Part shown: positions 1-62,858 of the stretch, in pieces
Layout: every line of letters starts with the position of its first letter
Numbering within the stretch: position 1 is the stretch's first letter
NCBI GenBank assembly: GCA_964448115.1
Contig: CAYUVA010000022.1
Coordinates: 1-62,858 of the forward strand
Length of the DNA stretch: 62,858 bases
Direction of reading: 5' to 3'
Source of the DNA: an uncultured bacterium
GTDB taxonomy: Bacteria > CAYUVA01
Notes under the pieces: model-generated
Database searches by the model: none
What the model was told of the DNA's origin: nothing
The model's input: the letters and a program-made list of their open reading frames with translations, nothing else
Translations under genes and position numbers: made by a program

Positions 1-2
1 TC

Positions 3-158
3 AGGCATTTCACCCCTGTCGAGAAGATCCGCGGTGCCATGGAAGCAGCGGGATATGTGCTGTCTGAGTCGTTCGGGTTCCTGCCGTCGCAGTCGTTCAT
101 GATCTTCCGCCGCTCCAACTCGGACGAGAAAGGAGCGAAAAATGAAGATGGAAAATAG
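3..158 (+). CDS. 3' end of a gene cut by the window edge, probably a class I SAM-dependent methyltransferase
   Basis: Frame starting at 3 reads RHFTPVEKIRGAMEAAGYVLSESFGFLPSQSFMIFRR...*. The 'MEAAGY.L....FLP.Q.F.IF' tail resembles small SAM methyltransferase C-termini. Confidence 0.5.
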   Translation, partial: RHFTPVEKIRGAMEAAGYVLSESFGFLPSQSFMIFRRSNSDEKGAKNEDGK

Positions 159-399
159 AAAGTTGATCGCATATTGCGGACTCTATTTGTATGAGGGCTT
201 GCCCGGAGAAAATAGTTTACTTAAAGGATTGAGTTACACATGTATCTTTTGGTTCTTCAGAGTTGTCATGCATGCGGCTACTACCAGGATGACCTTAAAC
301 GTGCCAGTACCTATGATACTCTATGGAGTTGGCACAGGTCATATTGAGATGCTTGTCTTGGGCATTCTCTATGGTTTGACACTGAAACCCATGATATAG
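142..399 (+). pseudogene. Short, apparently chimeric ORF: a DUF3795-like start (LIAYCGLY) joined to a membrane-protein fragment
   Basis: LIAYCGLY resembles the Cys-rich DUF3795 start, but the later Cys residues are absent. The remainder is hydrophobic. Confidence 0.35.
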
Positions 400-409
400 A
401 AACGACTTT

Positions 410-666
410 AGCAGTTCCCTGGCGAAAGTGAGAGCACTGACCATGCCTTATCGTACCTTCCCAAATTGACCAACAAACATATTATCTTTTATATTGGCTG
501 TGGATCTGGAGCACAAACACTCGATTTGGCAAGATTAACCGATGCTCAAATAATTGCCATAGACAATCATCAACCTATTATCAACCATCTTATTAAGCGT
601 TCCTTTTATCTTAAAACTAAATTCGGACTGACAAATTGGGCATATAAATTATCATGCGCAAAATGA
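410..666 (+). pseudogene. Truncated class I SAM methyltransferase fragment
   Basis: PGESESTDHALSYLPKL...IFYIGCGSGAQTLDLA...IIAIDNH covers the pre-motif, a degenerate motif I (D to Y) and motif II. The frame then ends with no C-terminal half. Confidence 0.6.
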
Positions 667-689
667 CTTTATCTTTCTAGGGAAGTGGT

Positions 690-2333
690 CTAATCCCCGA
701 AATAGAGCCTCCTGAAGTGCTCAGGTAGTTTATAGATGGTTATGGTCGGTCCTTTAATTTCCCTTGATGGCTTAAAAACAGCTATCTTTTCGGTCAAGCC
801 CTCCAACTGGCGATAAAAGCTGATGAAACGAGCATCTCCCATTTCCTCGTGTCTTAGTTGGATAAAGCTGCTGACTATCACATAATCATAGCCTTCCACG
901 AGTCTGCGATAGAGATTATACCGCTCTATGTCGTTCATCATCTTGGAGATGAAATAACAGGGTAACCCATCGATATTCAGACCATCTAATGCTTGCAGAC
1001 TTCGTCTTACTTCAGGAATGATCAATAACTTGTCAAGATCGCTACAATTTATCAGATCAGCCGTGTATGGGTGCATCAAAAGGCTGCTTTGAGGGGCAAT
1101 ATGTTCTTCTATCCACGCTTTTGCTTCGACCCTGGTATCGGGTTTGCTTAGTTTTCGCAGCTCATCTATTGTCTGAAGCAGAAAGGATAAGCTAAGTGCT
1201 GCAGGGATCAAACACAACAATGCCTTGAGATAATTGGATTTAGCTTTGCTGATCATATTCGATGAAGCCCCCCCTATCAGCATCAATAAAAATGGCAGTC
1301 CGAGCAACCACCAGTATCTCCAACGATTATCAACCATACAGTACGAGATGGTTAAAAACAAAGGAAACGACAAGACTATCAGGGTATTTCTGCTATCGGA
1401 TAATAAACCGAGACCTATGGATAACAACAGGATGATAAACCCTGGAATTCCTATAATCTCTGGCAAAATACGCAACCAGAACCACTGAAGAACACCATGA
1501 GGTGGTAAGCTCTCAACCCCTAGGTTCTCAGGCGATAGTTCATATTTTATTGAGTCCATAACCTCATCAAGGCTGAAGATAAAAAAGGGGCTGGATATAA
1601 TAAATGATGCAACCGTAATCAAGACAAAAATCACCAAGGCTTTAGGATATCCCCTGGTTCCAATATTGTGGCCATGTTCTTCGATTTTAGCAAAGAATAA
1701 AACAAGGGCGAAGGTAGGGATGATCAATCCAGTGGGATACTTTGCGCACAAGGCTTGACCCGCAAAAGCCGCCGAGATTATTAGATCTCGCTTTGATAAC
1801 GATTTTCTCCATCTAAGTGAAAAATAAAAACAACCCAAAGCCAAAGCAGCGGCGAATATATCAACCCTTATTTGCTTGGAGTAATAGACCAGCATCCAAA
1901 GATTCCCAGCTAGGGCGGCGCTGAGTATGCCGGCTGTCCCTCCATAAAGTATCCGAGCGCATAAATAGATTAGATAAACAACCGTTGTGCCGATAATGAT
2001 ACTGATCACTCGACCGGCAAGATAAAGCGGACTCCAATCGATGATCAGGCTGAGAAAAAGATGGGCGACCGACTCATAATAAAGAAATGACATACATGCA
2101 TAGATTCCAGCGAGCAGATAAAGATAATTGGTCGCCGGATAATTCCACCATTGAGGATTGAGATCGCCATAAAGCAGCATCTTAGCGGCTATTGTTGTAT
2201 AGATGCGCTCATCAACCTCGATGATAGCCGGCAAAGAAAGACCCATATTCCAAAGGCGAAGTGCAAGGGATAATAATACTATCAAGCCTAAAATGAAGGA
2301 TTGTAGCCTGCGATTCATGGAGTAAAATCCCAA
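690..2333 (-). CDS. GT-C fold membrane glycosyltransferase (GT39/ArnT/PMT-like)
   Basis: Polytopic protein. First loop has VDE..Y and 'GDLNPQWWNYP', followed by 'GRVIS', 'RVD', 'AKYP' and 'DTRVEAKAWIEEHI'. Confidence 0.8.
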   Translation of the reverse strand: MGFYSMNRRLQSFILGLIVLLSLALRLWNMGLSLPAIIEVDERIYTTIAAKMLLYGDLNPQWWNYPATNYLYLLAGIYACMSFLYYESVAHLFLSLIIDWSPLYLAGRVISIIIGTTVVYLIYLCARILYGGTAGILSAALAGNLWMLVYYSKQIRVDIFAAALALGCFYFSLRWRKSLSKRDLIISAAFAGQALCAKYPTGLIIPTFALVLFFAKIEEHGHNIGTRGYPKALVIFVLITVASFIISSPFFIFSLDEVMDSIKYELSPENLGVESLPPHGVLQWFWLRILPEIIGIPGFIILLLSIGLGLLSDSRNTLIVLSFPLFLTISYCMVDNRWRYWWLLGLPFLLMLIGGASSNMISKAKSNYLKALLCLIPAALSLSFLLQTIDELRKLSKPDTRVEAKAWIEEHIAPQSSLLMHPYTADLINCSDLDKLLIIPEVRRSLQALDGLNIDGLPCYFISKMMNDIERYNLYRRLVEGYDYVIVSSFIQLRHEEMGDARFISFYRQLEGLTEKIAVFKPSREIKGPTITIYKLPEHFRRLYFGD

Positions 2334-2948
2334 GATTGATTAAACTATTTTATATTATCAAAAGTTGAATTCGTATCCAAAAGCTATCTCGAAGTTCATC
2401 GCCTTAAACTCGCCATTGCATGGCGGAGAGGTTATGCTGTTGTGAATAGAGATCCTCGAACTTCCTTTGCCTGATGGACATCGAGTATATGTAGATCGCT
2501 CCGCCAGCGATATTTAGCTTCCGTGTAAGCTGGCAAGCGATAATCGGGGTAATATAAACGGTGCAAAAAGCACCATAAATTGCATGATACTGGGCTACAC
2601 CATCCTCTATGAGCCATGCGCCGGAAAGATTGGGCGCATATATGGATAATCCGAAGACAGTCTTGTTCCAACCGAAGTCATCTGAGTAGGCGATCGATGG
2701 CTTTGTGGTTCAAAACCCCTCAGCCATTTATCCCGACTTTATTTGGTTGCGGCTAGGTTGCCTTAGATATATTGACTTCATATTTTTGCCATCAGCACTT
2801 GTAGGGACAGAGCTGGGTATCTGCCATTAAAGAAGTGTTATTAACATAGAATGCTTTAAGAGTCGTCTTTTTATGTAGGAAATTCGATGCTATAATTATA
2901 AACTAGCTTCGATTGCAATGTTTTGTAAATACATAAAAGGAGGAGCAA

Positions 2949-4178
2949 TTGTTCGATATATTGCTTGATGAGAGTCAAAAACGCATCAAATATGAGGTCA
3001 GACGCTTCGTAAAGGAAAAGGTGGACGCACAACTCATCAAAGACATGGATGCAGGCGAAGTCCAATACCCAAGGGAGTATGTTCAAGCACTAGGCGAGGC
3101 GGGTTTGCTCGGCTTGAGATTCCCAGTAAAATACGGTGGCAAGGGCTGCGACTGGGTAACCGAGATGGCTGCCATCGAGGAGATCGGGGTCCTCGGTGGC
3201 TCCCTGGCTTGCCTATATTCCTTGCCTAGCATCGTCGGAGAATGCCTGGAGCGCTTCGGAAGTGAGAACCAGAAGGAGAAATACCTGAAGCCGACCATTG
3301 AGGGTAAGCTATTCACCGCCGAGGCTCTGACCGAGCCCCGGGGAGGCTCTGATTTCTTCGGCGCCACCACCACCGCTACTTTCAAGGATGGCTATTATTA
3401 CTTGAATGGTCAAAAGCGCTTCGTGGTCGGCTCCGAGGGCGCTGATTACTTCATGGTCTATGCAAAAACCAGCCAGGATAAGCCGGCGCACCAGTCTCTA
3501 TCCGTATTCATAGTTGAGCGTGATATGGGAGTAACCGTCAAGCATGTCTATGGTCTCATGGGCACGCGCGGTGGAGGCACTGGCAGGCTAATATTTACAG
3601 ATACGAAGGTTCCAGCAGAGAACCTGGTCGGTCAGGAAGGACAGGGAGCACAGATCTTCAATCGAATGATGCTTCCCGAGCGAATGACCAGTGCAGCAGG
3701 GGCTTTAGGCATGGCGCGCGCTGCCCTGGAGGTGGCTGCAAAATATAGCACAAAACGAAAAGCCTTCGGGCAGACTATAAAGAAGTTCCAGGCAGTCAGC
3801 TTCAAGGTCGCTGACTCAGTGGCAGCCCTGGATGCTGCCAGGAGCCTTGTATATACTGCTGCTCGATACATCGACCTCGATCTCGATGCCAGAAGGATGG
3901 TCTCCGAGGCAAAGAAGATCGCCACAGAGACCCTCTGGGCGGTGGTAAACAACGCCATGCAGGTCATGGGAGGCATCGGATATACCAATGTCTTCCCCGT
4001 GGAGCGTTTCCTGCGCGATGCCAGGCTCTCTTTGATCTGGACCGGAACCAATGAGATAATGGACCTGCTCATCCAGCATGAGTACTATAAGGAGCTTGCA
4101 GCCGAGAAGCCTGACAAGCGGGATGTGGAAAAAGATGCTATTGAGGCTGATGCCAAGGATGAAAAGGTTTATGAATAG
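2949..4178 (+). CDS. Acyl-CoA dehydrogenase
   Basis: [37 protein letters not shown] and IWTGTNEI motifs. TTG start preceded by AGGAGG. Confidence 0.93.
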
Positions 4179-4212
4179 TCATGGTATTCATCAGGTTACT
4201 CGCCGGGGGGGT

Positions 4213-6000
4213 ATGATGGTTAAAAGATATCTATATTTATATATCATGGGGTGCGCCCTCGCCCTTGGAGTGGCGGCGTTTTTTTTCAATGGCTGCGATG
4301 ATAAGGATGGGGAATACTCCAAGAACATAAGCGATCCCCAACCCCCGTATTTCGTAAATGTAGCCAAGGAGGTCGGTTTAACTGGCATAGACGGCAAGCG
4401 AAACGGGTTCTATGATGTAAACGGCGATGGGTGGCTCGACCTTTTGCTGGGATGCAACTACCTTTACCTAAATGTAGAAGGCGAGGACGGGGAGCGTCGC
4501 TTCATAGACTACACGCAGGAGAGTGGGCTTATCCTGAAAAACCAGATGGGCTTCGAGCGTTTAGCCAAGCTGGCGCTGATGGCTGATGTTGACAATGACG
4601 GGGATCTTGACCTGTACTCAGGAATGTACTTGGATTTTCTTAACCCGGATAATCCGACACCGGATAGCGGTTTTAGAAGCGGCATCTTTCTAAATGACGG
4701 TCAGGGGCACTTTACGCTGCTTGAGAATTCAGGCGTGGAGAATAATCCGGGCACCGAGTGCGCCGCTACCTTCTTCGATTACGATAAGGATGGCTGTATC
4801 GACCTGGCTGTCGGATATTTCTACAAGATGTACGGCAGAAGCTATATGTGCTATCCAAATCGATTGTACAAGGGTAACTGCGACGGGACATTCAGCGATG
4901 TAACCGAACAGGTGGGCATGATGACCTCAGATCGGGTGGCGGATGAGCTGTCCTCGCGACCAACCTACGGCGCCACACACTGCGACTGGAACAACGACGG
5001 GTGGCAGGATCTTTTTTATTGTGTCTATGGGAGACAGAGGAACTATCACTGGAAGAACAACGGCGACGGGACCTTCACCGAGATAGGCTCCAAGACCCAC
5101 TTTGAGGGGGATGATGTCAGAAACGACCCGGATAACCCCTGGTACAGGCAGCATGGCAACACATTCTCTGCTGGAGTCTGCGACTTCGACAAGGACGGGG
5201 ACTTCGATATCATGCTCGGCGAGATAACCCACGAGTGGGCAGGTCCGGCGAGTGATCTATCTCAATTGTTGGTCAATATGGGACCCGAGAACGATTACAT
5301 CTTCAGCCGCGAGTTCAGAGGCATAGTAAAGGAGCATCCAAATCCGAACAACTGGAATAACGGGGATCTGCATGTTGGCTGGATCGATTATGACTACGAC
5401 ACCTTGCCCGACTGCCTGGTGGCTCGCGGTGATTATCCTGATGAACAATATCTAACCTTATACGAACAGGTGCTTGAGCCGGTTGGCTTTTGCGAGAGCA
5501 ACTGCTTTATTGATATAACGGCCGACGCCAACTTCAACTGGGAGGGATGCGGAGCCATATCGGTGGGGGATTATGACCGCGACTGCGTTCCTGATATCAT
5601 GGTTGGACGCAGCCTCATGCGCCTTCCCGCGGAGAAAAGGGAACTTTATGGCACTGATCCCGGCTTGTTCAAGAACCTGGCTGGCAAGCATCGATATGGC
5701 TTGACTATCAGGCTGCAAGGCAAGGGTAAGGGCTTCTCTAATGCGCTCGGCATCGGCGGAAGGATATATGTAACCACCCCTGATGGAACACAGATGGCAG
5801 AGATCCTAGGGGGTGCAGGGCACTGTGGGCAGATAAACGCACACGAGGCGTACTTCGGATTGGGGAGTTACAATAAAGCCGACCAGGTTCGCATCATCTG
5901 GCCGGACTCGGATAACACAGAGCAGGTCTTCAATAATGTGGTTGCTGATCGTATTTATATAGCGGTGGAAGGCGAGGATAAGCTTACCGTGTGGAGATAA
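4213..6000 (+). CDS. CRTAC1-like FG-GAP repeat protein with ASPIC/UnbV C-terminal domain, probable lipoprotein
   Basis: Repeated D-x-[DN]-x-DG-x-x-D motifs and C-terminal NALGIGGRI...AYFGLG...VRIIWPD. Hydrophobic leader ends FNGC. Start moved to ATG 4213 after a G-rich RBS. Confidence 0.85.
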   Translation: MMVKRYLYLYIMGCALALGVAAFFFNGCDDKDGEYSKNISDPQPPYFVNVAKEVGLTGIDGKRNGFYDVNGDGWLDLLLGCNYLYLNVEGEDGERRFIDYTQESGLILKNQMGFERLAKLALMADVDNDGDLDLYSGMYLDFLNPDNPTPDSGFRSGIFLNDGQGHFTLLENSGVENNPGTECAATFFDYDKDGCIDLAVGYFYKMYGRSYMCYPNRLYKGNCDGTFSDVTEQVGMMTSDRVADELSSRPTYGATHCDWNNDGWQDLFYCVYGRQRNYHWKNNGDGTFTEIGSKTHFEGDDVRNDPDNPWYRQHGNTFSAGVCDFDKDGDFDIMLGEITHEWAGPASDLSQLLVNMGPENDYIFSREFRGIVKEHPNPNNWNNGDLHVGWIDYDYDTLPDCLVARGDYPDEQYLTLYEQVLEPVGFCESNCFIDITADANFNWEGCGAISVGDYDRDCVPDIMVGRSLMRLPAEKRELYGTDPGLFKNLAGKHRYGLTIRLQGKGKGFSNALGIGGRIYVTTPDGTQMAEILGGAGHCGQINAHEAYFGLGSYNKADQVRIIWPDSDNTEQVFNNVVADRIYIAVEGEDKLTVWR

Positions 6001-6089
6001 ATTTATCCCTTATTTCAACAAAGTCAAAACCGGATTGCAAGTCCATTCTCTTTTCGCTATAAGAGCCAACGCGTTTTTTTAGTTGTTGC

Positions 6090-6132
6090 AAAAAAACACA
6101 ATAGTGCTGAGCCAGTAACTGACCCAGCACTA
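6090..6132 (-). terminator. Rho-independent terminator downstream of hup
   Basis: Minus strand reads TAGTGCTGGGTCAG-TTA-CTGGCTCAGCACTA (hairpin with G-U pairs) followed by TTGTGTTTTTTT. Confidence 0.75.
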
Positions 6133-6157
6133 CTTTAGGATACCTTGTTGGAAATAC

Positions 6158-6427
6158 TTATTTTACAGCTTCCTTGAGTGACTTACCCGGTGTGAATTTC
6201 GGAACCTTGGTTGCGGGTATCTTGATGGGTTTGCCGGTTGCGGGGTTGCGTCCTTCGCGAGCAGCTCTTTGCTTCACGCTGAAAGTGCCGAATCCGATGA
6301 TGGATACCTTCTCGCCCTTCTTCAGTTGATCAGTGATGTAATCAATGAGAGCATTAAAAGCATCCTCAGCCTGCTTGTTCTTGATCCCCGCTCCATCTGC
6401 CATCGCCTTTACGAGATCTTTCTTCAT
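6158..6427 (-). CDS. hup: HU family DNA-binding protein
   Basis: MKKDLV...IIGFGTFSVKQRAAREGRNPATGKPIKIPATKVPKFTPGKSLKEAVK, with RBS GGAGG. Confidence 0.97.
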   Translation of the reverse strand: MKKDLVKAMADGAGIKNKQAEDAFNALIDYITDQLKKGEKVSIIGFGTFSVKQRAAREGRNPATGKPIKIPATKVPKFTPGKSLKEAVK

Positions 6428-6455
6428 AAGACTTGCCTCCTCTACAAAAAAGTTA

Positions 6456-6471
6456 TTGACCTAATGGTCAA
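6456..6471. promoter_or_regulatory. Perfect palindrome TTGACC-TAAT-GGTCAA, candidate operator at the hup transcription start
   Basis: 6-bp perfect arms starting 5 nt downstream of the -10 box. Confidence 0.5.
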
Positions 6472-6475
6472 CACA

Positions 6476-6503
6476 ATTATAAGTGTCCGATAGGCACTGT
6501 CAA
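6476..6503 (-). promoter_or_regulatory. Sigma70-type promoter of hup
   Basis: Exact TTGACA (6503-6498), 16-nt spacer and exact TATAAT (6481-6476) on the minus strand, about 50 nt upstream of the ATG. Confidence 0.8.
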
Positions 6504-6685
6504 GGTTTTTTTTCATTGATCCATTCTTTTTCTTAAGTGATCTTAGTAAAAAAATGAACTTAATCTTTAATTAAATAGTGGTTCATGCAAAACTTGTCCT
6601 TTAATATCAAATAATTAGCCAAACAACGGTATTCAATAAGCACTTTGCTGCGGCTTTAATTTCAATAAATTAGATATCTGAAAAT

Positions 6686-7072
6686 TTACCATGCCCTGAG
6701 AGATCTCCCTACCTTCAAGGCGGATCGCTGGATCCATATCATCGTTTGATAGTTACGGTTCCTCAGCGATGATCCAAGAGCTGATTGTCTATTGGCTAAA
6801 TCTTGTGCAACGCTTGGTATATCATCTTGTGCTATCAGGTAGATATCACCGCTGCCTGTCTGAAGGAACACTATATCCTTGGTATCATAACGAAGTCTGC
6901 AATCTATATTTCTCTTTGCGATCCTGGTCAGTCCAAGCGCCCGGTCGTAGCGATATACTCCAGTGGCTCCGGGAGAAACATGAACCACTGGATACATCAA
7001 TCCTGATATCAGGTACATGATCATCATGCCTAATAAAAATGCTATGCTATGGGTAATGATCCTTCTGACCAT
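6686..7072 (-). CDS. Hypothetical protein with an N-terminal TM anchor
   Basis: 128-aa ORF with RBS AGGAGGTAGAGG and one hydrophobic N-terminal helix. Confidence 0.6.
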   Translation of the reverse strand: MVRRIITHSIAFLLGMMIMYLISGLMYPVVHVSPGATGVYRYDRALGLTRIAKRNIDCRLRYDTKDIVFLQTGSGDIYLIAQDDIPSVAQDLANRQSALGSSLRNRNYQTMIWIQRSALKVGRSLRAW

Positions 7073-7094
7073 AATTCCTCTACCTCCTATTCAC

Positions 7095-8030
7095 TTATTT
7101 TGTATTGAAGAATTCCCAGGTAATGAGCAATCCCTGTTTCAGCTCAATTACCGGTGAGTAGCCGAGTAAATTTCGTGCTTTGGCTATATCAGCCTGGGAG
7201 TGCATTACATCCCCGCGCCTGGGGGGTAAATGATTTATCGGCACCTTATTACCAGCGATCTCCATCAGCATCTCTGCCAGATGCTTTACTGTATAGCGTT
7301 TTCCGCAGCCTATATTTAGCACCTCTCCATCGATCCCCTCTGCCTTCAAAGCAAGCAGGTTTGCTAATACTACATTATCGACAAAGGTAAAGTCCCTGCT
7401 CTGGGAACCATCTCCATAGATGGTCAATGGCTCATTTCTCATGATATTGTTTATGAACAAAGGGATCACCGCGCTGTATGGAGAATCGGGATCTTGATAG
7501 GGACCAAATATGTTGAAATAACGAAGGCAGCAGGAAACAATGGAGCTCTTTGCTGATATGATTCTAGTATAACTCTCTGCCGCCAGCTTGGAGACCGCAT
7601 AAGGACTCATCGGAGCCGGTGGCATGGTTTCGACTTTCGGCAGCAGATCAGTATCTCCATAAATGGAGGAAGATGAAGCCATGATAAACCGCTCGACATC
7701 CGCTTTGATAGCGCTGGTCAATAAGCATAAGGTGCCGGTTACATTTGCCCTGTTGACCAGAAGTGGCTCAAAAAAGCTCCTCGGCGCCGATGGTATTGCA
7801 GCCTGATGAAGGACATACCTGACACCTTTTACCGCCCGCTCAGCGATCGTTTGATCAGCGACATTGCCACGGATAAGCTCGATATCATTGTAAATGCCAT
7901 CGAGGTTGTCCAGCCTACCGGTTGAAAGATCATCAACCAAGCGCACCCGATATCCTTTAATCAGCAGACTCCTTGCCAGGTTTGAGCCGATGAACCCGCA
8001 GCCACCGCTAACTAAAACAAGATCATCCAT
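7095..8030 (-). CDS. NAD-dependent nucleotide-sugar 4-epimerase/dehydratase (extended SDR, WbpP/TviC-like)
   Basis: GGCGFIG, ASSSSIYG, YAVSK, LRYFNIFGPYQDPDSPYSAVIP and GDGSQSRDF motifs. Confidence 0.92.
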   Translation of the reverse strand: MDDLVLVSGGCGFIGSNLARSLLIKGYRVRLVDDLSTGRLDNLDGIYNDIELIRGNVADQTIAERAVKGVRYVLHQAAIPSAPRSFFEPLLVNRANVTGTLCLLTSAIKADVERFIMASSSSIYGDTDLLPKVETMPPAPMSPYAVSKLAAESYTRIISAKSSIVSCCLRYFNIFGPYQDPDSPYSAVIPLFINNIMRNEPLTIYGDGSQSRDFTFVDNVVLANLLALKAEGIDGEVLNIGCGKRYTVKHLAEMLMEIAGNKVPINHLPPRRGDVMHSQADIAKARNLLGYSPVIELKQGLLITWEFFNTK

Positions 8031-8032
8031 AA

Positions 8033-8698
8033 TTAGCCTTCAAGTATATAGTCAACCAGCAAAAATGATAAGCCCGAAAATACCAGATCGAATCCAGCAA
8101 GTGCCTCAAGCCAGGCTATTGCATCGGTGCTATATCCATGAAGCACCGCCTGCCAGGCTTGAACCGAGGCGATCAAGGCTGGAATAGTGATCGGAAAAAG
8201 CAGAATAGGCAAAAGGCTATCCTTAAGTTGCGATGATGCAGAGACGGTAGAAAACAAGGTGCCAATTACAACGAAGGCAATTGTGCCCAGAAGCATTATT
8301 GGTAAGAACCACAGGTAGATAATCTTAAGCTCCATACGATATAAGATAACCGCCAATGGGAGACAGAGGATCTCGAATATCCCCATCAAAATACCATTGA
8401 TAATAACCTTCGATAATAGGACTTCCCTGGCACTCAAGGGGCTTAATAGAAGGGCATCCAAGCAATCAGAGGATAACTCCACAGAGAAAGTTCTCGCCAT
8501 GGCAAGCACCCCTGCAAATGAAAATGCTATCCAAAGGATGCCCGAGGAGATATCCAGTGGATTCACCTCGGCAGGATCGATTGCAAAACTGAACAGGATC
8601 AGCACCAAAAGCGCAAATACAGCGGCGGCGTAGAAGAACTCACGACTGCGGGCATATAGCTTTAAGTCCTTGATGACCAAAGCGTAAATGCGACTCAA
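8033..8698 (-). CDS. ccmB: Heme exporter protein CcmB
   Basis: KDLKL..R, GILWIAF.FAG, LDALLLSP and LLPILLFPITIP motifs. About 6 TM, overlapping ccmA. Confidence 0.85.
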   Translation of the reverse strand: MSRIYALVIKDLKLYARSREFFYAAAVFALLVLILFSFAIDPAEVNPLDISSGILWIAFSFAGVLAMARTFSVELSSDCLDALLLSPLSAREVLLSKVIINGILMGIFEILCLPLAVILYRMELKIIYLWFLPIMLLGTIAFVVIGTLFSTVSASSQLKDSLLPILLFPITIPALIASVQAWQAVLHGYSTDAIAWLEALAGFDLVFSGLSFLLVDYILEG

Positions 8699-9390
8699 TA
8701 CCCACCTCCAGTCAATTCGATGTAGCGCTTTTCAAACTCCTCGTCATTATCGTCTTCTGTTGTCTCATCCTGGATTATCTTGCCATTATTCAGCACCAGG
8801 ACTCTATTGGCAAAAGCATATCCAAGCCTCGGTTGGTGGGTAGTGAAGATGATGGTTCGCTGTGGCTTTGCATTTAAAATATACTGGGATACTAGTTGCA
8901 GGCTCATCGCATCCAGGTTGGCAAATGGCTCATCGAGCAGCAGGTACTCAGGATCATTGATCAGGCTCCGGGCGAGCGCCAGCCGCCTTTTCGTACCTTG
9001 AGAAAGATACTTAACCGGCTCCTTGGCAAACCATGATAAACTGAAGTCCTCAAAAAGCTGTCCTATTACCTGTCTCGGCTTTGATATGCCATAAAGTCGG
9101 GCATAAAAAAGCAGGTTCTCATACGGGGTAAGCTCCTGGTAGCATAGAGTCTCATGGCTGCAATAACCGATTCTAGCTCTAGCCTGGCTGGCAGTAAGAT
9201 TATCTTTACCATAGGTTACACTTCCACAGTCAGGTGAAATAAGCCCTGCCAGTATGCGAAGCAATGTACTCTTGCCGGTGGCATTGGGTCCCAGCAAGGC
9301 AATCCTCTGTTTGGCTTCAACAAACAGGCTTATATCCTCAAGTACCCGATTGACCCCAAAGCGCTTGCTTATGCCCTCCAGTCGAATCAT
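8695..9390 (-). CDS. ccmA: Heme exporter ATP-binding subunit CcmA-like ABC ATPase
   Basis: Walker A GPNATGKST, signature LSQGTKRR, Walker B LLLDEPF and an H-loop. Directly upstream of ccmB. Confidence 0.8.
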   Translation of the reverse strand: MIRLEGISKRFGVNRVLEDISLFVEAKQRIALLGPNATGKSTLLRILAGLISPDCGSVTYGKDNLTASQARARIGYCSHETLCYQELTPYENLLFYARLYGISKPRQVIGQLFEDFSLSWFAKEPVKYLSQGTKRRLALARSLINDPEYLLLDEPFANLDAMSLQLVSQYILNAKPQRTIIFTTHQPRLGYAFANRVLVLNNGKIIQDETTEDDNDEEFEKRYIELTGGGY

Positions 9391-9493
9391 GCATCATCCT
9401 TTCCGTTCTTTTCATTTAGCTGTTTAATTATTGGAAATCCAAGATAAAAAACGACCGCCATCACGATCGCAAATATAACAATCTTCTCCAGCA

Positions 9494-10810
9494 TTAAACG
9501 CTCCTTGCTTGATTCGTTGAACAAGAGCTATCTATAAGCTCATTGCAGGTACTAATAGCAGAAAACAGGACAATAATGAACAACATAAACGGGAAATGAA
9601 GCAGGTTGCTCACCAGGGCAAGCACAAAAGCACAGACAAGTCCACCATTAGCGCCGATTACCAAGATGTTCGATTCTGCATCGCCTTTTCTTGACCGGAC
9701 ATGATGCATTCTTTTTAGTATCGAGGTTATAATCCAAAGCATCAGGAACCCGCCACATAATCCAAGCTCGGCGAACACCTGCAGGAATTCATTATATGCA
9801 TAAACCCTCTCATCTCTCGACCTGGCAGTCTCCATGATCGCCTTTTTATTGTCATCGCTAATACTATAAAGCAGACGATTGAATTCTGTGTTATACGCGC
9901 CCAATCCAGCGCCGAATATCAGGTTTTCCTTGAACAAAACAATTGCGTAGCTCGAGTAAATATCGCGATGAAGCCTGCCGGTCGATGGTTTCATGAACAA
10001 AGCTGCCTTCTTGCCGATAGATGGATATACGATCATGAAAGGGAGGATAACAAGGATGGTGCCGCTAGCCATAGAGGCTAGAACCCCCCAATGTTCTCTT
10101 AGGATAGGTTTGGTATATTTAACCAGCATCCAGGTTACATAGATAATGGACACAAACACAGCCACATAAGCCCCTCGTGTATGGGTACAAAGTATTGCTA
10201 TCAAGCCAAGTAAGAAAGACAGCGCACATAACATGCGCACAAATCCCCATTTACCATGAACTGTCAAGACCAAAGCGGTAGGTAAAAATAGTGCCAGGTA
10301 ATATGCAAGATGATTAGGCTCGCAGAAGAAAGCAGAGGAAGACCAGCCACCTGGATAAAATGAAAAACGAGGCATGAAAAATGGATCTCGACCCTGAAAC
10401 TGGATAAAAGCATAGATGCTCGAAACAATAACCGGAAAAAGAGAAATGCTAAGAATCAATTCTATAACCTTCGATGAGCGCAAGAATGTGTAACCGGCAA
10501 AATAAGTCCCCAATAGCAATATCGGTGCAGCGATGCTGGCAGTGCTAGATACCCTCGGATTCGCCAGTTGATGCAGGTAAATGTATATCACCAGTAAAAT
10601 AGCCGGCATCCCAACCAGTAGGCAGGATCTGGCCAGGAGAGTCTCGGAGGATCCCAATAACCAAAAGATATTAATTAGAAAACACCCCAAGAGCACAAAG
10701 TACATCCGACTAGGCTCGCTTGCATCATCGAGATTCCCGGAATATACAAAGGGTGCAACTATCAAAATAGCAGCAATCATAAATACATTTGCTTTCGCTT
10801 TCAGAAACAT
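9494..10810 (-). CDS. O-antigen ligase / O-oligosaccharyltransferase-like (Wzy_C domain) membrane protein
   Basis: About 12 TM with 'F.EPNHLA.YL', 'THTRGAY', 'IFGAGLG' and 'YAYNEFLQVFAELGLCG'. Start moved to ATG 10810 (GAGAGG RBS), just after the upstream stop. Confidence 0.8.
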   Translation of the reverse strand: MFLKAKANVFMIAAILIVAPFVYSGNLDDASEPSRMYFVLLGCFLINIFWLLGSSETLLARSCLLVGMPAILLVIYIYLHQLANPRVSSTASIAAPILLLGTYFAGYTFLRSSKVIELILSISLFPVIVSSIYAFIQFQGRDPFFMPRFSFYPGGWSSSAFFCEPNHLAYYLALFLPTALVLTVHGKWGFVRMLCALSFLLGLIAILCTHTRGAYVAVFVSIIYVTWMLVKYTKPILREHWGVLASMASGTILVILPFMIVYPSIGKKAALFMKPSTGRLHRDIYSSYAIVLFKENLIFGAGLGAYNTEFNRLLYSISDDNKKAIMETARSRDERVYAYNEFLQVFAELGLCGGFLMLWIITSILKRMHHVRSRKGDAESNILVIGANGGLVCAFVLALVSNLLHFPFMLFIIVLFSAISTCNELIDSSCSTNQARSV

Positions 10811-10811
10811 C

Positions 10812-11600
10812 TCATCCTCTCTCACCGAGACCAGCTTGCTCCAGAAGTCTTTGACCCTTTTTCGTAAGGATATATGTTCTGAGATCATCGGTTGGCTTGA
10901 GCCATTTCTTCTCTAAAAGCTCTAGTGAGATCAGGGTTTTAAGCACTTTTTGCAAATTTTTCTTTCCCTTTAGACTGGCAAGAACAGCCATCTCGGCTTC
11001 ATCGATGCCATCAGAAGCCATAATCATGGTCTGTGCAGCTAATGGTACCTCCCCGCTGCCTAGAATATTATGGGTGAAAAATATCTCCATGAATATGGCA
11101 TTCAGAAGCTCGAATAATGTAACAAAGAGGTCTCTGAATAATCCATCGCTCTTAACCCCATCGACCGCAGCGAAGCTTTGCTTTTTTGGTTTACTGGTGC
11201 TGGAAAACTTATAATATTGGGCATAAAACCTAAGCAAACCAATAAATAAAAAAAATATGATGGTGTAAATTAACCAGAAAATATAGGGATTGAACTCTTC
11301 GGAACTAATATAGATTGTTTGTCCATCCAGTTCAGCCTGGGCGAGCAGGATGGGGATGAAAGCCATAAGGAACACTCCAAGTACCAGATAGACAGCAATT
11401 ATGATAACCATACCGGTCAGTGCGAAAACCCTTTTTTCCTTGCGTCTTGCATCCATCATAGCCCCCAGATAACCTGACAGGCTGCGGATTTTATCAGGGG
11501 AGGACAATCGCTTTGCCTTGTCGATACGCTTTACTACTGCATGCTTATCTGCCGGGCTTGAATGCTTGCCGACTACTTTTCTTACAAAAGGTCTTGACAT
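10812..11600 (-). CDS. Hypothetical membrane protein (2 TM) with a possible C-terminal winged-helix-like tail
   Basis: 262-aa ORF in an operon. Tail LEKKWL...YILTKKGQRLL resembles a wHTH wing motif. Confidence 0.55.
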   Translation of the reverse strand: MSRPFVRKVVGKHSSPADKHAVVKRIDKAKRLSSPDKIRSLSGYLGAMMDARRKEKRVFALTGMVIIIAVYLVLGVFLMAFIPILLAQAELDGQTIYISSEEFNPYIFWLIYTIIFFLFIGLLRFYAQYYKFSSTSKPKKQSFAAVDGVKSDGLFRDLFVTLFELLNAIFMEIFFTHNILGSGEVPLAAQTMIMASDGIDEAEMAVLASLKGKKNLQKVLKTLISLELLEKKWLKPTDDLRTYILTKKGQRLLEQAGLGERG

Positions 11601-11628
11601 AATAGCTTATCAACCGCGCTTGCCAGGT

Positions 11629-13200
11629 TCATATTTTTACCGGCAGGATGCCTTCCATTTTTAGCTCGCCACATAAAGCCTCGATCATGTAAGACTGATA
11701 ACGCCGGTTGAAAGTATAACAAGCCACAGCGGTTGGGATGGTCAGGTATTGACTGATGTCATAAGGTTCGCCGGCAGAGATGAGGATCGTATCTGGTATT
11801 CTCAAGGCAATCTCTTCGAGTAGTTCATGCTCAGGTTGATACAGATGGCTGTTGACTGAAACTATGATGCATAGAGATCCTTCTATATAATGTTGACTGA
11901 ATTGCTCCCAAGAAAAGGGTATTTCCTTGCCATACAATATTATTTCTACTTGGGAACACCTTGATGCGAGCGCCTGCACGAACGGGCTTCCCAGGCGAGC
12001 CAGCTCTCCGGTTGCATAAAGCCTTTCCGGCAGCAGAATGATCACCTTATCGAGTTGAGCCGGCTCTAGTGGAAGATGTTGGCGAACATTTTTTACGCCG
12101 GTCAGGAACTTGCTTACCAACTCCTTGAAGTTATGCTCATAGGGAGACGACATCTGTAGTCTATTGTTGCGGGCTGCTCGCTCAAGCAGCTCATCCTTCA
12201 GCCTGCATATCAGCCTGTAGGAGTCCTCTACCTTATCAGCGAATCCCTCATCTTCAAGGTAAAGCTTGCAGAGATGCTCGATCGCTGGTGCCTGTTGCTG
12301 GGGGTGATGACAGATAAGCAGCATATTTACTCCAGCCTCGACTGCCAGGGCGGCTGCCTCAGCGATGCTCCATCTTTTTGAAATGGCTCCCATTGACAGA
12401 TCATCCGATATAACTACCTTGCGGAAGCCAAGCTGGTCCCTGAGCATATCGGTTACAAGACGCTTGGAGAGCGTAGTAGGCAGGGGCTTTGGTTCGATAT
12501 TGTTATACCAGCAATGGTTGGTCATTATTAGATCTACCGAGTTTTCAATCGCCTCGCTGAAGGGAATGCATTCGTGGCGCAACAGATCGTCCATGCTAAG
12601 CTTGGCTTTCGCCAGGTCGAGATGGGTGTCTATGTCCGCCTCGCCGAGTCCAGGGAAGTGCTTTGCACAAGCAGCAATCCCCGCCTCGTGGTGTCCTCGG
12701 ATGAACAGCTTTCCCATATCGGCGGTTAATAGTTGGCTATCTGAGTAAACCCTGGTCGTAAGGTGCGGATTGCCCCCTATTCTGCCCAGATCAAGCACCG
12801 GCGCCAAGTTGATATTGATACCAAGTTCTCTTAACCGTGAAGCCAACATAAGACTCCAGCGATAATTCAAGTCAAAATCTCTGGCGGCTCCAAAAGCCAT
12901 GGCTGGAGGGAGATCGAAAACTCCGCCGTTTAACCGCGAGACCTCACCCCCCTCCTGATCGACGGCGATGAGAAGAGGTCGGGGATTCCCCGCTTCCTGA
13001 TTAAGCTGCTGCATCTGGTCGCACAGTTCTTTTATCTGAGCGTGATCTGAAATATTTCGTTTGAAAAGGATGATGCCGCCTATATGATATTCTCGGATAA
13101 GCCTTGTGGTCGCCGAATCCAGTTCAGCACCTGGAAAACCAACCATGAAGAGCTGTCCAACCCTTTTTCTCACCTTGTATATATCGCTGTTTTTTTTCAT
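11629..13200 (-). CDS. nagZ: GH3 beta-N-acetylhexosaminidase (NagZ-like, two-domain)
   Basis: VGQLFMVGF, GGIILFKRN, IAVDQEGG, NLAPVLD, KHFPGLG...DTH and ISDDLSMGA motifs. Confidence 0.88.
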   Translation of the reverse strand: MKKNSDIYKVRKRVGQLFMVGFPGAELDSATTRLIREYHIGGIILFKRNISDHAQIKELCDQMQQLNQEAGNPRPLLIAVDQEGGEVSRLNGGVFDLPPAMAFGAARDFDLNYRWSLMLASRLRELGININLAPVLDLGRIGGNPHLTTRVYSDSQLLTADMGKLFIRGHHEAGIAACAKHFPGLGEADIDTHLDLAKAKLSMDDLLRHECIPFSEAIENSVDLIMTNHCWYNNIEPKPLPTTLSKRLVTDMLRDQLGFRKVVISDDLSMGAISKRWSIAEAAALAVEAGVNMLLICHHPQQQAPAIEHLCKLYLEDEGFADKVEDSYRLICRLKDELLERAARNNRLQMSSPYEHNFKELVSKFLTGVKNVRQHLPLEPAQLDKVIILLPERLYATGELARLGSPFVQALASRCSQVEIILYGKEIPFSWEQFSQHYIEGSLCIIVSVNSHLYQPEHELLEEIALRIPDTILISAGEPYDISQYLTIPTAVACYTFNRRYQSYMIEALCGELKMEGILPVKI

Positions 13201-13222
13201 TGATTATCTTTTCCTTAACCTG

Positions 13223-15022
13223 CTACTTACAGTTCTGATAGATCTCGTGAAGCAAATTGATATTGAGATTACCTGGACTTCCATCTCCCATACCTAGATC
13301 CCACCAGTTGTCCCTGCGATGCACCAAGACAAGACAGTGAGGCTCCTGAAAGATTACATATACATCGGTGTAATATTCATAAAGTATTTGGTTATCTGAT
13401 AATCTTTCATGATAAATCATCAGATCGTCTTCTCCCCAAGCTACCAGGCTTTGATTATCATCTGCGTGCTGCTTATAGGGGATAGAAACTAGATCCTTGT
13501 CCATGTAGTAGAGCAGCGGATCTCGACTGCGACACGCGGTCCATTTTAGTAGATTCTTGTCCATGAAATGAAGGCGCTCAAGCGGCAATACCCTATCAGA
13601 AAGCGCTGTTAGCCATGAATATATCTTGTCAGGATTCTCTCCAACCGTAAAATAGCGAGCCTTCAAGATCACCGTAACATGCTGTTGTGGCTCCAATGAT
13701 GGGACGATGTTGTACAAGACACCCTCCAATAATAGCTTCCAGCTTTTACATATCTCAAGATGCTTTTGTTTCAAATCCTCTATCTCGCTAATATTGATAT
13801 AAAGTATCAGGATCAAAAGAGCCAATAATACAAAGACAAGCCACCTGTTTATCTTGAAACCATGCAGCCATCCAGAGATAACAGATGAAATAATACTCAA
13901 GAGAAAAGCCCAAGAGATAAGAATCGGGTACAAAACATGACCCGATATGACATCCAAGGGAAAGAAGCCTACTATCGGTACTGACATGGTGATCAAAATG
14001 AATACTCCCCATAAGATCATTCTTGGCTTTAGCAAGGCAACCCTTACTTTGGTTTTGCCGCTGGTATAGGAATTGGACTCAGCATCTAAATCCCTTCCAT
14101 GCAGCATTTTTATCAATCGCTTTAAGGTCAAAAATAACACGAAACCGCCCATTATGGCTGGAAAAGCAACAAAAGGACTGATATCTCCAATGCGGCGGAT
14201 AAGCTGAATGAGGTGATTGTAAAGCATATTTACCGGGAAAAAAGCTCTGAATGACTCATTCACGGCGCTAAGCGGAAGGGAGATAATGTCCAGCAACTTA
14301 TTGTTTGCCAATATTGAAAAAAGATCTCCACGCCTGAAATCGCCGATGCCGACGAGCAACATAACAGCCCAGGCTGCCGATGGGATTAGAGCATTCAAGA
14401 ATAGCATTAACCTTTTATCCTTTAGCAAATCCCAGAAGATAAACAGCATGGAAAGAACAATTAAAGGCATGATCAGCGCTATCTCCTTGGATGCAAAGGA
14501 ACAAAACACAAGGATGTTTATGCGCCAGAAACGGCGTTTAAATTCGCTTCTGGTTTCACTAAAAAGGTAGCCTGCCAAAAGGAAGATCGCCCACCAGCAA
14601 AACAACATTGCTAACAGTCCATAATAGGTTGCCAGGTAAGCAACAGCCTCCAGGCTGAGATAGAATGTTGAATAGAGGAGCACAAAATAAAACGATAAAA
14701 AGGAGCTAACGCCAATTCTTCTACATAACAAAAATAGTACAAGACAACATGCCAAATGTAAGGCAAAGGATAAGATATGAAAATAAACAACCTTGTCTTT
14801 TACTATCATAAAAAGAGTGGTGGAAATGATGTGTGCCAAGGGCGCTATCTTATAAAAGGGACCTGTTATCCAGACAATATCATCATCCCTGAAATATGCT
14901 TTCATGCAGGGTAAATAAATATAGAAATTAGTGATCGCAATGATCATGTAATATGCTGCATCAACGATGAGCGAACGCGGATACCTGCGCAATAGTGTTC
15001 TTCCTTGAGCAATTTCATTCAT
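13223..15022 (-). CDS. Polytopic membrane protein, GT-C-like
   Basis: 'YF.DDD' after TM1, 'SKE.A' motif, many TM segments and a soluble C-terminal domain. Overlaps the upstream gene. Confidence 0.55.
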   Translation of the reverse strand: MNEIAQGRTLLRRYPRSLIVDAAYYMIIAITNFYIYLPCMKAYFRDDDIVWITGPFYKIAPLAHIISTTLFMIVKDKVVYFHILSFALHLACCLVLFLLCRRIGVSSFLSFYFVLLYSTFYLSLEAVAYLATYYGLLAMLFCWWAIFLLAGYLFSETRSEFKRRFWRINILVFCSFASKEIALIMPLIVLSMLFIFWDLLKDKRLMLFLNALIPSAAWAVMLLVGIGDFRRGDLFSILANNKLLDIISLPLSAVNESFRAFFPVNMLYNHLIQLIRRIGDISPFVAFPAIMGGFVLFLTLKRLIKMLHGRDLDAESNSYTSGKTKVRVALLKPRMILWGVFILITMSVPIVGFFPLDVISGHVLYPILISWAFLLSIISSVISGWLHGFKINRWLVFVLLALLILILYINISEIEDLKQKHLEICKSWKLLLEGVLYNIVPSLEPQQHVTVILKARYFTVGENPDKIYSWLTALSDRVLPLERLHFMDKNLLKWTACRSRDPLLYYMDKDLVSIPYKQHADDNQSLVAWGEDDLMIYHERLSDNQILYEYYTDVYVIFQEPHCLVLVHRRDNWWDLGMGDGSPGNLNINLLHEIYQNCK

Positions 15023-16619
15023 AGATCTTCTCGATAATAATATTGTCCAGGAATATGCCCTGCGGGGTCATGTCATAAATTAGCACCCTGAATTCCATCA
15101 TCGAAGCACCATCATAATAAAAGGGAATGCAAAAATTGGTGTACTCTCCAGGGGCAGGGAAGCTGTTGCCATTGAAGCCAGCCTTGCCATAGCTCTTGGT
15201 GCCGATTGAATGATCTACATATCCATTATGTGAAAAGACATCCATAGTAGCGAGGCTTTTATCTAAGGTTAATGCAGGATCAATCCGTACCCTGAAGATA
15301 GCCTGGTATTTGCCAGGGTAAGGGAGTTCGAGGTAAGGACCGTAAGCCAGTGCGTGGACATTTGCCCATGCCTTGCCCTTTGGAGCCTTGGCATCCTCCA
15401 CCCACTCGCCCATAAGATGCTCGATCTCGTTAAAGTCCCATGTTCTTAATATCTCGCCGCTTTTTTGATCTGCAATCCGAAACTCAAGGAAACGGAAGTC
15501 CTTGAAACCATATACTAAAGTACATAAGGCAATGGAGTAAGTACCTGTTTCGTTTATTACTACTGGCATTTCGATAGGGCGATATCCATGACCTCCTAAA
15601 AGGTCGCCGGCTTTTATGTATCTGTTTATTGCATTGTTTTTTTTGCCATCTGGTTCAAGGGATAGCAGGGCGATGTTCAGATCAGGCGGTGCATTAGAGG
15701 TATATCTGACAACCGCACCCACCATGTAGGTTCCCTTGAGCAGCTTGAACAACTTGGTATAAGCCAGGGTGGCATCCGTTGCCCAGGCGAAACCATTTTG
15801 CGCTTCAGGATCGGGTACCCTTCTGCCAAGGTAATGATTGAGTTGATCCTCTTCCAAGACAATGCGCGGGGGATCTCCATAAAGGCTCAAGAACCTGTCG
15901 AGAACATCGGTGGCTGATAATGGGAGACCAAAGATCTCTATCTCATCAAAGATTATCTCTAATTCCTCGTCTTTTTTCATATTTCCATGATTAAGCTGTA
16001 GCTTATGAGGATACATATTATCTAGGCTTGCAATTGGAAAGGTAAACTGCAAATCATTTGCGCCGTGGCTGAGCTTGCTGTCATCGCCGTTTATGTACAA
16101 ATGCAGGAAGTCTTCAGGGGTGTTGGCAGATAGATCCCAGGTGACTAGTGCATGTATCCATCGACCAATCTGAATATAATAACGGGGAAGCATCGCATCC
16201 CAATGCGTGGAATCGAGAGTATTGTGCAGCCTGAATGCCACGCGAGTGGGATCTCTATACAACATAAGAAGATAGGGAGAATCCACAAATGCTAGTGATG
16301 CTATATAAAGTTCTCCATTACTGGGCATTCTATCCAGTTTGAACCACAGGGATATCGAGCCTTTGTGTAAAGAATTTTGTATCACCGAAAGATCGATGCT
16401 CGCCGGCTGACTTGATGATACGGACAATCCATTGCCAAGAATCCCCTCCACCAGTGTTATTTGTCGTATCGCATCGAGGTTATTAGGCTTATCGAAGTCG
16501 ATAAGGAAATCTGCTGTGGATTTTCGTTCAGGTTTTATTTTAGGGTCACAAGAAAATGTAAAAAATACAACCGATATCGACAGTAGAATGCAAAATCTAT
16601 AATAGCCCCAATAGCCCAT
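15015..16619 (-). CDS. Putative lipoprotein with a LamG-like jelly-roll domain and two tandem carbohydrate-binding-like repeats
   Basis: Leader ends FTFSC. LamG pattern GSISLWFK...WIHALVTWD...LYING...FDEIEIF. Repeats are NHYLGRRVPDPEAQNGFAWA..LAY and EHLMGEWVEDAKAPKGKAWA..LAY. Confidence 0.65.
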   Translation of the reverse strand: MGYWGYYRFCILLSISVVFFTFSCDPKIKPERKSTADFLIDFDKPNNLDAIRQITLVEGILGNGLSVSSSQPASIDLSVIQNSLHKGSISLWFKLDRMPSNGELYIASLAFVDSPYLLMLYRDPTRVAFRLHNTLDSTHWDAMLPRYYIQIGRWIHALVTWDLSANTPEDFLHLYINGDDSKLSHGANDLQFTFPIASLDNMYPHKLQLNHGNMKKDEELEIIFDEIEIFGLPLSATDVLDRFLSLYGDPPRIVLEEDQLNHYLGRRVPDPEAQNGFAWATDATLAYTKLFKLLKGTYMVGAVVRYTSNAPPDLNIALLSLEPDGKKNNAINRYIKAGDLLGGHGYRPIEMPVVINETGTYSIALCTLVYGFKDFRFLEFRIADQKSGEILRTWDFNEIEHLMGEWVEDAKAPKGKAWANVHALAYGPYLELPYPGKYQAIFRVRIDPALTLDKSLATMDVFSHNGYVDHSIGTKSYGKAGFNGNSFPAPGEYTNFCIPFYYDGASMMEFRVLIYDMTPQGIFLDNIIIEKIYE

Positions 16620-17764
16620 CAGTAGCTGTGCGCCTCTCCGATTCCCTTGCCCCTTATATGGAACACCTTCCCGTTACGCTCGAGGGTGAGTTTGAACTCC
16701 GCGACCCGGCGGAACTGCCAGGGATTGGTATAGAACAGCTTTACTGCCGTGCGGACAATAAAGGATAGCCGTCCCAGTATATCAATCTCACTGATAAAAT
16801 CGGTATATTTAATAGTGCCATGCAGCCTGGTGCCCCCTTTTTGATAATTCACCTGGTAAAGCGTGGGGAACTCGATATTGGGACCCCTGGCTCTTTGGTA
16901 GCCGGACATCTTGAGCTCGAAATCGCTGGTATTGATTATCTTTTCCCCCTTGTAGAACAGCATGAGGTATCTTAAATCCTCCCCCTTATAATTGTCCTTT
17001 AGTTCCTGGCGCCAGACCTTGAAGGAGATATTCTGATCATAGATGGACATCACCTGCCAGCTCTTGGAGTAGCTCGGAATCTTGATGGTGCTGTATCCGT
17101 GATCCATGTAGGCGACCCCTTTGATGGGGATTGCTTTCCCTTCCATCTTCAGTCTTCCCTGCATGGTGCCGGCAGGGATGATGATGGCGGTCTGCCAATA
17201 TCGTTCGCTGCCGCCTGGCTTAATGAAGTATGCCTTGGAATCTCCTATCATTATCGACTCAAACACGGCGGTTATATTCATGTCCAGGACAAGCTCCCCC
17301 TCTGCGACATGGAACTTGTAGTGCGGATAGGTGCCTTTAAGCAGATTCTCACCGATGCGTATATAGAACTGATTAGTCTTTCCCTCAATGCTCGATTGCT
17401 CGTATTCTCCATGTCCGTTCATAGTTTCTCCGGTCATGTTCTTTTGCACCCAGAGATCGACCGTTCCGCAGAAATTCTTGGTCGGGTGATAATTGGAGAC
17501 GGAGAGCATGCAATAAATATATAAATCATCCTCGGTGCGGGCGACAAACCACCATCCCTCGCCCCAGGAGTTGACATCCATCGGATGATAGCCGATCTCC
17601 GCCTTCGGAATGCCGCCCTCGAGCTGGTCAGCAGGTACCTGGGCAATTGGACGGTATTCGACCCGTATCTCCTTTGCGAATAGTGGGCACATACTAAAAC
17701 CTAGGACTACCACGAGGCATATAATCCCCGATAACCCTTGGATAGAACCGATTTTCATTATCAT
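16619..17764 (-). CDS. Secreted lipocalin-like beta protein (CrtC/Svf1/AttH-like)
   Basis: Signal peptide, with 'WGEGWWF' and 'G.L...G...PIKGVAYMDHG' motifs typical of the CrtC/AttH-like fold. Confidence 0.55.
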   Translation of the reverse strand: MIMKIGSIQGLSGIICLVVVLGFSMCPLFAKEIRVEYRPIAQVPADQLEGGIPKAEIGYHPMDVNSWGEGWWFVARTEDDLYIYCMLSVSNYHPTKNFCGTVDLWVQKNMTGETMNGHGEYEQSSIEGKTNQFYIRIGENLLKGTYPHYKFHVAEGELVLDMNITAVFESIMIGDSKAYFIKPGGSERYWQTAIIIPAGTMQGRLKMEGKAIPIKGVAYMDHGYSTIKIPSYSKSWQVMSIYDQNISFKVWRQELKDNYKGEDLRYLMLFYKGEKIINTSDFELKMSGYQRARGPNIEFPTLYQVNYQKGGTRLHGTIKYTDFISEIDILGRLSFIVRTAVKLFYTNPWQFRRVAEFKLTLERNGKVFHIRGKGIGEAHSY

Positions 17765-17895
17765 TCCTCGACCTGCATGGACTTTATTCTTTACGGCTCA
17801 TTAAATATGCCATAATTAACTCGAATTTCAAAGCATCTTTGAATATAGCTATTTTTTCTTTTATATTTGAAGTAATATCTCACCTTGCTATAGCA

Positions 17896-18822
17896 ATGGA
17901 TGTTAAGGGTAATAACTGTTTTTCAAAGAAAAAACATGCCAAAGTATCCACCATAATCGTTACCTGGAACTGTGCTGATTATATTGTCGGTTGTCTCGAA
18001 TCTTTAAGGGATCATTGCGATGCAGCGGAGAACCACATAATTATCGTGGATAATGCATCTATCGATCCCACGGTGGAGCTTGTAAAGCAAAATGAAGTCA
18101 AGGTGGATCTAATCGAGTCGCCAGAGAACTTGGGATTTGCTAAGGCTTGCAACCTGGGCGCTGCCAATACTGAGAGCGAATACCTGTTATTCTTGAATCC
18201 GGATACAATCCTTTTAAATGATGCGATAAAAACACTTGCCGATTTTCTTGACTCACATAAGGATACCGGGGTAGTCGGGGGGAAGGTATTGAATCCGGAT
18301 GGCACATTACAGCCCCCTTGTCGGCGCAGGTTCCCCACCATCAGATCGTCAGTAATGCGCTTGTTTGGCTTGTCCAAACTGTTTCCAGCGCATAGATGGT
18401 CTTATTGCTATGAAATGTCAATGGAGAATGCCGACCGGGCGCATGAGGTGGATGCGGTATCCGGCTCGTTCTTCATTATACGAAGAAGCCTCTTCAATGA
18501 GCTGGGGGGTTTTGATGAGGATTTCTTCATTTTCGGTGAAGACCTCGACCTTTGCTACAGGGCAAAGATGAAGGGGTGGAAGATATACTATAATCCCGAA
18601 GCAAAGGTCATACACTATCGCGGGAAAAGCAGGGTGTTGAGACCGGTGAGCTCCCTGGTCGATACTCACAAGGCGATGCTTTTGTTTTATGATAAGCACT
18701 ATCGGCATAATCGAGCTGCTTTGGTCAACCTGGCGGTCAGGTGGGCGATCTATGCAAGACTAGCAGTGCTCGTGGTGATCAGCTATATTCATAGCCTGAT
18801 AAAGAAGCTGAAGGTAATATAG
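17896..18822 (+). CDS. GT2 glycosyltransferase (WbbL/rhamnosyltransferase-like)
   Basis: IIVTWN, VDNAS, NLGFAKACN, LFLNPD and GGFDEDFFIFGEDLDLC motifs. Confidence 0.9.
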   Translation: MDVKGNNCFSKKKHAKVSTIIVTWNCADYIVGCLESLRDHCDAAENHIIIVDNASIDPTVELVKQNEVKVDLIESPENLGFAKACNLGAANTESEYLLFLNPDTILLNDAIKTLADFLDSHKDTGVVGGKVLNPDGTLQPPCRRRFPTIRSSVMRLFGLSKLFPAHRWSYCYEMSMENADRAHEVDAVSGSFFIIRRSLFNELGGFDEDFFIFGEDLDLCYRAKMKGWKIYYNPEAKVIHYRGKSRVLRPVSSLVDTHKAMLLFYDKHYRHNRAALVNLAVRWAIYARLAVLVVISYIHSLIKKLKVI

Positions 18823-18826
18823 AATC

Positions 18827-20227
18827 ATGCGCAGTGGTCTTGCGGCATCAAGGACGATCAAGGCTGCCCTGATCCTGGTGGATATCATCATCGCGCTGGT
18901 AGCCTATATAGGCGCCTTTTATCTGCGCAGCCTAAGTGGCTTTTTTATATTCACAGAGCCGATGCCCTTCAATCGATATTTCCAGGTAACTCACTATCTT
19001 TGGCTCATATTTGCCAGCCAACTGGTGATGCTCTACTTCTTCGGCTTGTACGACCGTTTCTGGGGCTTCATGCGCCACCAGGTAGTGCAACAAGTGTTAC
19101 TGGCAGTTACCTTACAAACGCTTTTTTTAGTGAGCTTTTATTTCTTGCGCGCCGAGTACATATACCCTCGCTCTATATTTGCCATGTTCTGGCTGTTAAA
19201 TGCAACGCTGCTGAGTGTATGGAGGTTGATTTTATGCAGCCTGGATAAAGCTCGCAGAGGGAAACGCAAGGTGCTCATCGTTGGTGCTGATAAGCAGGTC
19301 GAGGAGCTGCTCAACGAGATCAAGCGCTTACCCTCCTATGGATTAGAGGTTGTGGGGATAATAGATGACAAGATGCAGGTTGGCGACAGCTTCATAGGCT
19401 ATAAAGTGCTCGGTAAAAGGGACCAGACAATTGCGATTGCAGATAAATATGGCGTTGACGAGGTTATTATATGCTCAGACAACACCTGGCAGGACAAGCT
19501 CATCGAGCAGATGGGCAGCTTGCAACGCCTAAACATGCGGATAAGCGTTATGCCGACCGTGTATGAGATACTGATCGGTAAGGTTAGGCACCTGCGCATA
19601 TATGATATTCCCTTAATAGAGGTGGTAAAAGATCCTTCACTCAACTATTCGTACTTGGCAAAGCGCACCTTTGACCTGGTGGTTAGCACCATGCTGGGGA
19701 CCATCGTCCTTCCTTTGATTATCGTTATCGCCATCCTGGTAAAGTTGACCAGTAAGGGACCTATACTATACAAACAGACCAGGATCGGTAAGAATGGGAA
19801 ATCATTCAAGATCCTAAAATTCAGAACCATGATCCCCTCAGCGGAGAAGGAGACGGGACCGGTCCTGGCAAGCCCCGATGATATGCGCAGCACCAAGATA
19901 GGCGCCTTTTTACGCAAGTATCGCATCGATGAGCTTCCCCAGTTGTACAACATCATTAAGGGGGATATGAGCTTCGTTGGACCTCGCCCGGAACGACCTT
20001 ATTTCGTAGAACAGTATAAAAAGACCATCCCCGGGTACAATGAGCGCTTCAAGGTAAAGCCGGGGCTGACTGGACTAGCCCAGGTAAACGGTGGATACGC
20101 AACATCGCCACAAAATAAGCTCAAATACGAGTTGGCTTACATATACAATCAAAGCCTGTGGCTTGATATAATAATATTGTTCGAGACCATAAAGGTCATT
20201 CTCACCTCAAGAACCGATGAACAATAA
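18827..20227 (+). CDS. Undecaprenyl-phosphate sugar phosphotransferase (WcaJ/WbaP-like priming transferase)
   Basis: N-terminal TMs, a Rossmann-like VLIVGA domain, then KFRTM, RIDELPQL, GDMSFVGPRPE and KPGLTGLAQV. Confidence 0.93.
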   Translation: MRSGLAASRTIKAALILVDIIIALVAYIGAFYLRSLSGFFIFTEPMPFNRYFQVTHYLWLIFASQLVMLYFFGLYDRFWGFMRHQVVQQVLLAVTLQTLFLVSFYFLRAEYIYPRSIFAMFWLLNATLLSVWRLILCSLDKARRGKRKVLIVGADKQVEELLNEIKRLPSYGLEVVGIIDDKMQVGDSFIGYKVLGKRDQTIAIADKYGVDEVIICSDNTWQDKLIEQMGSLQRLNMRISVMPTVYEILIGKVRHLRIYDIPLIEVVKDPSLNYSYLAKRTFDLVVSTMLGTIVLPLIIVIAILVKLTSKGPILYKQTRIGKNGKSFKILKFRTMIPSAEKETGPVLASPDDMRSTKIGAFLRKYRIDELPQLYNIIKGDMSFVGPRPERPYFVEQYKKTIPGYNERFKVKPGLTGLAQVNGGYATSPQNKLKYELAYIYNQSLWLDIIILFETIKVILTSRTDEQ

Positions 20228-20726
20228 AATCGGCAATGGCTTGTATCTGGTCGCTTTTGAAGTGCTGTATGTCGGTCTTGATATCGAGATCACTTACCAC
20301 TGCCAGGCATTCTATTCCTGTGGTGCATAGCGGTGGAGGGGGTGGATCCTTAAATAAGTAAGCCTCTACTTTAGGGAAGTGATATTCCTTGCCTCCCTCG
20401 ATTATTAACAGGTCAAATCCTTTGAAGTAGGATAACATTTGCTCCAGGGGTGCTTGTTTAGCATCACCTTTACAAAACAAAACGTAGCCCTCGGCTGTAA
20501 TTAGCCCTGATAATCGAGATCCAGCCTGCTGGTGCCTGTAGGAGTCGCTGCCGGGAACATCGAGCCAGTGCAAGTGCGGGGCATGCTTGATGGTAGCGAC
20601 CGCTAGCCCCCTTGCTGATAGCTCTTTGAGCAAGGAGCAGATCAGTCGGGTTTTACCGCTGTTTTTATGTCCGATGATCGCCAGAATAGGGATGTTTTTA
20701 TCATTCATTTCAAGATGTGCCCTCAA
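20202..20726 (-). CDS. mobB: Molybdopterin-guanine dinucleotide biosynthesis protein MobB
   Basis: IIGHKNSGKT, TIKH, D.PGSDSYRH..AG and DLLIIEG.K motifs. Confidence 0.88.
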   Translation of the reverse strand: MRAHLEMNDKNIPILAIIGHKNSGKTRLICSLLKELSARGLAVATIKHAPHLHWLDVPGSDSYRHQQAGSRLSGLITAEGYVLFCKGDAKQAPLEQMLSYFKGFDLLIIEGGKEYHFPKVEAYLFKDPPPPPLCTTGIECLAVVSDLDIKTDIQHFKSDQIQAIADFIVHRFLR

Positions 20727-21010
20727 AGCACCTTCTCGACCTTGACGGTTCTATCTTCTGCCAGCCTGGTCTCCTCGATCTTTCGTTTGCTCATCAGTAT
20801 TAAGTCGCGCAGGCTGTCATCATCGAAGGGTTCTCCGGCTCTGGCTTGGGTTGAAAACAAGGCTCCGTACAAGGGGCTAGGGTGGCTGATAAACAGTATA
20901 TCGCCAGGCTCGGCTTTTAATGTATCCATATTATCCTTGTGCATGAATACCAGGGAGTCGTCTGTGTGCTCGTTGTATTCCTTGATTGTCAGTTTTAGCT
21001 TCTTAGCCAT
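20723..21010 (-). CDS. Small soluble protein downstream of the SSS transporter, possible double-psi beta-barrel
   Basis: ATG 21010 preceded by GGAAGGT. 'VFMHKDNMDTLKAEPGDILFI' recalls CDC48-N-like barrels. Confidence 0.6.
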   Translation of the reverse strand: MAKKLKLTIKEYNEHTDDSLVFMHKDNMDTLKAEPGDILFISHPSPLYGALFSTQARAGEPFDDDSLRDLILMSKRKIEETRLAEDRTVKVEKVL

Positions 21011-21023
21011 TTCTACACCTTCC

Positions 21024-22583
21024 TTATAATTCAAGCTCTTTTTTGAATGTCTTTGCAGCCTTTGCCTCCGTGCCCCAGCATAAGCCGATCAGTTTATCCA
21101 GCGGCTTCGGCTTGGTGAACATGGTAACTATGACCGCTATAGTGCCGGCGCAAATCAATCCATAAAGTGCCCGCATGTAGGAAAACGCCTTTGGACCTGG
21201 GATCATTTCAGTACCGTGAGCGAAGGGTATGATAACCTGGGGGACGAATATGGAGAACATAATGAGACTGAATCCGCCTACCAGCGTCCAGAATCCAGCA
21301 TCCGGCGTGTATCGCTTCCATAGCGCCCCGAGCACTATGGCAAGAACCATCGGCGGTGCTATGGAAGCGGTAAAAGCGGCATGTGCCTCGTAGATGGTAG
21401 AGAAACTTGCAAATACAGGCACTAACATAAGCCCTATCCCGGCAGTACCAAGGGAAGCTACCTGAGCTATGCGCACATAGTGCCTGTCCGTTGCTCCCCT
21501 TTTCAGATACGGCTTGTAGATGTCATTGACGAAGACCGCAGATACCGCATTTATCAACGTATCTGCCGTGCTCATCAGGGCTGCGACTATGGCTGCGATG
21601 ATGATCCCGAAAAAGCCAGGCGAGGTGATGATATTGGTTACAGCGATGAAGATGTCCTTGGGGCTGGTATCAGAGGGTAGAACACCTTGCGCTACCATTA
21701 CTTTGCCGATGAGTCCCGGTCCAGCCACCACTAGCGCGGCTATTGGCATGAGGATAAGGACGGTGAAGAACATGCCCTTTCTCGCTTCCTTTACGCTCTT
21801 AGCGCTCATAAAGCGCATCATTATCCCTTGATTCATAAACCAAAAGGCAGCAGTATTAGTGATCCCATCCTGCCAGAAGATCCCCACTGAATTGAACTGA
21901 GGGGGATGATTGAACTTCGCCAGTCCGAATTTATGGCTGAAAGGTAACCAATGCCAGAATTCACCGAGACCACCTACATAACTAAGTCCTAAAAGACAAA
22001 CCAGGAATCCAGCGAACAATAACATGAGCCCCTGAAGCATGTCGGTCATAATCACCGAGGTCTGACCACCGAGTGAAACATAGATGGTAACGATTACAGC
22101 AGCGAATGTGGCGCCAACTATTACCGGCCAACCAAGAAGGGCGCGCAAGGCAACACCTAGAGTGAACAGGTTCATGCCGATATACCCTATCATGTATAAT
22201 AGAAGTATCACCGTTGCTGCGGTGCGCGTCTTGGTATCGAAGCGAAGATGAAAGTACTCCGGGATCGAGGTTACCCTTGAGTAGTAGATAAATGGTATCC
22301 AGCCGAACATCCAGATCGGCACCCACCACCAGTCATCCATGTATCCTGTGGTGGCTGAAAGCCCAAACTTATAGGCTGCCTCGGAGTACTTGATGAAGCT
22401 GTAGGAGCCTACCAACGAGGCAACCGCAGAGAAAGAGATCATGTACCAGGGGAAGCGCTGTCCAGCTAAGAAGAACTCCTTCGTGCTGGAGTGGTACCTG
22501 GAAAATAGGATACCAAACAAAAGTATGCCGAGCATGTAGCCGACTATTATTATGTAATCAATAGGAGCTAGATAAATATCCAT
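21024..22583 (-). CDS. Sodium:solute symporter (SSS/SLC5 family)
   Basis: DYIIIVGY, EFFLAG, SIPEYFHLRF, GGQTSVIMTD and AALMSTADTLIN motifs. About 13 TM. Confidence 0.92.
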   Translation of the reverse strand: MDIYLAPIDYIIIVGYMLGILLFGILFSRYHSSTKEFFLAGQRFPWYMISFSAVASLVGSYSFIKYSEAAYKFGLSATTGYMDDWWWVPIWMFGWIPFIYYSRVTSIPEYFHLRFDTKTRTAATVILLLYMIGYIGMNLFTLGVALRALLGWPVIVGATFAAVIVTIYVSLGGQTSVIMTDMLQGLMLLFAGFLVCLLGLSYVGGLGEFWHWLPFSHKFGLAKFNHPPQFNSVGIFWQDGITNTAAFWFMNQGIMMRFMSAKSVKEARKGMFFTVLILMPIAALVVAGPGLIGKVMVAQGVLPSDTSPKDIFIAVTNIITSPGFFGIIIAAIVAALMSTADTLINAVSAVFVNDIYKPYLKRGATDRHYVRIAQVASLGTAGIGLMLVPVFASFSTIYEAHAAFTASIAPPMVLAIVLGALWKRYTPDAGFWTLVGGFSLIMFSIFVPQVIIPFAHGTEMIPGPKAFSYMRALYGLICAGTIAVIVTMFTKPKPLDKLIGLCWGTEAKAAKTFKKELEL

Positions 22584-22599
22584 TAATAACCCCCCTCTA

Positions 22600-22815
22600 C
22601 TACTTGAAATATGGAGCTATGAACTGAAAGAAAAAGTGGTAGCCGAGGAAGCATAAAAAGCCCCCGGCTATCATGAAGAACCACTTGATATCCTCCAGCT
22701 TGTTTACATCGGTGGCATCGGAACGAAGGAAGATATATATGCCAACCGCGAACAGCAGACCACCAACCCCGTATTGATAAACAAAGGGGAGCCAGACCTC
22801 AACACCATACTCCAT
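22600..22815 (-). CDS. Small two-TM protein directly upstream of the SSS gene (probable accessory subunit)
   Basis: ATG 22815 with AAGGAG RBS. 71 aa, two hydrophobic helices. Confidence 0.7.
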   Translation of the reverse strand: MEYGVEVWLPFVYQYGVGGLLFAVGIYIFLRSDATDVNKLEDIKWFFMIAGGFLCFLGYHFFFQFIAPYFK

Positions 22816-22932
22816 TTTATTACTCCTTTTGGAAATCAAGGTTATCGTCCAGGCTCTTGACCATCGCTTGCCAATGATAGGCAAGAGCCTTGCAAAGGTC
22901 AAATAGGTGTTCCTAGTTTTTAGGATTCGGAT

Positions 22933-24123
22933 ATGCTAAAAGAGCAATGGTCTATGGTCAAGTACAAATTTAGGTTCGTTGTTACAGGTCTGGCAGTTTT
23001 TCATGCTTTTATAGCAATATCATCGCTTTATGCATACAGCAACGATGACGATGGCAGTTCAGAAGCAGAGTTGCTGGAGCGTTTCAACTATGGTCTGGCT
23101 TTCTTCATCGATATTCCCCTAAGTGGCGGGGGAAGGAATGTCTATGCCCCGGCGCTGGTCAAGATACCAAAGGGTGCTGCCTTGGGAGAGACCTTTGTCG
23201 ATATAATGATCATCGGCAATGAAGCAATATTCTCCTTCAAGAACAAGGATCTTGGCGGTCGCCCCTATGAGGGCGAGATCACCCTCAAGGGGAGCATATT
23301 GAACGCTGATAACAGCTACTTCAAGTACATCAATGGCGTGATGGTCGATGAGCAGCTATTCTTCGCCAATTATGGCTCCATAAAGGTTGGCATTCAGCGC
23401 AAGTTCGGGGAGCATGTGAAAACCGGTCCCTCGCTGGAGATGCGCGCCTACAAGTATCTCGATGCCTTTGACACGGCAAGCGAGCTTGTACTACCTAGCG
23501 ATACAATCAGCAGCATGATTCATTGGGATTTAAAGATTGATAAGGGCAAACATCGGCGAATGTTGGAGCTGTATGATGGATTCGAGTTCACGCTTAGGGG
23601 CTTATATGCCAAGCGGACTCCCTGGCGAGATTGGGGGATGCCGGGGGAGGAAGGGGAGTTTTTCGATGGAGATCTCACCGATGAGTACTATAGTTTTCAT
23701 GCTCGGTTGCATCTGGGTTATACGCCGGGTGGATATCATAACCTTCAGGCTCATCTTACTTATGCCAAAGGGGAGCATCTCGACGATCTAAGCCGATTCG
23801 TTGCCGGCGGAGCGCTAAACTTCGGCGACTTCAATTCGCTGATCGGCTATTACTATCGGGAGCTTAAGGTGGGGGAGATCGCCCTGTTCAATTTCTCTTA
23901 TGGATTCGATCTGGGGAAGCGCCTGCGATTATGGCTGCGCTACGATACCGCTCATGCGCCCGAATACGATGTCGGATGGTTATGCGGACTTGGCGCAGAG
24001 CTTAGGATAAAGACCTATATGGATGCGCCGGTTCGTATTATCTATGGTCGCTCGCTGGAGTCTTACAGCAGCCAAAGACGCGATACAGAGACGCTATCCA
24101 TTGTGCTAGTGGGTGCATTTTAG
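22933..24123 (+). CDS. Predicted outer-membrane beta-barrel protein
   Basis: Signal peptide (LYA-Y), alternating amphipathic beta strands and a C-terminal Phe (VLVGAF). Confidence 0.55.
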   Translation: MLKEQWSMVKYKFRFVVTGLAVFHAFIAISSLYAYSNDDDGSSEAELLERFNYGLAFFIDIPLSGGGRNVYAPALVKIPKGAALGETFVDIMIIGNEAIFSFKNKDLGGRPYEGEITLKGSILNADNSYFKYINGVMVDEQLFFANYGSIKVGIQRKFGEHVKTGPSLEMRAYKYLDAFDTASELVLPSDTISSMIHWDLKIDKGKHRRMLELYDGFEFTLRGLYAKRTPWRDWGMPGEEGEFFDGDLTDEYYSFHARLHLGYTPGGYHNLQAHLTYAKGEHLDDLSRFVAGGALNFGDFNSLIGYYYRELKVGEIALFNFSYGFDLGKRLRLWLRYDTAHAPEYDVGWLCGLGAELRIKTYMDAPVRIIYGRSLESYSSQRRDTETLSIVLVGAF

Positions 24124-24171
24124 ATTCCAATGGCATTTTATTTCAACCAGAATACAAGCTATATTTACAGA

Positions 24172-24864
24172 ATGTCAGCTTCACGACCGACTTTAGCTGT
24201 TATCATACCGGCGCTTAATGAAGCGCACAACCTGCCTGTTGTACTTGATAGAGTACTGGCTTTGCCACTTGATAAGCAGGTCATAGTGGTCGATGACGGA
24301 AGTACGGATGCAACGCCGCAAATCCTGGAAGGTTATATCTCAAAAGGGGTACAAACCATCACCAATCCATACAATATGGGCAAGGGTGCTTCGATCCGCA
24401 GAGCACTTCCCCTGGCAAAAGGCAGGATCATTATCATCCAGGATGCTGACCTCGAGTACAACCCGGAAGACATACCCAAGGTGATCCAGCCGATAATCGA
24501 TGGTCGGGCGCAGGTTGTCTATGGCTCGCGGATACTTGGCGGGGGGAGGATGTCATACTTCAGCTTTCTCGCCGGTGGACTGTTGCTATCTTGGATTACT
24601 AACCTTCTTTACAAGGCTGCCATTACCGATGAGCCGACCTGCTACAAGGCGTTTGACCGTGAGCTTTTATCGCAGATAAAACTGGAATGCGCTGGCTTCG
24701 AGTTCTGCCCCGAGATAACAGCAAAAATCTTGAAGAATGGGATTGACATTCTGGAGGTGCCCATAGACTACACCCCCAGAAGCAAATCGCAAGGCAAGAA
24801 GATAAGGTGGAAGGATGGGCTGATAGCTATCTGGACGCTTATAAAATATCGATTGGTTAATTGA
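24172..24864 (+). CDS. GT2 polyprenol-phosphate glycosyltransferase (DPM1/GtrB-like)
   Basis: IIPALNE, VDDGSTD, NMGKG, QDADLEY, VVYGSR and ITDEPTCYKAF motifs. Confidence 0.9.
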   Translation: MSASRPTLAVIIPALNEAHNLPVVLDRVLALPLDKQVIVVDDGSTDATPQILEGYISKGVQTITNPYNMGKGASIRRALPLAKGRIIIIQDADLEYNPEDIPKVIQPIIDGRAQVVYGSRILGGGRMSYFSFLAGGLLLSWITNLLYKAAITDEPTCYKAFDRELLSQIKLECAGFEFCPEITAKILKNGIDILEVPIDYTPRSKSQGKKIRWKDGLIAIWTLIKYRLVN

Positions 24865-24924
24865 TTTGTCATCATTGTCATACATAAGGTATAATTAGAT
24901 CGAAGAAAGCCAAGGAATGTTGGG

Positions 24925-25275
24925 ATGAAGGCAATACTAGATTTCATACTGGAGCGCAGGAACATAGAGGTGCTGTTCAATGTGCTTGCCGTTTCACTCC
25001 CCATACTGGGATTGGTGATCGGTCTTGTAGTTGGGCGCATCAAGGGGAGGATAAAGCCTTATTTGATTACATTCACGCTGGCCGGGCTTTTTGGACCCTT
25101 CAACTGGGTGATGTGGCGCATATATAATGCAATCACCGACCACTATGGTCTTGACACAGTGAAGAATCTCCTAATCAACCTAGCCTTATTCATCGTAGTC
25201 GGCATCGTATTAGGGGTCGGCATCGGGCTTGTGCGCAGAGGCTTTATAAATGCTGACCGTTCCCCTGAGAAATAG
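24925..25275 (+). CDS. Small hypothetical membrane protein (3 TM)
   Basis: 116-aa hydrophobic ORF between the GT2 and GT-C genes. Confidence 0.65.
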   Translation: MKAILDFILERRNIEVLFNVLAVSLPILGLVIGLVVGRIKGRIKPYLITFTLAGLFGPFNWVMWRIYNAITDHYGLDTVKNLLINLALFIVVGIVLGVGIGLVRRGFINADRSPEK

Positions 25276-25321
25276 GGTGCTATCCTGTTTATATTAGTCC
25301 GAAAACTGCCTGAACAGATCT

Positions 25322-27328
25322 ATGTGGAATAAAAGCTCGGTGCGGTGGATTTATTTCCTGTTGTTGCTTTTTTATGTAGCCATCTATGCAACCTGGCATA
25401 TTATCGACACCCTCCCGCCCAATCCAGAGCCAGTTATTTTTATGGGGGGCATAATTAACCTTAAAACAGCCATCTTGATGGATTTCAATCTACTATATTC
25501 GCTTACCCCACAGGATTACATCAATCAGCCGGTCATTTTTTATGTAGGTTTTCCTTTTTCGTTGATAGCGGAGGATGATTGGCATGTGCTCACAGCCGTC
25601 AACCTGGTATTTATCGCGATACTTCTTGGTGCAATGTACTATCTGGGGATATTGATAGAAAACCAACAGGTTCCTCTTATTGCAGCGGCTTTCACCCTAT
25701 TTTCCCCGCTGACCGCCGGGCTGACCCGGCACCTTTATCCAGATGTCGCCCAGACCGCAATGGTCGCCCTGGCGGTTACGATGGTCTTTACTACCAGGGG
25801 ATTCAAGGATAAAAGGCGGTCAGCGCTTGCCGGGGCTGCGTTTGGAGTAGGGATGCTGACCAAGATATCATTATTCTCCTTTTTGCTCGGTCCTATACTG
25901 GCAACTGCCTTCTTGACACCCGGAGCAAATAGACGGACTGAAAGCATGAATGATAAGGATTCCCTGACATACAAATGGAGCAAGTTTTCCAGGCAGCATC
26001 TATTGAGTCTCCTGGCAGGGCTGGCTGGCTCTATCATGCTGCGCTTGATGCTACCCAGGGCATTTATCCTGCAACAATCTGGCATCTCAACAGCGGTTGC
26101 TCTAATCAGGCATATTTTAGTTTTTGGTGCCATATACCTGTTTGCGCGATGGATTAAGGGCAGAAGGATGAGACCACATACTTGGGGTACTATCGACTAC
26201 CTGGTCATGGCTTGTTTCATCTCTGCTGCCATATTCTTTCGCAACGAGGAGACTATAAGCTCCCTCTTGCCCTTATGGAGCCATAACCAGGCGGCACTCG
26301 GATTATACTATTGCCTGCTGACTAGCGTGATATTTGCACCATTTATTATCTGGCAGAGCAAAACGACAAGGCTGAACAACCTATTATTATACGGCTTGGT
26401 AGCGTTGGCGTTCTGTTTTCACTGGTATTTTCTGAATATTCCTACCTTCGTATATTTTATGGAGGCGACCTTTCATAGCGGGGAAGCCCTGCTGCATGGA
26501 CCCAACGAGGTTTTATCCTTGGAGTCGTTACTGTTTTATCCAATCAAGTTCGTCAAGCACCAGGGTTTTATTCTAAGCATCCTGTTGGTGTTATGTCTGG
26601 CTGCTATTATTTTGCAGCGCCTTTGTAAATTCAACATGCTTACCCCAGCAAAGGTTAGCCGCGATAGGGAGTTCATAATACTGGTGCTGTCATGGATTGT
26701 TTTTTCAATGCTCATCTATCTTTCGATGATAAACAAGGATTATCGCTATACTCTCCCTTTACTTCCCGCTATTGGGCTTTTTATAGGATACACTATCGAT
26801 AGGCTACGCTTTATTTGGCTACAAAAAGCTGCGATTGCTTTCTTATTCGTTGCCGGGACAATTCAAGTTATTCTCACCTCGTTTGTCCGCATGGTACCTC
26901 CCCAGGAGTTCTACTGGTATATCGATATCCCGAGGACTGAGGACTGGAAATTCGAGGAGATAATCAAGACAATAGAAACCAGCAGGGAACCTGAAAAGGA
27001 GATACATGTTGGTGTCTTTACAAATATGTGCCCCTTCCACCCTGAATCCTTTCAGGCGGTTATAAGAAAAATGCGATTGGAGAGGCTTTTTGTTATCGAT
27101 TTCTTCAACCCAAAGGCAGGAAGCCCCCAAGATAGAATCCTTGGTTGCGATTACCTGGTGCTCAAGGACAAAAAGCACGGCATAACATCGGAGATAAACG
27201 GCGTATTCTACGATATGCTGGAAGATATGCTTAAAGGCGAATCGTTGCTGCTTGAGCAAAACTTTAAGCTAATCGAGACTTTTTCACTGCACGATGGTAC
27301 AAAAGCGCTTCTATACGCGAAATTGTAG
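25322..27328 (+). CDS. ArnT/GT39-like GT-C membrane glycosyltransferase
   Basis: Polytopic, with 'FSP....LTRHLYPD', 'GMLTK', 'NKDYRYTLPLLP' and 'DWKFEEII'. Confidence 0.75.
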   Translation: MWNKSSVRWIYFLLLLFYVAIYATWHIIDTLPPNPEPVIFMGGIINLKTAILMDFNLLYSLTPQDYINQPVIFYVGFPFSLIAEDDWHVLTAVNLVFIAILLGAMYYLGILIENQQVPLIAAAFTLFSPLTAGLTRHLYPDVAQTAMVALAVTMVFTTRGFKDKRRSALAGAAFGVGMLTKISLFSFLLGPILATAFLTPGANRRTESMNDKDSLTYKWSKFSRQHLLSLLAGLAGSIMLRLMLPRAFILQQSGISTAVALIRHILVFGAIYLFARWIKGRRMRPHTWGTIDYLVMACFISAAIFFRNEETISSLLPLWSHNQAALGLYYCLLTSVIFAPFIIWQSKTTRLNNLLLYGLVALAFCFHWYFLNIPTFVYFMEATFHSGEALLHGPNEVLSLESLLFYPIKFVKHQGFILSILLVLCLAAIILQRLCKFNMLTPAKVSRDREFIILVLSWIVFSMLIYLSMINKDYRYTLPLLPAIGLFIGYTIDRLRFIWLQKAAIAFLFVAGTIQVILTSFVRMVPPQEFYWYIDIPRTEDWKFEEIIKTIETSREPEKEIHVGVFTNMCPFHPESFQAVIRKMRLERLFVIDFFNPKAGSPQDRILGCDYLVLKDKKHGITSEINGVFYDMLEDMLKGESLLLEQNFKLIETFSLHDGTKALLYAKL

Positions 27329-27352
27329 GAGTGCGCTTATGGGTTTATCTGG

Positions 27353-27396
27353 GGCGGTTCTCCCGCATCCGGCTCTCCAGTAAAGTGGTTCACCTT
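27353..27396 (-). mobile_element. Group II intron relic (end of domain IV plus 5' two-thirds of domain V)
   Basis: Minus strand AGGTGAACCACTTTACTGGAGAGCCGGATGCGGGAGAACCGCCC matches the domain V consensus GAGCCGGATGCGGGAGAACCGC, including the AGC triad. The 3' arm (ACGTCCGGTTC) is absent. Confidence 0.6.
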
Positions 27397-27476
27397 ACCT
27401 GAATCTAATCAGGTATAGTTGGGAGTTATATTTTTACAACCTTAGAATACTTGCTATGATTAGAAGATAGAAAGTT

Positions 27477-29501
27477 ATGATGTCCTGTAATGAGACCAGG
27501 TTGCAACTGACCAAGGGATTATCCGTCAGTCTTTCTTATAATTTGCTTCATCCTTATGGCTCTTGGGATGCTGATAAGATTGAGTCTAAGAACAATTTTG
27601 CAATGGCATCATTCCCCGCTGGAGAGATACATGATTCCTGGGAGGTGCTAGAGAGCGGGATTATCAGACTAACCAGGAGATGGATTCTGAATGTAACCGG
27701 CAAGGTCAGGCTTCATAACAAGCTGTTATTCAATCAGGATTTCAATCGCTGGCTTGTGCCATCGGTTATGTATGCTGGAAATAGACCCGGTGTGGGAAGT
27801 TTTTCGAGATCAGATCTCAAAACCGGCGCATCATACAGAGAAGATCGCACAAGCATCCCTTCCTGTGCTTTATTATGGAACAGCCGATTTGCAGTAGGAG
27901 TCTTCACCGAACCATCCCAAGATCTAAGATACATCTCGAGCATTCAGATTAAACCAGATTTTCTTGCTTTCCATATTCCCTTTGTGGAAGAGCCTTATGC
28001 CTATCGTTCCAAGTTTCCCCCCCGACATCTTCAATGCTCAAGGGGAGCTTATCTAAAGAGCGATGGAAGTCTTGACTATCAAAGGGATTTTTATCTCATA
28101 ACTGATCGAGATAATGATCGCTGCTGGGATAGGTTGTTCGAAATTGCTTGGAGACTCTTCGATGCTGAAGATAAAAGAGTATTCACGGTAAACTGGGAGC
28201 GTTTGACCGCATCCAAGGCGAGCTATGCATTGGCAGTGCATTATATCGAGCGTTTCGACTGCTCCGGTTTCATTACTCAGGTGGGAAAACACCTGATACC
28301 CTTTGGCAATACGATCAGCCCTGGATTCGTTGGAAAGAATGCTGAACTGGCTTTAACAATGTATCGTTACTATAAGCTCTCTAGCTCTTCATCAGCGAGG
28401 AATGCAGCCCTCAAGACCGCTAATTTCATTACCAGGGGCGCTATAGGGAACGGTTTGTATTGCGGGGATTATCATCTGGGGCTAAGGCGATGGGTAGGGT
28501 ATAACTTCCCTGGCACCAAGCACTTGAACACCAGGATCTTGGGTGAGATGGCTTATAACCTGCTTCGTTTATATCAGCAGGCGAATTCTGAACCTTCAAG
28601 GTTCGTCTGGTTTGAGGCTGCCAGAGAGATAGTTGATTTCTTTGTAGAGCATCAACTCAGAAATGGCAGTCTGGGTAAATGGTGGAGCAGGAAGGGGGAG
28701 CTAGTTTCCGACCAAGGCACCAATGGCGCACACTTGATACCGGCGCTTGTAGAGATGCATCGGATGAGCGGTGATGATAAATGCCTAAGATGTGCCCGAA
28801 GAGCTGCAGAATATTACATAAGTGAATTCGTGGAACCTGGAATATACTGGGGCGATACGCTTGATGCTGAGTGCATCGACAAGGAGGCGGGGCATATTAT
28901 ATTGAAAGCGCTTTTGTGCCTCCATGAGGTGGAGCCTTGTGATCAATACCTGGAGGCTTGTCGGCAGGTGGCGCGCTTTCTGCAAACCTGGATTTATGCC
29001 TACAATGTAACCTTCCCGGATAAAAGCCCACTTGGCAAGAGGAACATATCGACTCGTGGCGGTACCTCGGTATCGGTAAGCCATCACCACCTCGATTTTT
29101 ATGGCTTTGCGATCGCTTACGATTTTCTCAGGTTGCAGAGGATAACAGGGGATACCATCTATAACGAGCTCGCCAAAGGTCTGATAAGGTTCTGCGTTCA
29201 ACTTATTGCTGACATAGATGATCCGCTGGGTGCTCCTCGATTTATGAGAGGGTGGCAGCCGGAGCAGCTCGATCAGACCGACTGGGACTATGTTTCCAAC
29301 ACAATATGGGGCTGGGGCAGCTTCAAGAATGTGATCGCCTGGGTTCCAGCATTGACCCTGGGCGCTATCTTCGACATTGCCGAGGGCTTTCCTGATGTTA
29401 TCAGCTTGCAAAACCTGCCGGATATAACGGTGCCAGATGGTTCTTATTACCGATTATGCAAGCGAATACAACTAATAATGACCTATTTAAACCGTATATA
29501 G
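27477..29501 (+). CDS. Hypothetical protein, predicted beta-sandwich plus (alpha/alpha)6 glycosidase-like toroid
   Basis: 674 aa. Helical repeats in the C-terminal half (AREIVDFFVEHQLRNG, ARRAAEYY, WGDTLDAECIDKEAG). No clear signal peptide. Confidence 0.6.
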   Translation: MMSCNETRLQLTKGLSVSLSYNLLHPYGSWDADKIESKNNFAMASFPAGEIHDSWEVLESGIIRLTRRWILNVTGKVRLHNKLLFNQDFNRWLVPSVMYAGNRPGVGSFSRSDLKTGASYREDRTSIPSCALLWNSRFAVGVFTEPSQDLRYISSIQIKPDFLAFHIPFVEEPYAYRSKFPPRHLQCSRGAYLKSDGSLDYQRDFYLITDRDNDRCWDRLFEIAWRLFDAEDKRVFTVNWERLTASKASYALAVHYIERFDCSGFITQVGKHLIPFGNTISPGFVGKNAELALTMYRYYKLSSSSSARNAALKTANFITRGAIGNGLYCGDYHLGLRRWVGYNFPGTKHLNTRILGEMAYNLLRLYQQANSEPSRFVWFEAAREIVDFFVEHQLRNGSLGKWWSRKGELVSDQGTNGAHLIPALVEMHRMSGDDKCLRCARRAAEYYISEFVEPGIYWGDTLDAECIDKEAGHIILKALLCLHEVEPCDQYLEACRQVARFLQTWIYAYNVTFPDKSPLGKRNISTRGGTSVSVSHHHLDFYGFAIAYDFLRLQRITGDTIYNELAKGLIRFCVQLIADIDDPLGAPRFMRGWQPEQLDQTDWDYVSNTIWGWGSFKNVIAWVPALTLGAIFDIAEGFPDVISLQNLPDITVPDGSYYRLCKRIQLIMTYLNRI

Positions 29502-29523
29502 GCAAAGGGCTTTTACGGTTAAA

Positions 29524-29551
29524 TTGATTCTTATTTGGAAAATCATATAAT
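29524..29551 (+). promoter_or_regulatory. Candidate sigma70 promoter of the K+ uptake operon
   Basis: TTGATT, 16-nt spacer, TATAAT. Confidence 0.5.
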
Positions 29552-29578
29552 GCTTGAGGCAATATTCACTAAGGGTTT

Positions 29579-30979
29579 TTGTTCAAGGGCGATAATGGGA
29601 GCTTTTTCGTGGGCATAATTGATCAGCTTAGAGCCAAGCCTCAATTCATCCCTATTTCCGGCTTCGCAGTTGTTATAATCATCGGTACCGTGCTTCTTAG
29701 TCTTCCTTTTTCAGATGCCACTGGAAAGGTAGGCTTGCTGGAGGCTCTATTCACCGCCACTTCAGCGGTTTGCGTTACCGGTCTGATCGTGGTCGATACT
29801 GGTGTGGATTTCACGCCCCTGGGGCAAGTAATCATCCTTTTTCTCATTCAATTGGGTGGCTTGGGCATAATGACTTATGCAGGCTTTATCGGGGTCATCC
29901 TGGGACGCAAGGTACCCCTTAGGACAATGTCAATCCTGGCAGATACATTCATCTATGATAATCAAGGAAAGATCCTTCGGCGAATGCTCATCTTCATCAT
30001 CTCCATGACCCTGGCTATCGAGATGATGGGATGGATTCTATTGACCATCGGTTTTAGCAGGCAAGGCTACAGTTTGTCCCAAGGGGCATATCAAGGGTTG
30101 TTTCATAGCATATCTGCATTCTGTAATGCGGGATTCTCCACCTTCTCTGATAGCCTGATATCTTTTAGTAGCAACTGGTTTCTATTAGTCGTATTTTGTC
30201 TGCTCATATTCAGTGGCGGTATCGGCTTCATAGTTGTCTTCGACCTTGTCCGTTGGTTCTCGGCCAGACTAACCAAACCATCAAATCATTCAAAAAAGTT
30301 GCGTCTGCACAGTAGGTTGGTTCTTTTTTCCTCGATTTATCTTATTTTAATTGGTGGAGCCTTAATTACATTTATGGAAAGGCATTTTAGCGGCAAGGAA
30401 TCTACAGGCTCGGAGTTGATCCTTTCCGGTTTATTCCAGTCGGTCACTGCTAGAACTGCTGGCTTCAATAGCATCGATATCGGGGCAGTATCCCTGTCAA
30501 CATTATGGCTTCTTATAATCCTGATGTTCATCGGTGGTTCACCTGGTTCGACAGCAGGCGGGATCAAGGTAACAACAATGATTGCTGCCCTGGCGAAATT
30601 CAAAGCCACCTTGTTGGGGCATGAGGCGCTTTTTATTCGCAAAAGGAAGTTTTCCGATATGATAGCGGATAGAGCCTTGCTGGTCATTTTCCTCGCTGTC
30701 GTCTGGATAGGACTTTCTATGTTAATTCTCTTCATAGCCGAGCAGAACAATCCGAATACAGACCACTTTCATTGCATCATCTTCGAGGTCGTATCAGCCT
30801 TCGGTACCGTCGGGCTTTCTACAGGCATAACACCGCATTTGACGGCAACGAGCAAACTATGGATAATAATCACCATGTTCGTTGGCAGACTCGGCCCCTT
30901 GACTTTGGTGCTATGGTTTGTGGATAGCTCGGCAAGACCTTCTGTCAGCTATCCTGAGGAAGATATTATGATCGGTTGA
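29579..30979 (+). CDS. Trk/Ktr potassium uptake membrane subunit (KtrB/TrkH)
   Basis: Four P-loops: ATSAVCVTGL, SAFCNAGFS, TARTAGFN and SAFGTVGLSTG. Confidence 0.95.
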   Translation: MFKGDNGSFFVGIIDQLRAKPQFIPISGFAVVIIIGTVLLSLPFSDATGKVGLLEALFTATSAVCVTGLIVVDTGVDFTPLGQVIILFLIQLGGLGIMTYAGFIGVILGRKVPLRTMSILADTFIYDNQGKILRRMLIFIISMTLAIEMMGWILLTIGFSRQGYSLSQGAYQGLFHSISAFCNAGFSTFSDSLISFSSNWFLLVVFCLLIFSGGIGFIVVFDLVRWFSARLTKPSNHSKKLRLHSRLVLFSSIYLILIGGALITFMERHFSGKESTGSELILSGLFQSVTARTAGFNSIDIGAVSLSTLWLLIILMFIGGSPGSTAGGIKVTTMIAALAKFKATLLGHEALFIRKRKFSDMIADRALLVIFLAVVWIGLSMLILFIAEQNNPNTDHFHCIIFEVVSAFGTVGLSTGITPHLTATSKLWIIITMFVGRLGPLTLVLWFVDSSARPSVSYPEEDIMIG

Positions 30980-30985
30980 TAGTTT

Positions 30986-31651
30986 ATGAAAGCAAAGCAA
31001 AGGATTTGTATAATTGGTCTCGGGCAGTTCGGGGGGCGACTGGCAAACAAGCTCGCCGAGGCGGGGCATGAGATTATTGCTATAGATAGCCTACAGCAGA
31101 AGGTCAACGAGATAGCTAACCAGGTTACTCAGGCTGTGGTGGTCGATGTCAGAAACCGAAGCGCACTGGAAGCAGTTGTACCTTCAAGCGTTGACCTTGC
31201 TATCATTGCGTTGGGAGAAAATTTAGAGGCAAGCATCCTTAGCACTCTACACCTGAAACAGATGGGACTACCCAAGATTATAGTCAAAGCCTCCAGCGAA
31301 GATCACGCATCAATACTCAGAGCCATCGGTGCATCACAGGTCATCTTTCCAGAGAGAGATAGCGCAGATCACCTGGCTAGCAGGCTGATAAATCCCAATC
31401 TGGTCGATTACATACCGCTTGCCGAGGATTACATCATAAGCGAAGTAGCTACCCCTTCATCATTCGAGGGAAGCTCAATTCGGGAGCTGGAAATAAGAAA
31501 AAAGTACAATATCTTTGTCATCGCCATAAAACAGATGATCCCCGATGATTTTATCCTCATGCCGGATCCAGATTTTAGGCTAAAGTCAAGCGATGTGCTT
31601 ATTGTACTGGGGGCAGAAGAGGATATCACCAGGCTCGGCAAGCTGAAGTAA
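30986..31651 (+). CDS. Trk/Ktr RCK regulatory subunit (KtrA/TrkA)
   Basis: IIGLGQFG Rossmann motif, VIFPERD and an RCK_C domain. Confidence 0.93.
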   Translation: MKAKQRICIIGLGQFGGRLANKLAEAGHEIIAIDSLQQKVNEIANQVTQAVVVDVRNRSALEAVVPSSVDLAIIALGENLEASILSTLHLKQMGLPKIIVKASSEDHASILRAIGASQVIFPERDSADHLASRLINPNLVDYIPLAEDYIISEVATPSSFEGSSIRELEIRKKYNIFVIAIKQMIPDDFILMPDPDFRLKSSDVLIVLGAEEDITRLGKLK

Positions 31652-31786
31652 TAAGCTCCATCAGCCTGCAAATTGGCATTTTTAAGCGGATGTTTGCGAC
31701 AGTATTTTCATAATCCTATATAGTCAGAGCCACTTTACCCGAAGGGGCGAATACCTTTCATGCATTAAATTTCCATGCAATCCCCT

Positions 31787-32476
31787 TCAATTCTTAACGA
31801 ACAAGGCAGCATAGTGAAGGGCGGCAAAATAGGGCAATCGCGGAAGAGTCATGTACACTAACGGCTTCATGCACATCATGCTTGCTAGATCCCCTGGCTT
31901 TATATCGTTTACATGATCCCAGATACGCAGCGGAAACCTCAGAAATAAGAGCCTGGCTACCAAGCAGGTAAGCTGGTTGGGAACCAGGATCACGATCTTA
32001 CCCTTATTACGACAAACCCTGAGCATCTCCTTGCAGATCAGCTCCGGCTGATCGGCATGTTCCAGGACATCGGCGCAAACAACGCAATCAAAGGCATTAT
32101 CAGCAAATCCAAGCTGCCTTGCATCATGGAGGCTAACCTGGCTAGATTGGCCATTAGCCCCTGATGAAACGCGTGATAGGGTTCGCTTTAAGCGCAGCTC
32201 CGAGATGTCGATGCCATGAACCTTGCCACCATCCAAGGAAAGCTTCTGGGCGATAAATCCATCGCCGCAACCTATGTCGAGAATTTCCTTGTCCTTGATA
32301 TCACCGAGCAACGATATTACAGCCTTTAGCCTTGCATTGTTCAGCCACCGCACCGCTGGGTTTGAAGACTGGTAGTACTGGCTATGCGGGGTGAGGATGG
32401 CGTCGAGCTGGCTTCGAGCCAGGTTGTCGATGGGTGAATCTTTGTTAATCATTCGCAGGATCATTTTTGATTGCAA
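31787..32476 (-). CDS. Class I SAM-dependent methyltransferase
   Basis: ILDIGCGDG, GIDIS and FDCVVCADVLEH motifs. Confidence 0.88.
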   Translation of the reverse strand: MQSKMILRMINKDSPIDNLARSQLDAILTPHSQYYQSSNPAVRWLNNARLKAVISLLGDIKDKEILDIGCGDGFIAQKLSLDGGKVHGIDISELRLKRTLSRVSSGANGQSSQVSLHDARQLGFADNAFDCVVCADVLEHADQPELICKEMLRVCRNKGKIVILVPNQLTCLVARLLFLRFPLRIWDHVNDIKPGDLASMMCMKPLVYMTLPRLPYFAALHYAALFVKN

Positions 32477-33452
32477 TCATATTGGCATCATCGAAGATCG
32501 CCTTTCCCTCGACTGCGAGCAGATCGAGATGTCCGATGACCTCGCTTATGGCAAGGAATATCTCTGATGCAGGCAGGCTAGGGAACATTTTTACTGCCAG
32601 GTCATAGACCTTCCTTGGCTTTGCATTAAGCATGGAAAGGAGCTTTTTCTTTCTTCTTTGATGCAGTTTAAGAGCCTTTTTTATATGTTTTCGGTGATCA
32701 TCTATAAAGAGTCCGTGTCCCGGCAATATCAAGCCAAGCTCCATATCATATAATCGGTTGAGCGTCTCAAGGTAGGCGGGGAGGGACTTGAAGCGTTCAG
32801 TTCGCCTGCCATCGATAAGCTCGACGATCGGGTTCGGCGAGATATGCTTTATCAGGCTGTCTCCGCTGAAAAGCATGCCCGTCTGAGCTTGATAGAAGAC
32901 CGCATGCCCCCGCGAGTGTCCCGGCGCTGACATGGCAGTTAGCTCTATATCGCCTAGCTTGAATCGCTCTCCACCGTGGAACTGTTCATGCTCATCGATG
33001 GGGTCGAAGAAACGCTCGAAGTAGCGGTACAGCTTGGCTTGATGTTCAACCAGGTCATCGGGAATGCCGCAGTCGGCAAAGAATTGTCCATAGATATTTG
33101 ACTCGGCGATATCAGACATTCGCCTTACCACATTATCAATCTCCAGGACAGGGGTTCTGATCAGGCAGCCGGATTCGCTTCTTATGCGCATGGCGAGACC
33201 GAAGTGATCCACATGACCGTGGGTTATGAGCACCTGTTGTATATCGCTGACAGCATATCCTAGTTGTCCTAGTAGTCTAACCAGCGCTCCCCACGCCTGG
33301 TCACTTTTAGGCCCGGTATCTAGCAATGTCAGCGGCTCACCGGCAAACAGGTAAACATTCACCGTTCCGACCAAGAAAGGAGTGGGCAACTCCAGCAGAT
33401 ATATCCCCTTGCTAACCCCGAAGAGGTTATTATCGAACCATGACTTCATCAT
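32445..33452 (-). CDS. MBL-fold metallo-hydrolase with a C-terminal wHTH-like domain
   Basis: LLDTG, THGHVDH, PGHS.GH, FSGD and LPGHG motifs. Confidence 0.9.
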   Translation of the reverse strand: MMKSWFDNNLFGVSKGIYLLELPTPFLVGTVNVYLFAGEPLTLLDTGPKSDQAWGALVRLLGQLGYAVSDIQQVLITHGHVDHFGLAMRIRSESGCLIRTPVLEIDNVVRRMSDIAESNIYGQFFADCGIPDDLVEHQAKLYRYFERFFDPIDEHEQFHGGERFKLGDIELTAMSAPGHSRGHAVFYQAQTGMLFSGDSLIKHISPNPIVELIDGRRTERFKSLPAYLETLNRLYDMELGLILPGHGLFIDDHRKHIKKALKLHQRRKKKLLSMLNAKPRKVYDLAVKMFPSLPASEIFLAISEVIGHLDLLAVEGKAIFDDANMIAIKNDPAND

Positions 33453-33561
33453 AAGAGCATCGAAAACATTTAGTCTAACCAGGAAAGTAATATTGCCTTA
33501 TCGGTGCTTTTGTCAACCAGGGGTGGAATTAGTGGGCTGTTTAAGCTATAAGTATTCGACC

Positions 33562-34482
33562 ATGACTTGGTTGGTACTCACAGGTACGTTGGGTGTTTTA
33601 ACCGGTTTAGTTGCCTATTATTCCTTGAAGGTGGAGCCTTTCAGGCTTAAGGTGCTCAAGGGCGTCTTGCTGCATCCCGATCTTCCCAAAGAGTGGGATG
33701 GGCTAAAGGTTCTGCATGTAAGCGACCTGCATTTTTTGCGCCCGGATCCACCTATTTTGAGCCAATTAATCAATGTGCTCGACCAGGAATTCGATCTTGT
33801 CTTCATGACTGGGGACTATATCGAGAAGGATAGCGGTATCGAGGCGGTCATAGGGCTTATCAATGCTATTCGGAGCAGATACGGCATCTTCGCGGTGCCC
33901 GGCAACCATGACTATCATCGCTATAACTACTGGTCTCTCATCGCCTCGCAGTGCATCACTCCATGGCTCAACAAGGCGAGGCATCTGTTCGATCGCATGA
34001 GTGCAAGCGGTGTAAACCTGCTGGTCAACAGCTCGGTGAATGTCGGGATAATGGGGCGTTCGCTGCGGATAATCGGGGTCGATGACCCGGTTACATATCG
34101 GGATAACATCAAGCGTGCCCTCAAGGGGAGCAAGCCAGCCGACTTCAATGTGCTTCTGTCCCATTTGCCCGACATTATCGAGAAGATTGATAACCAGACC
34201 GCGCAGCTAGTCTTTTCTGCACACACTCACGGCGGGCAGATAAGATTGCCCGTAATAGGGGAGCTTGCCACCCACTCACGGCTGCGCAGGGGATATTCCA
34301 CCGGCTTGATGCAAGCCAAGAACACGGTCATACATGTATCCAGGGGCATCGGCGTCAGCGGTATCCTCCCGGTTAGGCTGCTTAGCCCGCCGGAGATCGG
34401 GATATTCACCCTGAAAAGGGGAAAGGGATACTACCGGCTCGCAAAGGCGAAGCGATTCTATAAGACAAGGAACTTTTATTAA
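33562..34482 (+). CDS. Membrane-anchored metallophosphoesterase (YkuE/YaeI-like)
   Basis: SDLH, TGDY, GNHD, LSH and AHTHGGQ motifs. Start moved to ATG 33562, before the TM helix. Confidence 0.88.
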   Translation: MTWLVLTGTLGVLTGLVAYYSLKVEPFRLKVLKGVLLHPDLPKEWDGLKVLHVSDLHFLRPDPPILSQLINVLDQEFDLVFMTGDYIEKDSGIEAVIGLINAIRSRYGIFAVPGNHDYHRYNYWSLIASQCITPWLNKARHLFDRMSASGVNLLVNSSVNVGIMGRSLRIIGVDDPVTYRDNIKRALKGSKPADFNVLLSHLPDIIEKIDNQTAQLVFSAHTHGGQIRLPVIGELATHSRLRRGYSTGLMQAKNTVIHVSRGIGVSGILPVRLLSPPEIGIFTLKRGKGYYRLAKAKRFYKTRNFY

Positions 34483-34496
34483 ACAAGAGGTACCGA

Positions 34497-36188
34497 GTGA
34501 GCTTCTATCTTCAGTTTCTCGATCTCTACCGGCGGATGTTGGTAAACATGCTGCGTAACCTTGACCGCAAGGGAAGGCTGCGCCTAGTTGCTCTTTTACT
34601 TCTGGGTGTCGGTTTCATCGCCTTTGACTTCGGCATATTCTACAAGCTGATATCGTATATAATGCAGCGCGAGGAACTCGGTCCTCTGCGCATCGTCCTT
34701 TTGACCCGCCTGTTGAGCCTGGTGTTCATCATCTTCATGGTCATGCTCATCTACTCGAACATCATAACCGCCATCGGCTCCATGTTCTTGGGGTATGATA
34801 TCGAGTACCTCCTTGCCCGCCCGGTGAGCCATCGCGCCATCTTCATCCAGAAGTCGCTGGAGGCTTCGATGTCCAGCTCGTGGATGCTAATTGCCTTTGG
34901 CATTCCCATCTTTGCTGCCTACGGCTTGGTGCTCAAAGCGCCCTGGTATTACCATCTCTTGCTGCTTGTGCCCACTATTGCGGTTATAGTTATCTGTGGT
35001 GCGGTCGGTACCAGCCTGGCAGTGGTCTTGATGCGCTATTTCCCCCCGCGGCGCACCCAGCAGCTTTTGGCGGTTCTGGGACTGTTCCTAGCGGTCATCA
35101 TCGTGGTTCTATTCGTATTCCTGCGCCCCGAGGATATCGTGAACCCGGTCGGGATGGAGGTGCTCGCCAGCTACCTTGAGCGGATGCGCGTACCCACGAA
35201 TCCCTACTATCCGAGCACCTGGGCGACCGAGAGCCTGATGGGCATAATCGATGGCTCAGCCACGGCTTTTACCATGAATACCGCCTATTTGCTATTGTTT
35301 GCCGGCTTATGCTTATTCGCATACCTGGAGATTGGCGGCAGGCTATATTACAAGAGCTATAGCCGTTCCGCATCGGGTGGTATCGGCACCAGAAGGAGAC
35401 GCTCGATCTATGTCCCGGTAGTAAGCGCGGGATTAAGGCGTTGGCTGCATCCATCGACCAGGCAGTTGCTGGCAAAGGATGGGTTATACTTCGTGCGCGA
35501 GCCGGGGCAGTGGTCGCAGATTTTTATCCTTCTGGCACTTGTGATCATCACCGTGTATAACTTCTACAAGCTCCCCTTCAAGCTGCTGATGTATCCATAT
35601 ACAATGTCCTTTGCAGCGCTCGGATTGACTGGCTTCATTCTGTCAGCGGTTGCAACTCGCTTCGCTTACCCGGCGGTGAGCCTTGAGGGGGGAGCGTTCT
35701 GGCTACTAAAATCGAGTCCCTTGCGCTTCAGGCGATATTTCATGGTAAAGTTCATCATCATAAGTGCGTTGATGGTCATCTTCGGCGAGATGATTATCCT
35801 GTTCAGCAACCTGGCGCTGGAGGTGGAAGCCAAGATGATATTCGCCTCCTGCGGGGCTATCTTCTTCATGTCGCTTGCCATAACAGGATTGGCTCTAGGC
35901 TTGGGGGCACGGTATCCGGTTTTTCATTTGCGCGATCCGGCAGCGATAGTTACCGGTCCCGGCGGGCTTATCTACATGATAATCGTGGTTATCTATATAC
36001 TAGGGATGGTCGGACTGATGGCATTGCCCGGGATCATCAGGTTTTTCCCTCATTTTTATCGCTACCGCCGGCACTGGGGGGACTGGGACTTCGTTGTCAT
36101 CTATGGTCTTGCGGTCCTGATCAGCCTATTTCTTGCCATCTATCCATTGAAAAAGGGGATCAAAGACCTAGAGAGAATAGAGATATAG
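34497..36188 (+). CDS. Putative ABC-2-type transporter permease subunit (two-repeat)
   Basis: About 14 TM, with DIEYLLARPV, KD..YFVR...QWSQ and RFAYPAVSLEGGAFWLLKSSP motifs. Confidence 0.75.
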   Translation: MSFYLQFLDLYRRMLVNMLRNLDRKGRLRLVALLLLGVGFIAFDFGIFYKLISYIMQREELGPLRIVLLTRLLSLVFIIFMVMLIYSNIITAIGSMFLGYDIEYLLARPVSHRAIFIQKSLEASMSSSWMLIAFGIPIFAAYGLVLKAPWYYHLLLLVPTIAVIVICGAVGTSLAVVLMRYFPPRRTQQLLAVLGLFLAVIIVVLFVFLRPEDIVNPVGMEVLASYLERMRVPTNPYYPSTWATESLMGIIDGSATAFTMNTAYLLLFAGLCLFAYLEIGGRLYYKSYSRSASGGIGTRRRRSIYVPVVSAGLRRWLHPSTRQLLAKDGLYFVREPGQWSQIFILLALVIITVYNFYKLPFKLLMYPYTMSFAALGLTGFILSAVATRFAYPAVSLEGGAFWLLKSSPLRFRRYFMVKFIIISALMVIFGEMIILFSNLALEVEAKMIFASCGAIFFMSLAITGLALGLGARYPVFHLRDPAAIVTGPGGLIYMIIVVIYILGMVGLMALPGIIRFFPHFYRYRRHWGDWDFVVIYGLAVLISLFLAIYPLKKGIKDLERIEI

Positions 36189-36239
36189 GCATCGGCGGGC
36201 ACCAATGGACATCAAAGGTCTAATCGTGTAGTCTTTAAC

Positions 36240-39200
36240 ATGTTGAAATTCCCTCTCCGAAGGAGCAATCAGACCATGATCTATAAAACAGCAGGTGGCT
36301 TCAATTTATTAAGATTATCTTTATTGCTAGTAATTCTTATCAGCTCCCTTGCCTATGGGATTACGGTCGGTGGTTACTGGGACACCAATATTGACAGCTT
36401 GGGCGGGAAGCTGAGCATCTTGTGCCTGGCAGATGAGGACTATAACAGGGTGGAGATACTCTACCAGGGCATACCGACCGGCGTCGAGCTTCCCCTGGCT
36501 GGCAGCGAAGGAGGCTTCAATACCTTTTTCTTCTCAGCTCCCATCGGCTCTCAACCGGAACCAGCGCTTTACCTGCTTGAGCTTCGTGCTTATGGCGAAG
36601 ATGGACTGATGAGCAGCACCTGGCCATACCTTAGCGCCAATACTGGAACTGGATACGCCATCTTTTATCATCAGGACGACTATGAGGCAGTGGCGCACAT
36701 CGCTGGCAGACTGGCAGAATACATAACGCAGATGTCCGGCGCTGAGGTCGAGCTTATAACCTTATCTAGCCTCTCCGATGAAAGCAGGCTGTGGAACTCG
36801 TTCGACAAGGCTGGCTTCGTGCTCAATCCTCAGGTGCTCTCCCCGCAGCTCTTCGGCGACTTCGTATCCGACCCGATGGACGAGGAGAGCTACAAGGTGG
36901 AATCGCTGCAACAAGGCTCCAGGCTGCTTTATCTCGTCGCTGGCGAGGGGAAACTGGGCATACAGTACGGTGTCTATGACTTCTTGCATGAGCTTGGTGT
37001 TCGCTTTTTCCACCCGGAGCAGGAATGGATACCGGATACGCTTGAGTTGCCACATCCGTTTAACATGGAGTCTCAACCCGCCTTCAAGTATCGCGGTTTC
37101 GGCATTCACACCACGCATCCGCTGGATATCATCGACCCCTTGAGCGATTCCAACATCTCGTTTTGCTACGCAGCTAACATAAACGACTGGCTGGTCAAGC
37201 TACATACCAATCAGGACGGTAAGGGAGCGGTGCGAGGGGTAGCGCCGGAACATCGCTACCAGCAGAGAGCACAACAGCTCAACGAGTACAACAGGATGCT
37301 TGGCTTCAGGCACGGAGCAGGCATCTCGCTGCATGGTTCACAGCAAGGAGGGAGACCTGATGTCGATTGGAACTCCGAGGTGCCACCGGAAGATCAAATC
37401 CGAGACCATATCGACAGAGACCTGGGCAATAATCCAGATAATGAGTGGTTCTGTATCAGCTATGGATACACGGAATATACGGCTGCCCCCTGCGATGAAA
37501 CGCTCTATTATATCCAGTTCGCAGGGCAGTATGTGCTCGACAACTACCCGCATGTGCTCCCCATAGTAAACAGCCATATAACCGGCGATCAGCCCTGCGC
37601 GGACTACAACCAGACCGATTTTTACGACCTGGGCATCTACACAGATCCCGATATAGGCATAAAGTGGCACACGGTAATGTTCTACGACCTGTTCGGTCCC
37701 GCTCCCTGCTATCGCCAGAGCACCTTCAACCATAAGTGGCGGTATATGCAGCAGGAGGCGCAAAGAGGGAGAAAGCAGATCTACTTTCCAGAGGGTGGCT
37801 ATTGGCTTTCATTCGATAATGCGATTCCGATGTTCTACCCGGTCTATCTATACACACGCTGGCTTGATATCCAGGCGGTCAAGGAGCTGATCCCGCGGGG
37901 GATGATAGGACACCGCCAGTTCACCACCGGCTGGGAGTGGGGCTACTGGATGCACGATTACATGGTAGGACAGTTGCACTGGAACCCGGATCTCAATTGG
38001 ACCGATGTGGTCGCCGACTGGACTATCGACATCATGGGCGATGCAGGAACAACCGTGCACCGCGTGCTGTGCAATATGGCTCGATATCAGTACCACACGC
38101 TAATTACGAAGCAGTTGACAAAGTACTTATCCGGCGAGGATGAGATCGATGAGATCGGTGCTGAGCTGGGCTTCCAGGCTCAGGAATTGCGTCCCTATTT
38201 CACCGAGATATATGCTTACAATAAACAGCAACTCTACGAATTCGTCGATGGAGACTTGAACCAGGTGTGGCTGATGTGCCAGCAGTATGGGAGATACCTG
38301 GCAGAGCTGGATGCGGTAGCAGATCAAGTGCCAGACAAGGCAGTTCCCTGGTTCCGGGAGATCTACGATGGAACGCAGATAAACTGGCTGCGATGCCGGC
38401 ATATATACCATCTCTACCAGGCAGTGGTGAAATACAGGCTCGATGAGCTGGATCCGATAGCCGAGGCGAGAGATTACATGGCAGACTACAACATGGCAGT
38501 CGCCATCACCGATGATGCATTGCAGGTCATCCATGGCCGTGAGCTGGACTATCGCTATCCGCTTGAGTGGAGCATAGGCGGCGGCTTGACCCCGGAGACC
38601 GAAGAGGAGAACGGCACCGTCTATAAATACCGGTATCTGCACAAGACGCACATCGGGCACTACTGGACGAGGCGCAATCACCTGGCTTACGAGGTGATAA
38701 CCGGGCAGGCAGATCCCTTTGCAGACAAGTTCTACCTCTATCCAGCAATCGCCTACGAGAGTGAGCCGCTCTATGTTCATTTCCCTGAATTCACTGGCTT
38801 GGAGGCTGACCTGAACTTCGGAGACGGCAGCACGGGAGATGAAACAACTCAAAGCCATGTTTATTCGGGCAAGGGCTTCTGGAAGGCGATCAGCAAGCTC
38901 ACATTGCCCGGCTTGCCCGAGCCGGAGCAAAGATACGAGGCATACATAGGCAGGGTTGGCATCCAAGCCTACGCCCCCAAGGGGAGCCTTAGCATCATCG
39001 ATCCAGAGATACCGATACTAGATATGATTATAAAAAGCGTTATCCCCGGAATGCACCTTGGGCTGGCTTTGGAGACCAAGAGCGAGATCCCGTTTTTTAT
39101 CATCGGGCTGGATCACAACCAGGATCGCTGCGCCGAGGACTTCACCACCACGCCGATGTTAGTAAAGCCTGAGTCGCTTCCTGGCTTTGAGACCGAGCCT

Positions 39201-39503
39201 ACCGATATGAACCTCACCTTCCAGTATGGCATCTCCGATACCTTCATCAACCTTTCCGGAAAGGAGTGGGTCTTTGCTGGCAGCATCACGGAAGGCGCGG
39301 TTGATACACCGGTAAATCTGCATGGTGGCTTGACCATCGAGAGTATCATCCTGGCGCTTATACAGGTCGGTGGAATGGACTACGAGGGGGCGCGGATACT
39401 TATCGCCAACCTTTTAGGCTACGAGCCTGAACAACTGCCGGATATTCTTTGGTTCACCGCATTACTGGAGGTTGAGGAACATTGTTTTACTCTACAGAAT
39501 TGA
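36240..39503 (+). CDS. Large secreted glycosidase-like protein: signal peptide, WPYL domain, GH67/GH20-N-like domain, putative TIM barrel, PKD-like domain
   Basis: Signal peptide ending SLAYG, then 'GEGKLGIQYGVYDFLHELGVRFFHP', 'PAFKYRG' and 'NFGDGST......HVY..KG' (PKD). Start may be ATG 36276. Confidence 0.7.
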   Translation: MLKFPLRRSNQTMIYKTAGGFNLLRLSLLLVILISSLAYGITVGGYWDTNIDSLGGKLSILCLADEDYNRVEILYQGIPTGVELPLAGSEGGFNTFFFSAPIGSQPEPALYLLELRAYGEDGLMSSTWPYLSANTGTGYAIFYHQDDYEAVAHIAGRLAEYITQMSGAEVELITLSSLSDESRLWNSFDKAGFVLNPQVLSPQLFGDFVSDPMDEESYKVESLQQGSRLLYLVAGEGKLGIQYGVYDFLHELGVRFFHPEQEWIPDTLELPHPFNMESQPAFKYRGFGIHTTHPLDIIDPLSDSNISFCYAANINDWLVKLHTNQDGKGAVRGVAPEHRYQQRAQQLNEYNRMLGFRHGAGISLHGSQQGGRPDVDWNSEVPPEDQIRDHIDRDLGNNPDNEWFCISYGYTEYTAAPCDETLYYIQFAGQYVLDNYPHVLPIVNSHITGDQPCADYNQTDFYDLGIYTDPDIGIKWHTVMFYDLFGPAPCYRQSTFNHKWRYMQQEAQRGRKQIYFPEGGYWLSFDNAIPMFYPVYLYTRWLDIQAVKELIPRGMIGHRQFTTGWEWGYWMHDYMVGQLHWNPDLNWTDVVADWTIDIMGDAGTTVHRVLCNMARYQYHTLITKQLTKYLSGEDEIDEIGAELGFQAQELRPYFTEIYAYNKQQLYEFVDGDLNQVWLMCQQYGRYLAELDAVADQVPDKAVPWFREIYDGTQINWLRCRHIYHLYQAVVKYRLDELDPIAEARDYMADYNMAVAITDDALQVIHGRELDYRYPLEWSIGGGLTPETEEENGTVYKYRYLHKTHIGHYWTRRNHLAYEVITGQADPFADKFYLYPAIAYESEPLYVHFPEFTGLEADLNFGDGSTGDETTQSHVYSGKGFWKAISKLTLPGLPEPEQRYEAYIGRVGIQAYAPKGSLSIIDPEIPILDMIIKSVIPGMHLGLALETKSEIPFFIIGLDHNQDRCAEDFTTTPMLVKPESLPGFETEPTDMNLTFQYGISDTFINLSGKEWVFAGSITEGAVDTPVNLHGGLTIESIILALIQVGGMDYEGARILIANLLGYEPEQLPDILWFTALLEVEEHCFTLQN

Positions 39504-39579
39504 GTTTAGAGTTAACGGGATTGCCAGATAATATATATGATAATACAAAAGGATATTATATATATTAATAAGGTAAAAA

Positions 39580-40011
39580 ATGCTCCGAAGAATTATTAAA
39601 AAACTATATTGTCGAGAGAAAAACCGTAAAAAGTTAATAGATACGGAATCTCAGTCAGCCCTGAACAAAATCTGGGCAACTGGAATGCAGGAAGAAATGC
39701 AGTTCTGGTACAACTGGTTCAAAGAAAAAGGGGGACAATGGAAAGTATCATATCTGAAAAGGTTAAATCCAGATGCTATTGTTGAGGGTCAACTAGCTAA
39801 CTATGTAAGACTAGCCCAAAATGAGGCGGAAAAAGAAGATTATCAAGGAACTCATCAATGGAACTTCTGTATTGATAACAATGAGTATATTATTTGGAAT
39901 AGATATATTCGAATTTCTATCGATGAGTTCTTCTCAAAAAAAGCAGCTACCGTTTATCTAGGTATGGATAATCAATATGAGGAGATCGTTGTGTTGCAAA
40001 AAATCGGATAG
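39580..40011 (+). pseudogene. AT-rich ORF resembling a methyltransferase with its core deleted
   Basis: N-part W..G...E..FW..W....GG.W...Y..RL.P joins directly to NEAEKEDYQGTHQWNF...IIWN. No SAM-binding motif I is present. Confidence 0.45.
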
Positions 40012-40069
40012 GGATTGTAGGGGTGGAGGTGATTTGAGGAAAACTAGATTAAAAATAATGCAATTAATA

Positions 40070-40099
40070 TTGACATCACTGCGATTGTCAGGTTAATAT
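40070..40099 (+). promoter_or_regulatory. Candidate promoter of the FadL-like gene with an overlapping TGACA-N10-TGTCA inverted repeat
   Basis: TTGACA at 40070, TAATAT at 40094 and inverted repeat at 40071-40090. Confidence 0.45.
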
Positions 40100-40229
40100 T
40101 TGTTCGATCATAAAGAAATCGTTAGCTGGTTGGCTAATGTGCTTCAGGCATTGATGGTCGCCAGGACGATTTGAGCTTGTTTGATTAGCATGATGAAGCT
40201 AACAAAACAACCAATATAGAGGAGGTATC

Positions 40230-41576
40230 ATGGCAAGAAGATCTTTTATGTGGGGAGCCATTATGGCTCTGATGTTCACGGTCATGGCTGGAAGCGCTTA
40301 TGCGGGCGGCTTCTATCTCCCCGAGATAGGCACCCGCTCGACCTCTTATGGGGTCGCATTCGTTGCCCGCTCCGATGACCTAACTGCAATTGTCCACAAC
40401 CCGGCTGGCATGACCCAGCTAAAAGGGTGGCACTTTACGCTGCAACCGCAGTACTGGATGACCTCAGCATCTTATGAGGGTGCACCAGAGGCTACCGGCT
40501 ATCCGGGTGGAACCCCAGGAGAGTGGGAGAAAGAGGAAGTCTCCGACAGCACTTTTGTACCCTTTGCCGGGCTTTCCTATGGCATGGACAAGGTAACCGT
40601 CGGGTTGGGGATCTATCCTCGCTACGGGCTGATGAGCGAATGGCCAGATGATGGCTTCCAGCGCTTTACAGTGGTTGAGATCGGCTTCCGGACCATCTTC
40701 ATCTCACCATCGGTCGCCTACGAGGTCGCCAAGGGGCTATCCATCGGCGCTACCTTCAGCTATGTGATGCTCGATGGAAAGATCAAGAAGATGAAATACC
40801 TATTGGTAAAAGAAGACATGTTCGAGCTTACCGGGGATGGCTCTGCAATGACCATGCAACTGGGAACCCGATACGAGATGGACAAGATGACCTTCGGATT
40901 GTCCTACCAGTTCCCTACCGAGATTACCCTTGAGGGTGATGCTGAGCTGGATGGCTTGAATGACCCCACCATACAGGCGATTACCGGCAAGTACTACACC
41001 GGGATCGATACCGGCGAGCTGGATCTATCGCTTCCTGGCATCCTGGCTGTCGGATTCATGTACAACCTGACCGATGAGCTTTCCTTGGAGCTTGATGTCA
41101 ACTGGATCCAGAACTCCATTTTCCGTGAATATACGGTTGACTTTGCCGGCGACGAAGAGGATCGAGGAGAAGAGGCTACCGAGGATAATCCAGCTACCTT
41201 CCCCAAGGATACCACCCTCAAGAAGAGGTGGAAGGACTCTTATGCGATCAGGCTCGGCGGACAATATGAATTCAGCAATAAGCTCTGCTTCCGCGGCGGC
41301 GTCCTGTTCGATAAGTCCCCCATCCCAGACGATAGGCTTGATGCCACAACAATCGATACCGACAAGGTTGGAATAGGGCTTGGCTTGGGGCAAAAGCTGG
41401 GAGAAAGAATGACCATCGATTACGCATACATGCACATCTTCTACTCTGAGGGCGAGGTTACCGACAGCGCATATCCAGAGGATACAGCCGAGGAGACAGT
41501 GCCTGATCAATCGACCAACGGCAAGTACAACCACGCCGTGGACATGTTCTCCATTGCTCTTACCTATCATTTTTAG
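40230..41576 (+). CDS. OmpP1/FadL family outer-membrane long-chain fatty acid/hydrophobic compound transporter
   Basis: Signal peptide AYA-GGF, AFVARSDD..AIVHNPAG, WKDSYAIRLG, DKSPIPD and C-terminal YHF. RBS GAGGAGGT. Confidence 0.9.
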   Translation: MARRSFMWGAIMALMFTVMAGSAYAGGFYLPEIGTRSTSYGVAFVARSDDLTAIVHNPAGMTQLKGWHFTLQPQYWMTSASYEGAPEATGYPGGTPGEWEKEEVSDSTFVPFAGLSYGMDKVTVGLGIYPRYGLMSEWPDDGFQRFTVVEIGFRTIFISPSVAYEVAKGLSIGATFSYVMLDGKIKKMKYLLVKEDMFELTGDGSAMTMQLGTRYEMDKMTFGLSYQFPTEITLEGDAELDGLNDPTIQAITGKYYTGIDTGELDLSLPGILAVGFMYNLTDELSLELDVNWIQNSIFREYTVDFAGDEEDRGEEATEDNPATFPKDTTLKKRWKDSYAIRLGGQYEFSNKLCFRGGVLFDKSPIPDDRLDATTIDTDKVGIGLGLGQKLGERMTIDYAYMHIFYSEGEVTDSAYPEDTAEETVPDQSTNGKYNHAVDMFSIALTYHF

Positions 41577-41602
41577 GTAAGCTAAATAAGGACGAAAACA
41601 AC

Positions 41603-41644
41603 GGGCGAGGGAGAATGCGTACCAAATGCACCCCTCGCCCTTTT
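41603..41644 (+). terminator. Rho-independent terminator after the FadL-like gene
   Basis: GGGCGAGGG...CCCTCGCCC 9-bp stem followed by TTTT. Confidence 0.7.
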
Positions 41645-41654
41645 AATTAAGCAA

Positions 41655-43139
41655 TCACGGTCGCCTTCCTTCAATGTAATCTAATAGCGTCTCCTTGATC
41701 GTTTCATCAAGCCTAGAGAGGTGGTTATACTTCAATAAAAGGATATCATCCTGGAAAAACAAGACGCCGTAATTGCCTAATTCCAGGTCGGCATATAAGG
41801 ATCTATAAAAGTCGCCCTTGCGATACTCCTCGTAGGTCCATCTCGGATCGCTAAGATCGACCAGAATGTACTCTGGTTCAAGGCGCAGTGCGACACGGTG
41901 CTGGTAAACCTCGATATTTCGCCGACTGGAGAGGTGGGCTGCAAAGCTGTTGATTGCGGCTACTGAGCTATCAGGGGGGACCAGGCTGATGGCATTATTA
42001 GCAGCGTTTTGATTGTCTCTCGCCTGGAGCGGTTTTTCTCTCAAAGGGGAAATCATGCAAAATATAAAGCTCAATGTGGAACAAATAAATACTAGGATAA
42101 CAATTATTCTAACTGTGATTTGTTTTTTATTTTTCAGAAAGCAAATTATCGAATAATATAATAATACAACGCTTGGAGATAAATAATGTAGCTTAAAAAG
42201 AACAAATCCGCCCATATTAGATATGTACTGAATAAAAAGGTAGGGTAATATGATAATAAATGAACCGGAAAGCAATGGTATAAATATAACAGGGAAAAGA
42301 TAATACAACAGGTGGGTTAACTTATATGTATTTGTTGCCGAGATAACAGAGCGTAAAGGATGGGATGCTAATTCCTTAGTTACTGATCCGATATCATCTC
42401 CCAGGAACTGAAATCGATCGATATGAGAATATGGAGCGCCTCGAAAATATGGAATGATATATTCTGTGCTAATAAAGAGATATGTAATTGACAAGATTAT
42501 CAACAAAAATGATATAATTTTTATCTTCTTAAATATAAGCAAATATATTCCAAAGCCTAAAACGAACAACGACATATCTTCTTTAACAAGCAATAATACA
42601 ATAATAAAAATACAGCTTAATATATAATTATTTTTCTCCATAAAATATAATGCCAAAGCGATTAAAATAACAGCTAAACAGGACTCATGAAAATCATATA
42701 AAATGGCATATATTAGTGATGGATGAAATTAATATGCAGTTGCCAAAAGAATCGCAAGCATATTATTATCGAAGACCCTCAATCCGATCTTAAACAACAA
42801 GACGGCAGGTAAAGCCATTAAAAATACTTGGATAATAAGTAACATATCAGGTGCAGGAAAGATCATATATAATGGAAGTAATAATATCAACGCTAACGAG
42901 AAATGCTCCCCCAGGAAATTTTTGAATGGATAAAACGATGTATTAAAAAGTCTTCCCTGGCTGCTATTCCAGAAAATCTGGTTGAATACGCCGAGATCGT
43001 AGGCAGTTGTCTTGAAATTATGATGTTGTTCTATCGTTATTAAAGAAAAAAATATAAAATAAGTAAAAATTATGAGACTGAACATAAATTTATTCTGCCC
43101 TATATTCCCCAAAAACGAACTCATTTTATCATAAATCAT
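41655..43139 (-). pseudogene. DUF2079-like (GT-C-type) membrane protein interrupted by one in-frame TAA
   Basis: YDLGVFNQIFWN and FLGEHFS in the 5' ORF. TAA at 42731-42729 is followed in the same frame by FHPSLIYAILYDFHE...LLVKED. The two ORFs are exactly 24 codons apart. Confidence 0.8.
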
Positions 43140-43162
43140 GATTACTTAATGATTTAGGTTCA

Positions 43163-43243
43163 TTATGTATACTTACCTAGCGCATAAGCGAAGGATACAA
43201 TACATAATGAAATCATCATTGATATCGCCAACCATATCTTCAT
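43163..43243 (-). CDS. 26-aa hydrophobic small ORF MKIWLAISMMISLCIVSFAYALGKYT
   Basis: Strong AGGAGGT RBS 5 nt upstream of ATG 43243. Too short for the ORF track. Confidence 0.5.
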   Translation of the reverse strand: MKIWLAISMMISLCIVSFAYALGKYT

Positions 43244-43346
43244 AACATACCTCCTATCATAATTTCATAATAATTTTCAAAAGAGCTGATCAAACACTAT
43301 CAATTACTAACAGATCAACTAAACAGTTCCTTTGCCTCTGTATTGC

Positions 43347-43530
43347 TTATAGGGTATAAATCTGGATCATTTCTCCACCAATGGCAGACAACGATCCTGA
43401 ATTTGTACCCAGACTAACTGAGGTAGGAGCTGATAAAGCACCAGCCGGAAAGGTAATAGAAACTCCGCTAAGCTCGGAGTTTGGTGGTCCAGTGATGGTG
43501 CCACCATATAAAACGCTTGAAAAATAGTAA
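43347..43530 (-). pseudogene. Start-less fragment of a ZU5-like surface-protein domain
   Basis: Reads GGTITGPPNSELSGVSITFPAGALSAPTSVSLG, matching the GGTI...G..I..P.GAL pattern. No in-frame start. Confidence 0.45.
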
Positions 43531-43567
43531 TGTTTAGCATACCTTGAGGCATTGAATTTCTATCTAT

Positions 43568-45919
43568 ATGAACAAGGATAACCGCTCTAACATAGCCGCT
43601 TCATTAACCAGCCTGATCTTTCGCCATAGATGGTTGATCCTGCTGATCTACATCGGTGGTTTGGCGCTGGGTATCTACATACTCCCCGATGTCAGCGTAC
43701 AAAGCGCCATAGATGATATGATGATAGAGGGCGATCCTGCCCTGGAGTCATATCGCCGATTGCACGATATCTTCGGCAAGGATTCGCTTATCGTGGTGGC
43801 GCTCAAGCCGCCAAAGGTCTTCGAGGAATCCTTTCTGCATAAACTCCAGTCGGTTACCGAGCGCATCGAGCAGCTATCCCAGGTCAAGCGCGCCATCAGC
43901 CTGACAAACGCTCCCTCGGTTATTGCAACAGAAGATGAGATCACCGTGGGAGCGATAATGGAGCAGGTACCATCGAATGCCCAAGAGATGCAAGACTTCA
44001 GGAAGCGTGTCTTCGCGGCGGATTACCTGGTCGATACCATCATATCAAAGGATGCCACGGTTACCTCGATCAATATCCAGGCGATAATCGAAGGGGACGA
44101 GGATCGCCAGCGAAAAAAGCTGGTCTCTGATGTGATCGATATCGTAGAGTCCGGCTTCGGCGAGGATGTCGAGTATCATCTATCCGGCGATATAGTGCTA
44201 ATCCGCAAGGTATCCATGAGCATCTCCAGGAACCTGGTTACCTTCGCGCCCTTGGCAGTGTTTATTCTTTTTGTGATGCTCCTGGTCATCTTCAGGCAGT
44301 TTTATGGCGCATTGATGCCAGTGGTAACCTTTGTATCAGCCATAACTGGAACATTGACCCTGATCACCCTGAGCGGCAATAGCTTGAATATAATCACTAC
44401 TATCCTTCCTCCGCTGCTCCTGGTTATCGGCACCACCAATGTAGTCCATTTCCTGGCTCGCTACCAGGAGGAATACGACAGCTATCACGAGAAACAGGCT
44501 GCATTGCATAGTGCGCTGGAGCATGTCATGTTCCCTTGCTTCTTGGCTTCGTTTACCACCGCGGTTGGCTTTTCATCGCTTATAATAAGCGATATCAAGC
44601 CGATTCGGCAGTTCGGCTACTATAGCGCCTTTGGCATCATGCTAGCTTATGTTATCGCCATGACTGTAGTGCCGGTGGTGATGCAATGGTTCCCCAAGCC
44701 GAGGCTGACCTTTAAGGTGATAAAGAGAAGGACTATGATTAGCCGCCTGCTGGATGGGGTGTCTCGCCTTAATGCAAGATATTATTGGAAGATAGCAGCC
44801 ATGACCTTTTTCGTTGTAATCATAATGGCTTGGGGCATATACTTTCTCAAGGTGGAGACTAATTTTCTGTCCTATTATTACAAGAATGATCCCATCAAGA
44901 TAGCCTTTGATTTTATCGAGACACATTTGACGGGCACGGCAACCATCGATCTGATAATCGAGGCTCAGGAGGATGACATGGTGAAGGAGCCTCGGTTGCT
45001 CAAGGCTGCTGACCGTTACATGAAGCGCGCGGTTGAGGAGATCCCGGAGCTGGATAAGTTCTTCTCCATAATCGACCTCATCAAGCAAATGAACAAGGCG
45101 ATGCATGGGGATGATCCCGCATATTATCGCATCCCGGATACACGAGCCGAGGTGAGCCAGTACTTGCTTTTATATGAGACCTCCGGCGAGGATGTAGATC
45201 TCGGTTTTCTAGTCGATTACAGCTATCGGAGAATGCACATGCAGGGGAGGCTGCATAATTGTAGCTCCAGGCGAATGGAGCATATAGCGGATACTTTAAG
45301 AGCTTATGCCAGGCAATTAGAGGCTGAATTGCCTGGTATCGATATGGAGGTAACCGGCACTTCTGCGCTCTTCGCTGCCATGGCGAACAACCTGGTTTAT
45401 AGCCAGATAAAGACCTTCGGCTTGGCAATGGTGCTTATAATCATTGTGATGACCGTTATGACCAGATCGGTTAGCGTCGGGCTTCTGGCAATGGTCCCTA
45501 ACATCGTTCCCCTGGCAATAACCTTCGGTGCCATGGGGTACATAGGCATTGCGCTTAATACTGCGACCAGCATGATAGCGAGCATAGCAATAGGCATAGC
45601 GGTGGATGACACCATACACTATTTAGTCAGGCATCGCCGCGAGTATGCTAAATTGGGGGATCATCATAGGGCGATGGACAGGGCATTGCATACGGTGGGA
45701 CGGGCTATGACCTATACAACGCTGGTAGTCGCTATCGGGTTCTCGGTGGTTGTACTATCGGACTACAAGCCATTTTTATACTTTGGCACCTTGATGTGCC
45801 TGACAATGTTTTCGGCTTTGCTGGGGGATATAGTCATTTTGCCCGTGCTCATCCTTATCTTCAAGCCGAGATTCAAGGGCAATACAATTCATCACGCAGA
45901 TGACAGACCCTCACCCTAA
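43568..45919 (+). CDS. MMPL/RND family transporter
   Basis: Two repeats of 1+5 TM with large periplasmic loops, plus ASFTTAVGFSSL and IGIAVDDTIHY motifs. Confidence 0.9.
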   Translation: MNKDNRSNIAASLTSLIFRHRWLILLIYIGGLALGIYILPDVSVQSAIDDMMIEGDPALESYRRLHDIFGKDSLIVVALKPPKVFEESFLHKLQSVTERIEQLSQVKRAISLTNAPSVIATEDEITVGAIMEQVPSNAQEMQDFRKRVFAADYLVDTIISKDATVTSINIQAIIEGDEDRQRKKLVSDVIDIVESGFGEDVEYHLSGDIVLIRKVSMSISRNLVTFAPLAVFILFVMLLVIFRQFYGALMPVVTFVSAITGTLTLITLSGNSLNIITTILPPLLLVIGTTNVVHFLARYQEEYDSYHEKQAALHSALEHVMFPCFLASFTTAVGFSSLIISDIKPIRQFGYYSAFGIMLAYVIAMTVVPVVMQWFPKPRLTFKVIKRRTMISRLLDGVSRLNARYYWKIAAMTFFVVIIMAWGIYFLKVETNFLSYYYKNDPIKIAFDFIETHLTGTATIDLIIEAQEDDMVKEPRLLKAADRYMKRAVEEIPELDKFFSIIDLIKQMNKAMHGDDPAYYRIPDTRAEVSQYLLLYETSGEDVDLGFLVDYSYRRMHMQGRLHNCSSRRMEHIADTLRAYARQLEAELPGIDMEVTGTSALFAAMANNLVYSQIKTFGLAMVLIIIVMTVMTRSVSVGLLAMVPNIVPLAITFGAMGYIGIALNTATSMIASIAIGIAVDDTIHYLVRHRREYAKLGDHHRAMDRALHTVGRAMTYTTLVVAIGFSVVVLSDYKPFLYFGTLMCLTMFSALLGDIVILPVLILIFKPRFKGNTIHHADDRPSP

Positions 45920-46063
45920 CCATCTCCCAGGGGAGTCTGTCTGAAAAAAAGACCAAAAATAGATTTGACAAGAAATAAAAAAATAATAAATTTATCATAA
46001 ATATGATGCCCCAAAGAGAAAGGAAAAGCAAATTCGTAAAAAAGTTCGATAAAACACCCCCTT

Positions 46064-47461
46064 ATGAATAAGGCACAAGATTACCTGTTTATCGCCTCGG
46101 TATTTCTGTTGGGTGTCGTGTTATATTCCCCTTTTGCCTTTGGCAAGTTCAATGATATGGAGGTAATCCGTTTTATATATCCTTTCAAGTTCAATCTTAT
46201 CGAGGATACCTTTAGGTGGATTTTTATCGACTCCTGTATAGGAGATGAGGCAATTCGTCCCTTCCCGTCGTTCTTATGGTTGCTGTTTTATAAACTTTTC
46301 GGCGCGCAGCCGTTCTGTTATTATTCCTTGTTACTGGTAGTTTTTTCGCTCAACGGCGCCTTGGTGTATATCTTGACCAACCGGCTATTAGGTATGCCAT
46401 CGGCTGGACTGCTCGCCAGCGCATACTTCATCACTCACCCGGTAAATCATGCCCTGCTCAAGTCGGCGATCTACTATACAGATGTCCTGGCAATGAGCTT
46501 CAGCATCCTATCGATATGCTCATATATCGCCTTTCGGGAAAGGAATAAGCAAAGAATAGCCCCAGCTATCGCCTCGATATCCTTCTTCGTCCTTGGGGTT
46601 GGCTGCAAGGAATCGGCATTGGTGGTACCGTTTATCTTGTTGGTTTATGAGCTTATATATCATCGTCCTGCTCCAAGGCTGTTAATTGGGAGATCATACT
46701 TACCCTTGCTGCTCAACTTCTGCCTATTTTTCCTATACATGATGTTTCGAGTCCAGATCATAGGGGGTCTTGGAAAGGATCACGATATCAGCGACCGCCT
46801 GATAGACTTAGAGCATGTAATACGCAACCTGCTATGGCTTTTAGGGGTGTGGTATTCCGACTCCTGGATTTGGTATCTGCTGTTGGCTAGCCTGTTGATT
46901 CCCCTTGTCCCCATATTTTCCGCTGAGCTACGGTTTTTTACAGCCTGGATATGGCTTGGGATGCTACCCACGCTGAATATGAGCGCCGAGCGTTATATAT
47001 ACCTATCTTCGGTCGGGTTAGCAGCCCTGGTCGCAATTGGCGTGATTAGATTGTCAAAGGTGATCCCGGGGAAAAGAAGTTGGCTTCAAAGGACTATCAA
47101 ATTAGCCTTCTTAATCATTATCCTGCTGATCAATATTTCTAATGATATAATGGATGAAGACATCAGGAGGGCTTTTTATATCAAGGGAGTAGCCAATAAC
47201 ATTGTCGATGAGACTCTGCGGGTTCTGCCCAGGGTTGAACCTAGAGAGCATATACACATCATAGTCGCCGATCCTGGGGCTTCGAGGATGCTCTTCTCAA
47301 AAAGATTAAAGGTATCTGATAAGTTGATAGAGGGCATGATAAAACTTCTCAAGGTCAGATACGGTGATGATACATTGAACATTAGAATTATGCCCCAAAG
47401 ACCAAAACGCCTCTTCAAAGCTGATCATACAATCGAGGTCAGATCGTTCGAGCAATTTTAG
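46064..47461 (+). CDS. Polytopic membrane protein, GT-C/TMTC-like
   Basis: 'IRP', 'HPVN', 'KESA' and 'AERYIYLSSVG' motifs typical of TMTC/GT39-like proteins. Confidence 0.7.
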   Translation: MNKAQDYLFIASVFLLGVVLYSPFAFGKFNDMEVIRFIYPFKFNLIEDTFRWIFIDSCIGDEAIRPFPSFLWLLFYKLFGAQPFCYYSLLLVVFSLNGALVYILTNRLLGMPSAGLLASAYFITHPVNHALLKSAIYYTDVLAMSFSILSICSYIAFRERNKQRIAPAIASISFFVLGVGCKESALVVPFILLVYELIYHRPAPRLLIGRSYLPLLLNFCLFFLYMMFRVQIIGGLGKDHDISDRLIDLEHVIRNLLWLLGVWYSDSWIWYLLLASLLIPLVPIFSAELRFFTAWIWLGMLPTLNMSAERYIYLSSVGLAALVAIGVIRLSKVIPGKRSWLQRTIKLAFLIIILLINISNDIMDEDIRRAFYIKGVANNIVDETLRVLPRVEPREHIHIIVADPGASRMLFSKRLKVSDKLIEGMIKLLKVRYGDDTLNIRIMPQRPKRLFKADHTIEVRSFEQF

Positions 47462-47472
47462 CTCAATCGAAA

Positions 47473-49164
47473 TCAAGGCTCTACATTTATATACGGCCAG
47501 AGATATCCATGACTCCCGGTCGGTGTATAGGGAAGCAGCTCTAGCAGGTATTCGCCGGGCGAAATCCCAGGCTCGATCCTGGCACCGAAGCCGTAGATTC
47601 CATCTCCGGCTGAATAATCGAAGTGCTCGCCATCATCATAAAGAAACACGCCGACTCCCTGAGCAAAGTAAAATATCTCCAGCGCCTCGATCCCCTCAGA
47701 CATAGCAGCGCCTAACATTACCAGGTAGCCGCCGTTCCGAGAGCTTATTATCGTATTACCGTACCCGGCAAGTTCTACCTTCAGGATTGGCGTTGGAGTA
47801 AGGGATGGATATGCGGTTTGGGTTGGTGTCGGAGTATGGGTATTGTATTCCGCCGGCGTGTTTGTGGGCGTAGGCGTTGGAGTTGGCGATGCCGTGTAAG
47901 TCGGGGTGCAAGTAGGATAAGATGGCGTATTCGTGGGAGTGGGAGTGCTAGTCGGAGTATAAGTAGGAACTGGCGTCGGCAAACCACTTTTGATTATCGT
48001 AAAATAATCGATGATATCTCCGGTTGGCACCCGCACAGCCTCGAACTCTAGTATCCCGAAAGGGCTTATGGAAAACCGACAATAATGGTAGGTCGCCTCG
48101 CGATGACAAGACCAATCGGGTTGATCCTCCCATTGTGGGTACAAGAGCCTCCCGCCGCCCCCGGAGACACAATATATAGTTCCCTGGGGATCCTCGTATT
48201 CATGCGTTTCGGTCGAGGTTACCTCTTCGTTATAGATCGGATAACTTCTCTCGTAAGCATGTTGATGACCATTCAATACGAAATCGACTCCATACTGGTC
48301 GAAAAGATGGCAAAATGCAGCCCGCACGCTCATGCTAGAAGGGTGTTTGCTCCCAGAGCAGTAGGGTTGCTTGTGGAAATAAGCGAATATCCAGTGGACA
48401 TCAGGATCTGAGGAGGCAGCCTCCAGGTCATCTTGCAGCCAGTTATATTGATCGGAGCCAATACTGTAATCCTCGCAGTGGGTATCCAATGATATGAAGT
48501 GTACCTGCCCCCAGTCGAAGCTGTAGTACCTCTCGTTTCCCGGCAACGCAAAGCGACCGAAGTAGCTGCTGAATTCAGGATCATCTTCCTCATGATTGCC
48601 TAATCCAGGAAAGGTTATCGACTTGGAAAATAGCTGATCAAAGAGGTTGAACCAACTATCCCAGACCGGTTGAATATTTGTGCTGCAAGCCAGATCCCCG
48701 GCGAGACAGGTAAAAGGTGGGTCCTCCAGGGCGGTCATCTCTGCTGTATATCTCGCCATGTTATATACGCCGGTATCGCTGAACATGCAGAATTCCAAGA
48801 ATTTCGCTCTATCTGGCGCAGTGATGAAAGAATGTTCTTCGCTCCATTTGCCCTGTTGACCACAGCGGAAAAAATATCGCGTATCCGCAGCGAGAGCTTC
48901 CAGCCGTACAAAACTGATATATCCGCTGAACCAGTTGGGTGTGCTTATCGATTCGCCGGTAGCAGTGTAGGGGTAGTAATTCGGAAAAGTACCGAACTTG
49001 ACCATGGGCACCGATGGCTCCTGGTCGGTCTTGAAGCTAATAGTAACTGTCTGCGAGGGATCGCCCTCGGTTGTGATGTAGATGTGTTCGATAGTAAGGC
49101 TAAAAGATGCACAAACTTGGAGGCTTAACAGGACTATGACCAATGATGTCAGCCTGGTGTTCAC
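47473..49164 (-). CDS. Secreted purple acid phosphatase family metallophosphoesterase with a Pro/Thr linker and C-terminal WPYL domain
   Basis: Signal peptide, FN3-like PAP N-domain, SDTG, GDL, GNHE, FHK and GHQHAYER motifs. About 60-aa PT linker. Confidence 0.88.
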   Translation of the reverse strand: MNTRLTSLVIVLLSLQVCASFSLTIEHIYITTEGDPSQTVTISFKTDQEPSVPMVKFGTFPNYYPYTATGESISTPNWFSGYISFVRLEALAADTRYFFRCGQQGKWSEEHSFITAPDRAKFLEFCMFSDTGVYNMARYTAEMTALEDPPFTCLAGDLACSTNIQPVWDSWFNLFDQLFSKSITFPGLGNHEEDDPEFSSYFGRFALPGNERYYSFDWGQVHFISLDTHCEDYSIGSDQYNWLQDDLEAASSDPDVHWIFAYFHKQPYCSGSKHPSSMSVRAAFCHLFDQYGVDFVLNGHQHAYERSYPIYNEEVTSTETHEYEDPQGTIYCVSGGGGRLLYPQWEDQPDWSCHREATYHYCRFSISPFGILEFEAVRVPTGDIIDYFTIIKSGLPTPVPTYTPTSTPTPTNTPSYPTCTPTYTASPTPTPTPTNTPAEYNTHTPTPTQTAYPSLTPTPILKVELAGYGNTIISSRNGGYLVMLGAAMSEGIEALEIFYFAQGVGVFLYDDGEHFDYSAGDGIYGFGARIEPGISPGEYLLELLPYTPTGSHGYLWPYINVEP

Positions 49165-49241
49165 TGCTTATTTGGTGATTACCAAAAAACCTAAGAATTT
49201 TCAAATCCAAATTCTCATGTTAGCCGGGATACCCTCCAACC

Positions 49242-49530
49242 TGTCATTCCGAGCGATTGAGCCTAAGTGAGCGAGTCGAGGAATCTCCCCCTATATTCCC
49301 CCTAAGTTTGGGAGTTTGTCTCAAAGTTTCCCAACATGTCATTACGAGGAGTCCCGGCAAGTCGGGACCGCGAAGCAATCTTCTTTATAATCGAATAGGC
49401 TCCATCTCTAATTCAAACATTACAACAATATACGCTATATGAGGCTATAATTTTTATCGCCACCAGGTCCCTCCATATCATTCCCGCATTTCCCTCTGCT
49501 GTCATTCCCGCCCTGCATCAAGGGCGGGGC
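49242..49530. repeat. Cluster of TGTCAT-initiated REP-like palindromic elements
   Basis: TGTCATTCCGAGCG..GAGGAATCTC (49242), TGTCATTACGAGGAGTCCCG..CGGGAC..CGAAGCAATC (49337), TATCATTCCCGC (49476) and TGTCATTCCCGCCCT..AGGGCGGG (49500). Confidence 0.7.
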
Positions 49531-49599
49531 AAACGCCGAAAGACCTTTATTTCGGAATTTTCAACAAGCAACTGGCATAAGGCAGAAACAAGTAAATTA

Positions 49600-50274
49600 T
49601 TATATCGGCTTGATTAGCGGCTGGTAGAGCTTCACCTTCTTGCCAACCTTGATAAGCATCTCCGCTGAATCGGGTGGAAAGATCAACAGCACCGTGGAGC
49701 CGATCAGAAACCTGCCCAGGATATCCCCCTGCGAGTAGCTCTCGCCAACCTGGTAATTTCGCTCTATGGCATTGACCGCGAAGGAGCCGATCATCGCGAT
49801 CAGCATGTTAAAGCCAAAGCGCGTTTTGTACTCGGTGGTCAATCTTTCATTCTTTATGTCAGCAGATCTGTAGAATATGACCGGCAAAGCGCTTCCCGGC
49901 GAATGAAGACTCCCTACCACTTCGCCGTTACAGGGGAAAATTACATAATGCAAATCCAATGGCGATAGGTACATCTTGGCGTAAAATCCCCCCAGATAAC
50001 GCTCGGCTACATCATGGTGCTTGACCAGCTCGCCGACGGTCAGGTAGCGCTTCCTGCCCCACAGCGACTTGTCCTCCACCAGCCCTGATGGCGAGATATG
50101 CTTTACGGATTGCAAGCGGGATTCGCATGGGGATACCAGAATATCAGGGTATTCCTTGATCTCTGGATTGTGATACTTCCTGAAGGTATGCCGAGGGCGC
50201 GAGAACCATTTATTAAGCTTCAGGCGATCGGCAGCATATTTCAAGTCAAAAAAGTTGAAGACTCCCATGATCAT
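49600..50274 (-). CDS. psd: Phosphatidylserine decarboxylase proenzyme
   Basis: WFSR, VSPCES, YLSPLDLH and the self-cleavage motif GRFLIGSTVLLIF. Confidence 0.85.
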   Translation of the reverse strand: MIMGVFNFFDLKYAADRLKLNKWFSRPRHTFRKYHNPEIKEYPDILVSPCESRLQSVKHISPSGLVEDKSLWGRKRYLTVGELVKHHDVAERYLGGFYAKMYLSPLDLHYVIFPCNGEVVGSLHSPGSALPVIFYRSADIKNERLTTEYKTRFGFNMLIAMIGSFAVNAIERNYQVGESYSQGDILGRFLIGSTVLLIFPPDSAEMLIKVGKKVKLYQPLIKPI

Positions 50275-51032
50275 TCCTTTTCCTTCAGGGAATATTTGGC
50301 ATAGGGTGGCGGGTATTCACGATTATAAAACTCCTTGAAAGGGATATGCCAGGAGATAAGACTAGGATTCTTCTCATCGGCTGTGCCGTTGGTGGAAATT
50401 ATCTTGCCTGGGAAGGTTACCCTGATAGTTATCTGTGTATTGGCGAGCCTTTCAATGGTCTTTTTATCTATATTAGCTTCCACGCTGGTCTGGATGCGTT
50501 CCTGATTTGTCTTTGCAGGTTGCTCTCCCTTTCTTTCAATCCTTATGGCAGTTTCAGCTTCACCATCAGATGTCTTTTTCTGAGCAACATCAGTCGGCTT
50601 GGACGATCCTGGTTGTTCGGTTTGCTCAGGCTTGGCTTTCCTTTCAGGTTTTTGTGGCTTTTTTATCTCTCCGGAGCCTCTATATGGATTGAAGAAGATC
50701 TTGAATTCCCTGGTATTTTCGTCCAGCTCCTTCAGGGTAGCAAAATGACCGAAAAGCTTGAATTTACTGATATCACTGACCTCAGTCTCGACCTTGAGAT
50801 ATACATGCTCTCCCTCTTCTTTAATTGCTGACTTGGTTACCCTGGATACCTCGCTTTGATATTCCATGATATGTTTCTGGATGCCAGCATGGTTAGCTTT
50901 GCCCAGCCTGGTAACAGAGGTCATCTTACAGGAATTGTCATCGTTCAAGACTATATCTATCTCATAGCAGCCATACATACTGACCACGATCATCAAAAGG
51001 ATGACTGTGAATGCTGTTTTGTATCTCTTCAT
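50271..51032 (-). CDS. Putative lipoprotein with an LppM-like domain and a low-complexity insert
   Basis: Lipobox MYGC, then 'IVLNDDNS' and 'VTFPGKIISTNG.......ISW'. Confidence 0.6.
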   Translation of the reverse strand: MKRYKTAFTVILLMIVVSMYGCYEIDIVLNDDNSCKMTSVTRLGKANHAGIQKHIMEYQSEVSRVTKSAIKEEGEHVYLKVETEVSDISKFKLFGHFATLKELDENTREFKIFFNPYRGSGEIKKPQKPERKAKPEQTEQPGSSKPTDVAQKKTSDGEAETAIRIERKGEQPAKTNQERIQTSVEANIDKKTIERLANTQITIRVTFPGKIISTNGTADEKNPSLISWHIPFKEFYNREYPPPYAKYSLKEKE

Positions 51033-51207
51033 CGGTGTTTCTCCTTTGTTTTTAGATCCATCAAAATCATAAAATATTGAACAAGCCTATAAATGTCAAT
51101 TGAGAAGGGGCGTGGGATTATGGTATGCATGGTTCTGTTAGGACAAGTTAAGCCTTTAAAAATATTTCTGTTTTCAGTTGCCAACAGTGTCATATTGACT
51201 CATTGTC

Positions 51208-51236
51208 TTGACATGAGGGTAGCATGAAACTAGTAT
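51208..51236 (+). promoter_or_regulatory. Candidate sigma70 promoter of the giant surface-protein gene
   Basis: TTGACA, 17-nt spacer, TAGTAT. Confidence 0.5.
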
Positions 51237-51273
51237 TAATAAAGAATAATCGGTTATTAAGCGGATTTATCTG

Positions 51274-54200
51274 ATGAAAAGACCTAAGCAGCCTAGCTCA
51301 ATCTTCCTGTTACTCACCTTTTGTGTTTTGATAACGCCAGTAAGTAGCAGCCATTCAACCACCTATCACAACAGCGATATAACCAGCAGCGAGACCTGGT
51401 ACAGGTCGGGCAATCCGCATATCGTTACCGCGGATATCTCGGTGGTCAACATCCTAGGCATCACCTTGACCATCGAAGCCGGCTGCGATGTCCAGTTTAC
51501 CGTAGCCAGCAGCCTCACCGTCGATGATAATTGCAAGCTGAGGGCTTATGGTACCGAAAGCGCGCCGATCCGCTTCACCTCCAACAATTCCAACCCGCAG
51601 CCGGGGGACTGGGAGGGGATCTATCACAACTGGAGCGATGCTGACGGAAACTACACATACTGTATCTTCGAGTATGCGGGTAATAACGCTGCTGCGCTAA
51701 ATGCTGAGGATGGCGCTGCAATATATATGCGCAACTGCGAGATACGATATTGCTGGAATACGAACCTGAGTCGTGGGGGGATGATCTATATAGCCAACAA
51801 CTCCACGCTAAGCATCCAGTGGTCTTCCATACATGACAATGCAGTGCAGTCAGCCCCTGGCGGAGCAATCTATACCTGGGCTTCTCAGACTACGGTAACC
51901 AATTGCGATATCTATAAGAATCGAGTGCGCAATAACTCTGGAGGCGCAATCTTTGTTGAAAATTGTAGCCCGACTATCACCGATTGCCGTATCTTCGACA
52001 ACAACTGCACAGAGGTAGGGGGAGGTATTCATCTGAAGGCGGATACATCGCCATGGACTGCCTTTTCTCCAACAATAAAAGACAATATCATCTATAGGAA
52101 CTACTCGATTGGAAATGGCGGAGGCATTTATATCGATGGCAACTTCAGCGCTGTTTTGTTGAGAGTAACCATAGCGGAGAATAAAAGCGATGGCAATGGC
52201 GGGGGAATTGCATACTACGGAAGCCGCTGGAACCGCATCCATATAAATGATTGCACCATCTTCGCCAATAACCCTCAAGGGATCTACCAAGCGCCGGAGA
52301 GCATAAATATATATTACACGAATGTGATCAGCCAGGCAGGTTACGGCATCAGGGGACACCCCAACAGCATCCGGGAGAGCAATCTATACAATAATACGAC
52401 CTACGAGGTCTATGCTGACAACCCGCCCAGCGTGGATGCGCAGTACAACTACTGGGGCACTAGCGATGCAGGTACCATCTCGGGCAGAACCAACAATGTC
52501 AACTACGACAACTATTATTCGACCGCTCGCCATCAGCCGCCTCCCCCACCGCCGATCAACCTTTATCCTGACTGTCGCCACGAGAAGGTGGTGCTTTCCT
52601 GGGACAAGGTGAGCGCCAGCGATATCCTCGGATACTATGTTTACTACGATACGATGACGCCGGGGATATTCTATCCCACTTATGATGGTAATGATTCTCT
52701 TCAGGGTATCTCACCGCGCGATGCTGGTGATGTGGGCAAGTATTCGCTGACCGGCTTGACCAATGGGAGGATGTATCGCCTGGCGGTCAGGGCTTACGAC
52801 TCCTCTGAGACCGGCTGGTACTCCGAGGAGGTAACCGCGGTGCCGGTAACCTCCACGCCGACTGCCACGCCGAGCATGACTCCGAGCAGCACTCCTAGCT
52901 CCACGCCGACCAGCTCCCCATCATCAACTCCATCGAGCACTCCGAGCAGCACCCCGACCGATACAGCTACCTACACCCCGTCATCAACTCCCTCAAGCAC
53001 TCCGACATCGACCTCAACAGAAACGCCGACATCGACCCCTTCAAACACTCCTAGCCGTACACCGACCTCGACCAGCACACCGACCGAGATTCCGACCTCA
53101 ACTCCGACCGCAACCTCCACCCACAGCCCGACCGATACAGCAACACTGACTCCCACCGTAACATCGACCTTCACACCGACAATGACGCCGAGCAACACTC
53201 CGAGCAGCACGCCGACAAGTACCTTGACCCTTACACCCAGCTCGACACCGAGCCAGACGCCGACCCTAACGCCGACGGTAACCGATACGCCGACCCATTC
53301 TCCTACCGGGACGCCGACAACAACACCAAGCAGTACCTCCAGCTCAACACCCAGCTCGACGCCGACAGCGACGGTTAGCAGCACCCCGACTGCGACCGAG
53401 ACCGCCACCCCGACCTATACATCCACCGCTATACCGACCTCCACGCCCAGCTTAACGCCAACATCGACTCCATCAGCGACCCCGACCCAGACAGTTACCG
53501 ATACCCCCTCGCAGACGCCGACCAACACAGCGACCACCATCCCGACTGAAACCCCGACCCTGACGCCGACGGCGACCAGCACTCCAACCAGCACTCCGAC
53601 GGCGACCCATACTGGTATGCCGAGCACCACTCCAACTTCCACGCCGAGCATCACCCCTAGCCTTACCCCGAGCGCTACGCCCACCGATACCTCGACCTCG
53701 CTTCCCAGCGCCACACCGACCGCTACCGCAAGCGCAACTCCGACCAGCACATCAACACCGACCATGCTACCAACCGCTACTCCCAGTGCGACCGTAACCG
53801 GCACCCCCTCATCGACTCCAAGCGCCACGCCAAGCGCCACGCCGAGCACAACACCGACCTATACCGCAACCTCGACGGCGACGCCGAGCATGACCCCTTC
53901 CAGCACGCCATCAGGCACCCCAACCGAGACGCCCTCCTCAACACCGACACTAACACCTAGCGCTACCTTTACCGCCATACCGACCAGCACTGCCACAGAG
54001 ATCCCCACCTCAACCCCTAGCGACACGCCCACTGCTACGCCAACAGCGACCGAGACGGCAACGCCGACCTCTACTGCAACCGGTACGCCGACCGCCACAG
54101 GCACCGGCATGCCATCCTGGACGCCGAGCAACACCCCGTCTCTTACCCCGACTGCTACGCCATCGACAACGCCGACCGTGATAGCAAGCGCCACCCCGAC

Positions 54201-55902
54201 CTTGACGCCGACCAACACAGCTACGCCGAGCTGGACACCAAGCCAGACACCAACCAACACAGCTACCGATGTTCCTAGTACTACTCCCACAGCTACCGAA
54301 ACGCTAACGCCGAGCCTTACGCCGACGCTGACCTTGACCCCAACCGACACACCCACGCTGACGCCAACCACGACTGCGAGCACAACCCCGACTGGCACAG
54401 CGACCGCAACCACCATTCCGACCACGACTCCGAGCGCATCGCCAACCAGTACAGCCACCTATTCACCAACCAGCACCCCTTCGGGGACTCCCAGCCTGAC
54501 GCCAAGCAATACTCCCACCGATCTGCCCAGCATGACCCCTACCCAAAGCCCGACCAGCACTGCTACTCCGACCAGCACCCTTACTCAAAGCCCGACTACA
54601 ACTCCATCTGCAACCCCGAGCACCACGCCAACCAACACAATAACCAGGACTCCCAGCCGAACGCCGAGCCATACTCCAACCCTTACTTGTACATTCACGC
54701 CCACCATATCCCCCATCCCCTCCAGCACTCCGACCAACACGATGACGCTATATCCGACCCGCACCGAGACGCAGACGCCGACCCTGACGCCGACCATAAC
54801 CTCGACTCCCACCAACACGCCATCGACAACGCCTACCGATACAGCGACCGCCTCGCCGACCATGCTGCCAACATCTACTCCCACCGCCACTATGACCCCA
54901 TGCAGCGAGGTCGATATCTTCGAGCCTGATGATACCTGGGAACAGGCAAAGGATATCTTCTGCGATCAGGCTTTGCAGAGGCGCTATTTCTGCTACGAGG
55001 GTGATATCGACTGGGTGCGCTTCGAGGTCAGCCTGCACGCCACTTATGCCATCCGTTCCCTCAACCTTGGCTTGCTGGTCGATACATACTTCGAGCTATA
55101 TGACAGCAATCAGACAATGATAGCCAGCAACGATGATTACGATGTTAATTCAAGCGCATCGATGATCTCGCTGGAGGCAGTTGTCGAGTATCCCTCACCA
55201 TGGCGACTTCGTATAATAGAGGATAGCGACCCGCCTCTATGGGGACCGGGTGCCTTGTATGACTTGCAGCTCGTCTGCCTGACCGCCACCCCGACAGCAA
55301 CGCCTAGCCTAACCCCGACAATGACACCAAGCCCGACCTTCACCCCATCAAATACCCCCTCGCAGACAACGACCCCTACCATGACCCCATCGGTAACCGA
55401 TACGCCAACTATCAAACCGACCAGGACCCCGACCAAGACGCCAACCCCGACAGAAACGCCGATCCCAAGCTCAACGCCTACCATAACACCAACACCATCG
55501 GATACGCCGACCGTATCGCCGACCCCATCGCCTACCCCAACCCAAAGCGCAACCAGCACTCCATCACCTACCCCGACCCTGACGCCGGACGAGGTGCCTC
55601 GTTTCTCGGCAGGTGGCTACATGGATACTCGTTTAAGCAGCGCTGCTGGGGGCAATCTGAACATGCTGGCACTCACCTTAGCGCCAAAGTATGGAGTCAA
55701 GACTGTTGAGCTATACTTCATGGGCGAGCCAGTCGGTTTGTTTATGGACTACGGCGGACTATCGTTGAACATGCAGGTCTGGAATTTGTTTATCACGGTT
55801 GGAGGAGGAGCTGCGCCGGGAACATACCCGCTGGAGTTGATGGCGACCAACAGGCTTGGCACAGAGGGATTGCTCTGGCCTTACCTCAATGTAACCGAGT
55901 AA
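51274..55902 (+). CDS. 1542-aa secreted surface protein: right-handed beta-helix (GGAI/GGGI repeats), FN3, about 680-aa Thr/Ser/Pro stalk, PPC-like domain, second PT linker, C-terminal WPYL domain
   Basis: Signal peptide, Pmp-like GGxI repeats, FN3 (VVLSW...GYYVYY...LTGLTNG..Y.LAVRAYD), TPxx repeats and PPC-like [29 protein letters not shown]. Confidence 0.88.
52849..54900 (+). repeat. Coding low-complexity (TPxx)n mucin-like repeat
   Basis: About 2 kb of 12-nt/4-aa periodicity, strongly C/A-rich on the + strand, with diversified codons. Confidence 0.95.
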
Positions 55903-56034
55903 TAAAACTGGAAGTTGTCGGTTAATAGTTGAGTAACTACAAAGCCTGCCCCCAGGGAAGGCAGGGGCACTACCGCACGATCGAAGCAAAGAACCCTAAG
56001 GAAAAACTGTGTAAATGTGGAGGTATTTCCTTTA

Positions 56035-56865
56035 CTAATTAAAAGCACGCAAGAATTCGAGCAGACTAGACACCGTCTGATCAGGGGTTGAGGTCGCCGA
56101 GGCTACAAACAGACTCTCGATCCCTTGTATTTTATCTTTGTCGATGGTGTCCGCGCTCTGAATCAGAAACGAGCGGGGATTGTACCTTCGCGCAGTCCTC
56201 AGCAGGCTGTTTGCATTGGCACTGTTTGCCGAGCCTATGATAAGCACAGCATCGTTTTGTGGCGCATTGATCCTCAATTCATCTCTTCTCTTCTGTATCC
56301 AGGGGCACAGGCTTTGTATTACCAACACAGAGGCGAAACGGCTTTTAGCCTGCTTGATGAAGTGATCGAACTCTTCTGGCTCCAGCGAGGTTTGGGCAGC
56401 TATGGCAACCTTTTCTCCTTCAATATTGCTATGCTGCTCCATGGAGGTTATTGTATGGCAATCAGGGGAGAGCGATGACAAAGCCCGTATCTCCTCATGT
56501 CCCTCATCGCCTATTATTAGAACCGTCAAAGATTGTCGCAGCCTTGATAATATTTCATCCCTGATGTTTGTTATATGCGAGCAGGTGCAATCTATTATTC
56601 TGATTGCCCGCGCTTGTGCGTTTTCTTCCAGCCAGCGCGGTATTCCGTGCGCATTTGATATAAGAATGCTACCCCGGGGAACTTGCGTGATATCCTCGAT
56701 ACTTATAACCCTTGCTTTATCGAGCATGGCAAGAGCATCCTGGTTGTGCACAAGCTGGCAGTAGGCATAAACCTTCTCGCCTTGATTGGCAAGCTTAAGG
56801 GCAGTCTTCATGGCATGCTTTGCGCCGGGGCAAAAGCCAATGTTCCTGGCGATTGTAACCTTCAC
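56035..56865 (-). CDS. ispH: 4-hydroxy-3-methylbut-2-enyl diphosphate reductase (divergent)
   Basis: GFC, VHN, AHG, DCTC, GHEE, AQT, LC, SAN and STP motifs. All three Fe-S Cys are present. Confidence 0.85.
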   Translation of the reverse strand: MKVTIARNIGFCPGAKHAMKTALKLANQGEKVYAYCQLVHNQDALAMLDKARVISIEDITQVPRGSILISNAHGIPRWLEENAQARAIRIIDCTCSHITNIRDEILSRLRQSLTVLIIGDEGHEEIRALSSLSPDCHTITSMEQHSNIEGEKVAIAAQTSLEPEEFDHFIKQAKSRFASVLVIQSLCPWIQKRRDELRINAPQNDAVLIIGSANSANANSLLRTARRYNPRSFLIQSADTIDKDKIQGIESLFVASATSTPDQTVSSLLEFLRAFN

Positions 56866-56877
56866 TTCAAGCGATAC

Positions 56878-58242
56878 CTATATCAAGGCTTTTCGGCTCT
56901 TGTGGAAGCGGCGCAGGAAGGATGTTGAGCAGGTGCCATCCTGGAAGCGGTCGCTGTTGATTATTATCTTGTGCAGGGGAATGTTGGTGGCGATCCCACT
57001 GATCACGAACTCATCCAGTGCCCTATTGAGGCGTCGAATCGCCTCAGCCCGGTGGTTAGCGTGAATGATCAGTTTTGCGATCAGGCTGTCATAGTACGGC
57101 GTGATGCAATAACCCTCATAAGCTGCCGAATCGACCCTTGTGCCTACGCCGGACGGCTGTCTGTATTGGCTGATTGTGCCTAAACTGGGAGTCAGCTCAA
57201 AGGGGTGCTCGGCATAGATGCGGCACTCGATGCTGTGTCCGAAGCGAATAAGCTCTTGTTGGGAGGTGCTCAAAGGGTAGCCGGCTGCGATAAGGATCTG
57301 CTCCTTGACCAGGTTGACCCCGGTGATCATCTCGGTAACCGGGTGCTCCACCTGGATGCGAGGATTTATCTCCATGAAATAATAGTTTCCCTCAAAGTCA
57401 ACCAAAAACTCCATCGTAGCCAGGTTGACCAGTCGTATCGCCTCGGCAATGCGCAATGCATCGTTATGTAGCCTTTGTCTAACATCGACGGGGACGCTGC
57501 TTGCTGGGGCTTCCTCGATTATCTTCTGGTATTTTCGTTGTATGGAGCAGTCGCGCTCGAAGAGGTGGATGATGTTGCCATGCTTGTCAGCAGCGATCTG
57601 TACCTCGACATGCTTGGCGCGGGGCAGGTATTTCTCAAGGTAAAGATCCGCGTTGTTGAAATAGGCGCGAGCTTCGTTGGCTGCAAGCTCGAGATTATTG
57701 GATAACTCCGAGGGGTGATTGACGATGCGCATCCCCTTGCCCCCCCCACCGCCGACCGACTTGATCACCAGCGGGAAGCCTATTTGCTCTGCTGATTTAA
57801 TAGCCTCGCTTGCATCCTTTATCGGCTCGGTTGTTGCAGGAAGGACGGGCACATTCAGGGAGGCTACCATCTCCCTTGCCTTGAGCTTATCCCCTGCGCT
57901 GCGCAAGGTTTGAGGTGAAGGACCGATGAAGGTTATGCCCGCCTCCAGGCAGCTTTGTGCCAAAAATGGGTTCTCGGCTAGAAATCCGTATCCAGGGTGT
58001 ATGGCATCGACCTTTTTCTGCTCAGCGGCAGCCAAGATACTGGGGATGTTGAGGTAACTCGACTGGTTGAGCGCCGCTCCAATGCAGACCGCCTCCTTTG
58101 CCAGCTTGACATGCAATGCGTCCTTGTCAGCCTCGGAATAGACGGCAACGGTCCCGATGCCAAGCTCCTTGCAGGCGCGGATGACTCGAATGGCGATCTC
58201 CCCGCGGTTAGCGACTAATATCTTGTCGAATGGGAATTTCAA
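56878..58242 (-). CDS. accC: Acetyl-CoA carboxylase, biotin carboxylase subunit
   Basis: KILVANRGEIA, HPGYGFLAEN, GGGGKGM, ERDCSIQR and RIQVEHPVTE motifs. Confidence 0.96.
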   Translation of the reverse strand: MKFPFDKILVANRGEIAIRVIRACKELGIGTVAVYSEADKDALHVKLAKEAVCIGAALNQSSYLNIPSILAAAEQKKVDAIHPGYGFLAENPFLAQSCLEAGITFIGPSPQTLRSAGDKLKAREMVASLNVPVLPATTEPIKDASEAIKSAEQIGFPLVIKSVGGGGGKGMRIVNHPSELSNNLELAANEARAYFNNADLYLEKYLPRAKHVEVQIAADKHGNIIHLFERDCSIQRKYQKIIEEAPASSVPVDVRQRLHNDALRIAEAIRLVNLATMEFLVDFEGNYYFMEINPRIQVEHPVTEMITGVNLVKEQILIAAGYPLSTSQQELIRFGHSIECRIYAEHPFELTPSLGTISQYRQPSGVGTRVDSAAYEGYCITPYYDSLIAKLIIHANHRAEAIRRLNRALDEFVISGIATNIPLHKIIINSDRFQDGTCSTSFLRRFHKSRKALI

Positions 58243-58280
58243 GGCGTCTGATATTACTCTACGAGTTCAAAGCCTACACC

Positions 58281-58715
58281 CTACTCATCGATCTCGATGA
58301 CGAAAAGCGGAGTTCCGTATTGCACCGGCTGTGCGTTTTCCACCATGATCTCGCGGATGTAACCGCGGTACTGGCTCTCGATCTCGTTCATCAGCTTGAG
58401 CGCCTCGATGATGCAAAGCACCTGTCCCTTCTCCACCAGGTCTCCCACCTTGACAAAAGGCTCTGAGTCTGGAGATGGCGCAGCGTAGAAGGTGCCGACC
58501 ATTGGCGCTTTGAAGGTGATCAGCCTCTTACCCGCATCAGATTGCTCAGCCAACGAACCTCCTGCTGGTGTAGAGCCAACAATGGGGGGCAGCTTGCGCA
58601 CAAGCCTTATGCGAAGGTCACCAGACTGGTACTCAAGCTCCACCAGATCCTCTTTTTCTGCAAACTTGGCGAGTCGCTTTAATAGTTCACCATCGAAATC
58701 TTTTTCTTTTGCCAT
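58281..58715 (-). CDS. accB: Biotin carboxyl carrier protein
   Basis: APMVGTFY and EALKLMNEI (biotinylated Lys). Confidence 0.95.
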   Translation of the reverse strand: MAKEKDFDGELLKRLAKFAEKEDLVELEYQSGDLRIRLVRKLPPIVGSTPAGGSLAEQSDAGKRLITFKAPMVGTFYAAPSPDSEPFVKVGDLVEKGQVLCIIEALKLMNEIESQYRGYIREIMVENAQPVQYGTPLFVIEIDE

Positions 58716-59278
58716 CAGCTAACTCTCTCGATGTAGGTATCGCTCCTGGTATCTATCTTAACGATATCACCCTCGGATATGAACGGCGGGACTGTAACAA
58801 CCAGCCCTGTCTCAAGCGTGGCTGGCTTTCCCCCGCCCTGTGCCTGATCGGTCTTGCTCCCCGGCATGGTCTCGGAGACCCTAAGCTCCACAAATAAAGG
58901 TGGCTCGACCACTACCGGCTTATCATGGAAGAACATCACCTGCACCTGGACATTCTCCACCAAGTACTTGGCGCTTTCACCGATGACCTCCTCGGACAAC
59001 AGGATCTGCTCGTAGGTCTGGTTATCCATAAGGCAGAAAGCCTCGCCATCCTTATACAAGAATTGCATATTTTTCGTTTCGAGGTTAGCCAGCTCGATCT
59101 TCTCGCCAGCCTGGAACGTCTTGTCCATGACCGCGCCGGTGATTAGGTTTTTAAGTTTAGTCCTGACCACCGCGCCGCCTCGCCCCGGCTTCTTGTGATG
59201 CAGAAACTCAAGCACCATCCAGGGTTCACCATCTATTTCGATCTTGAGATTATTTCTGATATCCGCGGTAGTAGCCAT
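58715..59278 (-). CDS. efp: Translation elongation factor P
   Basis: KPGRGGAVVRTKLKN, KPATLETG and VPPFI..GD motifs. Canonical efp-accB-accC order. Confidence 0.96.
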   Translation of the reverse strand: MATTADIRNNLKIEIDGEPWMVLEFLHHKKPGRGGAVVRTKLKNLITGAVMDKTFQAGEKIELANLETKNMQFLYKDGEAFCLMDNQTYEQILLSEEVIGESAKYLVENVQVQVMFFHDKPVVVEPPLFVELRVSETMPGSKTDQAQGGGKPATLETGLVVTVPPFISEGDIVKIDTRSDTYIERVS

Positions 59279-59405
59279 TATTTCTCTCCTTACTATCTAT
59301 CATTCGTAGTTGACAGCCATCGGCAATCACAACTCAAGCATAGCATAACCTACAGATGCATTGAAAGATTGAAGCATAATTTCAGGACCTGGCGTAAAAA
59401 AATGC

Positions 59406-60275
59406 CTAGTCCAAGCCGGTATGAGGGAGCATGGCATTCAATGGAGGATCGATATTGATGGCGCCAAGATTGGGATCGTTCTTCTTGTCGTACAATGTAG
59501 CATGGATTTTCTCAAGATCATTGGTGCCCCACCAGTTGAAGATTACTATTACATCTTCATTCACGGTTGGTCCCAAGGCAAAGTTGTACTCCAGGTTGTC
59601 GTATATGTTGTTGCGCAGTATGGATGTATCCTCGTTGGAGCTTGATTTCTCCGCGTAGTACAATCCGATGCGGTTCTCGATGATCTTGTTGTAGGTAACA
59701 TTGCTCTTGCAGTCAATATATGCGATGCCATACCCGTTCTTGTTGATCTCGTTGTATTCCACCTGCAGCTTTGCGTTCTTGAAGTAGATGCCGTACTGGT
59801 TCTTGAAGATGCGGTTTCTTGCGATCTTTGCCTGGCAGTTTTCAGCATAGATCCCATAGATAGCCCCGCTGATCCTCGCATAGCCTATCTTGCTCTCGCG
59901 GCAGTTGTAAAGTATGATTCCCCCCCAGGTGCCCTCGGAATACTCCTCGCCTTCCTGTACATAAGGCTGGAATGTGATGGGAGCATTCAGCTCCCCGATA
60001 GCCATCAACCTTCCCTTGATAATAAGGTCTGTCTTAGCCGTCTCCGCATCTTCGGCAGTGAGATTCCTTTTCGATAGCGGAAGGAATTTGATCGTGGTTC
60101 CCGGCTCTATTATCAAGGTCGCCTGGGGGGCGACTATGATATCGCCGGTTACGATGATGGTCTTATTCCAGATAGTATCATATTCGATGACCTGGCTTTC
60201 AATAATAGTGCCCTCCTTGCATCCTGACGCAAAGATAACTATAAAAAGGGCGATTAAGAGCAACCTGCACCTCAT
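59406..60275 (-). CDS. Lipoprotein with a right-handed parallel beta-helix (NosD-like repeats)
   Basis: Lipobox FASGC, N.I..N.YGI repeats and NWWGT. Start moved to ATG 60275 (AAGGAG RBS). Confidence 0.8.
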   Translation of the reverse strand: MRCRLLLIALFIVIFASGCKEGTIIESQVIEYDTIWNKTIIVTGDIIVAPQATLIIEPGTTIKFLPLSKRNLTAEDAETAKTDLIIKGRLMAIGELNAPITFQPYVQEGEEYSEGTWGGIILYNCRESKIGYARISGAIYGIYAENCQAKIARNRIFKNQYGIYFKNAKLQVEYNEINKNGYGIAYIDCKSNVTYNKIIENRIGLYYAEKSSSNEDTSILRNNIYDNLEYNFALGPTVNEDVIVIFNWWGTNDLEKIHATLYDKKNDPNLGAINIDPPLNAMLPHTGLD

Positions 60276-60313
60276 TCGCTTTTTCTCCTTACCGTTCATT
60301 TCCATTTTCGATG

Positions 60314-60341
60314 ATTATAATGATATATTAAACTATTGCAA
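60314..60341 (-). promoter_or_regulatory. Candidate sigma70 promoter of the beta-helix lipoprotein/efp region
   Basis: TTGCAA, 16-nt spacer, TATAAT on the minus strand. Confidence 0.5.
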
Positions 60342-60392
60342 ACCGAAGGGAGCATTTGCCCGGCTTAACCGAGCTAACTTGCTTAGGAGACA

Positions 60393-61259
60393 ATGGCTAT
60401 AATCGAGACTGCTAGAGCTGAGATCTTAAACCACTCGGCAGGGGGAAGCGCTGACCTGGCGGGGGTGAAACTATTCTTGCAGCATAGCGAGATTGTGCCT
60501 AAAGAGCCTGATACGAGGTTGCTTTGCGAGATCTTGAAGCACTTTTCAGTATTTCCTTATGAGAACATGACCAAGATCCTGAAACTGGAGGATAGAAAAT
60601 CGGTCCATGATCCCCGTCGATTGCCGCTTGAGATCATCGAAGATTACCTGGCAATGGGCACCGGTGGTACCTGCTATTCGTTGACCTACTTCCTGAAGGC
60701 TATCCTGGAGTACTGCGGGTTTACCTGTTATCCAGCCTCTGCCAATATGCCCTATGGTGAGGACATGCATTGCGCTCTAATAACGATAGTCGATGGATGC
60801 AAGTACCTTTGCGACCCTGGATACCTGCTGCGCGAACCGCTGCTGATACCGCATTCGGGAAGCCTTGTTTACAACACCGCGGTTAATCAACTAGTACTGC
60901 AAAGAGTTACCGCTACAAACGAGATAAGGCTCCATGTCATACGCAAGGGAATATCAAAACTAAGGTATGTATTGAAGGATGTACCCCTAGATGCTGCCGA
61001 GTTCGACAGGCTGTGGATGCGATCCTTCGATTTCAGGTTGATGAGCTCGCTGGTGATAACCAAGGGATGCCGGGATGGTCAGCTTTTCTTGCATAATCAG
61101 CGAATGCAGGTGATAACCGCCGAGTCGAGGAAGATTCAGAAGATAAAATCCAACTATGCATCGGTGATCGCCGAGTGGTTTCATCTACCTAAGCATCTTA
61201 TCGAAAGGGCAAGACAAGTGGTAGAGAGTAAAAAATCCCATGGACAGACAGGAGGATAA
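60393..61259 (+). CDS. Arylamine N-acetyltransferase family protein
   Basis: FPYEN, GGTCY (Cys), MHCAL (His) and YLCDPG (Asp) give the Cys-His-Asp triad. Confidence 0.85.
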   Translation: MAIIETARAEILNHSAGGSADLAGVKLFLQHSEIVPKEPDTRLLCEILKHFSVFPYENMTKILKLEDRKSVHDPRRLPLEIIEDYLAMGTGGTCYSLTYFLKAILEYCGFTCYPASANMPYGEDMHCALITIVDGCKYLCDPGYLLREPLLIPHSGSLVYNTAVNQLVLQRVTATNEIRLHVIRKGISKLRYVLKDVPLDAAEFDRLWMRSFDFRLMSSLVITKGCRDGQLFLHNQRMQVITAESRKIQKIKSNYASVIAEWFHLPKHLIERARQVVESKKSHGQTGG

Positions 61260-61261
61260 TC

Positions 61262-62260
61262 TTGATTACTAGATGCCGTGGATGGATAACTCAATCCTTT
61301 GTAATTATCATATTCGCAATGCTCTGTTTACATTGTGGCAAAAAGGATCCCTACCAGGGCATGACCGTGGAGGAGAAGAACATTGCACTTTTAAATGAAC
61401 GGATAGCCCAACTGGAGGAGATCCCCCAGCTCTTCGAGCAAGCCCTGAGATCATACTACGATGGTGATACGAACCGGGCGCTGAAGGTGCTCCAGGAGAT
61501 AAGGCAGCGCACCCACAACTACGCGCCAGCTAATCGTATCCTGGGGCATATATACCTTGTGCAAAAGGACTTCCCGGCTGCCGAACAAGTGCTTAACCAG
61601 GCCTCCTTCGCTGATAGACTTAAGTATCGCTTCGAGCTTATCGAGCTTAATCAGAAGCTGCTCAGGCTGACCAGAAAAGGACAGCAGCCGAGCATAGCTG
61701 ACTGCCGCCCGATACTTCTTGTCCTTGATGAGATCCTCAAGCTCAGCCCCTTCAACACCGAGGCATTGAAAACCCTGGAGCTAACCTACAAGATGACAGG
61801 GGAGATCGAACGCGATAAACTGCTCAATCTCGGCGCATCGTTCCCCTTCGAGCCTTATCGACAAGCGTATCAGGCATACCTGGAGGCTGGCTTGTATCCA
61901 GAGGCGATTTGCACATTGGAGAAGGTGGCTGCTGATCCGGCTGGAATCGCTGCATTCCAGGCTTCAAAGGATATTGACCAGGTGGATATATACTTCGAGC
62001 TTGGCGAATGTTACCTCGCCTGGGCTGAGATGTTGGAAGGGAAAAGGGGGGGTGCCAAAGGCGCATCGCAGCTTCTTCCTCGCTTCACGGCAAGGGATGC
62101 GCCGCTCAATTATATGCTAGCAGCGATCTGCTTCAAGCGCTCATTGAATTTGACCCCGGACAACAAGGAGACATATCGACGGCTTCTGACTGTCTATGAG
62201 CGTCTCGGTTACAAGGAGAAAAACATTACCAAGTACATCGACAAGGCAATGGGAGCCTAG
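61262..62260 (+). CDS. TPR-repeat putative lipoprotein
   Basis: Hydrophobic leader ending LHC-G, plus TPR-like helices (ANRILGHIY, IYFELGECY, FKRSLNLTPDN). Confidence 0.75.
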   Translation: MITRCRGWITQSFVIIIFAMLCLHCGKKDPYQGMTVEEKNIALLNERIAQLEEIPQLFEQALRSYYDGDTNRALKVLQEIRQRTHNYAPANRILGHIYLVQKDFPAAEQVLNQASFADRLKYRFELIELNQKLLRLTRKGQQPSIADCRPILLVLDEILKLSPFNTEALKTLELTYKMTGEIERDKLLNLGASFPFEPYRQAYQAYLEAGLYPEAICTLEKVAADPAGIAAFQASKDIDQVDIYFELGECYLAWAEMLEGKRGGAKGASQLLPRFTARDAPLNYMLAAICFKRSLNLTPDNKETYRRLLTVYERLGYKEKNITKYIDKAMGA

Positions 62261-62364
62261 ACGATGAGGAGATCGCCGTCGTCGAGCAGGATCTCAAGCG
62301 ATAATCGCATCCAGGTCGATGACGCTGGCTTTACCAGTGAATATCTATATAATCAATAAGATAG

Positions 62365-62858
62365 AAATTGCTTCGCTTTGCTCGCAATGACAAGGTATGG
62401 AAAAACAACACCTGGATGAATTCAGGTGTTGAGGAAAGCCCATTGAACTCTGAAGAGGTCTCGATTTGCTTGAGGGCGTGAGAGTCATTGAACCACAAAG
62501 GCACCAAGAGGAAGTGATACCGTGAAGAGAGGATGGTGATACAAGGCTAACTGTTTCAGCGCTGACCGCCGGAGTTTACACCGCACTTGGTGCAGCACGG
62601 GAATGACAAGAAGGGTGGCGATTTCCGTAGTTCTGTGATTCCAGCACGGGGGGGAATCCAGTCCTAAAATGCCTAAGAGAATAGCATTAGGCTCAAACAT
62701 AAGTAACACACCCCGTCAACTTATCTGGCACCCCTCTTTTTAGAGGGGATAAAGATCCTCTCCCTAGCCCTCTCCCACTGGGCGGGTGGATCAAAGCTCC
62801 CTTTCCCGCTGTAGTCTGTCTCAAACCCCCCACCTGTCATCCCGAGCGGAGCGGAACG
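62365..62858. repeat. Second cluster of REP-like palindromes at the window end
   Basis: ATTGCTTCGCTTTGCTCGCAATGACA (62367), CGGGAATGACA (62598), TGTGATTCC..GGAATCCA (62634), CCCCTCT-TTTT-AGAGGGG (62731), CCTCTCCCTAGCCCTCTCCC (62757) and TGTCATCCCGAGCGGAGCG (62835). Confidence 0.7.

Follow-up and report, generated by a model that had tools for sequence, protein, structure and literature searches.

The C-terminal domains (CTDs) of T9SS cargo (TIGR04183/Por_Secre_tail), which are found in Bacteroidota and their allies, are Ig-like beta-sandwiches comparable in size to the domain described below. They form the very end of dozens to more than 100 unrelated secreted proteins, among which are C25 and S8 peptidases; these cargo proteins carry Sec signal peptides and are encoded by dispersed genes. 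Dockerins of cellulosomal enzymes are small modules as well, mostly C-terminal, sometimes internal, N-terminal or doubled, which are attached to many unrelated enzymes by Pro/Thr linkers and fold as a helical EF-hand pair. In CBM-carrying enzymes, too, the classic layout places a beta-sandwich of about 100 residues at the end, joined to the catalytic domain by a Pro/Thr linker. The NCBIfam model NF041940 ('choice-of-anchor X'), which has 37 positions and a cut-off of 25 bits, describes a further related element. Here, a domain of about 100 residues, designated WPYL, was analysed that occurs on three genes of a window, i.e. the whole analysed stretch of 62,858 nucleotides from an uncultured bacterium, and its distribution was followed through the genome and in other genomes.

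The translations, coordinates and strands of all three segments (36360-36640, +; 47473-47790, -; 55597-55902, +) agreed with the first-pass annotation, which had proposed a shared domain of identical spacing, and the pattern PxxYxLEL-x6-G-x5-WPY[LI] is the same in the translations of copies 1, 2 and 3. By BLASTP, copy 3 was aligned to copy 2 with an E-value of 6e-15 and to copy 1 with 4e-10, in both cases at about 30% identity, and 20 columns of the three-sequence alignment are invariant. Judged by their sequences, the segments are homologous and real copies of one Ig-like domain. Copy 1 reached an E-value of 5.2e-41 against a profile of the three copies, which includes copy 1 itself, and 5.3e-25 in another search. 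The P/T/S-rich stretches claimed to precede the two C-terminal copies were found (Table 1). As to the carriers, Pfam supported the description of the 563-aa protein as a purple acid phosphatase (Pur_ac_phosph_N 2.3e-16, Metallophos 3.7e-11, Metallophos_C 3.9e-4) and of the 1542-aa protein as a beta-helix (Beta_helix 1.4e-14), whereas the label glycosidase-like was not upheld for the 1087-aa protein, for which only sub-threshold matches to DUF4838 (E 0.0061, 16.2 bits vs a cut-off of 26.6) and PKD and no sequence relative in the PDB were obtained.

Table 1. Positions of the WPYL domain copies, their carrier genes and associated features in the window.
Feature	Position	Strand	Description
1087-aa secreted protein gene	36240..39503	+	ORF; domain near N-terminus, after signal peptide
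Signal-peptide-like N-terminus	36240..36359	+	Residues 1-40 of 1087-aa protein; basic stretch, hydrophobic run, then small-residue motif in the translation
WPYL copy 1	36360..36641	+	N-terminal position, residues 40-133 of 1087; acidic central loop degenerate
FadL/TodX-type outer-membrane beta-barrel gene	40230..41576	+	Toluene_X 8.8e-53; context only, without demonstrated tie to the WPYL domain
563-aa secreted purple-acid-phosphatase-type metallophosphoesterase gene	47473..49164	-	Domain at end of ORF
WPYL copy 2	47476..47790	-	Extreme C-terminus, residues 462-561 of 563; acidic DDG...GDG loop retained
Pro/Thr/Ser-rich linker	47782..48012	-	Residues 385-461, from phosphatase to domain; sliding-window P/T/S >=60%
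1542-aa secreted right-handed beta-helix protein gene	51274..55902	+	P/T/S stalk of ~700 residues, domain at end
Long P/T/S-rich stalk	52801..54918	+	Residues 510-1215 of 1542; sliding-window P/T/S content
Second P/T/S-rich linker	55261..55620	+	Residues 1330-1449, adjoins domain; sliding-window P/T/S content
WPYL copy 3	55597..55899	+	Extreme C-terminus, residues 1442-1540 of 1542; acidic loop degenerate

Searching the organism's own genome with the profile built from copies 1-3 only yielded 214 candidates and at least 150 further scored matches, a number far above chance. As had been predicted for a lineage-expanded module, many more copies exist: the 3.98-Mb genome contains 198 of them in 160 ORFs, which makes WPYL its largest paralogous family, and the carriers account for 11.4% of the genome bases and about 5.5% of the ~2,928 ORFs. 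This corresponds to one WPYL gene per 24.8 kb genome-wide, so the three copies within 20 kb of the window match the general density and are not a cluster. The genes are dispersed (10 adjacent pairs observed vs about 9 expected), and among their neighbours in this genome neither an enriched family (best p 0.066, uncorrected) nor a conserved gene was detected, as is expected for the cargo of a shared system that is encoded elsewhere.

A signal-peptide-like N-terminus, as scored by a crude heuristic, is present in 143 of the 151 complete WPYL proteins vs 561 of 1622 background ORFs, in line with the expectation that the domain would be confined to signal-peptide proteins, and a lipobox-like motif was found in only five of the 151. 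The domain itself is acidic (net charge -8.3 on average), and 94 of the 198 copies follow stretches with at least 50% P/T/S. The cargo varies widely and is of kinds typically found outside the cell: in a random sample of 52 of the 151 complete proteins, peptidases (Peptidase_S8 in seven, C25 in two, C14 in two and M14 in one) occurred along with propellers, FG-GAP, Big and fn3 domains. The FadL-type barrel encoded in the window and six secretin genes in the genome point to an outer membrane.

In 141 of the 160 proteins, no more than 15 residues separate the domain from the C-terminus, which agrees with its description as mostly terminal; only 2-5 residues follow the WPYL motif in 103 copies, and 110 proteins have just one copy, placed at the very end. 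The remaining 57 copies are penultimate members of C-terminal tandems (31), internal in multi-copy proteins (12), single and internal (9) or N-terminal (5, among them window copy 1). Since 29 of the 31 penultimate copies keep the motif, WPYL represents the last strand of the fold and not a terminal signal. Within the tandems, a last copy is closest to another last copy in 19 of 31 cases and a penultimate copy to another penultimate one in 16 of 31, with the partner in the same protein being closest in one of 62 cases; on sequence similarity, the pairs thus behave like an old two-domain cassette.

An AlphaFold2 model of copy 3 is all-beta (pLDDT 91.7) and predicts a generic Ig-like beta-sandwich, in which the first and last strands hold the most conserved positions. 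Foldseek returned no match to the model at E<=1e-3, and in a VIA structure comparison the best Z-score was 8.1 in a flat list of Z 7-8, a generic fold match that says nothing about binding. The earlier statement that the domain is unrecognised was correct insofar as no Pfam model covers it (Big_7 is weakly similar in 3 of 30 copies, best E 0.0071), but NF041940 matches the central strand-loop-strand with its acidic DDG..GD..AGDG.Y motif in 19 of 30 paralogues, and in 48 places of this genome vs 1-6 in other genomes. In the window, copy 2 scored 24.9 bits as a segment and, above the cut-off, 25.7 bits at 47590-47643 in the genome scan, while the segments of copies 1 and 3 gave no match. The same local context is found in unrelated phyla, where the WPYL profile aligns to the motif over profile positions ~42-96, and a giant archaeal relative is listed at NCBI as 'choice-of-anchor X domain-containing protein'. 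However, NF041940 spans only about a third of the WPYL domain and leaves more than half of the copies unmatched; in the four choice-of-anchor X loci examined from other phyla, both the GYxDT strand at the start and the WPYL strand at the end are absent, and in 141 of the 160 proteins no further anchor follows the domain. By these sequence comparisons the GYxDT start and the WPYL end are lineage-specific, and the domain is best explained as a lineage-specific subfamily within the wider choice-of-anchor X group of bacterial Ig-like domains. The acidic loop may be a calcium site; a loose pattern for it fits 80 of the 198 copies, and as more than half of them, including two of the three in the window, lack the loop, it cannot be the common functional site of the family.

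Apart from this genome, the sole member of its phylum in the comparison, full-length relatives were found only in the candidate phylum CSSED10-310, where 11 of 14 genomes have them, in line with the expected taxonomic restriction. Both lineages share a small stand-alone secreted protein in which a signal peptide and about 60 variable residues precede a single WPYL domain. It is conserved at 33-44% identity between them, and its gene lies in conserved housekeeping synteny in CSSED10-310; among 5.8 billion proteins, 52 of this kind reach E<=1e-10. A conserved protein of this kind would be hard to account for if the domain were a pure export signal, and together with the 57 non-terminal copies it favours binding or tethering. 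We therefore tentatively prefer, at somewhat less than even confidence, the explanation that WPYL is an autonomously folding, strongly acidic module that tethers unrelated exported proteins to a common ligand. The extreme C-terminal bias and the gingipain-type and subtilase cargo would also be expected of a T9SS-like sorting signal.

Such a signal, i.e. a recognition tag by which an undescribed outer-membrane pathway analogous to T9SS would recognise cargo via its last domain, translocate it and perhaps also process and attach it, is considered unlikely. Its analogy to the T9SS CTD lies in the terminal position with few trailing residues, in a family size and cargo (Peptidase_C25 with its propeptide, subtilases, beta-helices) that resemble T9SS cargo sets, in the dispersed genes and in the Ig-like fold, with the PorU C-terminal domain aligning to the model at Z 7.0 within the flat list. 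Moreover, the two modules are complementary in the 41 genomes sampled: WPYL occurs only in this genome and one CSSED10-310 genome (G022), both with zero T9SS tails by HMM, and such tails occur in 11 of the 40 other genomes (1-57 each). A purely C-terminal sorting role is nevertheless opposed by the tandem, internal and N-terminal copies and by the protein composed of little besides the domain. In this genome no sortase was found, PorV reached at best 16.8 bits vs a cut-off of 250, the SprA HMM gave no match, with its control likewise silent, and no partner gene is enriched beside the cargo genes. Identity with the T9SS CTD itself was rejected, as HMM searches gave no match and hhalign a profile-profile probability of 0.2%; the dockerin, SLH and FlgD-Ig families, which had also been set aside in the first-pass annotation, gave no HMM match either.

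A CBM-like unit that directs enzymes to an external polymer or particle instead of the organism's own surface has a similarly low probability. The WPYL proteins share the CBM-enzyme layout, tandem, internal and N-terminal copies are common for CBMs too, stand-alone binding proteins would make sense, and the top of the flat structural list includes starch-binding/E-set N-domains of amylases (Z 8.1 and 7.7) and CBM21 (Z 7.2). However, the cargo consists mainly of proteases, phosphatases, propellers and adhesin-like proteins and not of glycoside hydrolases, no CBM family of Pfam matches, the domain is very acidic, and 160 carriers are far above what is usual for a substrate-targeting module. A passive spacer or folding and stability aid without a specific partner, spread by domain shuffling, would fit the generic fold, conserved strand positions that could be mere core, the Big_7 likeness and distant choice-of-anchor-X-type relatives that form internal repeat arrays within giant proteins of other lineages, but is very improbable, since spacers are normally internal and repeated and here 110 of the 160 proteins have a single terminal copy behind a linker that already provides spacing, the stand-alone orthologue is kept in two phyla, and the genome share taken up by carriers of a single end module points to selection for a common function.

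No ligand, receptor, scaffold or translocon was identified as partner of the domain in this genome; the envelope tether or dedicated translocon originally proposed is an inference. Under the tethering explanation, WPYL proteins would be exported by Sec via ordinary non-lipoprotein signal peptides and would then pass the outer membrane through a general pathway, probably one of the secretin-based systems. The domain, usually terminal on a Pro/Thr-rich stalk, would then act as a position-tolerant binding module. Dockerins offer the same module anatomy on many secreted proteins; unlike them, WPYL is all-beta, matches no Pfam dockerin model, has no identified cohesin-like scaffold and, unlike in the cellulosomal case, belongs to a diderm organism. 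Its role would be nearer to that of a dockerin, SLH or cell-wall-binding module than to that of a cleavable export tag, and many unrelated exoenzymes and adhesin-like proteins (proteases, phosphatases, beta-helices and propellers) would be tied to one ligand, which may be located on the cell surface or in an extracellular matrix.

Three segments of the window encode copies of a module of about 100 residues, here called the WPYL domain after its final strand (see table). The translations given in the first-pass annotation were reproduced exactly, and homology of the three segments was confirmed by about 30% identity, BLASTP E-values of 6e-15 and 4e-10 and 20 invariant alignment columns, with the same spacing before WPY[LI] in all three copies. 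The reported C-terminal position behind a Pro/Thr linker was found for copies 2 and 3, each of which is preceded by a P/T/S-rich linker. The description of the first carrier as glycosidase-like received no confirmation from family or PDB sequence comparison. In the beta-helix protein, a P/T/S-rich stalk of about 700 residues is followed by a Cys-containing small domain of about 110 residues, a second linker and the WPYL domain. Additionally, a DUF2079 membrane-protein gene in the window is seemingly split into two ORFs, which could reflect a frameshift, a pseudogene or an assembly error.

Table. Location of WPYL copies and other features (window coordinates, or contig number, C, of the same genome; L, locus handle)
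Feature	Location	Strand	Remarks
WPYL copy 1	36360-36640	+	directly after signal peptide of 1087-aa ORF 36240-39503
WPYL copy 2	47473-47790	-	end of 563-aa purple-acid-phosphatase-type protein
WPYL copy 3	55597-55902	+	end of 1542-aa beta-helix protein
P/T/S-rich stalk	52801-54918	+	in beta-helix protein
DUF2079 gene	41655-43139	-	seemingly split
DUF2079 piece	42729-43139	-	profile positions 2-102
DUF2079 piece	41655-42656	-	profile positions 129-457
Stand-alone WPYL protein	C4:99847-100407 (L037:9847-10404)		186 aa
Carrier with 70-residue tail	C1:74029-76473	-	tandem WPYL pair before tail
Paralogous group, example locus	C1:70107-71561
Paralogous group, example locus	C12:10751-11926
Secretin-domain gene	C1:34975-35454
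Secretin-domain gene	C1:64168-64668
Secretin-domain gene	C40:16550-17065
Secretin-domain gene	C15:33634-34113
Secretin-domain gene	C14:67854-68366
Secretin-domain gene	C6:67058-67525
Pro/Asn-rich-motif protein	C53:14193-17885		outside the window
Pro/Asn-rich-motif protein	C29:36661-38718		outside the window
Pro/Asn-rich-motif protein	C25:34153-37008 (L085)		outside the window
Pro/Asn-rich-motif protein	C16:63855-66227		outside the window
Pro/Asn-rich-motif protein	C1:76596-78365 (L062)		outside the window
Pro/Asn-rich-motif protein	C61:14109-15872		outside the window

A profile built from the three copies gave at least 150 matches in the genome assembly (3.98 Mb, 86 contigs with the window as C22, 94.45% complete, 48% G+C). 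When hmmsearch was iterated to convergence over 7,742 stop-to-stop ORFs with a minimum length of 80 aa, 198 domains distributed over 160 ORFs were obtained, which bears out the expectation of many more copies genome-wide. One copy is present in 124 ORFs, two in 35 and four in a single ORF. As anticipated, the position is mostly terminal, with a copy at most 15 residues from the ORF end in 141 of the 160 ORFs; the copies comprise 110 single C-terminal ones, 31 plus 31 in C-terminal tandems, 12 in other multi-copy arrangements, 9 single internal and 5 N-terminal ones. The WPYL ORFs total 453,402 bases (11.4% of the genome) and represent about 5.5% of approximately 2,928 non-overlapping ORFs. Since one WPYL gene is found per 24.8 kb genome-wide, three copies in 20 kb correspond to the ordinary density. 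The genes are unclustered (10 adjacent pairs observed versus about 9 expected), and none of the neighbour families within three genes of them was enriched (best uncorrected p 0.066). With the WPYL domain masked, the next-largest families had about 40-55 members; these were TPR proteins and a group of proteins of about 480 residues each, the latter with roughly 43 members, and example loci of these paralogous groups are tabulated.

The consensus of about 104 residues consists of a GY(M/W)DT first strand, a GG turn, an acidic loop in the centre (DDG..GD..AGDG.Y), an LLEL.A.D..GN.S hairpin and a WPYL.[VI] last strand. The domain as a whole is acidic, its net charge averaging -8.3. A WPYL-like motif is present in 161 of the 198 copies, in 103 of which the stop codon follows after just 2-5 more residues. 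Due to the fact that 29 of 31 penultimate copies retain the motif, it is regarded as part of the fold and not as a terminal signal. The acidic loop is missing from most copies and so cannot be the functional site shared by the family: even with a loose pattern only 80 of 198 fit, and it is gone from window copies 1 and 3. Candidates for such a site are the invariant positions GY..T, GG and PYL. In a tree of all 198 copies, a last copy was nearest to another last copy in 19 of 31 cases and a penultimate copy to another penultimate one in 16 of 31, and the own tandem partner was the nearest neighbour in 1 of 62 cases, so the tandem copies appear to be an old cassette. The 30 residues preceding the domain consist of at least 50% P/T/S in 94 of the 198 copies.

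The proposed confinement to proteins with signal peptides was supported by a crude test, which 143 of 151 5′-complete carriers passed versus 561 of 1,622 other ORFs with 300 aa or more; as the test is lenient, it is the contrast that counts and not the absolute rate. A lipobox-like motif was detected in only 5 of the 151 carriers. Among 52 of these carriers chosen at random, Pfam identified, among others, Peptidase_S8 (7), Big_7 (5), Peptidase_C25 (2) and Peptidase_C14 (2) as well as several propellers, FG-GAP, DUF1565, fn3, M14 and PLD. The 19 ORFs without a terminal copy include one with a C-terminal hydrophobic helix and basic tail and five that share a Pro/Asn-rich end motif. In the carrier with this helix, a tandem WPYL pair is followed by a 70-residue tail with a hydrophobic helix and a basic end, which looks like a C-terminal membrane anchor. 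The Pro/Asn-rich end motif (~PPxPSNPxPxDGATxVxPN, then stop) is common to six proteins of the genome, in which three different stop codons are used and the frame has no downstream continuation; in five of the six, the WPYL domain precedes a basic amphipathic-looking stretch and then the end motif, which may be a second, short C-terminal signal.

The first-pass annotation had called the domain unrecognised. This held for Pfam, in which neither the three segments nor 30 paralogues had a significant match, and failed for the central loop, which in 19 of the 30 paralogues matched NCBIfam NF041940 (choice-of-anchor X; E<=0.1), an HMM of 37 positions with a cut-off of 25 bits. Among the window copies NF041940 recognised copy 2 (24.9 bits for the segment, 25.7 bits in the genome scan) and gave no match to copies 1 and 3; in the whole genome it was found at 48 places at E<=1e-4, 47 of them above the cut-off. 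Elsewhere it is widely but thinly distributed, with 1-6 matches each in 12 of 40 genomes of other phyla. At four such loci of other phyla the WPYL profile aligned only at its middle (positions ~42-96), the GYxDT and WPYL strands being missing. The WPYL domain thus forms a separate and expanded subfamily within a domain type that is catalogued but uncharacterised. Choice-of-anchor domains are followed by alternative anchors or sorting signals at the C-terminus, unlike the WPYL domain, within 15 residues of which the protein ends in the 141 ORFs with a terminal copy. Giant proteins of other lineages (P0038, P0093 and P0127; 1,907-4,692 aa) contain 6-11 tandem partial matches to the domain middle. 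One such protein with 8 partial repeats, named 'choice-of-anchor X domain-containing protein' by NCBI, comes from a Promethearchaeota MAG, and thus the broader choice-of-anchor X type reaches archaea.

The statement that the motif corresponds to none of the familiar C-terminal modules stood in each sequence comparison. The T9SS Por_Secre_tail HMM (TIGR04183 / PF18962) was silent on the three segments and their proteins, and no T9SS tail was found in the whole genome at E<=0.01. Such tails occurred in 11 of 40 other sampled genomes (1-57 each) and in neither of the two WPYL-bearing genomes, which is a small sample. Moreover, hhalign detected no relation between the 30-paralogue WPYL profile and 16 T9SS CTDs taken from 10 genomes (probability 0.2%, E 0.33). 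Dockerins were absent from the Pfam results of the three segments, the three proteins and the 30 paralogues, and neither SLH nor FlgD Ig-like domains appeared in Pfam scans at E<=1 and E<=0.1. Matches to bacterial Ig families were weak and below the gathering threshold, namely Big_7 in 3 of 30 paralogues (best E 0.0071) and Big_3_2, Big_3_4 and Big_13 in 1 of 30 each. No paper was found for the phrase 'choice-of-anchor X', nothing relevant on lineage-specific C-terminal sorting domains, and, going by titles and abstract openings, none of the 'choice-of-anchor' papers listed deals with the WPYL domain. The literature searched contained no account of the family. Overall, the WPYL domain is rated as a lineage-specific Ig-like end module of the choice-of-anchor type, unusually large in scale.

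AlphaFold2 modelling of window copy 3 with the 30 paralogues (pLDDT 91.7, pTM 0.82) predicted eight strands and no helix, in contrast to the dockerin fold, a duplicated calcium-binding helix-loop-helix. Foldseek returned nothing from the PDB at E<=1e-3; the best matches were the C-terminal Ig-like domain of sulfite dehydrogenase (E 1.9e-3, TM 0.56), amylase N-domains, beta-2-microglobulin and fn3 modules. The list that VIA-align gave for 48,161 chains was flat (top Z 8.1) and comprised generic matches of the Ig, E-set and fn3 types, with amylase N-domains (Z 7.7-8.1), CBM21 (Z 7.2), xanthanase, sulfite dehydrogenase and LILR Ig domains. The T9SS CTD is an Ig-like sandwich to which the all-beta WPYL model was also compared, and the PorU C-terminal region reached Z 7.0 within the same flat list. 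A profile search of PDB sequences found none below E 0.1. The predicted structure shows a generic Ig/E-set-type sandwich and nothing more, and supports a fold class shared with bacterial Ig-like domains. Homodimer prediction for copy 3 with the 30-paralogue alignment scored 0.27 against a mark of 0.42, a value that speaks neither for nor against a dimer. A Mo-co_dimer match in 2 of 52 cargo proteins, an apparent echo of the sulfite dehydrogenase fold, was discarded, as the sole site in the genome scan is in the cargo part of a 985-aa protein, outside the WPYL domain.

The taxonomic restriction suggested earlier was corroborated, since WPYL matches were found in only 1 of 40 nearest-kin genomes (all related merely at the level 'same domain'; 21 matches in G022), the source genome being the sole one of its phylum in the sample. 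G022 belongs to candidate division CSSED10-310 (one member record is labelled Candidatus Coatesbacteria), and in 11 of 14 genomes of this phylum the domain was present with 4-49 matches at E<=1e-8, the three genomes without it being 87-96% complete. CSSED10-310 has been described as a rare, predicted Gram-negative phylum that is sister to Acidobacteriota (PMC8248873), and the WPYL domain is unmentioned there. A profile search of 1.84 billion cluster representatives yielded 1,105 proteins at E<=1e-3, 576 at <=1e-10 and 168 at <=1e-30. Among 159 proteins inspected, a list skewed to two-copy proteins because scores add up, 31 were from the source genome, and 98 of the 128 others end in the WPYL domain. 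A 4-row WPYL alignment searched against genome contigs, own-genome records left out, gave no relatives. A link to the TMEM260-like GT-C glycosyltransferase (PF11028) was rejected: it occurs in 12 of the 14 CSSED10-310 genomes, and its presence in two of the three WPYL-less ones leaves no co-occurrence signal. PF11028 genes are numerous in this phylum (G022, G041-G052), the maximum being 14 matches in one genome.

In 10 of the 11 WPYL-positive CSSED10-310 genomes the best profile match was a small open frame of 171-264 codons, and these proteins are orthologues of the stand-alone WPYL protein of the source genome with 33-44% identity overall. Their layout, which was upheld by an alignment of 46 such proteins, consists of a signal peptide, a variable part of about 60 residues in which one Trp is invariant, and a single WPYL domain of very high conservation. 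Among 5.8 billion proteins searched, 52 small stand-alone proteins were found at E<=1e-10; they are either unnamed or called 'hypothetical', and Pfam domains are lacking in all of them. The stand-alone protein is shared by the two phyla, its loci including L031-L036 and L038-L055 besides that of the source genome. In CSSED10-310 the locus shows conserved synteny between a ketoacyl synthase plus an uncharacterised gene and an Mfd/PPIase block; its neighbours are a FabF-type ketoacyl synthase, SelA, Mfd/TRCF, a PPIase, a GAF-HD protein and two genes without Pfam match. A conserved partner beside the stand-alone gene was dismissed, this neighbourhood being made up of housekeeping genes and the two genes without Pfam match. 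The synteny is absent at the locus of the source genome, bar one gene about 7 kb off with homologues in 2 of 8 loci. For the stand-alone protein the ESM Atlas returned only unnamed clusters (best score 0.92). AlphaFold2 predicted the Ig domain of the stand-alone protein with confidence and its 70 N-terminal residues with low confidence (pLDDT <50 at 18-36, 45-49 and 51-68), so that this part gives no clue to an intramolecular ligand.

Regarding secretion machinery, SprA (TIGR04189) had no match in the 94.45% complete genome, the control genomes being equally silent; the best PorV match (NF033710) reached 16.8 bits, far under the cut-off of 250, no sortase was found, and the exosortase family was represented by one partial match. 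Six secretin genes were identified; their presence and that of a FadL-type barrel encoded in the window point to an outer membrane as well as to several systems of the T2SS/T4P type. The secretins are candidates for the outer-membrane route of a large exoproteome. Six are many for a 4-Mb genome.

Taken together, the data fit best with a position-tolerant binding or tethering module that is common to the exoproteome and carried on a flexible, probably glycosylated stalk. A T9SS-like sorting tag would be in line with the strong terminal bias, the cargo types, the dispersed genes and a distribution complementary to T9SS tails; however, the 57 copies outside the terminal position, the cassette of tandem domains, the conservation of a stand-alone protein and the internal repeat arrays of the broader family speak against a pure export tag, for which reason a binding module is preferred and the sorting tag is considered unlikely. 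A CBM-like role, to which the amylase N-domains and CBM21 in the structural list might point, is likewise considered unlikely; no CBM family was found in Pfam scans of segments, carriers and paralogues. That so generic a sandwich is a passive structural unit is very unlikely. In two rare T9SS-less diderm phyla, the lineage of the source genome and CSSED10-310, the domain might be a tag that directs proteins to an as yet undescribed system for surface sorting or attachment with about 5% of genes as cargo, and the universally conserved stand-alone protein a core component, e.g. a surface-bound docking partner or shuttle; this proposal is held to be doubtful.

For diderms outside the well-studied phyla it is largely unknown how large sets of enzymes are exported across the outer membrane and retained at the surface. 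In the present case about 160 exported proteins bear the same end module in an organism without T9SS tails or sortase and with few lipoprotein signals among the carriers, and the very large, clean cargo set and the single stand-alone protein provide a handle for finding the receptor or machinery. The proteins are at present named 'hypothetical', or 'choice-of-anchor X domain-containing protein' where the loop matches, and with an HMM of the full domain, annotation pipelines could identify the exoproteome of these uncultured lineages. Should the WPYL domain serve for docking, it would represent an all-beta version of the cohesin-dockerin principle in diderms; as a sorting tag, it would suggest a novel pathway of secretion or attachment.
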